Source: Callorhinchus milii (lineage: Eukaryota). Taken from it: a DNA stretch of 64,000 bases. The notes below the pieces were generated by a model that searched no databases, was not told where the DNA came from, and saw only the letters and a list, made by a program, of their open reading frames with translations. A program made the position numbers and the translations under genes. Below are positions 1 to 64,000 of this stretch, in pieces. The DNA is taken from contig NW_024704810.1 of assembly GCF_018977255.1 (NCBI RefSeq), positions 1 to 64,000 of the forward strand, written 5' to 3'. How positions within the stretch are numbered: the stretch's first letter is position 1; each line of letters starts with the position of its first letter.

Positions 1-360
1 CAACGAAAGGAATAAGATGAACATCAGGCACCGCGCTATTTTAGTCCTGCAGCTCAGTGGTCAGTGAACTCACCTCACAAGCGAGAGGATTTGGGTTCTT
101 TTTCCTTGCAGGACAGGGAGAAAACTTACGCAAGTTTCCTTGTGCAATTTCCAAAAGCGTTTCGCTCAACAGACATCTCGTTTAGGTTAAGGCGTTTTAC
201 CAAATGTAAGATTTAGTGTCATTAACATTTCATTCCTAACATCTCAATCCCAACCCCAGGTCGAGCGATCAGCCGGGACTGCCAAACAAAATGAGCCGTC
301 CTACAGATTATAGAACGTCTATATCAGTTTTAGTCTCCGTTGCGCATTTCACAGCCTCAC

Positions 361-406
361 CTGAAATAAAACTCAACACCAGAAGGTATTCGATGAACAG
401 CCGCAT
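361..406 (-). CDS. Orphan TCR V leader exon (family D), MRLFIEYLLVLSFIS-G; its V exon probably lies left of the window
   Basis: 46-nt ATG-initiated hydrophobic exon ending in a phase-1 G|GTGAG donor; similar to leaders at 2207-2252 and 11278-11323. Confidence 0.7.
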
Positions 407-1537
407 TGTCGTTCTTCAGCAAAATGCCTTTGCCATCAGAGTCTGTTGATGGAAAGTGTTTGTTGAGGATTACGAGTTTGAACATCACATCCGTGACCCC
501 ACAGCAGCGTTTCCTTAACACACCGACCCCGTGGCATTGTCGCGCTGCTAAATGTGGGCGTTGGGCTTCACTCATTTACAAGCTCAACGATTTCAGAGCA
601 ACCATAAGATGATGTCAAAGCTCCTGTGAATAAAATTTTGGTGNAAAAAATCATAATAATCCTTGCATTTGGTAAATCGTCGTCAATTACAAAAATAAAC
701 AGCTATACGTAGCGTATATGACGTTGTTCGGACGTCCCTGGTGGCTGGACAGTGAAGGGGTTTGTACTAAGGATTAGAAAAGGGAGAAAGCATGGTGGGC
801 GGAGGAGGGATTATCACTGAAGACTCGGTTGAGAAGGATGGTCTTCTTGAATGGCGCAAGGGGACACAAATTTTTGTTAGATGTTATAGATCCTACTCCA
901 CCTTTAAATGTTACCGTAGTGCTGCCACCCAACCACAGCGATCTCAACAAACACTACCAGCCCGGAGACTCACTTCCATCTGCAAGGATATCGCTAAATG
1001 TTTCGAGTCGTTCCGTCGGATATTTAACATCCACCTGAACAGACATGGATTAAGTGACCAACATTATTTTTTGAAGCGAATATTACAAACCGAGAAAACC
1101 GATCCAAGAATCCATTTACAATCGGGTTACTAGTCACCGCTAGGTAAATAGAGAAGTGTGTATGGATTGAGGAAAATTGTCTAAGGTATCATCCGGCCCT
1201 TGATGGAACTAGGGACCTCTCGTTTGTGAGGGGAATGCTGTTCCTACTCCGCCATAACGTTCCGTTTAGTAAAGCATAGAGTCATGATCCGTATTTATTT
1301 TATCTGCAAACCGAAGTAAATGAATCTCAGCTGCAACTGCAACTCTTCATTAATTGCTGTCTGAATTATTTGTGACAATTAATGATGTGAGAGTTTAGCT
1401 GACAAGTTGATGTGAACTGAATGTGGTTTCCTCTGAGTCTCGCTACAGACATGTCTGCTCGCCACAGTGCCTCAAGGCCTGACCAAGGTTCCCCACACAC
1501 TTCAACAGACAGAACATCCCATGCACGAAGTGAAGGC

Positions 1538-1576
1538 AGTTTTTGTACGAGACTTGCAGCGCAGCCTATCACTGTG
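1538..1576 (-). other. 23-RSS
   Basis: CACAGTG 1570-1576, 23-bp spacer, ACAAAAACT 1538-1546. Confidence 0.9.
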
Positions 1577-2252
1577 GTGAGACTAAAGGCAGAGTAATAC
1601 ACAGCGCTGTCACACACCACCAGCTCAGACTTCTGTATTAAACAAGGAAAAGCACAACAATATATTACTTAATCTAGGCCTGAAAGGAAACGAGTTATGC
1701 ATTTGATATTTGTTTATAATTACATCATAACCTGTATATTTTATAGAGCACATTATCACGGTGTTGAGACGTCGGTGTGCGCTATACAGAATGTTCTATC
1801 CAGTTAATTTCTCTCGATTTTTGTGAGCGACATTGGGCACAGCAGTTTCACAGGAACAGTTGTGGAATGAGTTAGCAAATTATTATTTACAGACAAGTAA
1901 TGGTTATTCCCCGCGAAAAAGTGATCCGACTAACGACTCAAAACGAATGAATGGAGAAATTGATATTTGGAAGATTAATTGCTCAGTTTTTTAAAGTATC
2001 CGGTTCCTGCTTCCTGCAAGGTATAGAGAGGCGTTTCTGTGGATTGAAGAAATTTGCCTTAGATTTCTCCTGCTGGGGAATCGATCCCAGCTCCTCTTGC
2101 GAGCCGGAAGCTCCAACTACTGAGATATAGGTTTCACTCCAACATTTATTGTTTAAATGGAGATTAGCATCATCACCAACACTGAATTAGCTCAATAGGG
2201 CCTCACCTGATATAAAGGTTCCCAGCACAAGACAGATAGCAAACAGCCTCAT
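1577..2252 (-). pseudogene. TCR V pseudogene (family D) with large internal deletion
   Basis: Intact leader 2207-2252 (MRLFAICLVLGTFIS-G|GTGAG); acceptor at 1633-1634 homologous to that of the 10.4-kb gene; only 56 nt of V exon remain (..DSAVYYSAFSLT, Cys104 replaced by Ser); spliced frame hits an immediate stop. Confidence 0.85.
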
Positions 2253-2946
2253 TGCTGCTCTTCAGTCTGTGTGGTTGTGTTTGTGCCATCAGTTTGCTGA
2301 TAACCCGCAGTGATTGTCGGCTTTTGCGGAGCCACCGTCTCACATCACATCATTGGCATCTCCGCCGCGTTTCAACACAACAACCAATTGCTTTTATACA
2401 GTGGATTTCACAAGGCACTGGGGGCAAGGAACCACTCAGCTCCGGGTAACACTGTAAGCCAATGCCCTAAGGTACAGTGATCATTAAAATAATATCATAA
2501 CAATCTTTGCGTTCGATGTAGGGACTCACCAAATTTTCCAGGTATCTCAAAGCGCTTCACAGCATCTGTGATCAGGTGCAGTGACTCTATATTTTGTGAG
2601 CGAGATGCGGCAGGTTATTTTATTGAAGGTATTATTATCGGCGGAAAGCAGTTCCCCAATCAGGTTCCTACCTACTGATAAGTAAACATTGGCGTGTACA
2701 GTTAGGAGGCTTGCCCAACATTTCTCCCTGCCGAGAGTCGAACCCACTTCTCTCGCTTGCGATGCATGCAAGTTCACCACGGTTATGGCAAGAATATGAC
2801 ATCGTGGGATCAATTAATTGTTTGTGTTACAATCAGAATTGCTGTTAATGTTATGTTCTCTTTGTGTCTTTTTCTCGTCTCCTTTCCCACAGGAAATCGC
2901 TGCTGCGGCCAAGAAAGACAGAAGCACAAACCCACTAATGGCTGTT

Positions 2947-2985
2947 AGTTTTTGAACGAGTCTCTGACTGGTACCCATCACTGTG
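2947..2985 (-). other. 23-RSS
   Basis: CACAGTG 2979-2985, 23-bp spacer, TCAAAAACT 2947-2955. Confidence 0.9.
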
Positions 2986-3836
2986 TGGTTGGAGAGCACA
3001 GTAATACACAGCGCTGTCAGACAGCTCCAACAGGGAGATGGTTAAACTGCTGAATTTTGTCGAGGTTTGGAGCTCAACAGAGAACCGCTTTTCAGCAAAG
3101 TCTGCTTTATATTTATCACAAACAGAACCCTTTTTAAGCGCATAATGTGGTTGTGTTTCTTGTTGTTCCCGATACCAGTGTAAATAGTAGTCGCTCAGAG
3201 AAGTATCATAATGGCATTCCATGGTCACACTTCCTCCTTCTTTCCCAGTCACTAAAGTCACCTTCTGTGTCACAGAGTCTCCTTTGGTCAGGCCTGAAAG
3301 ACCAGAACATGGAATTATCTCGTTGAGTCGTTAGTGCGCTCGCCTCGCAATTGAGAGGCCTCGGGGTCGATTCCCGGAGTGAACAGGTCAAAACCTAAAG
3401 AAAGTTTACTTGATGCATATATTTAAGTTTACCCAACTGTCAGAAGAAGCGTTGTTGTTTGTCCGATAACAGATCGCATTCCGGGGATAATAATCCCTTC
3501 AAATTAATAACAATAACATTGTGGTCAGTCAATTCATGTCTGTTTGTGTTACATGGCTGTAAACTATTGGCCGCTGCGTTTCACACACAAAATACACAGT
3601 CACTGCACTTTGTAGTGTATTACGTGAAGTGCTATGAGCCGTCTCGATGTCAAATTGAATCGTTACATCAAATGCAAGGAATAATATTATAATGCTTAAC
3701 ATATTGAGGATAAAAGAGAAACCGATTCAATAAAAGTCATCATGGAAAATAATTGAAGCGTTTACTGTTGTTGCAACGAATTACCTATTGAAATGGCAGC
3801 CAGAGCCAGAAACACACAGGCTTCTGCGATGTCCAT
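2986..3836 (-). CDS. TRAV/DV: TCR alpha/delta V gene (family E), apparently functional
   Basis: Leader 3785-3836 (MDIAEACVFLALAAISI-G|GT); V exon 2986-3293 GLTKGDSVTQ..MEC..HWYRE..DFAEKRFS..DSAVYYCALQP with Cys23, Trp41 and YYC. Confidence 0.88.
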
Positions 3837-4149
3837 CACTCACTCCCCAGCTGAGCTCTTTTGTTGGTAAGATGTTGGTTTAGATCTGGAACTTACAGCA
3901 CTGAGACAGGTGCCACTTGATCGCCATGACCTCACTTCCTAATCGTGTGATGTGAAGACCTCCTGGTCATTGTGGGAGGGAAGTTAAAGTGTCACAGTTT
4001 ATCCTCTGGGGGTGAGGGGAAGGGGGCAATATGTCTCTTTCGAACCAATTCAGTTTGGTCACAGGCTTGGTCATAAAATGTGGATGAGATTTGCAGTTTT
4101 CCAGGATAAATCAGATGTAGGAAGGGACAACAACCTAGAGAGATTGGGA

Positions 4150-4420
4150 GGTTAGGGTGAGCATCTTGAATTGGTACTCTGCCCCCAACCTCTCGAACTG
4201 CATCCCGTAGTCACTCCACCTCGGCCTCTCTTTTCCGTGCTTCAAGACCAATATCAAGACCACCCTCTCCACAGAGCTTTCATCACTCTGCGTCCACATT
4301 TGCCCTTCAACCTCCCCAATCCCTATCCCCAGTTCGGTTCCGAAACGCTGATTGTCCAGCACCTTGAGACGACCTCCAGACGTATAAACCGCTATACTAA
4401 TGTAATGTTGTTATTTTTCT
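4150..4420 (+). mobile_element. L2-type LINE 3' end remnant
   Basis: Decayed C-terminal motif SAPNLSNCIP*SL...FKTNIKT followed by a tail (ttgagacg...cgctata) shared with local SINEs. Confidence 0.55.
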
Positions 4421-5329
4421 GGAGACGTCTCAAATAACTTTACCGACTATACTGCAAAGGTTACTGTCTGGAAAACAGACTTGTGGGTTCTGAATTCATC
4501 ACAGAGGTTTCTTGGGACAATACCAAGGAAATATTTAAAGGTTAGGGGGAGCAACTTCTAATCGATCTTCTGGGTACAGTTTTTATTGTCTGGGAGCAAG
4601 ATTCGTGTATTCGTGTGTGGGAGACTCACAGTATACAGATCTCTGGACAGTCAGCAATTTGCGAAGTGAAGAAGTAGATCATAAAGTGAGTAGACAGTTG
4701 ATGTAATCTGGCGTGCGTATGATGAACGCAATGATTTAGATGAAGCATCATGGATCCATACAGTCTAGCCTAATGGAGTAAAGGTTTCCTTTGTATCATC
4801 ATTGCTGAGGTGACAATCTGCCTCTGTTGGTGATAATTACTCTTATGATTCAGAATGTTGTTGTCTCTGGATCCACTTCGACAGTTTGAGCTCATTACGT
4901 AATTTTTGCACAATATGTGTATGAAGTACGTTCTGAAAGTTTTATTGCTGCTGAAATTAATTTGTTTGCTGGCACCTACAAAGCGAACGGAAATATATTG
5001 AGTGCTAGGAAGATTATTATTATTATCGCTGTCCAGATCTGTTTGGATTTGCGAACATGGCAGGCAATATGTATCTAAGTTAGTTCTTCATTTCCAAAAT
5101 TAAACCAATATCGGTCAGTTTTAATCTCCTTCCAAAATTAAACCAAAACTACTGACCATGTTAATCTCAGCAACATATAAATCATGTATTAACTCAGCGG
5201 GATCAACATAAGCGTGTCTACTTTTTGGAGAGATAGGCAATACAATAGAAAACGTGACACAGAAAAAGCTTCTTGATAAACCTAAGCCTTTTGTTATTGA
5301 TGCTTTAGAAAAAACGTTTTGTAATTCAG

Positions 5330-5500
5330 CTAGAGCAACATTAGTGTGTATGAGGGAGCCAATGTCAACTGTAAGAGGAAGCACCTGTTACTGCTGCCTA
5401 GCTAGTTAGTTACGGAAAGCAACGTGGCAAGTTATGTAAGTCGAATTTATGTGAAATAAGATTTGGTGCAACATCTGCTGTTGGACTGCTGCTACAGTAC
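5330..5500 (-). promoter_or_regulatory. Conserved ETS/E-box plus CTCF-like block, copy 1 (degenerate)
   Basis: GGAAGCACCTG 5377-5387; ACAGCAGATGTTGC 5468-5481 (3 mismatches to CTCF core). Confidence 0.5.
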
Positions 5501-6285
5501 GTGTAAAATTTCAGAGTGCTAATAGCAAATTACTTTCGGCCGTCTTACCTTTCCTTGTCCTAACTCATCCAGTGGAAATGTTTGCCTTAGTGTCAGAGCT
5601 TCCTGGAACATCCGTCTCCAGTCTCATTCATATCATCTAACTGTGACTTATCTGTGCTTAAGTTGCTCGCCCATGTTAATTTAATATAACACATTTTGTT
5701 TTTTAAATGACTGTTTTAGTGACACTGCTGCATACAATTGGCTTCCGCTTTTAGCCTACAGAAATGGCAGACAATTCACTTACACTGTAAGCTGTGAAGC
5801 TCTTTGAGACGTCTCGTTCACCCATTCATATTGCTGACCTTCGGAACACTATAAACATTTATTCAGTGTGTTCTTTGTTTCCAGGCATTGATTTTACCTG
5901 ATATAGCTGCACAACATGAATCAAGTTCATCTGTTATCCACACATCACAAGTACAGCTTTCTGAGTGTCACGTTTTGATCAGAGATCATAGAAACTTGAA
6001 AGTCTGTGTGTTTGAAAGGCACATCAATGAGACACGATTAATTGCAACGATTCTGAATGTGATTAATATGTTGATACCTCGCACTGTATACCACACGCCA
6101 ATCATTCCAGTTCACGCCAGGCTCCACTGACACCCTTTGAATTAACTGATTGATTTCAAGATCCTCATATCCGTCTTCACTCCCTTCATGCCCTGGCATT
6201 TACCGAGATGTCTGAACAGATATAATTGCTGTTTAGTTGGTCGATCGATGCAATGACTCCCCCTCGCGGTTTAGCTTCAAGTTGA

Positions 6286-6324
6286 AGTTTTTGTACGGAG
6301 CCGCCATAGCACGGCAGCAGTGTG
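6286..6324 (-). other. 23-RSS (variant heptamer)
   Basis: CACACTG 6318-6324, 23-bp spacer, ACAAAAACT 6286-6294. Confidence 0.85.
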
Positions 6325-7185
6325 GGCTCCTTGGCGCAGTAATACACGGCACTGTCAGTCATCAGGACTGTGTCTATACTCAGTTCAAATTCTTCACTCG
6401 TTTTATCGACAGTGGAGTAAAATCGGTTTGGAAAGTCAGGATTATTCTTATCCTTTCCTCCAAAAGACCGAAGTATGTAGACAAGAACGTTCCTGGAAGC
6501 TTTTCTGTACCAGTAGAGATAGGAGGCATCACTGACTTTCTTTAAACTGCAGTATATTTTGACATCTTCTCCCACTTGAGCCAATATTTCATCAGTCGAT
6601 TGTTTACCAGGGTCTTGCAGGCTGATTCCTGTGATAAAAATCAATACATTTGTAGTGGGATAAGTTTCCGTTTGCGGAATCCTTTCGGGTATTGGTTAAA
6701 ACACTCGACTCGCATGCAAGAGGAACCAAGCAGGTCGTAAACTTAGGCAACTTTCCTTACTCAACATGTCAGTCGATAGTTGCATGAATTTACAAGCGAT
6801 AATAATCTGTTCAACAAGAAAAGTGAATAATAATACATATTGGTCACTCTATCCTTCGACTGTTTGGAGGGATCGGCTGTGCCAATTTGCTGCCATGTTT
6901 GACCCACAACATACACATTCAGCTCATTTTTCCGAGTATAACGTGAAGCACTTCGAGACGTCTCAAATACATCAAAAGGCGTTATATCAAAGGCACGGTT
7001 TAATACTATTATCGAAATTGTATCAAATGCATGAATATTATTTTGATATCAAATGCATAGATATTACTATATTTTTTCAAAACATAACATAAGTTATTTA
7101 ACACCGAAAAAGGCATAAAACGTGACGTACGGCAAAGTAAGATGAGAGTTATTGAGAGCACAGCGCACATCTCCCACATGAGCAT
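6325..7185 (-). CDS. TRAV/DV: TCR alpha/delta V gene (family B), apparently functional
   Basis: Leader 7131-7185 (MLMWEMCAVLSITLILLC-R, C|GTACGT); V exon 6325-6628 ..KIYCSL..YWYRK..RFYS..DSAVYYCAKEP. Confidence 0.87.
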
Positions 7186-7239
7186 CCTGATCCCTGTCAG
7201 AATCGAGATAAGGCGCTGTATCAAATGACAACGATTGGT

Positions 7240-7630
7240 ATTGTTTTACGTGTCAGAGAAGGTTGGACGCGGTATTCACTGGAAGCCCCTGAGTGTGTGC
7301 AGGTGGTTAGACTGTGGCCTAATGTGTATTGGCTTCACATCCCCTGGGGCAGGTGTCAATTTGGTAACGAGAGGAAACGAGATATTGAGAGGGTTCAAAG
7401 CGACAGGGAAGAGCCAGGTGATGTCAGCAGTTACTCAGATTTCTCTGCCCCAGTTAGTTGCAAGTTTCCTTCCTCCCACTTTCTGCTCTATGCATCTGTA
7501 TTACAGATATTTGGGTACAAAATACAGTTTTCCAGCATAATTCATGTGTACAAGTTATTGTATTATAAGGTGCATTTTCTCAGTGTTTCATGTATTAATA
7601 TATATTTTTTATAAACTCTGTGTCTGACAC
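7240..7630. repeat. Conserved ~390-bp non-coding module; other copies near 17600-17990, 30460-30720, 39600-39965, 45370-45510, 58100-58500
   Basis: Recurrent gtattcagtggaagcc-ctgagtgtgtgcag...gtcaatttggtaacga...gagagggttcaaagcg...tttgggtacaa...cataattca; function unknown. Confidence 0.75.
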
Positions 7631-8286
7631 ATAGGGAAACTCATCACCATTTTTATGAGTTCGCAAACCAGACTGAGACAAACAATATAAAGCTTATATT
7701 TGATATGGTGCGTTGTCACGTCTCGGAGTCTTCTCAAAGCACTTCACATGAAATTCTGCAAACTGCAGTAACTGTATGATTCGTGGAAAAAAGCTTGGCG
7801 GCCAATTGCACCGAAGGTCAAAAATAATTAATAGTAATCATTGCAGTTGAGATATCACCTTAATAAATCTTCGTGACGGCTGAAAGCGTTTCACAGAATA
7901 CTTTTCAATGGGAGTTGACTGCACTGTTGTGTAATGTGGCGGCAGTGTTACCCGTCTCTGAAGCGAGAGGACTTGGGTTCGCTTTCACGGGTAACATTCC
8001 TTCATGATCAACAATAAATCGGTTAGTAATGAACGACTGTTCCTGGGCACTGTGCGCAGTTGGCTGCCATACTTCTACCACAAAACAAACAGTCAGTTCA
8101 CTTTGCAGTATATTCTGTGAAGAATTTTACAATGCATCGAAGAAGAGTTAATGCGCTTCATCAATTTCAAGGTTTATTGTTATTACATAAAAGCTTTATT
8201 AGTGTTTTGTTTGAAGCAAAGTCGCCCTCTCTTAGTATATTGGCAAAACAACTAGTACAGAGCTGCCATAGCACGGCAGCGGTGTG

Positions 8287-9089
8287 GGATCCATGGCGCA
8301 GTAACGCACGGCATTGTTATTGATGTGAAAATTCTCAGTTCAATGTCTTCACTCGTTTGTTGGACAGTGGAGGAAAATCGATCCGGGAAGTTAGGATTCC
8401 TTTCATCCTTTCCTCCAACAGAGAGAAGAATGTAAACAGGAGTGTTCCTGGAAGCAACTCTGTACCCATAGAGATTATAGGCATCACTCAATGTCTTGAA
8501 TCTGTAGGATAATTTCACACCTTCTCGCTCTTTAGCGTATATTTCAGCAGTCGATTGTTTCGCAGGGTCTTCCAGGCTGATTCCTCCGATTAAAATGAAT
8601 ACTTATCGACTTGGATAAGTATATGTTGTCTGGATTCCTGTTGGTATTCGATAAAGTACTCGCTTCGCAAACGAGAGGCCACGGGCAGAGCGAAACCTCA
8701 GAGGGATCTCCTTAACCCTCACGCCTCTGCTTACTGAGCAGAAAGTAGAATCCTGATTGTTAGTCGATTGATCGATAATTTACCAGGGATAAATCCCTTC
8801 ATCGATATCATGAATGGCCATATGTATTGGTCCCTCTATTCTTCGACTGTTTGTCGGACACTGCTGTGTAAATTGGCTGTCACGTTACTCCAGCAAAATG
8901 GAAAAACAATTCGCTTGACCTTAATATACCGTGAAGCGCTTTGAGACGTCTCAAAGACATGACACGCTGTTATACAAAATGCGTGGGTCATTATTATTAT
9001 ATGATGAAAAACATATGCAAAATATTTTGAAACGGAAAAGTAAGCTGAGAGTCATTGAGAAAAATAGCCCATATCTCCCACATGAGCAT
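8287..9089 (-). pseudogene. TCR V pseudogene (family B)
   Basis: V exon 8287-8583 with Cys23>Tyr, Trp41>Gly and a 7-nt deletion before YYC; leader 9034-9089 has a 1-nt insertion; RSS heptamer CACACCG 8280-8286 with a destroyed nonamer. Confidence 0.85.
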
Positions 9090-9469
9090 CCTGATCCCGA
9101 GTTTGCCATTAACTCCAAACATGTGACTGTTTATTGCGAAAGTTCATGATATCTGGATTGATGGCTATCTTTTTGGGTCTTTGGCACAGTCACTGCCGCG
9201 CACACCCAGAGCCCAGCCCACCCAGTCAATGTCCGGCCCAAACAGTGTCCCCCCCTCATTCAGCCAGTGCCCCGCCAACACAGTGCACCGCCCCGCTGAA
9301 CCCGGGTCCACACGATGTCGAACGGTTACAATAACCCGGACAACGAGGCTTGGTATCTCTCCTGTTTGTGGCACATTTCGGCTGCTCTGTTTGTCCGCAT
9401 AACACAACTCCACACACAATGGCGACAGTCAAAGTAATAATAACAATCGCATTTCAAACAGCAACAATA

Positions 9470-9830
9470 TCAACCACAATTTGGGTTTGTATAGCGCCCT
9501 TCAGGCCGGACGGCGTCTCAGAGCGCTTCACAGTCACGGATCCCGGGGCCGAGTCACGGGGAGGTGGAGGAAGGTGAACAAAAAGGAGCGGTCGACAAGA
9601 AAGTTCTTCAGCGGCGACCTGCAAGTGGGAAGAGAGGGAACGGTGCGAAGGGAGAGAGGAAGGTTATTCCAGAGCCTCGGGGCGTATTGGCGGAAGGCAC
9701 AGCCGCCGAATTTGAGAGGAGGACTCGGGGGACAAGGAGGAGGCCATACCCGGTGAAGCGAAGACAACGGGCGCTGTTGTGAGGAGAGAGGACGTCAGAG
9801 AAGTCGGGGTGGTGACCCACTAATGGTATT
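9470..9830 (-). mobile_element. L2-type LINE 3' end
   Basis: ORF2 C-terminal motif FGGCAFRQYAPRLWNNLPLSLRTVPSL, followed by tail gtgaagcgctctgagacg...gggcgctatacaaa. Confidence 0.75.
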
Positions 9831-10409
9831 GGCTCGAAAGAAGTGATGCTTTAAAGATTTTTTTTAGGAAATATTACCGCAGGATAATCGATCCACCTAG
9901 TCACTGATATCCAGTTTCTTACTTACCCGAGTGTGTCAGAGGCGTGGGTGTGGAGTCAGAAAACGTGCCTTTGGTTTCGTCTTCCCCTATCCAGCCTGTG
10001 AATCGGACCCAGGTCCTTTCGCCTGTAAGGCGTGGGCTCTAATTAATATGATACAGGACTCCACGATGGGGAAAACGATAACAAAATTGAAAAAAAAGTA
10101 ACACAGAATAAACCATGGAATATGAATGTTCAAAATAACCATAACTATATTTGATATATCGCCTTACAACGTTTTCGACAACTATCGAAGCGTTTCACAG
10201 AATGCACTGTCGACTGAATTTAATAACCGTTTTGTGGCCGAAACTTGTTAGAATTTTACGCCCAGCAGTACATTCGATTGAGTGACCACATGATTTGCTT
10301 ATTTTCGGATTAATTCCCGGAAAAGCAACTTGCCAATCGGTTAACACTCGTTTTCCTACTTACTGCTGGGGAAAGAGAGGCGGATGTTCCCTTTGTACAA
10401 AGTGAAGGC

Positions 10410-10448
10410 AGTTTTTGTACGACACTTGCAGTGCAGTCTTTCACTGTG
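10410..10448 (-). other. 23-RSS
   Basis: CACAGTG 10442-10448, 23-bp spacer, ACAAAAACT 10410-10418. Confidence 0.9.
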
Positions 10449-11323
10449 GTGAGGCTAAATGCACAGAAGTACACAGCGCTGTCAGACGCCACAAGCGCAG
10501 AGATGGATACACTGGTCATAGATTTGGAGTTCTGTTGTTGAGCATTGAAACGATTTTCAAATCCTTTTCCTTTGAATGGACTGTCGCTCCCAGAAGAATA
10601 TCTCCGAACAGTAAACTCTGGCTGTTTGTATGGGTAATGTCGGTACCAGAACAGATAATATGGGCCTCCGGTAGTTGGATAGGTAAATTCGACAGACACA
10701 GTTTCTCCTTCTTTCTTAACCACCGTGGCATGTTTCAGACTCACTGTGTCCCCCCAACAGAGATCTGTAATAAACAAGGACGAACACGACAATATACTGT
10801 TCACACGCTTACTGAGTTTATTCAGCGCATTAGGGCGTCCTGCCCATGGGAATGGCGCTATTCGTCATTTTTTGGGCAAAATAAGGCAGCCATATGCGCA
10901 GAGGTGTCTCTGGCATTCACTCTTGCAATGAGTTACCTAATTATGAATTTATTTGATTGTTTTAAGGGTTTCTTGTCCCCGGAAAATTAATTCAAGCAAC
11001 AAAGGTTTAAGTGAATACATTATTATTTGTAAGGAATTATTGCTTCTTTAGTTCAAACGGAGTTTATATATCAAACTTGTTCCTACTGACTGCTCGGCAA
11101 AAAGAGACGTGTGGAGCAAGGAAACTTGCCTAAGATTTCGCCTGGGAATCGACCTCTAATTGTCACGATATGAAGCCAATGCTCTAAATAACGAGCTACA
11201 GGCTTCTCTCCACCAGTTGTTGTAGAAATGGTACTGACAATCAGATGCAACACTGAATTTGCTCTCCACAACCTTACCTGACATAAAGGTTCCCAGCACA
11301 AGGCAGACAGCAAACAGCCTCAT
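10449..11323 (-). CDS. TRAV/DV: TCR alpha/delta V gene (family D), open frame but Cys23>Phe
   Basis: Leader 11278-11323 (MRLFAVCLVLGTFMS-G|GTAAG); V exon 10449-10764 DLCWGDTVS..VSVEFTY..FWYRH..RFNA..DSAVYFCAFSLT. Confidence 0.8.
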
Positions 11324-12199
11324 TGCTGTCCTTCAGCCTTTGTGGTTATGTCTGTGAAAAATGCTGATGATAACCCACACAGATCGTTGTTGATATCAAT
11401 CTCACATCACTCTTTCGATATCTGATATGTATTTCCTTCACTGTGTTTGATCTACCCGGTGTCCGACACGTGAAGAAACCCACCGCCATGCTTAGCAGTC
11501 TATAAACCAAGCAGACACTTCCATCTATCCCACCTACAAGTGGAAATACCAGGGATAGAGTGTTGGAATGGGAATGGGCACTCCCTCTCTCTCCCTGGAG
11601 GAATGCATCCTGCTTAACCGATTCATTGATTCACCAGAGTTTCCGGCGAAGAGACAAGGCTTGGGGCAGCTCCTTATGCGTTGGGGTATCTGCTGGAATC
11701 TAACCAGCTAAAACCGCATTGATTGGCATTGAGAGCGAGGTCTGGCAAGCTTTCACCCTGCTTGTCCAGGTATGAATTTCCTACCATTGAGAGCTTTCGC
11801 TTGCAGGGAGAACAGTAGTTTTGAGATAGGATTCCCTGCCTCCTGTGACTGGTATGTCCTGTCCTGAGCTTCTCATGTGACTGTGTACTCACGAGCAATT
11901 CCTTGGAATACTGCGGACCCGCATCGTTCAGGAAGTGGGCGAGAGACCGCCCAAGAGGCCTGACACGATTCCCACAATCTATTGCCAGGCATTTGACAAA
12001 CAACATATGCAGTAAAGTTACTCTAAAGTGTATCTTATGGATAAATCTTAAAGTCGAGATATGGCGCTGTTTCAAATGCAAGGATTATTATTATTATATT
12101 TCCGTTCCCAATACCACTAAATATACAGTTAACTTACTTCACAGTGTATCAAGTGAAAGGCGTTTAGACTTTTCAATGACGTGAAAAGACGCTGTAACA

Positions 12200-12360
12200 A
12201 ATGCAAGGTTCATTATTATTATTACTGTTATTATTATTCATATTAATGTTGCTGTTAATGCTTTTATTATTACTATTTTCATTATAATTACTACATCTAC
12301 TATTGATAACACTATCATTGTTATTAGCATTATTTTTGTTGATGTTGTTGTTATTAAGGC
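12200..12360. repeat. (ATT)n-derived low-complexity tract at a SINE tail
   Basis: tcattattattattactgttattattatt... directly after aaatgcaagg. Confidence 0.7.
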
Positions 12361-12829
12361 ATCTTGGCGCCAAATCAGAACGTCGTGCTACTCCTTCACT
12401 TTCATGCTAGCAAATAATCAATAGAAAAGACAGGAAAAAGAGAAAGGAACGAACAACTGCACCTCTTAATCTGCACACGTCAAACCATATCACTCGGGAA
12501 TGGGTTTCTTTTGGAACCCTATGCACGTTTTCATACCAGTTCAAAAGAGATAATCAAACGGCAGTCCCATTAAAGGGATAGTTTCATCGTGTTACCCAAG
12601 GTATACGCGAATAGAAAAATATTCCGAGTAACCATGGATTGATTGCAAATCACTTTTGGTTCTGAACCGTATGAATTCAATCGTGGATCTGTGGTGAAAT
12701 CGAGCGGGAAGTAACGAAGTAAGCTTTGCAACTACATGTGGTAAGCGATATCGTTGAGCAACGGGCTTATCATAAGTATTGCAACACAGGAAAAATTACA
12801 TTTGTGAAGCGCCTTACACCCAAGACGTG

Positions 12830-13160
12830 TCTGTATCTCACTGGTTAAAACATTCCACTCGCAAGCGAGAGACCTGGGTTCGCTTCACGGGCGGGAAGGC
12901 GAATCCTTGGGCAAGTTTCTTTACTCCACACACATGAACACACGACAGATAATAATCCATCATGGAAAAAAATAAGTCAACAAGACAAAAAATTATACTG
13001 GAGTAAAACAACCCACGCCCATTTGTGGGACACTACTGCGCGCATTTTCTTCACTTATTTCGCTCAGAAAAAAATCAGTCGCTACACTTGAGTGTTTATT
13101 CTGTGAAACGCTTTGAGACGTCTCGAAAACGTGAAAGGTCGGTCTGTCAAAACGAAATGG
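12830..13160 (+). mobile_element. Decayed tRNA-headed Deu-type SINE
   Basis: Head ..ctcgcaagcgagagacctgggttcg..gggcaagtttctttactccacacac, body tttgtgggacac, tail gtgaaacgctttgagacg. Confidence 0.7.
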
Positions 13161-13164
13161 TTGT

Positions 13165-13500
13165 TATCATTCAGGTCTGGAGGACGTCCCAAAGCGCTGG
13201 ACAGACAAGTATTTCTACTCGAGCTGGAGTTCTGGATCAAAGAGGGTGGAGGAGAGTAAGGGTATTAGTGTGCCTGAAGGCTCGTTCGAAGTGAAGGGAT
13301 TTAAGACGCGCCTTGAAGTAGACAAGGGCGGGAGAGAGGCGAAGGGCATTGGGATGGAGATCTGTAGGTTAGTGGCAGAAAGTCTGAATACCCTGCCGCC
13401 GATGGTAGGACAGCTCGGGCGTGGGACATGGAGCAGACCGGAGCCTTCTGAGCGGAGGAAGCCGACAGATTTGAGCCTTGAAATTGAGGACGAGAATTTT
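13165..13500 (-). mobile_element. L2-type LINE 3' end remnant
   Basis: TIGGRVF.../YFKARLKSLHFERAF in shifted frames plus tail agcgctttgggacgtcctcc. Confidence 0.6.
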
Positions 13501-13924
13501 TAATTCTGGGGGATAGGGAGCCAATCGAGCCGGGCAATGCTGGGTGTGAATGGGTCAAGCAGCTTTCTGGGGAAGAGGACAGGAGGTGCAGAACTCTGGA
13601 GATCTGCAGCTTTGTGATTGGAAGTGTTGGAAATATCGACTAGAAGGGAATTGGTGTGTCGAGCCTTGTCGAGCCTATTTCTACAGTTCCTCGCTTCGAT
13701 TAAACTCATCAGTTTTAATCTCCTTCCCAAATTAAACGCAAAACAACTGATCATAATTGGCGTTTAAAAAATCTCACAAATGTATTATCGCATTGATATC
13801 AACTTGAGGGCGACTGCTTATTTGGGATGAAAACGATGAAATAGAAAAAGGGTCACACCAATTGTTTCTTGAGCAAACTAAGCCTTGTGTTATTCATGCT
13901 TAAGACACGGTTTGTACATTTCAT

Positions 13925-14095
13925 CTGAAGCAGCACTAGTTTATGAGTGTACCAAAGTCAACCGTCACAGGAAGCACCTGTTATTGCTGCCAACGAAGTT
14001 AGTTACAGAAAGAAACTTGACAAGTTATGCAACTTGCAGTTCATGTTATGTGTGGCTTTAGTCCGCCATCTGCTGGTGGATTGCCTCTACAGCAC
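13925..14095 (-). promoter_or_regulatory. ETS/E-box plus CTCF block, copy 2 (perfect core)
   Basis: CAGGAAGCACCTG 13968-13980; CCAGCAGATGGCGG 14063-14076. Confidence 0.65.
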
Positions 14096-14636
14096 GTCTT
14101 AACTGTCCAGGTCCGATCTGCTCCACCAGAAATTTATGTATTAGTCTCATTTCACTGCTCATTCCTCATAGTGTCTGAGCTTCACTGGAATTTTCGGCTC
14201 CAGTCAACTTCACAAACTCTTACTGTAACGATTCTCTGATTTTATTTGTTCCCACACTTTAATTTTATTCTTCGCTCTTTTCCTGTAGTCTTGAGTAATA
14301 AGTTTCTGAATATTGAGCAAGGATTGCACACTTACGCGGTAGAAAAAACACATGTATATTTATGGAGCTCCAGTCACATCAGGAGGATGCCCCAAGGCGC
14401 TGACTACACAATGTATAAAACACGAAATAATCTTCATATTTCTTCTTTGCATACATGAGTGTACTTTAATTACTGACGTGGACCAGCATGGACATTTGTT
14501 TAGTTAGTGCTTCGATTCCAGGCATTAATCGAATCTATTGTAACTGCTCAACCTGAAATGCTCTACCAGGTTCACCCATATGGTATCGTTTGCAAGGCGA
14601 ATACTCTAACCCCGGAGCTACAGAACTCCAAACGGC

Positions 14637-14700
14637 AATTTTTGTAGGGTGGAAACGCTGATCTGTGCCTTAGCGCACAGTAATACCCAGCGGCATCGTA
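14637..14700 (-). pseudogene. 3' remnant of a family-A V with its RSS heptamer deleted
   Basis: ..DAAGYYCAL then directly the family-A 23-bp spacer (gcacagatcagcgtttccaccct) and ACAAAAATT 14637-14645; heptamer absent. Confidence 0.75.
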
Positions 14701-15554
14701 TCTGCTGGCGTTTGGGAGCCAGTGGATCTGGGCTCGTATGGAGGCATAGACTCTTGATTCACCAAAAAAGAATTTACTTCACAGAATTATCCATGAAGCG
14801 CTTTGAGACGTCTCGAAGTCGTCATGCAGTGCTATAGAAAATGCAAGGATTATTGTCATTATTGTGAATGCATTCATTTGGTTGAAGTTGAACCATGCAG
14901 CCCAGCCATAAGCAATACATGTTTACTTTCTATCATGAAGGCTTGGGTGGCAACCTGCCTCTCTTGATATTACTTTCTCTTAGGTGTCAGAATGTTTTTC
15001 GTTCAGGATCCCATTCTGCACCATGATCTCACAGTCTGGACTGCAATTCTTATTCAGGCAGTTTGAGGGTTGTAGTATTAATTAGCTCCAGATAAAAGCC
15101 ACCGCTCGCTTCAGGAATATCTGTGGGGAAATAAATTTATGAAGATTGCCTGTTGTGATTGCCCACAAAATAACTCCATCTGTTTTTGACAGCAGCTGGT
15201 TTCATCATTTTGGTTACACGTGCAACACGAAAGGCACTATATCAACGGCAAGAATTGTTATTATTATAGTTACTGTCAAGTCCTGTTTGGAATTGAGTGC
15301 AGAGTCAGGGAATGTCCATCTAAGATAGTTCTTCATATCCTAAATAAAAAGAAACCATGTCAGTTTTAATCTCCTTACCAAAGTAAACCAAAACAAATCA
15401 CTTAACAAAACATGGCACATGTATTACGGCAGTGAGATCCAGTTAAGGGCTTCGGCTTAATTGGGAGAAAGTTAATAACATTAAAAATAATACAATTAAA
15501 GTGCTTCTTGAGCTACCCACTGCCATGCTTTGGACATATCTCTGTACATGACAG

Positions 15555-15730
15555 TTGAAGCAGCAAACGGTTTTGTGAGGGGACTATGGCAACAGTCAAA
15601 GGAAGCACCTGTTATTGCAGCCAAGTAAGACAGTTACAAAAAGAAACGTGGCAAGTTTTGTAAGTTGCAGCTTATGAAATATGCGTGTTTAGTGACTCAT
15701 CTTCTTGTTAGACGTAGCTACGGCAGTTGT
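15555..15730 (-). promoter_or_regulatory. ETS/E-box block, copy 3 (CTCF core decayed)
   Basis: GGAAGCACCTG 15601-15611; CTCF position degenerate near 15694. Confidence 0.45.
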
Positions 15731-16308
15731 ACAACTGGAACCATTTGAAAGCAAATTGATCTCATCCCCACTTTAATTTCCCGGTTGTGAATGGCGATAT
15801 AAAAATGAAAGTTGTTGTTTTTCATGCTTTCCTACATACTGAAGCAGCACAGAAAGACATGCACGTGTATCGAGACTCACATGAAAGCGAGACGTTTAAA
15901 ATTATTTCAGTGACTATATCTTGATTGTATTTAATAATAATAGTAATTGCATTCTTGCGGATGTTATAGCGCCTTACCACGTATTCGAGACGTTGCTATT
16001 CTTCGTAAAATACGCTGCAAATTAATCGATTCACACAGTGTGGGTGAAAAGCGGAAGCTAATTTCCGCACATCAGTGCACCAATGGATTGAGTGACAAAT
16101 ATATTATTATTATTTTGAAGGAAATATTACCACTGGAAAGAACCGACAATCGACTAAAAAGCGGTTTACTACTGACAGCTACCTAAACAGAGACGAGTGT
16201 GTGGAGTAAGGAAACTTGCTCAATGATTCGTTCCTCTGGCAATTTAACCCACGACTCTCGATTGCGAGGCGAGTGCTGTAACCTCTCAGCTACAGGAACC
16301 CACACCGC

Positions 16309-16347
16309 AGTTTTTGTAGGGCGCAATCGCTGATCTGTGCCTCTGTG
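16309..16347 (-). other. 23-RSS (variant heptamer)
   Basis: CACAGAG 16341-16347, 23-bp spacer, ACAAAAACT 16309-16317. Confidence 0.85.
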
Positions 16348-16975
16348 GGGCTCAGTGCACAGTAGTACCCCGCGGAGTCTGCAACTCTCACTTGTAATAC
16401 TTTCAATTGGACGGTTCTGCCCATTTCATCCACATTCGCTGAGAAACGTTCTTTTGCAAAGTCTGCATTTTGCTTGATCCTGTTGTTGGAGGATGTGCTG
16501 AGGATAAATTCTGGAGATTTGTTGGGAAAGTGACGGTACCAGAACAGATAGTTATTGGTGGTACTTGCAGCTGTATAATTACACTGCAGATAAATAAACT
16601 CCCCTTCATTCGCTGTCACAGTAGATTGCAGCTGTGTCACTGAATCTCCTCCACAATGTCCTGGGAACACACACACATCAGCGATCAACAGCAATAATAA
16701 TATTTGTATTAGTACTTGGATTCGATATAGACGCAAGTCGCACAGTTTATCTCCATATCCCTTAATCCTTCTATCCTTTAGAAACCTATCAATCTCTGTC
16801 TTGAACCTGTACATGGACTGAGCATCCGCAGCCTTTTGTGGTAGAGAATTTCATAAAAGCCATAAATAAAACATAAACATTTGATAATATATGCAGGAAA
16901 CAGACGGGTAGAGTTAGGTTATGGTTTACCTGATAGGGTAATGATCACTGCCACCACAGAGATGTACATCGTCAT
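16348..16975 (-). CDS. TRAV/DV: TCR alpha/delta V gene (family A), apparently functional
   Basis: Leader 16930-16975 (MTMYISVVAVIITLS-G|GTAAAC); V exon 16348-16660 GHCGGDSVTQ..LQCNY..FWYRH..DFAKERFS..DSAGYYCALSP. Confidence 0.9.
16746..16850 (-). mobile_element. CR1 LINE 3' fragment in the leader-V intron
   Basis: LPQKAADAQSMYRFKTEIDRFLKDRRIKGYG, a typical CR1 ORF2 end; same insertion, longer, at 57135-57348. Confidence 0.8.
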
Positions 16976-17149
16976 ATGTATTTAGTGGCACAGAGCGTTG
17001 AGGGAAGGTTGATGGTGTTGTTGGAAAATGTTGGCTGGGAGGCTGTAAGATACCGTGTGGAGGAATGAACAGACAAGAACCAACAGAAGTTACTCTTTAC
17101 TGTGAGTGAGCAGGTCTGAGGGTTATGCCCAAACCTTGTGTCTGTGTCA

Positions 17150-17205
17150 TTATGCGTCATTTTCTCTGCTCTGCCATATCGCCCCTCATTGGTTCTCTCC
17201 AATCA
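17150..17205 (-). promoter_or_regulatory. Family-A V promoter module (CCAAT plus CRE-like TGACG); homologous copies near 25672-25725, 29965-30015, 37675-37730, 44575-44635, 53200-53250, 57640-57690, 63782-63835
   Basis: Minus strand CCAAT (17188-17192) and TGACGCA (17153-17159) about 180-220 bp upstream of the ATG; retained in most copies; CRE-like motifs are known in TCR V promoters. Confidence 0.55.
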
Positions 17206-18647
17206 CTGATATATCTTTGTTCAATCGGCTGCCTGAAACCTGCAACAAATTACACCCATTTTTAAGTTTATCAAAAGCTCAAACATGAGATGAGGATATA
17301 TATGCCATCTGTGGAGTTCTGTAGCTCACAGATTAAAGCCCTCGCCACACACCGAGAGATATCGGTTCGATTGTTGTTTAAATTTCCTTACTCCACCCTC
17401 AACACTGTTTACCGCCTAGTAGGCAGGAATCTGTTAGTTAGTCGATTGCTGATTTACTTTCTGGGTATAAATATCCTGTTTCCCCTTCAAAATGCACAGC
17501 CAATATAATTTAGAGTATATTCGGTGAAGCATATTGAGACATCTCAGAGGCGAAATTATTCGCTCTATTCAATGTCAAGGTTTATTGCAACATAGATAAT
17601 CAAAAGAAGGCAGGACGGGGTATTCAGTGGAAGCCACTGAGTGTGTGCAGATGGCAAGACAATGACCTAATATGTGTTGGCTTCACATCCCCGGGGGCAG
17701 CTGTCAATTTGGTAACGAAGTGAAACGAGGCATTGAGAGGGTTCAAAGCGAAAGGGTAGGAGCCATGTTACGTCAGCAGTTTCTCAGCTTTCTTTTCCCC
17801 AATTAGTTGAGAGCTTTCTTCTTGCCACTCTTCGCTCAAGGCTTCTGGGTTACAACAGTTTGGGTACAAAACACAAGTTTCCTAGCATAATTCAATTCTA
17901 AAAGTTACTGTGTTGTAAGGTTTATTTCGCTGAATGATTCTTCACAGATTCACATTTATTTTTCTTAACCGGTGTCTGACCCATGTGGGGACACCCATAG
18001 CCATTCTTTTTTTAATATCCAAACCAACTTGTGTGTTATAATAATCGCCAATGCCTTTCATATCAAACCTGATCACTTTTTCGAGTAGTCTATACGAACT
18101 TCGCAGGAAACAGTGTATCGACAGTGTATTTTGTAGACAACAACTTGTAGCTACGTGCACACAGCAGTGTCGCGCAAACAGTCTTCGATCGAGTGATCAA
18201 CTTTTATAATCGACTAAAAGCGATTATCCAAACTCCTATCAACCGGGTTCCCATTTCCGGCTCAGTAAAGCAATACAGATATAATAAACCTTGCATTTGA
18301 TACAGTCCTTGGTCACGTCTTCGTGACATTATGCAGCATTTCGTAGGTTGTACTGTGTAGGGAATTGACTGTGTCTGTTATGGGATAAATACGGCAAATG
18401 CACACAGCAATGTTCCACATACTCTTGTGGAATGAAGTGAATTTCTCTTTTCTTTTTAAAGCAATTATTAATCCCGGAAAAGCGATCTGCCAGTCAACTA
18501 ACAGCCATGTTGCTACACACTGCGCGGTAAACAGACGTGTGTGCAGTAACAAAAGTAGCACAACATTTTGCCCGAAAGGAAACCGAACCCAGGTCCTCAC
18601 GCTTGCGAGGCTAGAGCTCAAAATATTGAGCTACAGTAAACCAAACA

Positions 18648-18686
18648 AGTTTTTGTACAGGTCCCTCTTAGACACACAGCACTGTG
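18648..18686 (-). other. 23-RSS
   Basis: CACAGTG 18680-18686, 23-bp spacer, ACAAAAACT 18648-18656. Confidence 0.9.
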
Positions 18687-19147
18687 CCCTCCGCACAAAA
18701 GTAAATGGCGGTGTCTGATAGTCGCACATCTTCGATGGTTAGCGTGCAGTTTTTCTGTTTTCGATCAGCCAAAGCTCTTATCCTGTCCTTCATATTTACG
18801 TCACTTTTTCCCAAAACCAAGAACCGAAAGGAGCCGTTTCCATAATGTTTGTACCAGTGAAAGACAGGGTTGGTCACAGGTGGCGTTGCATTCCAAACAA
18901 CCATTTCCATTTTCATTCACTGTCACGGCCTGAGGTGTCTGTGCGACATCGCTTGCGGCCAAGACACCAGGAAAGCAAGCAGAAATGGACATTATTGAAA
19001 AGGAATTCGGAAAATATCTGCCAAGACAATTTGTTAACATTTAGCAGGGAGAAAAAGCACTTGCTTGAAAACCATCATAATCTACTTACACGGCAGAAAT
19101 ATTATTAGATTCAAAGTAATATACTTTGCATTGTAATTCTGCTTCAT
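18687..19147 (-). pseudogene. TCR V pseudogene (family C)
   Basis: Leader 19090-19147 (MKQNYNAKYITLNLIIFLP); acceptor AG>TG at 18968-18969; +1 frameshift after ECNAT; 3' part ..NCTLTIEDVRLSDTAIYFCAEG. Confidence 0.85.
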
Positions 19148-20752
19148 TCTCAACAGCCGTGTCCATTCACGTCCATATCTTCTGTTGAAATGCAAAGATA
19201 AATTATCTAAACGTAGCGTCTGGTTGATAAACGTTTGTCGTTTGGATGAGTTGTCCCTTAGTTCCGCGTTATTATCTTGTCTCTATTCATCGCTGGAGGT
19301 GTATTGCGACTCCTCCTACCGTTTATGTACAGATTCACTTCGTCTCGCTGTGGCAAAGCAGAGTCGTATATGAAAGACATAGTGTTGAGACCGAGTTACA
19401 ATGACGGAAATGATACTTTCGAATTGTTTCACAGAATATACTGTAAAATTGATTGACAGTGTAATTCTAGAGCGAAGCCAATTGGGAACGATTGTATCGC
19501 ACAAAGAATCGTGGATTGAATAACCAATTTATTATTTTTTTTCAAAGAATTCTAAAAGCGATCCGCCAACCGACTATTGAACATGTTCGTCCTAATCTGA
19601 GTGCTACACAGTGGTGTGTGGAGCAAGGAAACCTGCCCAAAATTTCGCGCTGACGAGAATGGAAACGACATCTCCTGCTTGCGAGGTGTGGGCTCTATAA
19701 ACGGAGATATTGGATTCAGGTGTCCTGAGCAAAGACTTCGATAAGTCGAATACTTGCAGGAACAGCAAATGAGAGAACTGATGGTGAAGGGAATGAGATA
19801 GATATGTCCTCAAGATTGTGCAGTGAACAAGTGTAGAATTTTTAGGATATAAGAAAGTGCTTCCCCGGGAACTGTGAAACCAGAAGTGTCAGAGAATCCT
19901 GATGCACCATTACATGGTGCGGACTGATCACCTACAATTTGTAATGAACTTTGATTCCAATACTGCAGCTTTCGAGAACATCTTTTGTTCAGAATGGGAA
20001 GTATGAACCAAGGAACGGGACTAGGTTGGCAACTTCCTGAAAACCATTCGAAGTGAGTCCTGGAATATGGCTTATTGAACCATTTCCATCTGCTTTCCAG
20101 CCAGTGATGTCTGGTCAAAATAATAGCGCACCAACGCATCCAGTAGTCAGAAACAGCAATACCTTGTTTAAGCTGGTCCCAAAGTAATAATATTTATCCC
20201 AATGTTAATGTTTTCATTTGATACAAAGTCTTATCATGCCAATGGGACGACTCTAAGCGCTTCGCAGGCCATGTTGCACAGTGTAGTGACTGTAGTTTTG
20301 GGGTGCATAATGTGGTAGTCTGTTGCACACAAACATTGTTGTTTGTATTATGTTTCAATGCATTATTAATCGAGGAAAGGCGATCAGCCAATCGACTAAC
20401 AACCGTGTTCCAACTTCTGCTAGGTATACAGAGGCATGTGTGTGGAGCAAAGAAACGTACGCAACGTTTACTTCCGACCAAGAATCGGACCACGGTCTTC
20501 TCGCTTGCGAAGTGAATATCTAACTAACACACTAATGGATCTCGATATATTCCACTAATTTATTTCAATGATCACGTTTTAAGCGTTGGTGGCTTTATAC
20601 AAATCATGAATTTCAAATCAAGCAATATTTCGCCATGTGCTTCGAAGCGGCTTGACAGGTTTTCCCTATATTTAAGCAGATATAAATGTTGTTTTATTTA
20701 TGCGTTAATGCAACGTCGACCCCTCGCGTATAACAGCATATTAACCTGTTCA

Positions 20753-20791
20753 AGTTTTTGTACGGAGCGGCCATAGCACCGCGGCAGTGTG
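20753..20791 (-). other. 23-RSS (variant heptamer)
   Basis: CACACTG 20785-20791, 23-bp spacer, ACAAAAACT 20753-20761. Confidence 0.85.
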
Positions 20792-21570
20792 GGCTCCTTG
20801 GCGCAGTAATACACGGCACTGTCCCTGATCAGGACGGTGACAATACTCAGTTTGAAATCTTCATTACTTTTATCGACTTTGGAGGAAAATCGATCGGGGA
20901 AGTCAGGGCTCTTATTATCTTTCCCTGCAACAGACTGAAGTATGAAGACAGGAGCGTTCCTGGAAACTTGTCTGTACCAATAGAGATAGGAGGTATCACT
21001 GATTTTCTGCAAGGTGCAGGATAATTTCACATCTTTTCCCTCTTCAACTCTTATTTCAGCAATCGGTTGATTCCCAGTACCTTGCAGGCTGTTTCCTGTG
21101 ATTTAAATGAACATATTGTTGAGCAGCAAGTTTGTCTAATGTGGAGACTGTAACGTATTGGTGAGAGCATTCGCCTCAGAAGCAAGAGTTATCTGGCTTT
21201 TGAATCAGGGCACAGCGAAACTTCAGACAATTTTCTTGCTCCATACACCTCTGTTTAATAAGCAGTAAACAGGAACAAGGTTGTTTGTTGAATGGCATCT
21301 CTCTTTTCCAGGGGTAATTAGCACTTAAATAATAAATCCATAATAAAATAGATAATAATTTGGACACTCATTGAATGACTGTTTGATCAAAAGTGCTGCA
21401 GACAATCGTCTCGAATATATGGAAAAGCACAATATATAATCAAACGATTATTAATACTATAATGTTGTAAAAGGTAAAACAAGATATTAAAAAAAGATCT
21501 ACAAAAGACACTAACGGCAAAGTAAGCTGAGAGTGATTGAGAGCACAGCACATGTCTCCCACATGAGCAT
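20792..21570 (-). CDS. TRAV/DV: TCR alpha/delta V gene (family B), apparently functional
   Basis: Leader 21516-21570 (MLMWETCAVLSITLSLLC-R); V exon 20792-21095 NSLQGTGNQPIAEIRVEEGKDVKLSC..YWYRQ..DSAVYYCAKEP. Confidence 0.88.
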
Positions 21571-21629
21571 CCTGATCCCGTGTCTGACATTAACTCCCCA
21601 ATGTGGATTGATGGGGCTTTTTGGCTCAG

Positions 21630-21790
21630 CAGCCACACAGTCATAGCCCCGCCCACACAGAGCCCCGCCCACACTACCACTGCCACGCCCACAGAGCTGC
21701 GTCACTCAGTCACTGCCCCGCCCGCACTGAAACGCGTCGCCCAATCACTTCCGTTGCATTAGAACGCTCCGCCCCCTCCACTCCCCTCAC
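21630..21790 (-). repeat. GC-rich minisatellite upstream of the family-B leader (GC boxes, CRE-like)
   Basis: Repeated ccccgcccacacag / ccactgccacgcccac / cgtcactcagtcact units 60-220 bp upstream of the ATG. Confidence 0.75.
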
Positions 21791-22889
21791 AGAAACACAC
21801 ACAGTGCCACACAATCAGGTCACTCAATCCACAATATTTTGTGGGCCGCTGTTTTATACAGTTGGCTACCACGTTTGGCCCACACAAGACAATCTAACGC
21901 CCCACACCTAACCTAACCCTAAACTCCCCCTTCCACCCCACCTTCCACACTCTCCCAATCCCACAGCGCCGAAAAATCTGGCAACTCAAACCACAGCTTT
22001 TTGTGGGACACTGCTGTACACAACTGGCATCAAAAAATATGGTCACTACACTTTTCAGCGTATTCTGTGAAGAGCTCTGAGCCGTCTCAATGACGTATTA
22101 TTGCAGTATATCAAATGCAACTTTTGCTTTTATTATCGTTCTGATTACAATGTTGAATAAGATGTGCCCTTACTAATGTTTTTAGTATTCGGGTTTCAGA
22201 AATGCTTTTATCAAATACAGCCTTGTCATTTAGTCGATACGCCTCAAACCTCCTCAAACAATTTGTATGCAACACTTTCCTACGAACAGCTATGAATGAA
22301 GATGAATTTAACCGATTGAAAGTCCGTCCAGACACTGGTTGAAAACTTTCTCGAGCATTGCAATGGCATCACTATAGTCCCTTCATGCAAGCCGCCTGGG
22401 CCTGGGTTTAATATCTCCTCGGTAGGACAAGCTTCACCAACAATACTGACAGCCAGGCCTGCTCTAGAGTGTCAGACCAGAACAGCAGAACGTAATCCAA
22501 ACAGTATTTCACAGTGAGCAGTTTCGTCGCTTTTGAATGTTTCAGTTGCCGGATGACATATCAATGATCTTTTTAAATTGCATAGTAATAAACGTATTAA
22601 ATAGCTCAATGTTCACGTTTAATGTAGTTGCCTGAACAAACTGTGAGGAGCAGATTTTTTTTTCACACTGCCAGTGGTTCTGATCTTGAATGCATTGCCT
22701 GAAAGGTTGGCAGAAGCCGATACTGTAAACAAATGTCAACAGAGAATTGCTATACCGCAGAGAAAACAATTTAAGAGCTGCTGCTAATCGAGAATAAAGG
22801 CAATAATGTAAAATAGGTGAGATAGAAATTGTTTCATGAGCAACCTAGGCCTTATGTTAATACTTTAGGCAAATATTTGTAAATTTCTG

Positions 22890-23065
22890 TTGAAGTAGTA
22901 ATAGTGTGTATGAGTGAAATATGTCAACTGCAACAGGAAGCACCTGTTACTGCTGCAAAGGAAGTTAGTTACAGAAAGGAGCGTGACGTGTTATGTGAGT
23001 TGCAGCTCATGTTATTTGTGTTTGTTTAGTGCGCCATCTGCTGGTGGATTATAGCTACAACACGT
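22890..23065 (-). promoter_or_regulatory. ETS/E-box plus CTCF block, copy 4 (perfect core)
   Basis: CAGGAAGCACCTG near 22934; CCAGCAGATGGCGC 23031-23044. Confidence 0.65.
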
Positions 23066-24125
23066 ACACAATTGGAGAGGTTTCATAGCATAATTATTTT
23101 GGGCCCGTCTTGCCTTTCCTTGGTGCTATCTTCTCCACAGGAAGTTTATGCATTAGTCAAGTTTCCCTGCTCGTTCCCCTTATTTTCTATTCCTCTCTGG
23201 AACATTCGGATATTCGGTGTCATTCACATTCTTTTACATTGACGTGTCTCTATGCTAACACTTGCTGCGCCACTTGCTCCTCCTCCCTTTCTATTCATTT
23301 CCTTGTCTTATTATTTCATCGATTATATCATTTGACTGAACAATTAGCTGACTTAGAGCATTTTGCACCAGTGTGACAAAATATTGCCATTTATTTCAGT
23401 CAGTTCACGTCAGGAGGACGTCGCAAGGGAAATGTGCTGACTGGACTTAAAATGAAATTTAATGTTCATTCTTCTTTAACTTCAATACAATAAATTGTTT
23501 CGTTTCTTCAGTGACTCGCCAAGAACGCTCCCATACGTGGAAAGCGCTAACTAGGAATAGGAGCAGACCATCAGGTCCTTGAGTTTGTTCCAACGTTATA
23601 TTACATTATGGCTGATTTATCTCTCAACACATATTCTAACCTTTTCTTCGTAACCCTTGATATTCTGAGCTAAAATAAATGTATCCGACTCAGTCTGGAA
23701 AATGTGAATAGAACCAACATTTCCAGAATCTTTGTGGAAGTTTTCCAGATTTCCTTAAATTTTTTATATTTTTTTCCTGCCAATTTCTTTGCTAACTGGA
23801 CTGGCTCTAATGCACCCTTATTCTGCATTCCCCGAACCACCAGAAGAAACAGTTTCTCAACAGATAGTTTTTGTTTAAGCAATTTAAACGGAAATTGTTT
23901 GTTTTGATGTTTACTTACTTAATAATGCAGCATAGAAAGAATCGTACATGTGGCAGCGCTCCCCAGCAAACAAGACATTTTTAATTACCACTTTGATGAT
24001 AACATGACTACAGTTAATAACAATAATAATAATAGTTGCATTTGATATAGCGCCGTATCACATCTTCGAGACGCCACTCAGTGCTTCATTCAATATGCAG
24101 TAAACGAATTGACTGCATAGTGTGA

Positions 24126-24205
24126 GGGGCAGTGATTGAGTGAGGTAGCGTGGCAGTGGCTATGTGGGGCAGTGATTGAGTGACGCAGCGTGGCAGTGGC
24201 TGTGT
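24126..24205 (+). repeat. Two 40-bp tandem units, an inverted copy of the family-B promoter minisatellite
   Basis: ggggcagtgattgagtga(g/c)g(t/c)agcgtggcagtggct(a/g)tgt x2. Confidence 0.8.
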
Positions 24206-24276
24206 GGACGAAGCACGGCAGCAAATTGCATATATCGATGTCTCATTGGATGACCTGACCAATTTATTATTAACAT

Positions 24277-24360
24277 GTGGAGTCCTGAAGCTCAGTGGTT
24301 AGAGCACTCGCTTTGCGAGCGAGAGACCTGGGTTCAGTTCCAGGCAGGTCAGGGCGAAAC
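24277..24360 (+). mobile_element. SINE tRNA-derived head
   Basis: ggagtcctgaagctcagtggttagagcactcgc...gacctgggttcagttcc (A and B boxes); absent in the paralog near 62470. Confidence 0.75.
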
Positions 24361-24615
24361 ATTATAATTATCGGTGACTCATTGGATGAAGTGACCAAAT
24401 TATTATTAACACTATTATTCAGATGGAATTATTGCCTCTGAATAATCGATACTCCAACCGATTAACATCCTGCTGCCTATTTACTGCTGGTAACCAGAGA
24501 CTAGTGTGTGGAATAAGGAAAGTTGCGCATTGATTCGTTCTGCAGGTCATTGAACCAACGTCTATCGCTTGTGAGGCGAGTGCTGTAACCACTGAGCTAC
24601 AGGACCCCACATGGC

Positions 24616-24654
24616 AGTTTTTGTAGGGCGGAACCGCTGATCTGTGCCTCTGTG
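24616..24654 (-). other. 23-RSS (variant heptamer)
   Basis: CACAGAG 24648-24654, 23-bp spacer, ACAAAAACT 24616-24624. Confidence 0.85.
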
Positions 24655-25503
24655 GGGCTCAGTGCACAGTAATACCCCGCGGAGTCTGTAACTTTCACTT
24701 GCAATATATTTAATGGGACGGTTCTCTCCGCTTTAGACACATTCGTTGAGAAACGTTCTTCTGCAAAGTCCGCGCCGTTCTTGATCCTGTTGTTGGTGTC
24801 TGTGCTAAGGATATATTCTGGAGATTTGTTGGGAAAGTGACGGTACCAGAACAGATAGGTATTGTATTCGCTTGTAGCTGTATAATTGCACTGCAGGTAA
24901 ACATCCTCCCCTTCAGTCACTGTCACAGTAGATTGGAGCTGTGTTACAGCGTCTCCTCCACAATGTCCTGGAAACGAGACCCATATCAGCGTTCAATACC
25001 ATAACAATAATCATCATACAAATTATTGCTTTTCATACAGCGCCATACTACATCATTGCGTCTCCAAATGCTTCATAGAATATTCTGAGAATGTGTATTG
25101 TGTGGGCGACACGTGGCAGCAAATTGCGCACAGCATTTTCCTAATAAAAGTTCATGGAATGACTGATAGCATTATTATCACTGGTACCCGTTAAGAGATT
25201 ATTAACACCGAAAACTGATCCGACGATCGACCAACGAACGGGTACCTACATATCTCGATGTAAAAAGTGGTGCGTGTGTGGAAGAAGGAAACTTGCCTGA
25301 GGTTTCGCTCTGTCCAAGCCGGGAACTAAACCCAAGTCAACACGTTTGCTGCAGGAATGCATGAGTCGTGTACCGTATTGGTTATGTAATGCAAAAATAT
25401 ATATTCATTGGATAATATGCACATGAAGCAGACTAATAGAGCGAGTTTGTCGCTTACCTGACAAGGTAATGATCACTGCTACCACATAGACATACATTGT
25501 CAT
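24655..25503 (-). CDS. TRAV/DV: TCR alpha/delta V gene (family A), apparently functional
   Basis: Leader 25458-25503 (MTMYVYVVAVIITLS-G); V exon 24655-24967 GHCGGDAVTQ..LQCNY..WYRH..DSAGYYCALSP. Confidence 0.9.
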
Positions 25504-26199
25504 ATGTATTAATGTCACGGGACGTTGCGAGAGCGTTGATGGTGGAGTTGGAGAAAGTTGGCTGGGAGGCTGTAAGATACCGTGAGGAGAGCTAAACAGG
25601 AAATAACATACAGAAGTTGTCATATTCTGTGAGGGAGCAGGTCTGAATGTTATGTACAAACCTTGTGTCTCTGTCGTTGTGCGTCACCTTCTCTGCTCTG
25701 CCATCTCACTCATCCAATGGTTCTCTTCCATCAGTGACATGTCTTTGTTAAGCATTGTGTCTGAACCAAGTTACACCATATTCCAGTTCACGAAAACCAT
25801 TCATCAGTTCCACATATATGCCATTTCGCGTGTAAATGTGCCTATGGAAACGATTTTTTTCTTTCCCCCTGGAGGAACGCATAGTGTTTGCTTAATTTAA
25901 CAGATTACTGGGTGCTGACAGGCAAGAGACAAGACTTGGTGAGGTATATCTATTTTGGGCTACATTCTGGTGCATTAGTTCTCTTTTGTTGTTATGTTCA
26001 ACCGCTGTCTGCTGGCAGGAAAAAGCGTTTTTTTCTAAAGAAACCGGTTCCCCCAGCTTGCAAAACGACTGCTTAATCCCATACACAACAAGACAGCACA
26101 GCCTGTTTACACCACTCTCCTTGTTAATACTGTATAACCACATCAGTTTGTTGAAAGCACCAAATTAAATACGTGAGCGGAAGTCATGACTTTCTGCTG

Positions 26200-26238
26200 A
26201 GTTTTTGTACGGGGTATGTGACTTCCTGTAACAGTGTG
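26200..26238 (-). other. 23-RSS (variant heptamer)
   Basis: CACACTG 26232-26238, 23-bp spacer, ACAAAAACT 26200-26208. Confidence 0.85.
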
Positions 26239-27016
26239 GGGTCCAGGGCACAGTAATACACAGCGCTGTCACCCACAACAGCCCCGAGTATCTGCAGCTT
26301 AATTACTTTATTCTTGTTGATCAGCTCAGCAGTGAAACGTTCAGGTAGATCAGGAGATTTGTTTACCGTTCCAGTGGTTAATATCCTGAGCGCGTATTGA
26401 AGAGCTCCGCCGGGGTTTTGCCTGTACCAGAAGACAGTATCCAATCTTGAAATATTGCAGTTTAGTGCCACGTCTTGCCCTTCAATTTCTGTTTTCTCGC
26501 GAGGATACTGTGATACAACATCTTGCCCGCTAACTTCTGCAAGAACAAGAGCAACACATTTTTCTGAGCAACTTATAATTTGCTTTTATCCACTTTATAG
26601 AGCACGTTACCGCACAGTACATCAGTCTCAAAGAAACCACAGAATATATTGCAAAGCGAATTGATTATATTTTTGGCGAAACTGAGCAGACAATTGAACA
26701 CCGCAGTATTTCACCGATATTATTGTAAATTCATTCATACGATAATGGGTTATTGACCTCCGATAGCGATCGGGGAATCGACTATCAACATGTTTCCTAC
26801 TTACTGCTGTGGAAACAGATTGGTGAGGTGTGAGCAAACGCATTGAAAGGTTTCATTGCCTGCAATCAAACTCGGGTTCTCTCGCTGGTGAGGCGACCTC
26901 TCTAAACATTATGCTTCGGAAATTTTATAATGTAAAAAAGCATGCACTGTGCATGTCCACACATACTTACTGGCTATGGTGAGGATGGCTATCAGTAACT
27001 GGCAGAGAGCTGTCAT
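26239..27016 (-). CDS. TRAV/DV: TCR alpha/delta V gene (family F), apparently functional
   Basis: Leader 26971-27016 (MTALCQLLIAILTIA, A|GTAAGT); V exon 26239-26536 KVSGQDVVSQYP..ALNC..FWYRQ..RFTA..DSAVYYCALDP. Confidence 0.88.
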
Positions 27017-28084
27017 GTTGGCTGCTGAGGTGTGGACAGATAATGGGATCTCTTCCTTTGTATATCGCTGTGTTGCTGCTTCAGCGACAACTTGTGAGGC
27101 AGCGGCTGATCTGACGTGTTGAATGGTTTATTTTGTACAATTGTAGGCGTTTCCCACTAACCAGAGGAACTTGAACTTGATCTGATGGCGATTGGGAGCC
27201 AATGGGTCTGGGCTTGGATGGGAACATTGACAAACTTTTCATCCAATGTCATTTCCCTTACAATGTATTATGTGAACCGCTTTGCGATGTCTGTAAGATG
27301 TGATCAGTCACTACATCAAATGAAAACTTTATTTTTATTTAAAACTTTATTATTAAAGTGAATGCATTCGTTAAGTTGATGAATGGTTGAGACATGCAGC
27401 AGAGACTGAAGGGATAAAAGTTTACGTTCTGACATCAAGGCTGAGGTGACAACATTTCTCTGTTGATGTTACTTTCTCCTGTGAGGATCACGAAGTTGAT
27501 CTGCCGCGGATTGAAGGCGAGAGGTTCTGGGCCAGGATGTGAGTAGTCGCGTTTCACCCACTCACAATTTTGTTTTAAACTATATTCTGTGAAGCGCTTT
27601 CAGACGCCTCCATGACGCAATATGGTTCCATATCAAATGGTCATTTTTATTTTCATTATTGATCTGAATGCATTCACTTGGTTGATTTTGAACCAAGCAG
27701 CCCAGCTTTAGAAAAAAGTTTATTTTCTATCATCGTGGCTGAGGTGAAAATCTGCCTCTGTTGCTGGTACTTGCTTTTATGCGTCTGAATGTTGTTGGTT
27801 TTGCACCCAGTTCGGCAGTTACATCTCACAGGCGATACGAGATAGTTCTTGAATTCTTAAATTAAATTAAACTAGGGCGGTTCTAATCTCTTTTTCAAAC
27901 TAAACCAATATCAATGACCGTATTGTTCTTTACAAAAATTAACACATTTATTACAGCAGTGAGATCCACATAAAGGCCGCTGTTTATGTTGTAGAAATAC
28001 AACACATATAACAAGTGACACAACTGATGCTTCTCGAGCAATATAAGTTTTGTGCTAATCATTTTTCAGACAAGATTTTTACAC

Positions 28085-28265
28085 TTCAGCTGAAGCAGCA
28101 ACAGTGTTTATGAGTGAACTATGTCAACTGTAACAAGAAGCACCTGTTATTGCTGCCAAGTATGTTGGCTGCAGAAAGGAATGTGACAAGTTATGTCAGT
28201 CGGAGCTCATGTTATATATCTTTCCAATGCGATATCTGCTGGCGGATTGCAGCTACAGCTTTTGT
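28085..28265 (-). promoter_or_regulatory. ETS/E-box plus CTCF-like block, copy 5
   Basis: GAAGCACCTG near 28137; CCAGCAGATATCGC 28229-28242 (2 mismatches). Confidence 0.55.
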
Positions 28266-28407
28266 GCATTTGGAGACAGTTGATAGCAAACAGTTTTCGG
28301 CCCGTCATAATTTTCCCGTTATGAATTTCACTACGTAAATGCAAGTTAAGGTTTCTTATTTTTTACCCTTTTTTCAAAGAACAGGTGAAGACACTTCAAC
28401 GTGCAGG

Positions 28408-28742
28408 TAATAATAATAATAATAATAATAATAATCCTTGCATTTGATATAGCGCTTTTCACGTCGGGAGGACGTCCCAAAGTGCTTCACTGAACATAAT
28501 GTAAAGTGAATTGACTGTATATTTGTGGGCGAACGCGGCAGCCAATTGCGCACAGCAATGTCCCACAAACAGTCATGGATTGAAAATGACCAATTTATTA
28601 TTGTTTTTGGTTTTGGAGGGATTATTATTAGGCTCTGTGTGGAGTAAGGAAACTTGCCCAAGGTTTCGCCCTCTGCCTGGAATTGAACTCAGGTCTCTCA
28701 ATTGCAAAGCGAGTGCTCTAACCACTGAGCTACAGGTCTCCC
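28408..28742 (-). mobile_element. Well-preserved tRNA-headed Deu-type SINE with (ATT)n tail
   Basis: A box tagctcagtgg, B box gagttcaattcc, Deu-like gctgtgcgcaattggctgccgcgtt, L2-like tail gggacgtcc..gtgaaaagcgctatatcaaatgcaagg(att)n. Confidence 0.85.
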
Positions 28743-28940
28743 CAGAATGCAAAATATATGAAGCTATTTCTGTGAAAATAACATGAACTTATTTAGCAAT
28801 AATAATCGTTGCAATGATTACAGTGCCAAACCATATCTTCGAAAAGCCTCAAAGCGCTTTGCCGTGAATCGAACCGACGTATCTCGCTTTCTTGCTGATG
28901 GCGAGTGCTGTAACCACTGAGCTACAGGAATCCACATGGC

Positions 28941-28979
28941 AGTTTTTGTAGGGCGGAATCGCTGATCTGTGCCTCTGTG
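28941..28979 (-). other. 23-RSS (variant heptamer)
   Basis: CACAGAG 28973-28979, 23-bp spacer, ACAAAAACT 28941-28949. Confidence 0.85.
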
Positions 28980-29790
28980 GGGCTCAGTGCACAGTAGTAC
29001 GCCGCGGAGTCTGTAATTCTCACTTGGGATATATTTAACGGGACGGTTCTACGACTTTCATCCAGTTTCGTTGAGAAACGTTCTTTTGCAAAGTCTGCAT
29101 GTTGCGGTTGGCCCCTGCCGTATGTCCAAAGGATATATTCTGGAGCTTTGTTAGGATAATGACGGTACCAGAACAGATTGGGAGTGTTGCTTGTAGTTGT
29201 GTAATTACACTGGAGACTAACATCCTCTCCTTCATTCACTGTTAAAGCAGATTCGAGCTGTGTCACCGAATCACCTCCACAATATCCTGGGAAACAGACA
29301 CAATGCAACAACATTCAATACAATAATTATAATCACGTTGATAAAGCTTTCAATTCATATAGCGACTTACCACAGCGTGGAGATGTCCAAGCGCTTCATG
29401 TAATTCACATTAAGTGTATTTTCTGGGCAAAGCACCGCATCGTATGCGCACAGAAGTAACCGCTAACGAGTTCTGGATGGCGAGCACATATTATCAAAGG
29501 TAATTTTTTTAAGGGATTATCACACCACAAAAGGCATCTGCGGATCGACTTATAATCGGAAGCCCACGTACTGACAGGTCAACACCGGCGTGTGTGTGGA
29601 GTAAGGATACTTGCCGAAGGTTTTAACCTGTGCCGCCAGTCGACCGCTAAAGCCATGTCGCATATTGGTTATTGTATGCAATAAAACATAAGCATTGGAT
29701 TTTATTTGCAGGGACCAGACTTGACGAGTGAGTTTATCGCTTACCTGATAAGGTAATGATCACTGCTGCCACATAGATACACATTGTCGT
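28980..29790 (-). CDS. TRAV/DV: TCR alpha/delta V gene (family A), open; first ATG is ACG, second in-frame ATG available
   Basis: Leader 29745-29790 (ACG-T-M-CIYVAAVIITLS-G; ATG at 29782-29784); V exon 28980-29286 GYCGGDSVTQ..LQCNY..WYRH..DSAAYYCALSP. Confidence 0.85.
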
Positions 29791-31148
29791 ATGTGTTTAA
29801 TGGCAAGTGGCGTTGAGAGAGAGTTGATGGTGCAATTGGAGAATGTTTCCTGGGAGGCTGTAAGACACCGTGAGGAGAGCCGGACAGGAAACAACATACA
29901 GAAGTTGGCATATACAGTGATGGAGCAGGTCTGAGGGTTATGTACAAACCTTGTGTCTCTGTCACTTTGCGTCATCCTCTCTGCTCTCCCGTCTCGTTCC
30001 TCCATTGGTTCTCTTCCATCACTGATGTATCTTAGTTCAGCTGAGTGTCTGACACCTGCAGCAAGTTATAACCATGTTTAAGTGAATCGAAAACACATAC
30101 ATGGGTTCCACAAATGTTTGCCATCTGTGGACTCCTGTAGCTCAATGCTTATTGCTCTTGCCACATAAGCGGGAGATGTTGCTTCAATTCACGGCAAGGC
30201 GAAATATTGGCCATCTTTCGTTACTTCCTAAACACATCTGTTTACCTTGCTGTAAATAATAACCAGGTTCTTAGTCGATTATCGGCTTCCTTTCTGCGGA
30301 TAATATTCTCGTTTCTTATTCAAAATGCACAGTCATACTTAACACTACAAATTACAGTAAACTATATGAAGCGCAATGAGACACCGCAGAGACGACACAA
30401 GGCGCTGTTCCAAACGTTAAGGTTTGCTATGATACAGACAGTCAAAATAAGTTAGGACGAGGGATTCAGTGGACCTGAGTGTGTGCAGATGCCTCGATAT
30501 AGAACTAATGTGTGTGTCTCTGCCCCATTTAATTGCAAGTGTCCTTCATGCCCCTTTCCGCTCTTGGCTTATGGGTTACAGCAGTTTGGGTACAAAACAT
30601 AAATTTACTCGTCCAATTCACAGCTATGGTTGTGTAGTGTTTATTTAGCTGAATGCGGCTTTATATTTTCACATTTATTTTTCTACAATGTGTGTCTGGC
30701 ACACGAGGAAAACCATCTCCCTGATTTTGAGTATCCACGTAAAAACTGTGCCTTATAATCATAAGCTTTCCTATTGATATTTCGTCCTATCACTTCTTCT
30801 GGACGACTCAAAGCGTATCACGTTAATAACTTAAACTGCAGTGACTGAGTTTATTACGGCCGAAATTGTTTGTATTGCGGATTGAACGCTTACGCCAATG
30901 TCGCACAACGGTGTCATACTGACAGTGATATGATCGATAACCGTTTTTTTTGATTTTTTTGAGGAATTGTCGCTCCAGGAAAAGCGATCCGCTAATCGAC
31001 TAACTGCCAAGATCCTACTTATTGCGGGATATACAGAGTCGTGAGGAGTAAGGAAACTTTCCCAACGTTTTGTCCTGCAGGGAATCGAACCCATTTACTT
31101 CGCTTGCGAGGCGAATGCTCTGAACATTGAGCTGCGATAAACCCAACA

Positions 31149-31187
31149 TGTTTTTGTAGAGGTCCCCCATAGACACGTAGCACTGTG
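31149..31187 (-). other. 23-RSS
   Basis: CACAGTG 31181-31187, 23-bp spacer, ACAAAAACA 31149-31157. Confidence 0.9.
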
Positions 31188-31645
31188 CTGTCCGCACAGA
31201 AGTAAGTGGCGGTGTCTGTCAGTCGCACGTTTTTGATTGTTAGTGTGCAGTTTTTTTCTTTTGTATTGGTCAAAGCTCTTATCCTATCCTTCACATTTAT
31301 TTCTCTCTTTCCCAAAACCAAGAAGCGAATGGAGCCGTTTCCATACTGTTTGTACCAATGAAAGGCTGGGTTGTACCCTGTGGTGTTGCACTCCATAGAT
31401 ACGTTTCCATTTTCATTCCCTCTCACGGCCTGAGGTGACTGTGAAACATCACTTTCAGCCAATATACCTGGAAAGATAGTATAAATGAACATACTCGCAA
31501 AGGAATTAAGATAGTGTCTGGCGCGATAAACTGTAACTTTTTAGCAGGTAAAAAGAATTTGTTTATCCAAATTCATGCACTACTTACACCAAAGCTTTAT
31601 TGTTAAATTCAAAATAATATACGTTGTGCTGAAAATCTGCTTCAT
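31188..31645 (-). CDS. TRAV/DV: TCR alpha/delta V gene (family C), the only intact copy of this family here
   Basis: Leader 31588-31645 (MKQIFSTTYIILNLTIKLW, T|GTAAGT); V exon 31188-31467 CILAESDVSQSP..MECN..HWYKQ..NCTLTI..DTATYFCADS. Confidence 0.87.
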
Positions 31646-32328
31646 TTTTAACTCTGTTCGATCCACGTCAATATAACCTGATGAATTGCAACCAGAAATC
31701 ATCTAAAGTCGGTACCTGGTGGATAAACGTTGGCTCACTTGAGACGTTGACTCTTATCCTCGCGTCATTACTCTGTCTCTGTTCATTGCTGGAGATGTAT
31801 TGCGACTCCTCCTATCTTTTAAGTTCAGATTCCCTCCGCCTCGCAGTGGCAAACCACAGTCATGTGTGAAAGAGACACTGTAGAGGAAGCGAGTTACAAA
31901 GACTGAAGCAGATAAAGGTAAAAATAACAATAACCCATAAAGCGCCTTATCGCGTCATTGAGACGTCTCAAAGCGCTTCATGGAGTACACTGTAAAGTTA
32001 ATTGACTGCATAAGTTGTGGGACAGTGCGGCAGATCATTACGCACATACGTCGCCCACAAATATTTGTGGCTTGAATGACTTATTTAGCCCTTTTTTAAG
32101 GAAATGTTACCACTGAAATCTATCAGCCATCTGAGTAGCAACCGGGTTACTATTTACTGCAATGTTAAGCCAAACCGTGTGGAGTAAGGATAAGTGCCAA
32201 AAAAATTTGCCCGAATAAGAATCGAACCAATCTCTCCTTCTTCCGAGGCGAGTGCTCTAACCACTGAGCTGTACGTCCAGATGTCCTGAGGAATGAGCCC
32301 AGATCCTGACAATAATAATAATTATTAG

Positions 32329-32548
32329 ACAGAGCCTAACAATAATTCCTCCAAATCCAAAAACAATAATAAATTGGTCATTTGCAATCTCGCACTGTTT
32401 GTGAGACATTGCTGTGCGAAATTGGCTGCCGCGTTCGCCCACAGATATACAGCCAATTCACTTTACAGTGTGTTCTGTGAAGCGCTTTGGGACGTCCTCC
32501 CGACGTGAATAGCGCTAAATCAAATGCAAGGATTATTATTATTATTAT
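32329..32548 (+). mobile_element. 5'-truncated Deu-type SINE
   Basis: Same body and tail as 28408-28742, opposite strand; same insertion at 47343-47560. Confidence 0.8.
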
Positions 32549-33220
32549 AATAATGATGATTATATTTATGATTGCATTTGATAAAGCGCCTTATGGTGCC
32601 ATTGGGATGACAGAAAGCGTTTCGCAGAATATTATGTGCTGCGTTATGTTGTACAGAGATTACTGGAGGCGAAGCGGGTCGTCTACTGGACACGAGTATT
32701 CATATTTTCAGGGAACAACTTGTTGTTATTTTTTTAAGGGATTATGAATTCTGGTAAAGCGATCAGCCAAGAGACTACCAACCGTGTTCCTGCGTCTGCG
32801 AGAAAGACAGAGGCAAAATAAAATTATGTTATATTATATTATGTATAGCAACGACATTGTGATTGTGACACTTGAAACGTGGTCGTCTATTGCACACAAA
32901 GAGTAAACGATTGAGTTACCAAATTGTTGTTATAAATTTTAAGGAATTGCTACTCCTGGAAAAGCGATCCGCTATTCGAATGACAAACGTGTTCCTACAA
33001 CTGATAGGAAGGCAGAGGTATGTGTGTGGAGAAAAGAAATCTGCCCAATGTTTTGTCCCACCCGGGAATCCAACCCAAGTCTTCACGCTTGCGAGCTGAA
33101 TTAGCTCAGGTCAAACCAATAGAGCACTGGACTATATAAGTCAACAGATATAAATGCTGTTTTAATTTTACTTGATGCAATGGTTCCCCCTCGCGGTTCA
33201 GCAGCAAATGAACCAGTTGC

Positions 33221-33259
33221 AGTTTTTATACGGAGTCGCCACACCACGGAAGCAGTGTG
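33221..33259 (-). other. 23-RSS (variant heptamer and nonamer)
   Basis: CACACTG 33253-33259, 23-bp spacer, ATAAAAACT 33221-33229. Confidence 0.8.
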
Positions 33260-34041
33260 GGCTCGTTGGCGCAGTAATACACGGCACTGTCCCCGATCAG
33301 GACGGTGGCAATACTCAGTTTGAAATCTTCTTTCGTTTTATCGACTTTGGACGAAAATCGTTGTTGGAAGTCAGGGCTCTTATTATCCTTCCCTGCAACA
33401 GACAGAAGAATGTAGACAGGAGCGTTCCTGGAGGCTTGTCGATACCAAAAGAGACTGTACGCATCACTGATTTTCTTTAAGGCGCAGGATAATTTCACAT
33501 CTTTACCCTCTTCAACTGATATTTCAGCAATCGGTTGATTCCCAATGTCTTGCAGGCTGTTTCCTGGGATTTAAAAGAAAATATTGTTGAGCAGCAAGTT
33601 TGTCTAATATGGAGACTGTAGTGTATTGGTGAGAGCATTCGCCTCAGAAGCAAGAGTTATGCGGCTTTGATATCAGGACAGGGGAAAGCTGAGGAAATTT
33701 TCCCTACTCCATACGCTTTTGTTTAAGAAGCAGTAAATAGGAACACGTTTACCAGTCGATTGGCGCCTCTCTTGTCCAGGGGTAATTAGCCCTTCAATAA
33801 TGGATCAATAATGAAACAGATAATAATTTGGTCATTCAATCCATGATTATTTGAAGAAAACTGCTGTGCACAATCGGCTCGAATAAAGGATAAGGCACTA
33901 TATCAAATGCAATGATTATTAATATTATAATGCGTCAAAAGGTATAACAAGATATTAGAAAAAGAAGGTATACAAAAGACACTAACGGCAAAGTAAGCTG
34001 AGAGTGATTGAGAGCACAGCACATGTCTCCCACATGAGCAT
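33260..34041 (-). CDS. TRAV/DV: TCR alpha/delta V gene (family B), apparently functional
   Basis: Leader 33987-34041 (MLMWETCAVLSITLSLLC-R); V exon 33260-33563 ..DVKLSCAL..FWYRQ..DSAVYYCANEP. Confidence 0.87.
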
Positions 34042-34094
34042 CCTGATCCCGTGTCTGACATTAACTCCCCAATGTGGATTGATGGGGCCTTTTG

Positions 34095-34385
34095 GCTCAG
34101 TAGCCGCACAGTTACATCCCCGCCCACACAGCCACTGCCACGCCCACAGAGCTACGTCACTCAGTCACTGCCCCGCTCACACAGCCACTGCCACGCCCAC
34201 AGAGCTACGTCACTCAGTCATTGCGCCGCCCACACATATCCCCGCCCACACTGCCACTGCCTCGCCCACAGTGCTACGTCACTCAGTCGCTGCCCCGCCC
34301 GCACTCAGCCTCATCGACCAATCACTGCCGTTACTTTACAGCGCTCCGCCCACACAGCGCGCCGCCCCCTCCACTCCCCGCACAC
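34095..34385 (-). repeat. Expanded family-B promoter minisatellite
   Basis: About 3 copies of cacacagccactgccacgcccacagagctacgtcactcagtcactgcccc-like units plus GC boxes. Confidence 0.8.
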
Positions 34386-35409
34386 AAACACACACAGTGC
34401 CACACAATCACGTCACTCAACCCACAACATTGTGTGGGCCACTGTTTTGCACATTTGACTACCAAGTTTGACCCGCACAATACAATCTAACGCCCCACAC
34501 ACCTCCCACCACTTCACCTCCTCCAATCCACACCCGAACACTATCCCACACCCACAGTGCCGCAAAGTAAGGCAACTCAAACCACAACATTTTGTGGGAC
34601 ACTGCTGTACACAATTGGCATCAAACAATATAGTCACTCGACGTTCCAGCGTATTCTGTGCAGAGCTTTCAGACATCTCAATGACATAATATGGCAGTAT
34701 ATCAAATGCAATCTTTGTTATTATTATCGTTATTATCACAGTGTTGAATAAGACATACCCTTACATTTGTGTTCATTAACCGTGTTTGAGAAATGCTTTT
34801 ATCAAATACAGCCTTGTCATTTGGTCAATACGCCACAAAACTCCTCGTTGGTTTCAATGTCGAGTACAGAGTCAGCGTGGTTGTCAACTTGGCTCCCAAT
34901 TTGTGCACAGCATTGTCCCAGAAACAGCTATGAATGAAGGATGAATTTTATAGATGGAAAGTCTGCCCAGACAGCATTGGAAACCTGGTTATTTCTCGAG
35001 CAGTGCAATGGCATTTTCATAGTCCCTTCATACAAACCGCCTGGACCTGGGTTTAATATCAACTCGTTAGGACGAGCTTCACCGACAATAAAGACAGCCA
35101 GGCCTGCTCTAGAGTGTCAGCCCAGAACAGAAAAAAAAATCCAATACATATTACACAGTGATCTTTTCAGTCGCATTTCAATATGTCAGAGACGTATATT
35201 TTTTTCACACAGCAAGTTATTCCGATCTTCAACGCGTTGCCTGAAAGGTCAACTGAAGCCGTTGCGGTTACAACTTTCAACTTAGATAAAACTACTTATT
35301 AGCGGCTGCTATTTGGGATGAAGGCAATAATATTCAACATGCGGCATAGAAATTGTTTCTTGATCAACCTAAGCCTTGTGTGAATACTTTAGGCAAGTAT
35401 TTGGTAATT

Positions 35410-35590
35410 TCAGTTGAAGCTGCAATAATGTGTATGAGTGAACACTGTCAACTGCAACAGGAAGCACCTGTTACTGCTGCAAAGTAAGCAAGTGACAGAA
35501 AGCAACGTGACAAGTTATGTTAATTGCAGCTCATGTTCCATGTGTTTGTTTGGTGCGCCATCTGCTGATGGATTGTAGCTACAGCACATA
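35410..35590 (-). promoter_or_regulatory. ETS/E-box plus CTCF block, copy 6
   Basis: CAGGAAGCACCTG near 35458; TCAGCAGATGGCGC 35555-35568 (1 mismatch). Confidence 0.6.
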
Positions 35591-36681
35591 TACATTTGGT
35601 GGGGTTTCGCAGCATATAGTTGTTTTTGTTTTTGCATTGGAATTTGATATATTTGTCACATTTTCCTGCTCGTTACTCCTATCTTCTGTTTTTCCCTGGA
35701 ACATTCCTGTGCAACGTCGGTCACATTCCTTAATTTGTCATTTCTCTGTGCAAACATTTGCTGCCTGACTTGCCTTTTTAGTTCATCGCCAAAACGCTCC
35801 CCTAAGTGGAAAGCGCTAAATTGGAATACCAAGAGGCCATTCTGCTCCTTGAGCCATTTCCAACGTTAATTCATATCTTGGCTGATACATCCCTCAGCTC
35901 ATATTCCAGCCGTTTCCCCCAATCGATTGAAATTCTGTCCGAAAATAAATGTATCCAACTTCGTCTGCATAATAGGAACGGAACTAACATCCCCAGAATC
36001 TTTGTGGAAATTTTCCAGATTTCCTTACATTTTTCATAATTTTTTTTCTAATTGTCTCTGCTAACTGGACTGGATAATGCACTTTTACTTCTACATTCCC
36101 CAACCAACCAGAATAAACAGTTTCTCAATAAATAGAGGAAATAGTTTTTGGGGAAACTACATAAATGGAACTTGTTTATTTTGATGTTTTCTTACTGAAT
36201 AAAGCAGCACAGAAAGAATCGTGCAAGTGACAGCGTTCCCCAGAGGCAAGACATTTTTTACTTATTACTTGGATGATAACATGACTACAGTTAATAACAT
36301 TAATAGCAATAACAGTTGCATTTGATACTACGCCGTATCAGATCTTCGGGACGCCACACAGTGCTTCATAGAATATACCGTAAATGAATTGACTGTATAT
36401 TGTGAGTGCAAAGCACTGCTACAAATTGTACACATCGCTATCCCAGTGCATGAAGTGCCCAATTTATTATCAACGCTAATATTCCGAAGGAATTGTTATC
36501 TCTGGAAAATCGAAACGCCAATCTATTAACAACCTGCTTCCCACTTACTGCTGGTAACCAGAGACGTGTATGTGTGGAATAAGTAAAGTTGCACAATGCT
36601 TCGTTCTGCTGGGAATTGAACCAAAGTCTCTCCCTTGTGTGGCGAGTGCTATAACCACTGAGCTACAGGGTTCCACATGGC

Positions 36682-36720
36682 AGTTTTTGTAGGGTGGAAT
36701 CGCTGATCTGTGCCCCTGTG
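36682..36720 (-). other. 23-RSS (variant heptamer)
   Basis: CACAGGG 36714-36720, 23-bp spacer, ACAAAAACT 36682-36690. Confidence 0.82.
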
Positions 36721-37503
36721 GGGCTCAGTGCACAGTAATACCCCGCGGAGTCCGTAACTCTCACGTGCAATATATTTAATGGGACGGTTCTCTCCGCTTT
36801 AGACACATTCGTTGAGAAACGTTCTTTTGCAAAGTCGGCCTCGTGTTTGATCCTGTTGTTGGTGTCTGTGCGAAGGATATATTCTGGAGCTTTGTTGAAA
36901 GAGTGTCGGTACCAGAACAGATAGTCACTGATGCCGCCTGTAGCTGTATAATTACACTGCAGAGAAACATCCTCCCCTTCAGTCACTGTCACAACCGATT
37001 GGAGTTGTGTTACACTTTCCCCACCACACCATGCTGGGAAACAGAAATACAACAACAACAACAATAATTATAATTTTATTTGGGACAGCGCCTTATATCG
37101 TCGTTGCTGTGTCACCAAACACTTCACAGAACATAACGTGACTGTGCATTTTGTCGGCGAGACGTGTGATCGCATTGCTAGCAGTCGTAGTACTTTTAAA
37201 TAATTATTAGCCCCTAAATGAGATCCATCAATCCAGGAACTAAATGGCAGCTGTGTAAACGGATAATGTGCAGAGTAAGGCAACTTGTCAAAGGTTTCAA
37301 TCGAACAGAGTTGCTATCGCTTGCGAGGCCAATTCGCTCTCCAATGAGCTACAAGAATCTGCGAGTCATATTACATATTGGATATTTAATGCAGTAAAAA
37401 TTAAGCGTTGGATAATACGGTCAGGAACCAGTCTGACAGAACCAGTTCATCGCTTACCTGACAAGGTAATGATCACTGCAGCCACATAGATAAACATTGC
37501 CAT
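36721..37503 (-). CDS. TRAV/DV: TCR alpha/delta V gene (family A), apparently functional
   Basis: Leader 37458-37503 (MAMFIYVAAVIITLS-G); V exon 36721-37033 AWCGGESVTQ..LQCNY..WYRH..DSAGYYCALSP. Confidence 0.88.
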
Positions 37504-38808
37504 ATGTACTTAGTGGCAGGTGGCGATGATAGAGCGTTGATGGTGCAGTTGTAGTATGTTGACTGGGAGGCTGTGAAATGCCGTGAGGAGGGCTGAACAG
37601 GAAACAACATGCAGAAGTTAACATATACTGTAAGGGAACATGTCTGTGGGATATGTACAAACTGTGTTTCTGTCATTGTGCGTCATCTTCTCTGCTCTGA
37701 CATCTCGCTCCTCCATTGGTTCTCCTCCATCACTGACATGTCTTCGTTCAGCCGAATAGGTGTCTGATATCTACAGCAAGTTACACCCTTATTTCAGTTC
37801 ATCAAAAACAATTGCGTGAGTTGCATATCTGTTTGCCATCTGTGCATGTCAATGTGCCTGTGTAAATGAACTTGCTTTCTTCTTCGAAGGACACATCTTG
37901 ATTAATTATCTTCGCAGATCTCCAGGAAAAGACCGTCACGAGTTTTGGACAAGTTTCCTTTTTCCAAACGCTTAACAGTAATCCATCCAAAACAATAATA
38001 AATAGGTCAGATTCATTCCAAGACTCTTTGTGGTACTATGCTGTGCGCAATTGACTGCAGCGTTTCGCCCACAAATATACGGTCAATTCACTTTACAGTA
38101 TAATCTGTGAAGCGCTTTGAGACGTCTAGAAGACGTGAACGGCGCTATATCAAATGCAACAGGTATTTATTATTGTTATAAGTGACAAGACTACGGGTGG
38201 CAAATCTATGTGAGGCTAAATTCTGATTACGTACTTTCAATTTTTTTATTAATCAAAGGGATTGATACGCCATCTGTCTACTTACAGGATTACCATAATT
38301 TTCTCTTCATAAGCTGTGGAATATAAACATCTCTGTATCTATAATAATATTTGTTGCCTTCGATAGAGCGCCTAATCATGGATTCGAGATATGTCGATGC
38401 GATTCACAGCATATAATAGCAGTAATCACTATGATTATCATTGCGTTTTATATACGACCTGGTCACATCATCGAGGCGACTCAAATGGCCTCACACGATA
38501 TCATGCAATATGAATTGATTATACATTAATTTGGAGCAGTGCAGCTGCAAATTTCCCACAGCATCGTTCCGAAAACTCCCTTGGCAAATTCTTCCCTTGT
38601 GAAAGACCCCAACGGAATGTAATATTTCTAAATATATTTTCATATTCAATTGACCCAAAAACTATCCCATAGATTTCTGTCATGTTTTAAAATTATAAAT
38701 TTTTAAGGCAGTATTACCCTGGTAAAGCTTACCGCCAAATTACAAAGAACCGGGTTCCTACTCACTGAAGAGTGGAGTGCATGTGGAGTAATGAAACTGA
38801 TCACTGGA

Positions 38809-38847
38809 GATTTGTGTACGGTCTCTCTATGTGATTGTGTCACTGTG
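38809..38847 (-). other. 23-RSS
   Basis: CACAGTG 38841-38847, 23-bp spacer, ACACAAATC 38809-38817. Confidence 0.8.
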
Positions 38848-39268
38848 TCTCCACTGCACACACGTAGGTGGCGGCGTCTGTTACTTCTGTGCCTGTGATG
38901 CTCAGATTACTGCCCTTCTCTCTATAGTTCATTGTAGCTGTGATCTTCTTCTTCTGCTGCTCTCCTGTCTGTCCTGTTACCAAGTGTTTGAGGGCCTGGT
39001 TCGGATATTGTCCGTATCATTGTAATGCCCGCGATTCTGTTGTGAAACAGCTGATAATTACTTCTTCCTTCTCCGCAACAGTCACAGGGAGTGGCGACTG
39101 GGGGACTGTATCCTGACCACTGACACCTGGTAAATGCAAAACAATTTGTTTGTGGAACTCACCCATTAATTTAAGTAGAACTACATACAATTTCTGTAAA
39201 GCACACTCACCCCATAGGTTCACGGCAGCTTTCAGGAGCAGGAATGCTAAAGTGTAATCGCACTTAAT
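38848..39268 (-). pseudogene. TCR V pseudogene (family G)
   Basis: V exon 38848-39126 GVSGQDTVPQSP..IISC..LQ*YGQ (Trp41 TGG>TGA at 39017-39019)..DAATYVCAVET; probable leader 39211-39268 with ATG>ATT (xKCDYTLAFLLLKAAVNLW-G|GTGAG). Confidence 0.83.
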
Positions 39269-40192
39269 AACGAATCTTTCAGCGCTTTGATGAACAAATG
39301 CAAGTTTCCTTTGAAACCTTAATCAACTTTCCTCACTCCATACGCCTCTGTTTGCAGAACACGAAGTTGGAATCCGATAGTCAATTGTCGAATCGCTTTC
39401 AAGGGTAAATATCCCTAAAAAAAATGGGACTCGACACGCGACTGTTTGATTATCTCTGTTTACTCCAATTGTTTATATAGTTTCGCCCATACAATACGCA
39501 GTCACAAAACTTTACAGTTTATCATGTGAAGCGCTTTCACATGCCTTAGAGATGATATAATGCGCTGTACAAAACGTCAAGTATTGTTATGATAGTCACA
39601 AGAAGGCAGGCAGGACGTGGTATTCAGTGGAAGACCCTGAGTGTGTGCAGACGGCTATACTATGTGTTGGCATCAAGTCCTCGGGGGCAGGAGTCAATTT
39701 GATAATAAGTTGAAACGAGCCATTGCGAGGGCTCAAAGCGAAAGAAGAGGAATCAAGTAATATCAGCAGTTTCTCAGATGTTTCTGCCCCAATTAGTTGA
39801 AAGTTTCCTTCCGGTCCATTTCCGCTCTATGCATCTGGGTTTCAGAAGTTTGGGTACAAGACACTATTGTTTGTGGCATAATTCATGACGACAATTTATT
39901 TTTCTCTGCTGTTTATTTCGCTGAATGACGCTTCATATATTAACATTTATTGTTGTTAAGCTGGTGTATGAAATATGTAGATACCTATCACTATCATTAT
40001 GAATATATAATGATCAAGTTTTTGATATATTATATTATATGCGCGAAACACAACAACGAATTGCACACATCAGTGTCACACAAACTGTGGTGGTTAGAGT
40101 GACAAAGTCTTCGAAAAAAATCTAATTTTTATATTTTTTTCTTTATTAATTTCAATGCGTCCACGCTACACCTGGAATTTTTCCATATATTG

Positions 40193-40361
40193 NNNNNNNN
40201 NNNNNNNNNNNNNNNNNNNNNNNNNNNNNNNNNNNNNNNNNNNNNNNNNNNNNNNNNNNNNNNNNNNNNNNNNNNNNNNNNNNNNNNNNNNNNNNNNNNN
40301 NNNNNNNNNNNNNNNNNNNNNNNNNNNNNNNNNNNNNNNNNNNNNNNNNNNNNNNNNNNNN
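40193..40361. other. Assembly gap (169 N)
   Basis: Run of N. Confidence 0.99.
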
Positions 40362-40909
40362 CTCTCTTTCTCACCCTCGATCTTTCTCTCTAACATTACC
40401 AATTCTGTTTACTGAGATACGGAGAGCATTAATGAAAATCGTGATCCTCGCCCTTGACACAGCGACTAATATGTTTTGAAGACATCTCAAAATGATTTTC
40501 AGATTCAAGAGTGAAGAGAATATGTCAATTGAATTTTTGGAATAGGCAAAAGTTTAGGAACGTCAGAGTGTGCCTTGTGGTAACTCTTGGAAATTAAATC
40601 GCCAAATTCATTTCCAATGCCTTATCACGTGTTCGAGAAGTCTCAAAGCCTGTTGCTGAACATACCTGATAGGCAATATGCACTATGTTTTATTTGCGAA
40701 ACGCTGCAGCCTTTAATGCACAGCAATTACCCAAAAAGAGTCGTATATTGACTAACTTTTAATTATTTCCTTATGAAGGGAATATTATTATTATTAAGAA
40801 AAATTTCGATACACCAACCGATTAACAGCTGGGTTCCTACTCCCTGCTAGGTAAATATTGGTGAGTATGTCGACCAAGGAAACTTGCCTAAGTTCTTGAG
40901 TGTTTGCTG

Positions 40910-40948
40910 AGTTTTTGTACGGGGAACCTGTCTTCCTGTGACAGTGTG
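40910..40948 (-). other. 23-RSS (variant heptamer)
   Basis: CACACTG 40942-40948, 23-bp spacer, ACAAAAACT 40910-40918. Confidence 0.85.
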
Positions 40949-41763
40949 GGGTCCAGGGCACAGTAATACACAGCGCTGTCACCCACAACATCACTAAGTA
41001 TCTGCAGGTTAATTACTTTTTTCTCCTTGATCAGCTCGGCAGTGAAACGGTCAGGAGGACTGTCTACCTTTCCAGAGGAATATATCCTGAACAGGTACTG
41101 AGGAGCTCCATTTGGATTTTGCCTGTACCAGAAGGCAGCGTTTATTGTGGAATAACTGCAGTTCATTGTCACGTTCTCTCCTTCAAAATCTGTTATCTCG
41201 GGAGGATATTGGGTGACTGCATCTTGCCCGGAGACTTCTGCAAGTACAAAAACAACAGTTTGCTGAGCAACGTTCAGTGGAGATTTGCAATCATAATAAG
41301 TATAATAATAATTTCGTTTCTATAACTCGTTATCACACGGTTTGGACGTCTCAAAGCGCACACAGAATAAATTTTTATGAGAATTGACTCCATATTTTGA
41401 GGGAGATACGTTGCAGCTAATTAAGCGCTGCGTTGTCGCCCAAACCGTCATGGAATGATTGACGAAATTACTATTGATTGATTTATTCTTTAATGCATTA
41501 TTACCTTCGGAAAGCTATCCCTGAATCAACTATCAACCAGGTTCCCAGTTACTGCCGGTAAACAGAGGCTTGAGGTTTAGGCAAATTTGCTGGAAATTTC
41601 GAGTTGCCCGAGAATCGAACACAGGTCCTCTCGCTTGTGAGGTGAGTGCTCTAAACATTAAGCATCTGATGTAATATAATGTAAAGGTCATGGCTGGGCA
41701 TGTCCACATATACTTACTGGCTATGGTGAGGATGGCTATCAGTAACTGGCACAGAGCTGTCAT
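40949..41763 (-). CDS. TRAV/DV: TCR alpha/delta V gene (family F), apparently functional
   Basis: Leader 41718-41763 (MTALCQLLIAILTIA); V exon 40949-41237 KVSGQDAVTQYP..TMNC..FWYRQ..DSAVYYCALDP. Confidence 0.88.
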
Positions 41764-42774
41764 GTTGGCTGCTGAGGTGTGGACAGATAATGGGATCTCT
41801 TCCTTTGTATATCGCTGTGTTGCTGCTTCAGTGACAAGTTGTAAAGAAGCTGCTGATGTGATGTGTTCAGTCGTTTATTACCTCCAATTGTAGGCGTTTC
41901 CCACTCACTAGAGGATCTTAAATTTGATCTTCTGGTGATTGGGAGCAAATGGGCCTGGGATTGGATGGGAGCATCGATTCGCCTTTCACCCACAAAGAAT
42001 GTACTTTACGTTATATTCTGTGATGCTATTTGAGACGTCTCTAATAGTAGTGAGTCGCTGTATAAAGTGCAATGTCTATTATCATTCCTGTGAAAGCATT
42101 AGTTTGGTTGATGTTCAACAATGCAGCCCAACCTAAGTGGTTGAAGATTTAATTTCTACCATCAAAGCTGAGGTGACAGCCTTTCCCCGTTGATGATAGT
42201 TTCTATTCTGAGTCAGAATGTTGTTGGTTCAGGAGACATGTCGGCACTTTGAGCTCACAGTCTCGACTGAAAGTCAAATACAGGACTGTGTGTGGAATGC
42301 GATGTCCTCAAAACTCAGAAAAAGCCGATCACAGACGTTATGAATATTCGTGGGGAAATTAATGTTTGAATATTGCTTCATAATTTGGCTCACAATGTGC
42401 AGTCAATGCTTTTTACATGAATACGATGTAAAGTCTTGGAACCGCCTCCAACCTGAAAAGAGCTGTATCAAAGGCAAGTAATATTGTTATTGTTAATATT
42501 GTTATCGATGACCAAATCTTCTTATCATTGCAACAAAATAAGGAACCTGCAAACTCAGATACCTAAACCATATTGAACAAAGTCAGCTTTAATCTTCTTC
42601 TGCATTGAAACCAAAACAAGCGAACATATTGCTGCTAAGAAAATGAAGTACATTTGTTCACCATAAAGTGCGGCTGCTTACTTGGGAGAAAGACAATAAA
42701 GCATAGAATCAGAAATTTTAATTGCTTCTTGAGTAACCTAAGGCCACGCCGTAGGCAAATCTTTGTAAATTACA

Positions 42775-42945
42775 GTTGATCCAGTAACAGTGTATAAGAT
42801 GGAAGTATGTCACCTGTAACAGGAAGCAATCTGTTATTGCTGACAAGTCAATTAGTTACAGAAAGGAACCTGACAAGTTATCTGAGTTGCAGCTCAGCTT
42901 ATATATTTTGGTGCACCATCTGCTGGTGGATTGCAGCTAAAGCAC
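42775..42945 (-). promoter_or_regulatory. ETS plus CTCF block, copy 7
   Basis: CAGGAAG near 42820; CCAGCAGATGGTGC 42913-42926 (1 mismatch). Confidence 0.6.
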
Positions 42946-43505
42946 GTGCACAGTTGGAGGCATTTGAAAGCAAATAGTTCGCAGCCAATCTTTTCTTTCC
43001 CAGTTGTGAATGTTGCTGTATAAAAGAAAGTTGTTGTTTCGGATGAACGTCTACTTATTTAAACAGCACAGATGGACATGCACACGTGGCGAGACTCCCA
43101 GGGAAGCAAGACGTTTGAAGTTATTTATGTGAATGTAGCATTATTATAATTAATAATGATAATAACATTCATTGCAGTAATTCACTTGGTATCGCGCCAT
43201 ATCTCGTATTCAAGACCCTTCAAATCGCTTGACAGAATAGACTGTACACGAGTTGACTGCATATTGTGTGGGTGAAACGCGGCAGTCAATTGCTCACATC
43301 AATGTCCCACTGGATTGAGTGCACACTTCAGTATTAATATTATTGTTTTGAAGAAGTAATTACTTCTGGGAAATCGATTCGCCAATCGAATAACAACCGG
43401 GTTCCTTCTTTTACTGCTCGTTGAACAGAGTTGTTCGTGGAATAAGGAAACGTGCACAAAGCGAAGCGAATCCTCTCTCTACTGAGCTACAGGACTCCAC
43501 CTGAC

Positions 43506-43544
43506 AGTTTTTGTAGGGAGGAACCGCTGATCTGTGCGTCTGTG
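43506..43544 (-). other. 23-RSS (variant heptamer)
   Basis: CACAGAC 43538-43544, 23-bp spacer, ACAAAAACT 43506-43514. Confidence 0.82.
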
Positions 43545-44405
43545 GGGCTCAGTGCACAGTAATACCCCGCGGAGTCTGTAAGTCTCACTTGGAATATATT
43601 CAAGTGAACGGTTCTCTCCGCGTTAGACACATTCGTTGAGAAACGTTCTTTTGCAAAGTCTGCACGTTGCTGCTTGTTATTCCTGATGTAGGTATTAAGG
43701 ATATATTCTGGAGCTTTGTTGGGATAGTGTCTGTACCAGAACAGATATGCATCGCTGCCGGTTGTAGCTGTGTAGTTACACTGCAGATAAACAGCCTCTC
43801 CTTCATTCACTGTCACAGCAGATTGGAGCTGTGTCACAGAATCTCCTCCACAATATCCTGGGAACAAGACAGAAATCAGCGTTCAATACAATAAGAACGT
43901 TAATAATAATACTTTACCTCTATTTGATACAACGACTCATCGTGTCTTCGAAACATTACAAAGTACGTCGCAGAAAACATTTTAATTGTATTTCTTGGGC
44001 CAACGCAGCACACAATTATGCAATAGCACACGAACAGTCGTGGTTTGATTGAATGAATCGTGAATAAAATCGTAGGGATTTTCCTACCATGAAAATCCAT
44101 TCGCAAATTCACTTACAACGGATTCCTACAGCTATTGAAACAGAGTCGTGTGTTCGTAGTAACCAAATTCCCCTGAGGTTTCTCCCTGACCAGGAATCAA
44201 ACCCAGGTCCTCTCTCTTGCGATGCGAGTGCTATATCAACTGAGCTACAGGACTCTATAACGCCAAATTTCCTGTAGCGTTTTGCTTATCTAATGCAATA
44301 AAATAGGCATTGGGCAATATCTGCGGGACAGAGACTTCTTGAGCGAGTTGATGGCTTACCTGACAAGATAACGATGGCGGATGCCACATAGATATACATT
44401 GTCAT
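43545..44405 (-). CDS. TRAV/DV: TCR alpha/delta V gene (family A), apparently functional
   Basis: Leader 44360-44405 (MTMYIYVASAIVILS-G); V exon 43545-43857 GYCGGDSVTQ..LQCNY..WYRH..DSAGYYCALSP. Confidence 0.88.
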
Positions 44406-46167
44406 ATGTATTTAATGTCGCCGGGTGTTGAGAGAGCGTTGGTGGCGTAGTTGGAGAATGTTGGCTGAGAGGAAGTACGATACAGTGATGAGCTGAATAA
44501 GAAATCATACACAGAAGTTGCCCTATGCCGTGAAGGAGCAGGTCTGAGGGTTACGTGCTAAACTTGTGTCTCTCTCGTTGCTCTTCATCTTCTCTGCTCT
44601 GCCATCTCGCTCCTCCATTGGTTCTCTTCCATCACTGACATGTCTCTGTAGAACCGGGTGTCTGACACATGGAGCAAGTTACTCCCTCCTTAAATTCCTC
44701 CAATGCCTGTACATGAGTTCCACTTTTGTGTTCCCTTGAAGGACTCATCCTCATCAGTTAACTTTTCATGTCACGAGGCGGAGACTGGCCACGAAACAAG
44801 ACTCGGGGCAGGTAAATCTCTGTTGGGCGACACTCTGATCATGTACTTATTAATTGTCTTTTATTACTCAGGTCCACGCTTGTTATGCCAACTATCCGAT
44901 GGCAGGACAATCCCTCCTCGCCCTCCCCCCGAGCCCCCAACCCCCGCCTTTCACAAACAGCAGATTTTCACATCTCTGCTTCTATAGTGACAGTAATCAG
45001 TGCATTTGATATAGTTCCTGATCAAGTTACTGTGAACTCCCATAGCGCTTCTCAGTTTGTGCATTAAACAGTAGTGACTGTTTGTTATGTGGACTAAACG
45101 CGGCAGCCCATGTGCAGGCAAGTTGTCTCACAAGCAGTGCTGGATGTGGTGAGCACATTTGAAAAACAAGTCCTGTTAACAACCTCTCAAAACTTTATCC
45201 CTGAAACCGCGACTGTTGCGTGAAATTGGTTCCCGAGGTGCGCCCATACAATTCACAGTCACGACACATTATACTGTATTCTCTGCAGTGCTGTGAGGCA
45301 TCGTGGAGACGAGATGTAGCGCTGTATCAAATGTCAAGATTCATTGTGATATAGATGGTTAAAACGAGGTCGGATGTTGTATTAAGTGGAAGCCCCTGAG
45401 TGTGTGCCGACGGCTGGAAACTTTCTGCCAGTTACTGTGTTGTACGAATTATTTCGCGTAATGATCCTTCATACATCATCATATAGTTTTGTTAAACTGG
45501 TGTCTGACATATGTGGAAACCATTGATTATGATTATGACTATGATTATCCAAACCAACCTTTGGGTTATCATAAAAGCGCTTGTAATTAACTTAACGATT
45601 TACCCTCAGAGGGTACCGTGTAAAGTGCATCGACAGTGTATTTTGTGGACAACACCCGGCAGCCAAGTGCATAGTGCAGCTTCTCTCAAACAGTCTTTGA
45701 TCGAGTGATCCATTTTGTTGATGGATTATTACACCCGAACAAAGAGATCATCCAAACTGCTGTGAATCGGGTTCCTCGTTCCGCCTCAGTGAACCATTAA
45801 AAATAATAAGGATCTTTGCATTTAACATAGCGCTTCATCACCTATTCGATGACACATAGCATTTGGTAGGTTTTACGGTGAAGTAAATTGACTGTTTATG
45901 TTATGGGCGAAATGTCGCAGCCGTTTTCGCGCAGCAGTGTCCCACAAACAGTTGTGGATTGAATTTTGTTCTCTCTTTATAGGAATTATCACCATCGGAA
46001 AAGCGATCGGTCAATCAACTAACAACCATATTCCGACTTACCGCTGGATATACAGACGCATGTGGAGTAACGAAACTTGGCCAACATTTGGCACTGCCCG
46101 GTATTGAACCCAATTATTTCGCTTGCGAAGCGAGTGCTCTAACCATTGAGCTGCAGTAAAACCAACA

Positions 46168-46206
46168 TGTTTTTGTACAGGTACCTCTTGGACACACAGC
46201 ACTGTG
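46168..46206 (-). other. 23-RSS
   Basis: CACAGTG 46200-46206, 23-bp spacer, ACAAAAACA 46168-46176. Confidence 0.9.
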
Positions 46207-46663
46207 CCTTCCGCACAGAAGTAAGTGGCGGTGTCTGTCACCCGAAGGTCTTGGATTGTTAGAGTGCAGTTTCTCTGTCTTGTATTAGCCAAAGCGCTTA
46301 TCCTGTCCTTCATATTGATGTCTTTGTTCCCAAAACCAAGAACCGGATGGACCGTTTCCATACCGTGTGTACCAATGAAAGGTTGGGCCGGACACAGTGG
46401 TGTTGCACTCCATAGATACGTTTCCATTTTCATTCCCTGTCACGGCCTGAGGTGACTGTGAAACATCACTGTCAGCCAATACACCTGGAAAGATAACAGG
46501 AATGAACATACTCGCAAAGGAATTAGGATAGTGTCTGCCGCGATAAACCGTAATTATTTTGCAGGTAAAAAATAATTTTTTGATACAAATTCAAACACTA
46601 CTTACACCAAAGCTTTATTGTTAAATTCAAAATAATATACGTTGCGCTGAAAATCTGCTTCAT
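46207..46663 (-). pseudogene. TCR V pseudogene (family C), frameshifted as assembled
   Basis: Leader 46606-46663 intact (MKQIFSATYIILNLTIKLW); V exon 46207-46484 is 278 nt versus 280 in the intact paralog (two 1-nt deletions after WYTRYGNG). Confidence 0.75.
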
Positions 46664-47342
46664 TCTCGACTATCTTCGATTCACGTCAATATGTCCGGGT
46701 GAATTGCTACCAGAAATCATCTAAAGTCAGCGCCTGGTGGATAAACGTTGGTTCACTTGAGACGTTGACTCTTATCCCCGCGTCGTTACTCTGTCTCTGT
46801 TCATTGCTGGAGATGTATTGCGACTCCTCCTATCTTTTCAGTTCAGATTCCCTCCGCCTCGCAGTGGCAAACCACAGTAATGTGTGAAAGAGACAGTGTA
46901 GAGGAAGCGAGTTACAAAGACTGAAGCAGATAAGGTAAAAATAACAATACCCATATAACGCCTTATCACGTCATTGAGACGTCTCAAAGCGCTTCATGGA
47001 GTATACTGTAAAGTTAATTGACTGCATAAGTTGTGGGACAGTGCGGCAGATCATTACGCACATACGTCGCCCACAAATATTTGTGGCTTGAATGACTTAT
47101 TTAGCACTTTTTTAAGGAAATGTTACCAGTGAAATCTATCAGCCATCTGAGTAGCAACCGGGTACTATTCACTGCAATGTTAAACCAAGCCGTGTGGAGT
47201 AAGGATAAGTGCCAAAAAAATTGCCCGAATAAGAATCGAACCAATGTCTCCTTCTTGCGAGGCGAGTGCTCTAACCACTGAGCTATACGTCCAGATGTCC
47301 TGAGGAATGAGCCCAGATCTTGATAATAATAATAATTATTAG

Positions 47343-47560
47343 ACAGAGCCTAACAATAATTCCTCCAAATCCAAAAACAATAATAAATTGGTCATTTCCA
47401 ATCACGACTGTTTGGGACATTGCTGTGCGCAATTGGCTGCCGCGTTCGCCCACAAATATACAGTCAATTCACTTTACAGTGTGTTCTGTGAAGCGCTTTG
47501 GGACGTCCTCCCGACGTGAAAAGCGCTATATCAAATGCAAGGATTATTATTATTATTATT
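47343..47560 (+). mobile_element. 5'-truncated Deu-type SINE with (ATT)n tail
   Basis: gctgtgcgcaattggctgccgcgttcgccc...gggacgtcctcccgacgtgaaaagcgctatatcaaatgcaagg(att)n. Confidence 0.85.
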
Positions 47561-48661
47561 AGCTTGGCGAATTGCAAGAATGGTGTATCAGGAACTTTGT
47601 GATTAAAAGAATGAGATCAATTGGTTCCTAGGGTTCCGTAGAATCCAAGTTTAAGATAGATTAGGATATAAGGAAGAGGTTTTCCATTAATCATAGGAGC
47701 AGAGCAGTCCACGATTCCTGATGCACTCTTACATTTTGTGAACTGATCGCCTACACGTTGTAATAAACTGTGATGCCGACAATCTATATTTCGTGTACAT
47801 TGTCCTCTGAATGGAAAGTATAAACCGAGGCAACGGACGAGGTTGACAAGCTTCTGAGTACGATTGAATTACAGGATAATGCGTTGTTGAACCACTCATC
47901 ACAGAACTCTCAGCCAGTGGTGTCTCCTCAAAATATCAGCGACAGCCAGTGGTTGAACACCTCACTACAATTATTACGCTTAACCCAAAATAACAATGAT
48001 GATTACATTAATGATTGCATTTGATAAAGCGCCTTACAGTGCCATTGGGACGACAGAAAGCGTTTCGCAGAATATTATATGCAGCGTTATGATCTACAGA
48101 GATTACTGGGGGCGAAGCGCGTCGTCTACTGCACCGATTATTCATATTTTCAGTGACCAACTTGCTGTTATTTTTTTAAGGGATTATTAATTCTGGAAAA
48201 GCGATCAGCCAAGAGACTATCAACCGTGTTCCTGCGTCTGCGAGAAAGACAGAGGCAAAATAAAATATGTTATGTTATATTATGTGTAGCAACGATATTG
48301 TGATTGTGACAGTTGAAACGTGGCAGTCTATTGCACACAAAGAGTAAACGATTGAGCTACCAAACTGTTGTTATAATTTTTAAGGAATTGTTACTCCTGG
48401 AAAAGCGTTACGCTGATGGAATGCCAACCGTGTTCCTACAACTGATAGGAAGGCAGAGGAATGTGTGTGGAGCAAAGAAATTTGCCCAATATTTCGTCCC
48501 ACCCGGGAATCCAACCCAAGTCTTCACGCTTGCGAGCTGAATTAGCTCAGGTCAAACCAATATAGCACTGGACTATATAAGTCAACAGATATAAATGCTG
48601 TTTTAATTTGACTTGATGCAATGGCTCCCCCTGGTGGTTGATCAGCAAATGAACCGGTTGC

Positions 48662-48700
48662 AGTTTTTGTACGGAGCCGCCATAGCTCGGCAGCAGTGTG
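48662..48700 (-). other. 23-RSS (variant heptamer)
   Basis: CACACTG 48694-48700, 23-bp spacer, ACAAAAACT 48662-48670. Confidence 0.85.
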
Positions 48701-49481
48701 GGCCTCTTCGCGCAGTAATACACGGCACTGTCCCCGATCAGGACGGTGACAATACTCAGTTCGAAATCTTCATTCGATTCATTGACGGTGGAGGAGAATC
48801 GATGTGGGAAGTCAGTGCTCTTATAATCCTTGTCTGAAATTGAGTAAAGTATGTAGACAGGAGCGTTTCTGGAAGCTTGTCTGTACCAGTAAAGATAGTT
48901 GGCATCACTGATTTTCCTTAAGGTGCAGGATAATTTCACATCTTTTCCCTCTTCAACTGATATTTCAGCAATCGGTTGTTTCCCCGTGTCTTGCAGGCGG
49001 ACTCCTGTGATTTAAAAGAACATATTGTTGAGCAGAAAATTTGACTTACGTGGAGTCCTGTAGTGTTTGGTGGGAACATTCGCCTCACAAGGAAGAGATT
49101 CGGCTTTTATACTGGGGCAGAGCGAAAGCTTAGGCAATTTTCCTTGCTCCATATGCTTCTGTTTACCAAGCAATAAATAGGAACAAATTTGTCAGCCGAT
49201 TGGCGCCTCTCTTTTCCAGTTGGTAACTAGCCCTTCAATAATAAATCAATAATAAAATAGATAATAATGTGATTACCCAATCCATGACTATTCGATAAAA
49301 ACTGCTATGCACAATCGGCTCGAATATATGATAAGGCACTATATCAAATGCAAAGATTATTAATATTATAATGTTGTAAATGGTATAACACGATATTAAA
49401 AAAGAAGATGTATAAAAGATACTAACGGCAAAATAAGCTGAGAGTGATTGAGAGCACAGCACATGTCTCCCACATGAACAT
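48701..49481 (-). CDS. TRAV/DV: TCR alpha/delta V gene (family B), apparently functional
   Basis: Leader 49427-49481 (MFMWETCAVLSITLSLFC-R); V exon 48701-49004 VRLQDTGKQPIAEISVEEGKDVKLSC..YWYRQ..DSAVYYCAKRP. Confidence 0.88.
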
Positions 49482-49544
49482 CCTGATCCCGTGTCTGACA
49501 TTAACTCCCAATGATGGGGATTGATGGGGCTTTTTGGCTCAGTA

Positions 49545-49795
49545 GCCACACACTTACATCCCCGCCCACACACAGAGCCCCGCTCACACAGTCACTGCCA
49601 CGCCCACAAATCTACGTTGCTCAATCACTGCCCCGCCCACACAGAGCCCCGCCCACACAGCCACGACCACGCCCACAGAAATACGTCACTCAGTCGCTGC
49701 CCCGACCGCACTGAGCCGCATCACCCAATCACTGCCGTTACATCGCAGCGCCCCGCCCACACAGCGCCCCGCCCCCTCCACTCCCCCCACACAAA
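49545..49795 (-). repeat. Family-B promoter minisatellite
   Basis: Repeated ccccgcccacacag / ctgccacgcccac / tacgtcactcagtc units. Confidence 0.78.
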
Positions 49796-50909
49796 CACAC
49801 TGTGCCACACAATCAAGTCACTCAATCCAGAACAATATATGGGCCACTGTTTTATACAGTTGGCTACCAAGTTTGTCTCCCCCCCATTACAATCTAACGA
49901 CCCATCCAACCCCTCCGCCCCTCCACCCCACACCCCACTATCTCCAACACCCACAGTGCCGCAAAGTAAGGCAACTCAAACCACAACATTTTGTGGGACA
50001 CTGCTGTACACAATTGGCATCATACAATATTGTCACTCATCCTTCCAGGGTATTCTGTGAAGAGGTTTCAGACATCTCAATGACATAATATGGCAGTATA
50101 TCAAATGCAATCTTTGTTATTATTATCGTTATTATCACAGTGTTGAATAAGACATACCCTTACATTTGTGTTCATTAACCGTGTTTGAGAAATGCTTTTA
50201 TCATATACAGCCTTGTCATTTGGTCAATACGCCACAAAACTCCTCGCTGGTTTTAATGTCGATTACAGAGACAGCGTGGTTGTCAACTTGGCACCCGATT
50301 TGTGCATAATACTGTCCCGCAAACAGCTATGAATGAAGGATGAATTTTATAGATGCAAGTCTGCCCAGACAGCGGTAGAAACCTGGTTACTTCTCGAGCA
50401 GTGCAATGGCATTTTCATAGTCCCTTCAAACAAGCCGCCTGGACCTGGGTTTAATATTAACTCGGTAGGACGAGCTTCACCGACAATAAAGACAGCCAGG
50501 CCTGCTCTAGAGTGTCAGCCCAGAACAGAAAAAAAAATCCAATACATATTACACAGTGATCTTTTCAGTCGCATTTCAATATGTCAGTTGCGGGATGAAA
50601 TATCAATGTTTTTATTATACAGTTATATACCTATTAAGTAGCTTAATGCTCACGTTTAATGTAGTTACCAGACCGATATATTTTTTTCGCACAGCAAGTT
50701 GTTCCGATCTTGAACGCGTTGCCTGAAAGGGCGACTGAAGCCGTTACGGTTACAACTTTCAAGAGCGAATTGTTTTGCCGAAGATAAAACTATTTATTAG
50801 CGGCTGCTATTTGGGATGAAGGCAATAATATTCAAGCATGCGGCATAGAAATTGTTTCTTCATCAACCTAAGCCTTGTGTGAATACTTTAGGCAAATATT
50901 TGGAAATTT

Positions 50910-51090
50910 CAGTTGAAGCAGCAATAGTGTGTATGAGTGAAAACTGTTAACTGCAACAGGAAGCACCTGTTACTGCTGCAAAGTAAGTAAGTGACAGAAA
51001 GCAACGTGACAAGTTATGTTAATTGCAGCTCATGTTCCATGTGTTTGTTTGGTGCGCCATCTGCTGATGGATTGTAGCTACAGCACATAT
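50910..51090 (-). promoter_or_regulatory. ETS/E-box plus CTCF block, copy 8
   Basis: CAGGAAGCACCTG near 50957; TCAGCAGATGGCGC 51054-51067. Confidence 0.6.
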
Positions 51091-52179
51091 ACATTTGGTG
51101 GGGTTTCGCAGCATATAGTTGTTTTTGTTTTTGCATTGGAATTTGATATATTTGTCACATTTTCCTGCTCGTTACTCCTATCTTCTGTTTTTCCCCGGAA
51201 CATTCCTGTGCAACGTCGGTCACATTCCTTAATTTGTCATTTCTCTGTGCAAACATTTGCTGCCTGACTTGCCTTTTTAGTTCATCGCCAAAACTCTCCC
51301 CTAAGTGGAAAGCGCTAAATTGGAATACCAAGAGGCCATTCTGCTCCTTCAGCCATTTCCAACGTTAATTCATATCTTGGCTGATACATCCCTCAGCTCA
51401 TATTCCAGCCGTTTCCCCCAATCGATTGAAATTCTGTCCGAAAATAAATGTATCCAACTTCGTCTGCATAATAGGAACGGAACTAACATCCCCAGAATCT
51501 TTGTGGAAATTTTCCAGATTTCCTTACATTTTTCATAATTTTTTTTCTAATTGTCTCTGCTAACTGGACTGGATAATGCACTTTTACTTCTACATTCCCC
51601 AACCAACCAGAATAAACAGTTTCTCAATAAATAGAGGAAATAGTTTTTGGGGAAACTACATAAATGGAACTTGTTTATTTTGATGTTTTCTTACTGAATA
51701 AAGCAGCACAGAAAGAATCGTGCAAGTGACAGCGTTCCCCAGAGGCAAGACATTTTTTACTTATTACTTGGATGATAACATGACTACAGTTAATAACATT
51801 AATAGCAATAACAGTTGCATTTGATACTACGCCGTATCACATCTTCGGGACGCCACACATTGCTTCATAGAATATACCGTAAATGAATTGACTGTATATT
51901 GTGAGTGCAAAGCACTGCTACAAATTGTACACATCGCTATCCCAGTGCATGAAGTGCCCAATTTATTATCAACGCTAATATTCCGAAGGAATTGTTATCT
52001 CTGGAAAATCGAAACGCCAATCTATTAACAACCTGCTTCCCACTTACTGCTGGTAACCAGAGACGTGTATGTGTGGAATAAGTAAGTTGCACAATGCTTC
52101 GTTCTGCTGGGAATTGAACCAAAGTCTCTCCCTTGTGTGGCGAGTGCTATAACCACTGAGCTGCAGGGTTCCTCATGGC

Positions 52180-52217
52180 AGTTTTTGTAGGGTGGAATCG
52201 CTGATCTGTGCCCTGTG
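52180..52217 (-). other. RSS with 22-bp spacer
   Basis: CACAGGG 52211-52217, 22-bp spacer, ACAAAAACT 52180-52188. Confidence 0.75.
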
Positions 52218-53026
52218 GGGCTCAGTGCACAGTAATACCCCGCGGAGTCCGTAACTCTCACGTGCAATATATTTAATGGGACGGTTCTCTCCGCTTTAGA
52301 CACATTCGTTGAGAAACGTTCTTTTGCAAAGTCGGCCTTGTTTGATCCTGTTGTTGGTGTCTGTGCGAAGGATATATTCTGGAGCTTTGTTGAAAGTGTC
52401 GGTACCAGAACAGATAGTCACTGATGCCGCCTGTAGCTGTATAATTACACTGCAGAGAAACATCCTCCCCTTCAGTCACTGTCACAATAGATCGGAGCTG
52501 TGTTACACCATCTCCTCCACAACGTCCTGGGAACCAGAAGTAGAATGATAACAGTAATAATAGCGATTATTATATTTGATACAGAGCTTTTTCATGTCGT
52601 TAACTTGTCACCAAACATTTCACAGAATATACTGTCTCTGTGCATTTTGGGGGCGAAACGTGTGACCGCATTGTTGTTAGTAATTGTTTTTTTAAGGGAT
52701 TATCAGTCCCGAAATGCAGTCCATCGATCGGCAAAAGAAACGGCACCTACGTACTGCTTGGTAAAGAACTGCATGTGTGTGGAGTAAGGAAACTTGCCTA
52801 AGGTTTCACTGTGTCTCAACGGGGAACGGATAGCCGTTCCACTCACTTGCGAGGCCGATTCTAGGTCCAGTAAGGCAGAACTTTACGGTTCATTTCACCT
52901 GTTAGTTATTTTATGCAATAAAACATACGATTGACTAATACGGTCAGGAACCAGACTGATAGAGCGAGTTTATCGCTTACCTGACAAGGTAATGATCACT
53001 GCTACAACACAGATATACATCGCCGT
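52218..53026 (-). pseudogene. TCR V pseudogene (family A; close paralog of the 36.7-kb gene), frameshifted as assembled
   Basis: V exon 52218-52526 is 309 versus 313 nt (two 2-nt deletions); leader 52981-53026 starts with ACG, second ATG at 53018-53020. Confidence 0.75.
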
Positions 53027-54140
53027 ATGTACTTTACGGCGCGGAGCGTTGAGATAGCGTTGATGGTGTAGTTGGAGAATGGTTCCTGGGAGGCTATAAG
53101 ATACGGTGAGGAGGGCTGAACAGGAAACAACATACAGAAGTTAACATATGCTGTGAGGGAGCAGGTCTGAGGGTTATGTACAAACCTTGTGTCTGTGTCA
53201 TTGCACGTCATCTTCTCTGCTCTGCCATCTCGTTCCTCCATTGGTTCTCTTCCATCACTGAGATGTCTTCGTTCAGGCGGATGTCTGACACCTGCAGCAA
53301 GTTACACACATATTTCAGTTTATCCAAAACAATTGCATGAGTTCCACATCTCTGTGCCATCTGTGCGTGTCAATGTGCCTGTGGAAAGGAACTTGCTTTC
53401 TTCTTGGAAGGACATATCCTGATTCAATATCTTCGCAGATCCCTAGGCAAAGACCGTCAAGGGTCTTGGGCATGTTTCCTTACTCCATACGACTAACAAG
53501 ATTCCCTCCAAAACAATAATAAATACATCATTTTCAATCAAAGACTGTTTGTGGGACACTGCTCTGCGCCATTGGCTGCTACGTTTCGCCCAGAAATATA
53601 CGGTCAATTCACATTACTGTATAATCCGTGAAGCTCTTTGAGAAGCTTAGAAGACGTAAACAGCGCTATATCGAATGCAATGATTATTTATTATTATTGG
53701 AAGAAACAAGACTCTGAACCTGATTTAAGTACTTAAAAAAAAATTCTTGTTAATATCTAGGATTTGTATGCCATCTGTCTCGTTGCAGGAATAACATACT
53801 GGTCTCTGCAGAAGCTGCAATATGTAAACATTTCTGTTTATATAATAATAATCCTTGCCTTCGATATAGCACCTAATCATGCATTCGAGATGTGTCGATG
53901 CGCTTCACAGTATATAATAATCATAATGGTAATCATTCCATTCAATATATAACCTGATTACGTGATCGAGACGTCTGAAATCGCCTCCCAAGATATCACG
54001 TAATATGAATTGGTTCGATATTTGTTGGGCGCAGTGTGGCGGCAAATTTACCCCGAAGCTAAGAGGCAGAAACTAAGAGGCAGTGAGTGCTGAGCAGTTA
54101 CTGTGATGAACAAGAGGGGAATTGCTGACTGATCACTGGA

Positions 54141-54179
54141 GGTTTGTGTACGGCCTCTCCATGTGATTGTCTCACTGTG
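54141..54179 (-). other. 23-RSS
   Basis: CACAGTG 54173-54179, 23-bp spacer, ACACAAACC 54141-54149. Confidence 0.82.
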
Positions 54180-54714
54180 TCTCCACTGCACACAAGTAAG
54201 TGGCGGCGTCTGTCACTTCTGCGCCTGTGATGCTCAGATTACTGCCCTTTTCTCTAGAGTTCATTGTAGCTGTGATCCTCTTCTTCTGCTGATCTCCTGT
54301 AGGTCCTGTTACCAAGTGTTTGAGAGTCTTGTTCGGATACTGTCTGTACCATTGTAATGCCCGCGATTCTGTTGTGGAACAGCTGATAACAGTTGAATTC
54401 AGCAGTATTACACCGATATTATTGGTAATTGATTATTAATTTATTGGGTTGTTAACCTAGGTAAGCGATCGGGGAATCGACTATCAACCTGCTTCCTGCT
54501 TCCTGCTGGGGAAACAGATTCGTGAGGTGTAAGCAACTCGCTGAAAGGTTTCACTGCCCGGCAACCGAACTCGGGTTTTCTCGCCGGTGAGGCGACCACT
54601 CTACACGTTAAGATTCGGAAAGTTTATGATATAAAAATCATGCACTGTGCATGTCCACACATACTTACTGGCTATGGTGAGGATTGCTATCAGTAACTGG
54701 CAGTGAGCTGTCAT
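54180..54714 (-). pseudogene. Chimeric pseudogene: 3' two-thirds of a family-G V fused to the intron and leader of a family-F gene
   Basis: 54180-54389 = ISCSTTESRALQWYRQYP..DAATYLCAVET (no acceptor or FR1); from about 54390 the sequence matches the family-F intron near 26700; F leader MTAHCQLLIAILTIA 54669-54714. Confidence 0.83.
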
Positions 54715-55779
54715 GTTGGCTGCTGAGGTGTGGACAGATAATGGGATCTCTTCCTTTGTATATCGCTGTGTTGCTGCTTCAGTGACAAGTTGTGAGGCAG
54801 CGGCTGATCTGACGTGTTGAATGGTTTATTTTTTACAACTGTAGGCGTTTCCCACTAACCAGAGGAACTTGAACTTGATCTGATGGTGATTGGGAGCCAA
54901 TGGGTCTGGGCTTGGATGGGAACATTGACAAACTTTTCATCCAAGTCATTTCCCTTACATGTATTGTGTGAACCGCTTTGCCATATCTGTAAGATGTGAT
55001 CAGTCACTACATCAAATGAAAACTTTATTTTTATTTTAAACTTTATTATTAAACTGAATGCATTCATGAAGTTGATGAATGCTTGAGACATGCAGCAGAG
55101 CCTTGAAGGGATAAAGGTTTACGTTCTGACATCAAGGCTGAGGTGACAACATTTCTCTGTTGATGTTACTTTCTCCTGTGAGGATCACGAAGTTGATCTG
55201 CCGCGGATTGGAGGCGAGAGGTTCTGGGCCAGGATGTGAGCAGTCGCGTTTCACCCACTCACAATATTGTTTTAAAATATATTCTTTGAAGCGCTTTCAG
55301 ACGCCTCCTTGACGCAATATGGTTCCAGATCAAATGCTCATTTTTATTTTCATTATTGATCTGAATGCATTCACTTGGTTGGTTTTGAACCAAGCAGCCC
55401 AGCTTTAGAAAAAAGTTTACTTTCTATCATCGTGGCTGAGGTGAAAATCTGCCTCTGTTACCGGTACTTGCTTTTATGCGTCTGAATGTTGTTGGTTTTG
55501 GACCCAGTTCGGCAGTTTCATCTCACAGGCGATACGAGATAGTTCTTGAATTCTTAAATTAAAGTAAATAGGTCGGTTGTAATCTCTTTTTCAAGCTAAA
55601 CAAATATAAAGGACTGCATAGATCTTAACGAAAATTTACATATTTATTACCGAAGTGAGATCCACTTAAGGATGGCTGCTTGTGTTGGACAAAGACAACA
55701 CCTATAAAAAGTGAAGCAAATAATGTTTCCTGAGCAACCGAAGTTTTGTGATCATAATGCTTCAAAGTTTTTACACTTC

Positions 55780-55955
55780 AGCTGAAGTAGCAACAGTGCA
55801 TATCAGGAAACTATGTCAAATGTAAGAGGAAGCACCTGTTATTGCTGCCAAGGATGTTAGTTACAGAAAGGAACGTGAGAAGTTATGTCAGTCGCTGCTC
55901 ATGTTATGTGTGTCTTTAGTGCGAGTTCTGCTGTTGGATTGGAGCTACAGCACAT
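55780..55955 (-). promoter_or_regulatory. ETS/E-box block, copy 9 (CTCF core decayed)
   Basis: GGAAGCACCTG near 55828; ACAGCAGAACTCGC 55921-55934. Confidence 0.45.
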
Positions 55956-56299
55956 GTATATTTGGAGACAGTTGATAGCAAATTGATTTCGGCCCGTCAT
56001 AACTTTCCCGTTTCGAATGTCGCTACGTAAATGAAAGTTAATATTTCTTATTTTTTCCGACTTGCTCAATTAGCTGAGGAAGACTACCATGTGCAGATCT
56101 CCGCAGAACGCAAAATATATGAAGTTATTTATGTGAAAATAACATGATCGTACTTAATAATAATAAGTATCGTTGCATTTAATACAGTGCAAAATCAGTT
56201 CTTCGAAACGCCACAAAATATTTTGCCGTGAATTGAACCCACGTATCTTGCTTGCTTGGTTGATTTCGAGGCGAGTGCTATAAACATTTAGCTACAGGC

Positions 56300-56338
56300 A
56301 ATTCTTGTAGGGCACAATCGCTGATCTATACCTCTGTG
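56300..56338 (-). other. 23-RSS, degenerate nonamer
   Basis: CACAGAG 56332-56338, 23-bp spacer, ACAAGAATT 56300-56308. Confidence 0.7.
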
Positions 56339-57475
56339 GGGCTCAGTGCACAGTGATACCCCGCAGAGTCCGTAACTCTCACTTGCGATATATTTAATGG
56401 GACGGTTCTCTCCCCTTTAGACACATTCGTGGAGAAACGTCCTTTTGCGAAGTCCGCGTGGTCCGGGAACTTGTTGCTGCTGTCTGTTCTTAGGATATAT
56501 TCTGGAGCTTTATTGGGATAGTGACGGTACCAGAACAGATAGGGATCGCTGGTGCTTGTAGCTGTGTAATTACACTGCAGATAAACATTCTCCCCTTCAT
56601 TCACTGTCAGAGTAGATTGCAGCTGTGTCACAGAATCTCCTCCACAATGTCCTGGGAAAGAAAAACACATCAGCGTTGATAGCAATAATAAAAATAATAA
56701 TAATAACATGATAATTATTGGATTTGATATAGCCCCTAATCACATGGTTGCGGTGTCTGCAAATGGTGCACATAATACACTTTTACTTTGAATTTGTGGG
56801 CGACACGTGGCAGTTAATTGCGCACAGCATTCACCCACAAACAGTAATGGAATGATTGACAGCATTTTTATGTTAATATAAGTATACATTTTTTTGAAGG
56901 ATTATTTACAAACGAAATATATTCCAACAATCGATTAACAAACGTGTATCTACTGACTTCTGGGCAAACAGAGTGTGTGTTTGTGGTGTAAGGTAACTTG
57001 CATAGGGTTTCGCCCTGTCTCGCCCGGGAATCGAAACCAGGTCATCTCGCTGACGAGACCAGTTCCTTGTCCGCTGAGCTAGAATTCTCCATGAGGCAGG
57101 TAGCTTATTGGTTATTTTATACAATAAACATAGGAACAAACGAACATAGAAATCAGGAACAGGAGTAGGACCGTCGGACCCTCCAGCCTGCCTAGCCATT
57201 CAATAATATCATGACTGATCTTCTAACCTAACTCCATCTGCACTCCTGATCCCCATATCCCTTAAACCCTCTATCCTTTAGAAATCTATCAATCTCAGTC
57301 TTGAACCTGCAGATGGACTGAGCACCTACAGCCTTCTATTGTAGAGAATTTCATAAATTCCATAAATAAAGCATAAGCATTTGATAATATGTACAGGAAA
57401 CAGGCTGATAGAGTGAGTTTATCGCTTACCTGATAAGGAAATGATGGTTGCTACCACATAGATATACATTATCAT
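56339..57475 (-). CDS. TRAV/DV: TCR alpha/delta V gene (family A), open; YYC>YHC and weak RSS nonamer
   Basis: Leader 57430-57475 (MIMYIYVVATIISLS-G); V exon 56339-56651 GHCGGDSVTQ..LQCNY..WYRH..DSAGYHCALSP. Confidence 0.8.
57135..57348 (-). mobile_element. CR1 LINE 3' end with 3' UTR in the leader-V intron
   Basis: ORF2 end (..RFKTEIDRFLKDRGFKGYG) plus 3' UTR of the type catagaaatcaggaacaggagtagg..agccattcaataatatcatg on the opposite strand. Confidence 0.8.
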
Positions 57476-59167
57476 ATATACTTAATCTCACAGGCGTTGA
57501 GGGAACGTTGATGGTGCAGTTGGAGAATGTTGGCTGGGAGAGAGTAAGATACGGTGAGGAGTACTAAACAGGAATAACCTAGAGAAGTTACTCTACACTG
57601 CGAGGGAGATGGTCTGAGGGTTACGTACAAATCTTGTGTTTCTGCGTCATTTTCTCTGCTCTGCCGTATCGCTCCTCCATTGTTTCTCTTCCATCACTAA
57701 TATGTTTTTGTTCAATCGGATGTCTGAAACCTGTAGCAAGATACACCCATATGTAAGTTCATCAAACGCTCATAAATGAGTTCACATATATGTACAATGA
57801 GTAGAGTTCTGTAGCTCACGGATTAAAGCCATCGCCCCAAGCGAGAGATATCTGTTCGATTCCTGACATGGTCAACTGTTGGTCAAATTTCCTTACTCCA
57901 CACTCAACACTGTTAACAGCGCAGTAAGTAGGAATCTGGTAGTTAGGTAGATTGCTGGTTTACTTGCTGGGTAAATAAATCCTGTTTCGCCTTCAAAATG
58001 CACAGCCAATATAATTTAGAGAATATTCTGTGAAGCACATTGAGACATCTCAGAGGCGAAATTATTCGCTCTATTCAATGTCAAGGTTTCTTGTAATACA
58101 GATAATCAAAAGAAGGCAGGACGTGTATTCAGTGGAAGCCACTGAGTGTGTGCAGATGGCAAGACAATGACCTAATGTGTGTTGGCTTCACATCCCCGGG
58201 GGCAGCTGTCAATTTGGTAACGAAGTGAAACGAGGCGTTGAGAGGGTTCAAAGCGAAAGGGTAGGAGCCACGTTTCGTCAGCAGTTTCTCAGCTTTCTCA
58301 CCCCCAATTAGTTGAGAGTTTTCTTCTTGCCACTCTCCGCTCAAGGTTGTGGGTTACTGCAGTTTGGGAACAAATCCCAAGTTTCTTAGCATAATTCATT
58401 TCTACAAGTTACTGCGTTGTACGATTTATTTCGATGAATGATACTTCACAGATTCACATTTATTTTTCGTAACCGGTGTGTCACACATGTGAGGACACCC
58501 ATCACCGTTCTTTTGAATGACCAAACCAACCTGTGAGTTATAATAATTGCCCTTGCGTTTGATATCAAGCCTTATCAATTACCGAGGAGTCTATAAGTTC
58601 TTCACAGTGTAGAGTATCGCCAGTGTATTTTGTGGACAAGACCTGGCAGCTAAGTGCGCACAGCAGCGTCTCACAAACAGTCTTTGATCGAGTGATGTAC
58701 ATTTATAATCGACGAAAAGCGATCATCTCAAACGCCTGTCACGCGGGCTCAGATTTCCGGATCAGTAAATCAATAAAAATAACAATAAACCTTGCATTTG
58801 ATACAGCTCCTGATCTCGTCTTCGAGATATTACACAGCGTTTTATAGGTTGTACACACAGTGTATATAAGTTATAAGTGAATTGATTGCGTTTGCTATGG
58901 GATAATTGCAGCAGCCGATTGCGCGCAACCGGATCCCACAAACTGTTGTGGAATAAAGAAAATGTTGCTTTCCAGTTGAAACAATTCTTACCCTCTGAAA
59001 TGCGATCTGCCAGTAAACTACCAGCCATATTCCTACACAATTCAACGTAAGCAGACGCATGAGGAGTTCGGAAACTTGCAAAACGTTTTGACCTGACGGA
59101 AACCGATCCCAGGCCCTCACGCTTGCGAGGCGAGTGCTCTAACCATTGAGTTGCAGTAAAACCAACA

Positions 59168-59206
59168 TGTTTTTGTACAGTTGCCTCTTAGACGCACAGC
59201 ACTGTG
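59168..59206 (-). other. 23-RSS
   Basis: CACAGTG 59200-59206, 23-bp spacer, ACAAAAACA 59168-59176. Confidence 0.9.
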
Positions 59207-59666
59207 CCCTCCGCACAGAAGTAAGTGGCGGTGTCTGTCATTCGCACCTCAATGATTGTTAGAGTGCAGTTTCTCTGTTTTGATTAATCAATGCTCTTTT
59301 CCTGTCCTTCACATTTATATCACTTTTTCCCAAAACCAAGAACCGAATGGAGCCGTTGCCAATTGTTCATACCACTGAAAGGCAGGAGTGGTCACAGTGG
59401 TACTGCAATCCATAGAAACATTTCCATTTTCATTCACTGTCACGGCCTGAGGTGTCTGTGAGACATCACTTGCGGCCAAGACACCTGGAAAGAAACAAAA
59501 TGAACATTCTTCGAAAGGATATCGGAAAATATCTGCCACGACAATTTGTAATTATTTAGGAGGAAAAAACAGAAGCATTTACTTGAAAACAATACATAAT
59601 CTACTTACACTGTAGAAATAATATTATATTCAAAATAACATAATTTGCACTGTAATTATGCTTCAT
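59207..59666 (-). pseudogene. TCR V pseudogene (family C), frameshifted as assembled
   Basis: Leader 59609-59666 (MKHNYSANYVILNIILFLQ); V exon 59207-59484 is 278 nt with two 1-nt deletions (after QWYEQ and before NCTL). Confidence 0.75.
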
Positions 59667-61134
59667 TTTCAACTGCCGTCGATTCACTTCTGTATTTTCC
59701 GTTGATATGCAAAGATAAATTGGCGAAATGTAGCGTCTGGTTGATAAGCGTTTTTTCATTTGAGGAGTTGTCTCTTATCCCCGCGTCATTATCTTGTCTC
59801 TGTTCATTGCTGGAGGTGCAGGGCTACTCCTCCTACAGTTTATGTTTAGATTCCCTTCTCCTCGCTGTGGCCAACTATAGTAATGCGTGAAGAGTCAGTG
59901 TAGGCCGACCTTGTGACAAAGATTCAGGAAATATGCAAATAATAATAGCCATAATTCCTGCAATTGATATAGCGGCTTATCAGCTCTTCGATACGTCTTG
60001 AAATGATTTACAGAATATAAAATTAATTGACTGTAATTTGCGAGTGAAACTCGGCAGGAAGTTGCACACAATAGTGCCTCGCAAACAGTCATTGAGCGAA
60101 TGACCAACTTATCACTTTTTTTACGGTGTTATTATCCTGGCAATCTGTGCGCTGTTCGACTAATAAGCGGGTTCCTATTTACTGTTCGGGTAAACAGAAT
60201 CGTGTGGAGTAAGGAAATTTGCACAACATTTCGCAATGATGAGAACCGTATGCGTGTATCCTGCTTGCGAGGTCAGTGTTGTAACCACATACTTAAGGAA
60301 CAAGATGTACTTTGGCGAAGAGCCAATATCTTTATAGATAAATATTAAATATATTTATAGATCTTTGTAGACTTACAGGAATAGCGTACGAAGACCTTTG
60401 TGATTAAGCGAATGAGCTCAAAAATTTCCTGGGTTCCCTTCAAACCAGGTTTAGGATATAAGGAACATATTTTCCAGTAATCGTGGAAGTAGAACAATCG
60501 GAGCATCCTGATAGCCCCTTACATTGTGTCGACTGAACATCTCCAATTTGTAGTAAATTTTGTTGTTCGATACTCTACGTTTCGAGTATATCTGTTGTTC
60601 AGAACGGAAAGTGTAAACCAAGCCATGGGATGCGGTTGGCGACCTTCTGAAAAAGATGAGAAGAGGTGTGCAGTAACATGATTTATTGAACCACTTTTTA
60701 CAGGATTTCAAGCCAGTGCTGTCTGGTCAGAGTAACAGCGCACGTGCGACACCAAGTGGTCAAACACTGCAATATATTTTTTACCCTGAAACAGGAATAA
60801 TAACATAAATGAAATATCAATATATTTTTTAATTATATAGTAATAAACTTATTAAATAGCTTAATAACACGTTTAGTGTATCCGAACAAACAGTGAGGAG
60901 GGCAGAAGTTTTTTTTCATACGGCGAGTTGTTCTGATCCTGAATGCATTGCCTGAAAGAGTGGCAGAAGCCGATAATCTAACAACTTTCAAGAGAGAATT
61001 GCTGTCCAGTAGAGAATATAATTTAACAGCGGCTGCTATTTGGGATAAGGGGAACAATATAGAATATGTGAGATAGAAATTGTTACTTGAGCAACCTAAG
61101 CCTTGTGCTAATACTTTAGGCCAATATTTGTAAA

Positions 61135-61315
61135 TTTCAATGGAAGCAGCAAACGTGTGCATACGTGCACTCTGTCAACTGCAACAGGAATCACCTGTTA
61201 CTGCTGCAAAGGAAGTCAGTTACAGAAAGCAACGTGACAAGTTATCTGTGTTGGAGCTCATGTTATATGTGTTCCTTTAGTGCGCCATCTGCTGGTGGAT
61301 TGTAGCTACAGCACG
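61135..61315 (-). promoter_or_regulatory. ETS/E-box plus CTCF block, copy 10 (perfect core)
   Basis: CAGGAATCACCTG near 61185; CCAGCAGATGGCGC 61282-61295. Confidence 0.65.
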
Positions 61316-62722
61316 TTTACATTTGGCGAGGTTTCACAGTATAATTGTTTTGGGTCCTTCTTTCCTTTGCTTGGTGGTACCTTCTACACTGGAATTTTAT
61401 ACATTTGTCTCATTTCCCCGCTCGTTCCTCATATTTTGTGTTCTTCCGTGGAACATTCGATGACAATGTCTTTCACATTCGGTTCCTTTGACGTGCCAAT
61501 GTGCTGACACTTGCTGCCCCACTTTCTCCCCCATTTTAATTCAATTCATTGCCTTTTTACTTGATCGATTATATTATTTGACTGATCACTTAGCTGACTT
61601 AGAGCATTTTACAGCAGAGTAACAAAAAATTGGCATTTATGTAAGTCCGTTCAGATCAGGAGGACGTCCCAAGGCAAATGTAGTCACTAGGCTTAAAATA
61701 AAAATTAATCTTCATTCTTCTTCATCAAAAATACACTATTTTTTTTTCTTTCTTTAGTGACTCGTGGAAAGCGCTAAATGCGAATACGAGGATTCAGGTG
61801 ACCTATCTTTCAACTCATATTTCCGACTTTTCCCCGTATTCTTTGAAATTCTGAGCTAAAATAAATGTATCCAACTCAGTCTGGAAAATATGAATGGATC
61901 CAACATTCCCAGATTCTTTGTGAAAATTTTCCATATTTCCTCAAATTGTTCGTAATTTTTAGTCTCCCAATTTCGCTGCTAAATGACCTAAATCTAATGC
62001 ACCCTCGTTCTGCATTCCCCCATCACCAGAAGAAACAGTGCCTCTATAAATAGAGGCAATAGTTTGTGATAAACAATAAAATTGGGACTTGTTTCTTTTT
62101 GACGTTATCTTATTTATTAAAGCAACATAGACAGAAACGTGCATTTGGCAGCGCTGCCCAGAAAGCAAGCAATTTTTAAATATTACTGGATGATAAACAG
62201 ACTACAGTTAATAACAATAATAACAATAATAGGTGCATTTGATATACATCTGACGTATGTGTGCAATAAGAAAAGTTGAAAAATGTCCCAGAATGCAAGA
62301 CATTTTTAATTATTACTGATGATAACATGACTACAGTTAATAACAACAATAATAATAGTTGCATTTGATATAGCGCCATATCACATCTTCGAGACGCCAC
62401 TCAGTGCTTCATTCAATATGCAGTAAACGAATTGACTGCATATTGTGAGGGCGAAGCACGGCAGCAAATTGTAATTATCGGTGACTCATTGGATGAAGTG
62501 ACCAAATTATTATTAACACTGTTATTCAGAAGGAATTATTGCCTCTGAAAAATCGATACTCCAACTGATTAACAACCTGCTGCCTATTTACTGCTGGTAA
62601 CCAGAGACTAGTGTGTGGAATAAGGAAAGTTGCGCAATGATTCGTTCTGCAGGTCATTGAACCAACGTCTATCGCTTGTGAGGCGAGTGCTGTAACCACT
62701 GAGCCACAGGACCCCACATGGC

Positions 62723-62761
62723 TGTTTTTGTAGGGCGGATCCGCTGATCTGTGCCTCTGTG
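62723..62761 (-). other. 23-RSS (variant heptamer)
   Basis: CACAGAG 62755-62761, 23-bp spacer, ACAAAAACA 62723-62731. Confidence 0.85.
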
Positions 62762-63610
62762 GGGCTCAGTGCACAGTAATACCCCGCGGAGTCTGTAACT
62801 CTCACTTGCAATATATTTAATGGGACGGTTCTCTCCGCTTTAGACACATTCGTTGAGAAACGTTCTTCTGCAAAGTCCGCGCCGTCCTTGATCCTGTTGT
62901 TGGTGTCTGTGCTAAGGATATATTCTGGAGATTTGTTGGGAAAGTGACGGTACCAGAACAGATAGGTATTGTATTCGCTTGTAGCTGTATAATTGCACTG
63001 CAGGTAAACATCCTCCCCTTCAGTCACTGTCACAGTAGATTGGAGCTGTGTTACAGCGTCTCCTCCACAATGTCCTGGAAACCAGACCCATATCAGCGAT
63101 CAATACCATAACCACAATCATAATACAAATTATTGCTTTTCATACAGCGCCATACTGCATCATTGCGTCTCCAAATGCTTCATAGAATATTCTGAGAAAG
63201 TGTATTGTGTGGGCGACACGTGGCAGCAAATTGCGCACAGCATTTTCCTAATAAAAGTTCATGGATTGACTGATAGCATTGTTATCACTGGTACCCGTTA
63301 AGAGATTATTAACAACGAAAACTGATCCGACGATCGACCAACGAACGGGTACCTACATATCTCGATGTAAAAAGTGGTGCGTGTGTGGAGGAAGGAAACT
63401 TGCCTGAGGTTTCGCTATGTCCAAGCCGGGAACTAAACCCAAGTCAACACGTTTGCTGCAGGAATGCATGAGTCGTGTACCGTATTGGTTATGTAATGCA
63501 AAAATATATATTCATTGGATAATATGCACATGAAGCAGACTAATAGAGCGAGTTTGTCGCTTACCTGACAAGGTAATGATCACTGCTACCACATAGACAT
63601 ACATTTTCAT
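62762..63610 (-). CDS. TRAV/DV: TCR alpha/delta V gene (family A), apparently functional; near-identical to the 24.6-kb gene
   Basis: Leader 63565-63610 (MKMYVYVVAVIITLS-G); V exon 62762-63074; 2 amino-acid differences from 24655-24967. Confidence 0.9.
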
Positions 63611-64000
63611 ATGTATTAATGTCACGGGACGTTGTGAAAGCGTTGATGGTGCAGTTGGAGAAAGTTGGCTGCGGGAAAGTAAGGTACCGTGAGGAGAGCT
63701 GAACAGGAAATAACATACAGAATTTGTCAAACACTGTGAGGGAGCAGTTCTGAAGGTTATGTACAACCTTGAGTCTCTGTCGTTGTGCGTCACCTTCTCT
63801 GCTCTGCCATCTCACTCATCCAATGGTTCTCTTCCATCAGTGACATGTCTTTGTTGAGCAGTGTGTCTGCACACAGTTACACCCATATTCCAGTTCACGA
63901 AAACACATACATCAGTTCCACATATTTTTGCCATTTTGGCATGTAAATGTGCCTATGGAAACGAATTTTCTCTTTCTACATCGCGAAACGCATAGTGTTT

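What the first reader, a model, noticed from the sequence alone, without database searches (positions are those of the whole stretch)
5330..61315. Ten co-oriented CTCF/ETS/E-box modules, one 3' of the RSS of every family-A V gene
Seen: a conserved non-coding block (about 170-bp core, about 350 bp with flank) recurs near 5.4, 14.0, 15.6, 23.0, 28.2, 35.5, 42.9, 51.0, 55.9 and 61.3 kb. It contains (CA)GGAAGCACCTG (an ETS core abutting an E-box) and, about 85-95 bp away, CCAGCAGATGGCGC on the minus strand. This matches the CTCF core CCASYAGRKGGCRS perfectly at 14063, 23031 and 61282, with 1-2 mismatches at 28229, 35555, 42913 and 51054, and is decayed at 5468, about 15694 and 55921. Every copy points in the V transcription direction, toward the presumed D/J/C end, and sits 0.4-1.6 kb 3' of an RSS: all 8 family-A genes, the A remnant, and one family-B gene. 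Established: mammalian Tcra/d and Igh V arrays carry V-associated, uniformly oriented CTCF-binding elements that govern loop-extrusion-based RAG access. Inference: an equivalent CTCF architecture may be built into the duplicated V cassette of a cartilaginous-fish TCR locus, with CTCF coupled to ETS and E-protein sites. I am not aware of this being described, but could not search the literature.
Basis: partly seen in the sequence, partly recalled or inferred. Interest (0 to 1): 0.85.

Follow-up and report, generated by a model that had tools for sequence, protein, structure and literature searches.

The report
Conserved regulatory block behind TCR V genes
A roughly 320-bp non-coding block sits behind every family-A T-cell-receptor V gene in this chimaera-like V array; its ETS/E-box core is clearly under selection, while the CTCF-like site beside it is strong in six of ten copies but, across all copies, evolves no more slowly than its surroundings, so the proposed CTCF looping architecture is plausible but unproven.

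Summary
There are exactly ten co-oriented copies of a ~320-bp non-coding block. Each lies 0.37-1.6 kb 3' of an RSS: all eight family-A V genes, one A remnant and one B gene. All 23 V or V-like segments are on the minus strand. The closest proteins are from Callorhinchus milii.

- **ETS/E-box.** The 25-mer AGGAAGCACCTGTTAYTGCTGC... is the slowest-evolving stretch of the block, at 0.36 versus 1.38 changes per column (P~3e-7). A ~75-101-bp core is as conserved as the V-A promoter.
- **CTCF-like site, against.** Across all ten copies it diverges like its flanks (1.15 versus 1.30 changes per column, P~0.33). Its highest-information positions are among its most variable columns. Four copies are decayed, two of them behind intact-looking V genes. 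It also overlaps an E-box and a YY1-like core.
- **CTCF-like site, for.** Six copies score 15-20 bits, far above chance. All nine hits of 12 bits or more in the window share the V orientation. Retention exceeds a neutral simulation (P~0.02). An independent CTCF-like motif lies ~22 bp past the family-B RSS.

RNA, coding and terminal-inverted-repeat (TIR) transposon readings found no support. A genome-wide repeat could not be tested. Occupancy data are needed.

The parts
5204..5527 (-). Block copy b5.4, about 0.78 kb 3' of the RSS of the family-B V gene at 6.3 kb. P1 (ETS/E-box) is at 5376-5400 and intact. The CTCF-like box is at 5465-5483 and decayed (8.2 bits).
13800..14102 (-). Block copy b14.0, 3' of the family-A remnant (14584-14670). 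P1 is at 13969-13993 and intact. The CTCF-like box is at 14060-14079 and strong (19.7 bits).
15439..15753 (-). Block copy b15.6, about 0.6 kb 3' of the RSS of A16 (V exon open). P1 is at 15600-15624 and intact. The CTCF-like box is at 15691-15709 and decayed (5 of 14 core positions changed).
22767..23090 (-). Block copy b23.0, about 1.57 kb 3' of the RSS of A24. P1 is at 22935-22959 and intact. The CTCF-like box is at 23028-23047 and strong (20.3 bits).
27966..28288 (-). Block copy b28.2, about 0.7 kb 3' of the RSS of A29. P1 is at 28135-28159 with the ETS core mutated (AGAA) and the E-box intact. The CTCF-like box is at 28226-28245 and decayed (GG to AT, 8.9 bits).
35292..35614 (-). Block copy b35.5, about 1.1 kb 3' of the RSS of A36. 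P1 is at 35459-35483 and intact. The CTCF-like box is at 35552-35571 (15.4 bits, 1 core mismatch).
42660..42972 (-). Block copy b42.9, about 0.58 kb 3' of the RSS of A43. P1 is at 42821-42846 with the ETS core intact and the E-box disrupted by a 1-nt insertion. The CTCF-like box is at 42910-42929 (16.4 bits).
50790..51113 (-). Block copy b51.0, about 1.1 kb 3' of the RSS of A52 (frameshifted pseudogene). It is a recent duplicate of b35.5 (97% identity). P1 is at 50958-50982 and intact. The CTCF-like box is at 51051-51070 (15.4 bits).
55662..55980 (-). Block copy b55.9, about 0.37 kb 3' of the RSS of A56 (decayed nonamer). P1 is at 55827-55851 and intact. The CTCF-like box is at 55918-55936 and decayed.
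61019..61341 (-). Block copy b61.3, about 1.4 kb 3' of the RSS of A62. P1 is at 61186-61210 (GGAAT, E-box intact). The CTCF-like box is at 61279-61298 and strong (20.3 bits).

Best explanation
The block is a cis-regulatory module that belongs to the duplicated family-A V cassette of a TCR alpha/delta-like V array. The cassette runs promoter, leader, ~400-bp intron, V exon, 23-RSS, variable spacer with SINE debris, then the block.

**What is shown.** The selected part is a ~75-101-bp core. Its centre is the near-invariant composite AGGAAGCACCTGTTAYTGCTGC, an ETS GGAA core abutting a CACCTG E-box with a CAACTG Myb-like box just upstream. Two further conserved boxes follow: AGTTACAGAAAG and AACGTGACAAGTTATG.

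**What is inferred.**
- Lymphoid ETS-family and E-protein (E2A/HEB-type) factors bind this core in thymocytes.
- Binding opens chromatin or drives non-coding transcription next to the V-A RSS, raising its accessibility to RAG.
- About 85-95 bp away lies a facultative architectural site, CCACCAGCAGATGGCGCAC, on the V sense strand.
- In the six copies where this site is intact, it would bind CTCF and stall cohesin-driven loop extrusion coming from the J/C side. That would prolong contact of the neighbouring V with the recombination centre, as at mouse VH CTCF-binding elements.
- In the other four copies this site has been lost and now drifts neutrally.

The conservation pattern and motif matches are shown. 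Factor identity, occupancy and the effect on recombination are inferred.
For: **Copy number and linkage.** There are exactly ten co-oriented copies, all cassette-linked.

**Cross-clade identity.**

| Segment | Identity | Gaps |
|---|---|---|
| Block core, 101 bp | 0.764 | 0.7% |
| V-A promoter | 0.756 | |
| V exon | 0.82 | |
| Intron | 0.65 | 43% |
| Flanks of the block | 0.41-0.48 (shuffled baseline ~0.38) | |

**Constraint on the core.**
- The ETS/E-box 25-mer shows 9 changes in 25 columns versus 1.38 per column elsewhere (Poisson P=3e-7). It is the minimum of all 25-column windows.
- The 181-256 core gives P=1e-7.
- AGGAAGCACCTGTT has at most 1 mismatch in 10 of 10 copies.

**CTCF-like site.**
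- Six copies score 15.4-20.3 bits. Hits of 19.5 bits or more are expected 0.02 times per 64 kb.
- All nine hits of 12 bits or more are on the V sense strand, against 1.75-1.8 expected on both strands.
- A neutral simulation on the block tree expects 2 tips at 15 bits or more. Six are observed, P~0.02.
- An independent CTCF-like motif lies ~22 bp past the family-B nonamer, in the same orientation (B48 22.3 bits, B33 13.3 bits).

**Precedent.** Mouse V arrays carry uniformly oriented V-linked CTCF sites. PAIR elements combine Pax5, E2A and CTCF sites. CTCF orthologues are characterised in cartilaginous fishes, including C. milii.

**Alternatives that failed.** There is no ORF, no RNA structure, no Rfam hit in the block and no shared terminal inverted repeats.
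Against: - No occupancy, accessibility or transcription data exist here. Factor assignments rest on short motifs.
- Over all ten copies the CTCF box evolves like its flanks (P=0.33). Its key G13, G14 and C15 positions are among its most variable.
- Loss of the site in A16 and A29 has not been accompanied by visible decay of those V genes. The V-less remnant keeps a strong site. Site integrity therefore does not track V integrity.
- Most of the 320-bp block outside the core is only marginally more conserved than alignable intron (0.68 versus 0.65).
- Only one 64-kb window of one genome was available. Paralogues are not independent.
Confidence: 0.55

Rival explanations
1. The second box is not a CTCF site. 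It would be an E-protein E-box (CAGATG) or a YY1-like site (AGATGGCG). The block would then be a purely transcription-factor-driven enhancer or promoter-like element with no architectural role.
For: Within the box the best-conserved bases are CCAGCAGAT (0-1 changes per column). The GGC triplet essential for CTCF is among the most variable stretches, at 2-3 changes per column. CAGATGGC occurs 15 times against 1.7 expected. It recurs in the V-A promoter and in the unrelated E2 element. AGATGGCG matches the YY1 core as I recall it.
Against: The E-box CATCTG is intact in only 7 of 10 copies, which is no better than the CTCF reading at 6 of 10. The YY1 core needs the same GG bases, and these vary. 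The full 19-mer scores 20 bits against the CTCF matrix, which is expected 0.0001 times in a 320-bp block. That is more than an E-box alone would explain.
Confidence: 0.25
2. The block is a neutral passenger. It would be leftover 3' flank of the ancestral A cassette that looks like an island only because insertions and duplication breakpoints surround it. The motifs would be chance matches amplified by duplication.
For: The block as a whole is only 0.68 identical across clades, against 0.65 for alignable intron. The CTCF box shows no excess conservation. Ten copies trace to one ancestor, so the motif counts are not independent. Cassette history is mosaic.
Against: The ETS/E-box 25-mer and the 75-bp core are far slower than the rest of the block (P about 1e-7). 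They are nearly indel-free. A 20-bit CTCF match in 320 bp has a chance expectation of about 1e-4. The block survives even where the A V gene is deleted (rem14, B6).
Confidence: 0.12
3. The block derives from a transposable-element fragment, for example the body of a SINE. It was present in the ancestral cassette and either was exapted or simply hitch-hikes with the duplications.
For: The cassettes are rich in TE debris. tRNA-derived SINE heads lie directly 3' of several A RSSs. Other repeats occur in both orientations nearby. In mammals many CTCF sites were spread by SINEs (my own knowledge).
Against: In the window the block never occurs outside the cassette context or in the opposite orientation. 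It has no shared terminal inverted repeats and no Rfam or tRNA match. It is separated from the tRNA-like heads by 350-1400 bp of variable sequence. A TE origin would not explain the focal constraint on the core.
Confidence: 0.15
4. The block belongs functionally to the next V gene downstream. It would be an upstream promoter-distal element or CTCF site, as at many mouse TRAV genes, rather than an element of the A gene's RSS.
For: V genes are only 2-4 kb apart. Every block therefore also lies about 1-2 kb upstream of the next V or V remnant. In mouse Tcra/d, V-region CTCF sites are mostly upstream of V promoters (PMC5859386).
Against: The downstream neighbour differs between copies (B, C, D2, E or the A remnant), while the upstream neighbour is family A in 9 of 10 cases. 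Partial homology of the stretch between RSS and block links the block to the A cassette.
Confidence: 0.15

Closest known systems
RSS-proximal and intergenic VH CTCF-binding elements of the mouse Igh locus
   Same: Both are V-linked CTCF-motif sites, all in one orientation, pointing from the V array toward D-J-C. Here there are 9 hits of 12 bits or more in 64 kb. Mouse has 121 bound sites across a 2.8-Mb Igh locus and 144 across a 1.8-Mb Tcra/d locus (PMC5859386). The family-B motif ~22 bp past the nonamer mirrors the 'within 100 bp of the RSS' arrangement of proximal VH families.
   Different: The family-A site lies 0.4-1.6 kb from the RSS. It is embedded in a larger conserved module whose best-conserved part is not the CTCF motif. 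Only 6 of 10 copies are intact. The locus is TCR-like and chondrichthyan. Binding, cohesin stalling and convergent partners are untested.
PAIR (Pax5-activated intergenic repeat) elements of the distal mouse VH cluster
   Same: Both are intergenic elements duplicated together with one V family (14 PAIR copies). Both combine a lineage-factor site, an E2A E-box and a CTCF site (PMC3920468). This is the closest analogue in logic to ETS plus E-box plus a CTCF-like site.
   Different: PAIR elements are characterised by Pax5 binding and by antisense non-coding transcription. They are a mouse Igh feature. Here the lineage motif is ETS-like, transcription is unknown, and sequence homology was not tested and is not expected.
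CTCF sites upstream of TRAV promoters in the mouse Tcra/Tcrd locus
   Same: The locus type is the same (TCR alpha/delta-like). In mouse, 129 of 144 V-region sites point toward J-C.
   Different: Mouse sites are mostly promoter-upstream. Here the V-A promoter island carries only a CAGATGGC box and no CTCF core. The motif lies 3' of the RSS instead.
ETS/E-box composite sites of lymphoid enhancers (for example muA-muE3 of the Igh intronic enhancer)
   Same: Both have CAGGAAGCA followed directly by an E-box. This rests on my recollection of the Emu sequence and is a lead, not a test.
   Different: The E-box type differs (CACCTG versus CATGTG), as do the genomic position and the copy number. No binding data exist.

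Membership tests
Vertebrate CTCF-binding element (CBE) | Sequence match to the CTCF core motif (CCASYAGRKGGCRS; JASPAR MA0139.1) | tested here: inconclusive
   Six of ten copies score 15.4-20.3 of 28.7 bits, with 0-1 mismatch to the IUPAC core. Four copies score below 9 bits. Hits of 19.5 bits or more are expected 0.02 times per 64 kb.
Vertebrate CTCF-binding element (CBE) | Purifying selection on the high-information motif positions | tested here: inconclusive
   Over all copies there is no excess conservation (1.14 versus 1.30 changes per column, P=0.35). G13, G14, C15 and C4 are among the most variable columns of the motif. However, six copies retain the motif against two expected under neutrality (P~0.02).
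Vertebrate CTCF-binding element (CBE) | CTCF and cohesin occupancy in vivo | not testable with these tools
   No ChIP, CUT&RUN or ATAC data were available.
V-array CBE architecture (mouse Igh/Tcrb/Tcra type) | Uniform orientation of V-region sites toward the D-J-C end | tested here: met
   All nine PWM hits of 12 bits or more are on the minus strand, the sense strand of all 23 V segments. They represent only about three independent origins. That the J/C end lies downstream is inferred from V orientation.
V-array CBE architecture (mouse Igh/Tcrb/Tcra type) | Convergently oriented partner sites at the D-J-C or enhancer end | not testable with these tools
   The window contains only V segments. 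No plus-strand hit of 12 bits or more was found in it.
PAIR-like V-cluster regulatory repeat | Intergenic element co-amplified with one V family and carrying lineage-factor, E-protein and CTCF sites | tested here: met
   This holds at motif level only. There are ten copies tied to family A. The ETS core is intact in 9 of 10, the E-box in 9 of 10 and the CTCF-like site in 6 of 10.
PAIR-like V-cluster regulatory repeat | Stage-specific factor binding and non-coding (antisense) transcription from the element | not testable with these tools
   No expression or binding data were available.
Transposable element / SINE fragment | Copies in both orientations and in unrelated contexts; terminal repeats; match to a repeat library | tested here: inconclusive
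   Within the window these features are not met. All ten copies have one orientation and one context. There are no shared inverted repeats. The Rfam tRNA hits lie outside the block. No eukaryotic repeat library or whole genome was available. Look-ups of C. milii paralogues returned nothing.
Structured non-coding RNA / miRNA hairpin | Conserved secondary structure with compensatory changes | tested here: not met
   RNAalifold gives -4.8 and -6.4 kcal/mol on the two strands. The covariation term is unfavourable, and 0-1 pairs show double changes. The left arm of the GTAACAGG/CCTGTTAC palindrome varies without compensation. There is no Rfam hit.
Protein-coding exon | Open reading frame shared by the copies | tested here: not met
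   Every copy has 2-11 stops in every frame, and there are frame-breaking indels. A candidate GTAAGT donor is not conserved.

The most novel reading that the evidence does not exclude
V-gene-linked, uniformly oriented CTCF sites coupled to lymphoid ETS/E-protein sites were already built into duplicating V cassettes in the common ancestor of holocephalans and other jawed vertebrates. Loop-extrusion-guided RAG scanning with V-side CTCF-binding elements would then be an ancestral feature of translocon-type antigen-receptor loci, not a mammalian refinement. In this window two V families would have reached it by two layouts: RSS-proximal in family B and a distal composite module in family A.
Probability: 0.3. 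Interest if true: 0.8.

Novelty: new variant of a known kind. Interest (0 to 1): 0.55.

Why it matters
Nearly all knowledge of how large V arrays are folded and scanned by RAG comes from mouse and human. Suppose a chimaera TCR V array carries V-linked, co-oriented CTCF sites next to an ETS/E-protein module. The CTCF/cohesin logic of V(D)J recombination would then date to the base of jawed vertebrates.

The natural intact and decayed copies (6 versus 4) would also give a ready-made allelic series. It could be used to relate site integrity to V usage.

Independently of CTCF, the 25-bp invariant ETS/E-box composite is a concrete, testable candidate for a V-gene accessibility element in a cartilaginous fish. 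It is conserved as well as the V promoter.

The claim rests on sequence from one 64-kb window only, so its present value is as a well-defined hypothesis.

Tried and rejected
- **More V-A loci from Callorhinchus milii.** I tried to fetch further loci to gain independent copies of the block. Neither protein looked up is on record. No eukaryotic genome or repeat library is searchable with these tools, so the genome-wide-repeat test could not be run.
- **miRNA or structured-RNA reading of the 22-25-nt invariant stretch.** Rejected. There is no stable consensus fold and no covariation on either strand. There is no Rfam family in the block.
- **Exon reading.** Rejected. There are stops in all frames, and a candidate GTAAGT donor is not conserved.
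- **MITE or TIR reading.** No inverted repeats are shared between copies.
- **Homology between the block and the second recurrent element, E2.** The local alignment score equals the shuffled null.
- **Correlation of CTCF-motif integrity with V-gene integrity.** None was found.
- **PDB sequence search to assign the V families to a chain type.** It gave only generic V-set hits, with V-delta and TCR-alpha as the best non-antibody matches.
- **Literature searches for CTCF in cartilaginous-fish antigen-receptor loci.** Nothing relevant was found.
- **Continuity across the N gap.** It could not be tested, because no paralogue spans both flanks.

Full report
**What is in the window.**
- Twenty-three V or V-like segments of at least five families lie on the minus strand.
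- Family A has eight members plus a remnant. Its genes end in YYCALS and carry a 23-bp-spacer RSS, CACAGAG-N23-ACAAAAACT.
- The closest database proteins are all Callorhinchus milii Ig-like domains, the best at 91% identity. The best non-antibody structural relatives are V-delta and TCR-alpha chains.
- A holocephalan TCR alpha/delta-like V array is therefore a fair description. The exact species is not established.

**Check of the observation.**
- Sensitive self-blastn with two divergent block cores returns exactly ten copies. All have one orientation, and there are none elsewhere.
- Each copy lies 0.37-1.57 kb beyond an RSS: the eight A genes, the A remnant at 14.6 kb, and the B gene at 6.3 kb.
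- The CTCF-like motif is on the V sense strand. By the convention used for mouse loci, that means it points toward D-J-C. The J/C side itself is not in the window.
- The N gap at 40193-40361 is intergenic and touches no block, exon or frame. Continuity across it cannot be decided, because no paralogue spans both flanks. I did not try to fill it.

**Anatomy of the cassette.** Aligning the regions upstream of the A genes reveals the promoter and leader exon: ATGACAATGTATATCTATGTGGTAGCAGTGATCATTACCTTGTCAG|GTAAGC. An intron of about 400 bp follows. Cross-clade identities, with recent duplicates excluded, are as follows.

| Segment | Identity | Gaps |
|---|---|---|
| RSS | 0.89 | |
| V exon | 0.82 | |
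| Leader | 0.82 | |
| Promoter | 0.756 | |
| Block core, 101 bp | 0.764 | 0.7% |
| CTCF-containing 81 bp | 0.70 | |
| Whole 320-bp block | 0.68 | |
| Intron | 0.65 | 43% |
| 300 bp on either side of the block | 0.41-0.48 | |

The shuffled baseline is about 0.38, so the two flanks of the block are effectively unrelated. The block is an indel-poor island. Only its core is conserved as well as the promoter. The remainder of the block is close to the neutral level.

**Where the constraint lies.**
- Parsimony changes per column on the block tree average 1.30.
- The 25 columns AGGAAGCACCTGTTAYTGCTGC... carry 9 changes, or 0.36 per column. That gives Poisson P=3e-7, and it is the minimum of all 25-column windows.
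- Columns 181-256 (75 alignment columns) hold this stretch plus the boxes AGTTACAGAAAG and AACGTGACAAGTTATG. They carry 0.79 changes per column (P=1e-7).
- The 14-mer AGGAAGCACCTGTT has at most one mismatch in all ten copies.
- The ETS GGAA core is intact in 9 of 10 copies, and so is the E-box CACCTG.
- The CTCF-like 14-mer and 19-mer carry 1.14-1.16 changes per column (P=0.33-0.35, 40th percentile).
- Positions C4, G13, G14 and C15 of the CTCF motif are among its most variable columns, whereas CCAGCAGAT is nearly invariant.

- Six blocks score 15.4-20.3 bits and four score below 9.
- The exact score distribution gives 0.02 expected hits of 19.5 bits or more per 64 kb, and 1e-4 per block. The ancestral site is therefore very unlikely to be a chance match.
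- Mismatches are bimodal. The six retained copies have 0-1 mismatches where 2-3 are expected from their branch lengths. The four lost copies have 2-5, which is about the neutral expectation.
- A neutral simulation on the block tree gives 2.0 tips at 15 bits or more against six observed. P is 0.02, falling to 0.001 at intron-like rates. The threshold and ancestor were chosen after seeing the data, so this is suggestive only.
- All nine hits of 12 bits or more in the window are on the V sense strand.
- An independent class exists. About 22 bp beyond the family-B nonamer lies AACCRCSAGGGGGAGCC. It scores 22.3 bits at B48, 13.3 at B33, and is decayed at B6, B20 and B8. This mirrors the mouse proximal-VH arrangement of a CTCF site within 100 bp of the RSS.
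- Against a tight V-specific role, site integrity does not track V integrity. The pseudogene A52 and the V-less remnant keep good sites, while the intact-looking A16 and A29 have lost theirs.

**Ambiguity of the second box.**
- CAGCAGATGG contains an E-box, and AGATGGCG is a YY1-like core.
- CAGATGGC occurs 15 times against 1.7 expected. It occurs in the blocks, in four V-A promoters and, on the other strand, in the unrelated E2 element.
- Sequence alone cannot separate these readings.

**Alternatives examined.**
- There is no ORF.
- There is no conserved RNA fold or covariation on either strand. The GTAACAGG/CCTGTTAC palindrome around the ETS/E-box varies on one arm without compensation. That argues for a DNA-level protein-binding constraint.
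- There is no Rfam family in the block. tRNA-derived SINE heads lie elsewhere in the cassette.
- There are no shared inverted termini.
- A genome-wide repeat origin could not be tested.
- Gene conversion does not explain the island. A24 and A62 share 98% identity over the V gene but only 81-85% over the block, so the two parts have separate histories.

**Comparison with known systems.**
- The nearest analogues are mouse V-linked CTCF-binding elements. In Igh and Tcrb all V-region sites point toward D-J-C. In Tcra/d, 129 of 144 do.
- The other close analogue is the PAIR elements: 14 intergenic repeats in the distal VH cluster with Pax5, E2A and CTCF sites.
- The element here resembles PAIR in logic: a repeated V-family-linked module with a lineage factor, an E-protein and CTCF. 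It resembles the VH elements in orientation.
- It differs in position (0.4-1.6 kb 3' of a TCR V RSS), in factor motifs (ETS rather than Pax5) and in taxon.
- CTCF orthologues are characterised in cartilaginous fishes, including C. milii. Shark CTCF binding landscapes are reported.
- None of five literature searches found a description of V-linked CTCF or ETS/E-box elements in a chondrichthyan antigen-receptor locus. Only the open-access library was searched.

**Verdict.**
- The block is best explained as a V-A-linked cis-regulatory module. Its selected core is an ETS/E-box composite.
- The adjacent CTCF-like site is credible in six copies but facultative, and its identity and function are unproven.
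- It is a well-posed hypothesis of moderate to good interest, not a demonstrated architecture.

Noticed in passing
window 48622-48640, 33181-33199, 6254-6272, 20714-20732 (all minus strand): Family-B V genes carry a CTCF-like motif about 22 bp beyond the RSS nonamer, on the V sense strand. It is the strongest hit in the window at B48 (CAACCACCAGGGGGAGCCA, 22.3 bits). It is moderate at B33 (13.3 bits) and decayed at B6 and B20. The layout matches mouse proximal-VH RSS-adjacent CTCF-binding elements.
   Followed up: partly
window 7181-7743, 17500-18100, 30343-30799, 39511-40032, 45269-45574, 58006-58595 (+ orientation): A second co-oriented intergenic element, which I call E2, is ~550 bp long and has six copies. 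It lies roughly 0.3-1 kb 3' of the upstream V gene: D-family V genes in four copies, C41 and the B-like V at 8.3 kb in the other two. Its invariant core is GTGGAAGCCCCTGAGTGTGTGCAGATGGC. It has no detectable homology to the block (score at the shuffled null) and no CTCF matrix hit above 10.3 bits.
   Followed up: partly
window 24535-24606(-), 16229-16299(-), 62642-62713(-), 28673-28735(-), 31076-31135(-), 24281-24352(+): tRNA-like sequences, probably tRNA-derived SINE heads, are present. Several start only a few bases after the nonamer of family-A RSSs. The + strand copy at 24281-24352 is called tRNA-Ala(TGC) by ARAGORN.
   Followed up: no
window 16880-17330, 25330-25900, 29610-30180, 37330-37900, 44300-44700, 52860-53430, 57330-57820, 63430-64000 (minus strand): This is the conserved V-A promoter and leader island, at 0.76 cross-clade identity. 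It contains a CCAAT box, a CRE-like GATGACGCA, and a CACAGATGGCA box in four copies. The leader exon ends in CAG|GTAAGC and is followed by a poorly conserved ~400-bp intron. In A29 and A52 the first ATG of the leader is ACG.
   Followed up: partly
window 52220-52518 and 56300-56352: A52 is a pseudogene, with a frameshift and stops in the 5' half of the V exon and a 22-bp RSS spacer. A56 has YHC instead of YYC and a decayed nonamer (ACAAGAATT).
   Followed up: yes
window 24361-25950 versus 62468-64000; 33145-37014 versus 48586-52538: Cassette history is mosaic. A24 and A62 are ~98% identical over the V gene but only 81-85% over the block. A36 and A52 are 96-100% identical from the B gene through the block to the V exon, but only 0.7-0.9 upstream of it. 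This indicates recent unequal crossing-over or gene conversion with breakpoints inside cassettes.
   Followed up: partly
window 38796-39057 versus 54128-54389; 41477-41974 versus 54428-54925 and 26743-27227: A D2-like V at 38.9 kb is 92% identical to the one at 54.2 kb. Sequence upstream of the D2 V at 54.4 kb is homologous to sequence upstream of the C-family V genes. The 39.06-41.48 kb stretch holds an E2 copy, the N gap and C41. Relative to the 52-55 kb paralogue it looks like an insertion or an assembly join.
   Followed up: no
window 24017-24119, 28417-28607, 32355-32550, 36294-36404, 38070-38179, 47369-47556, 51793-51903, 62340-62471: A short interspersed repeat occurs in both orientations between V genes. 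This contrasts with the strictly co-oriented block and E2 elements.
   Followed up: no
window 644: There is a single unread base (N) besides the 169-bp gap.
   Followed up: no
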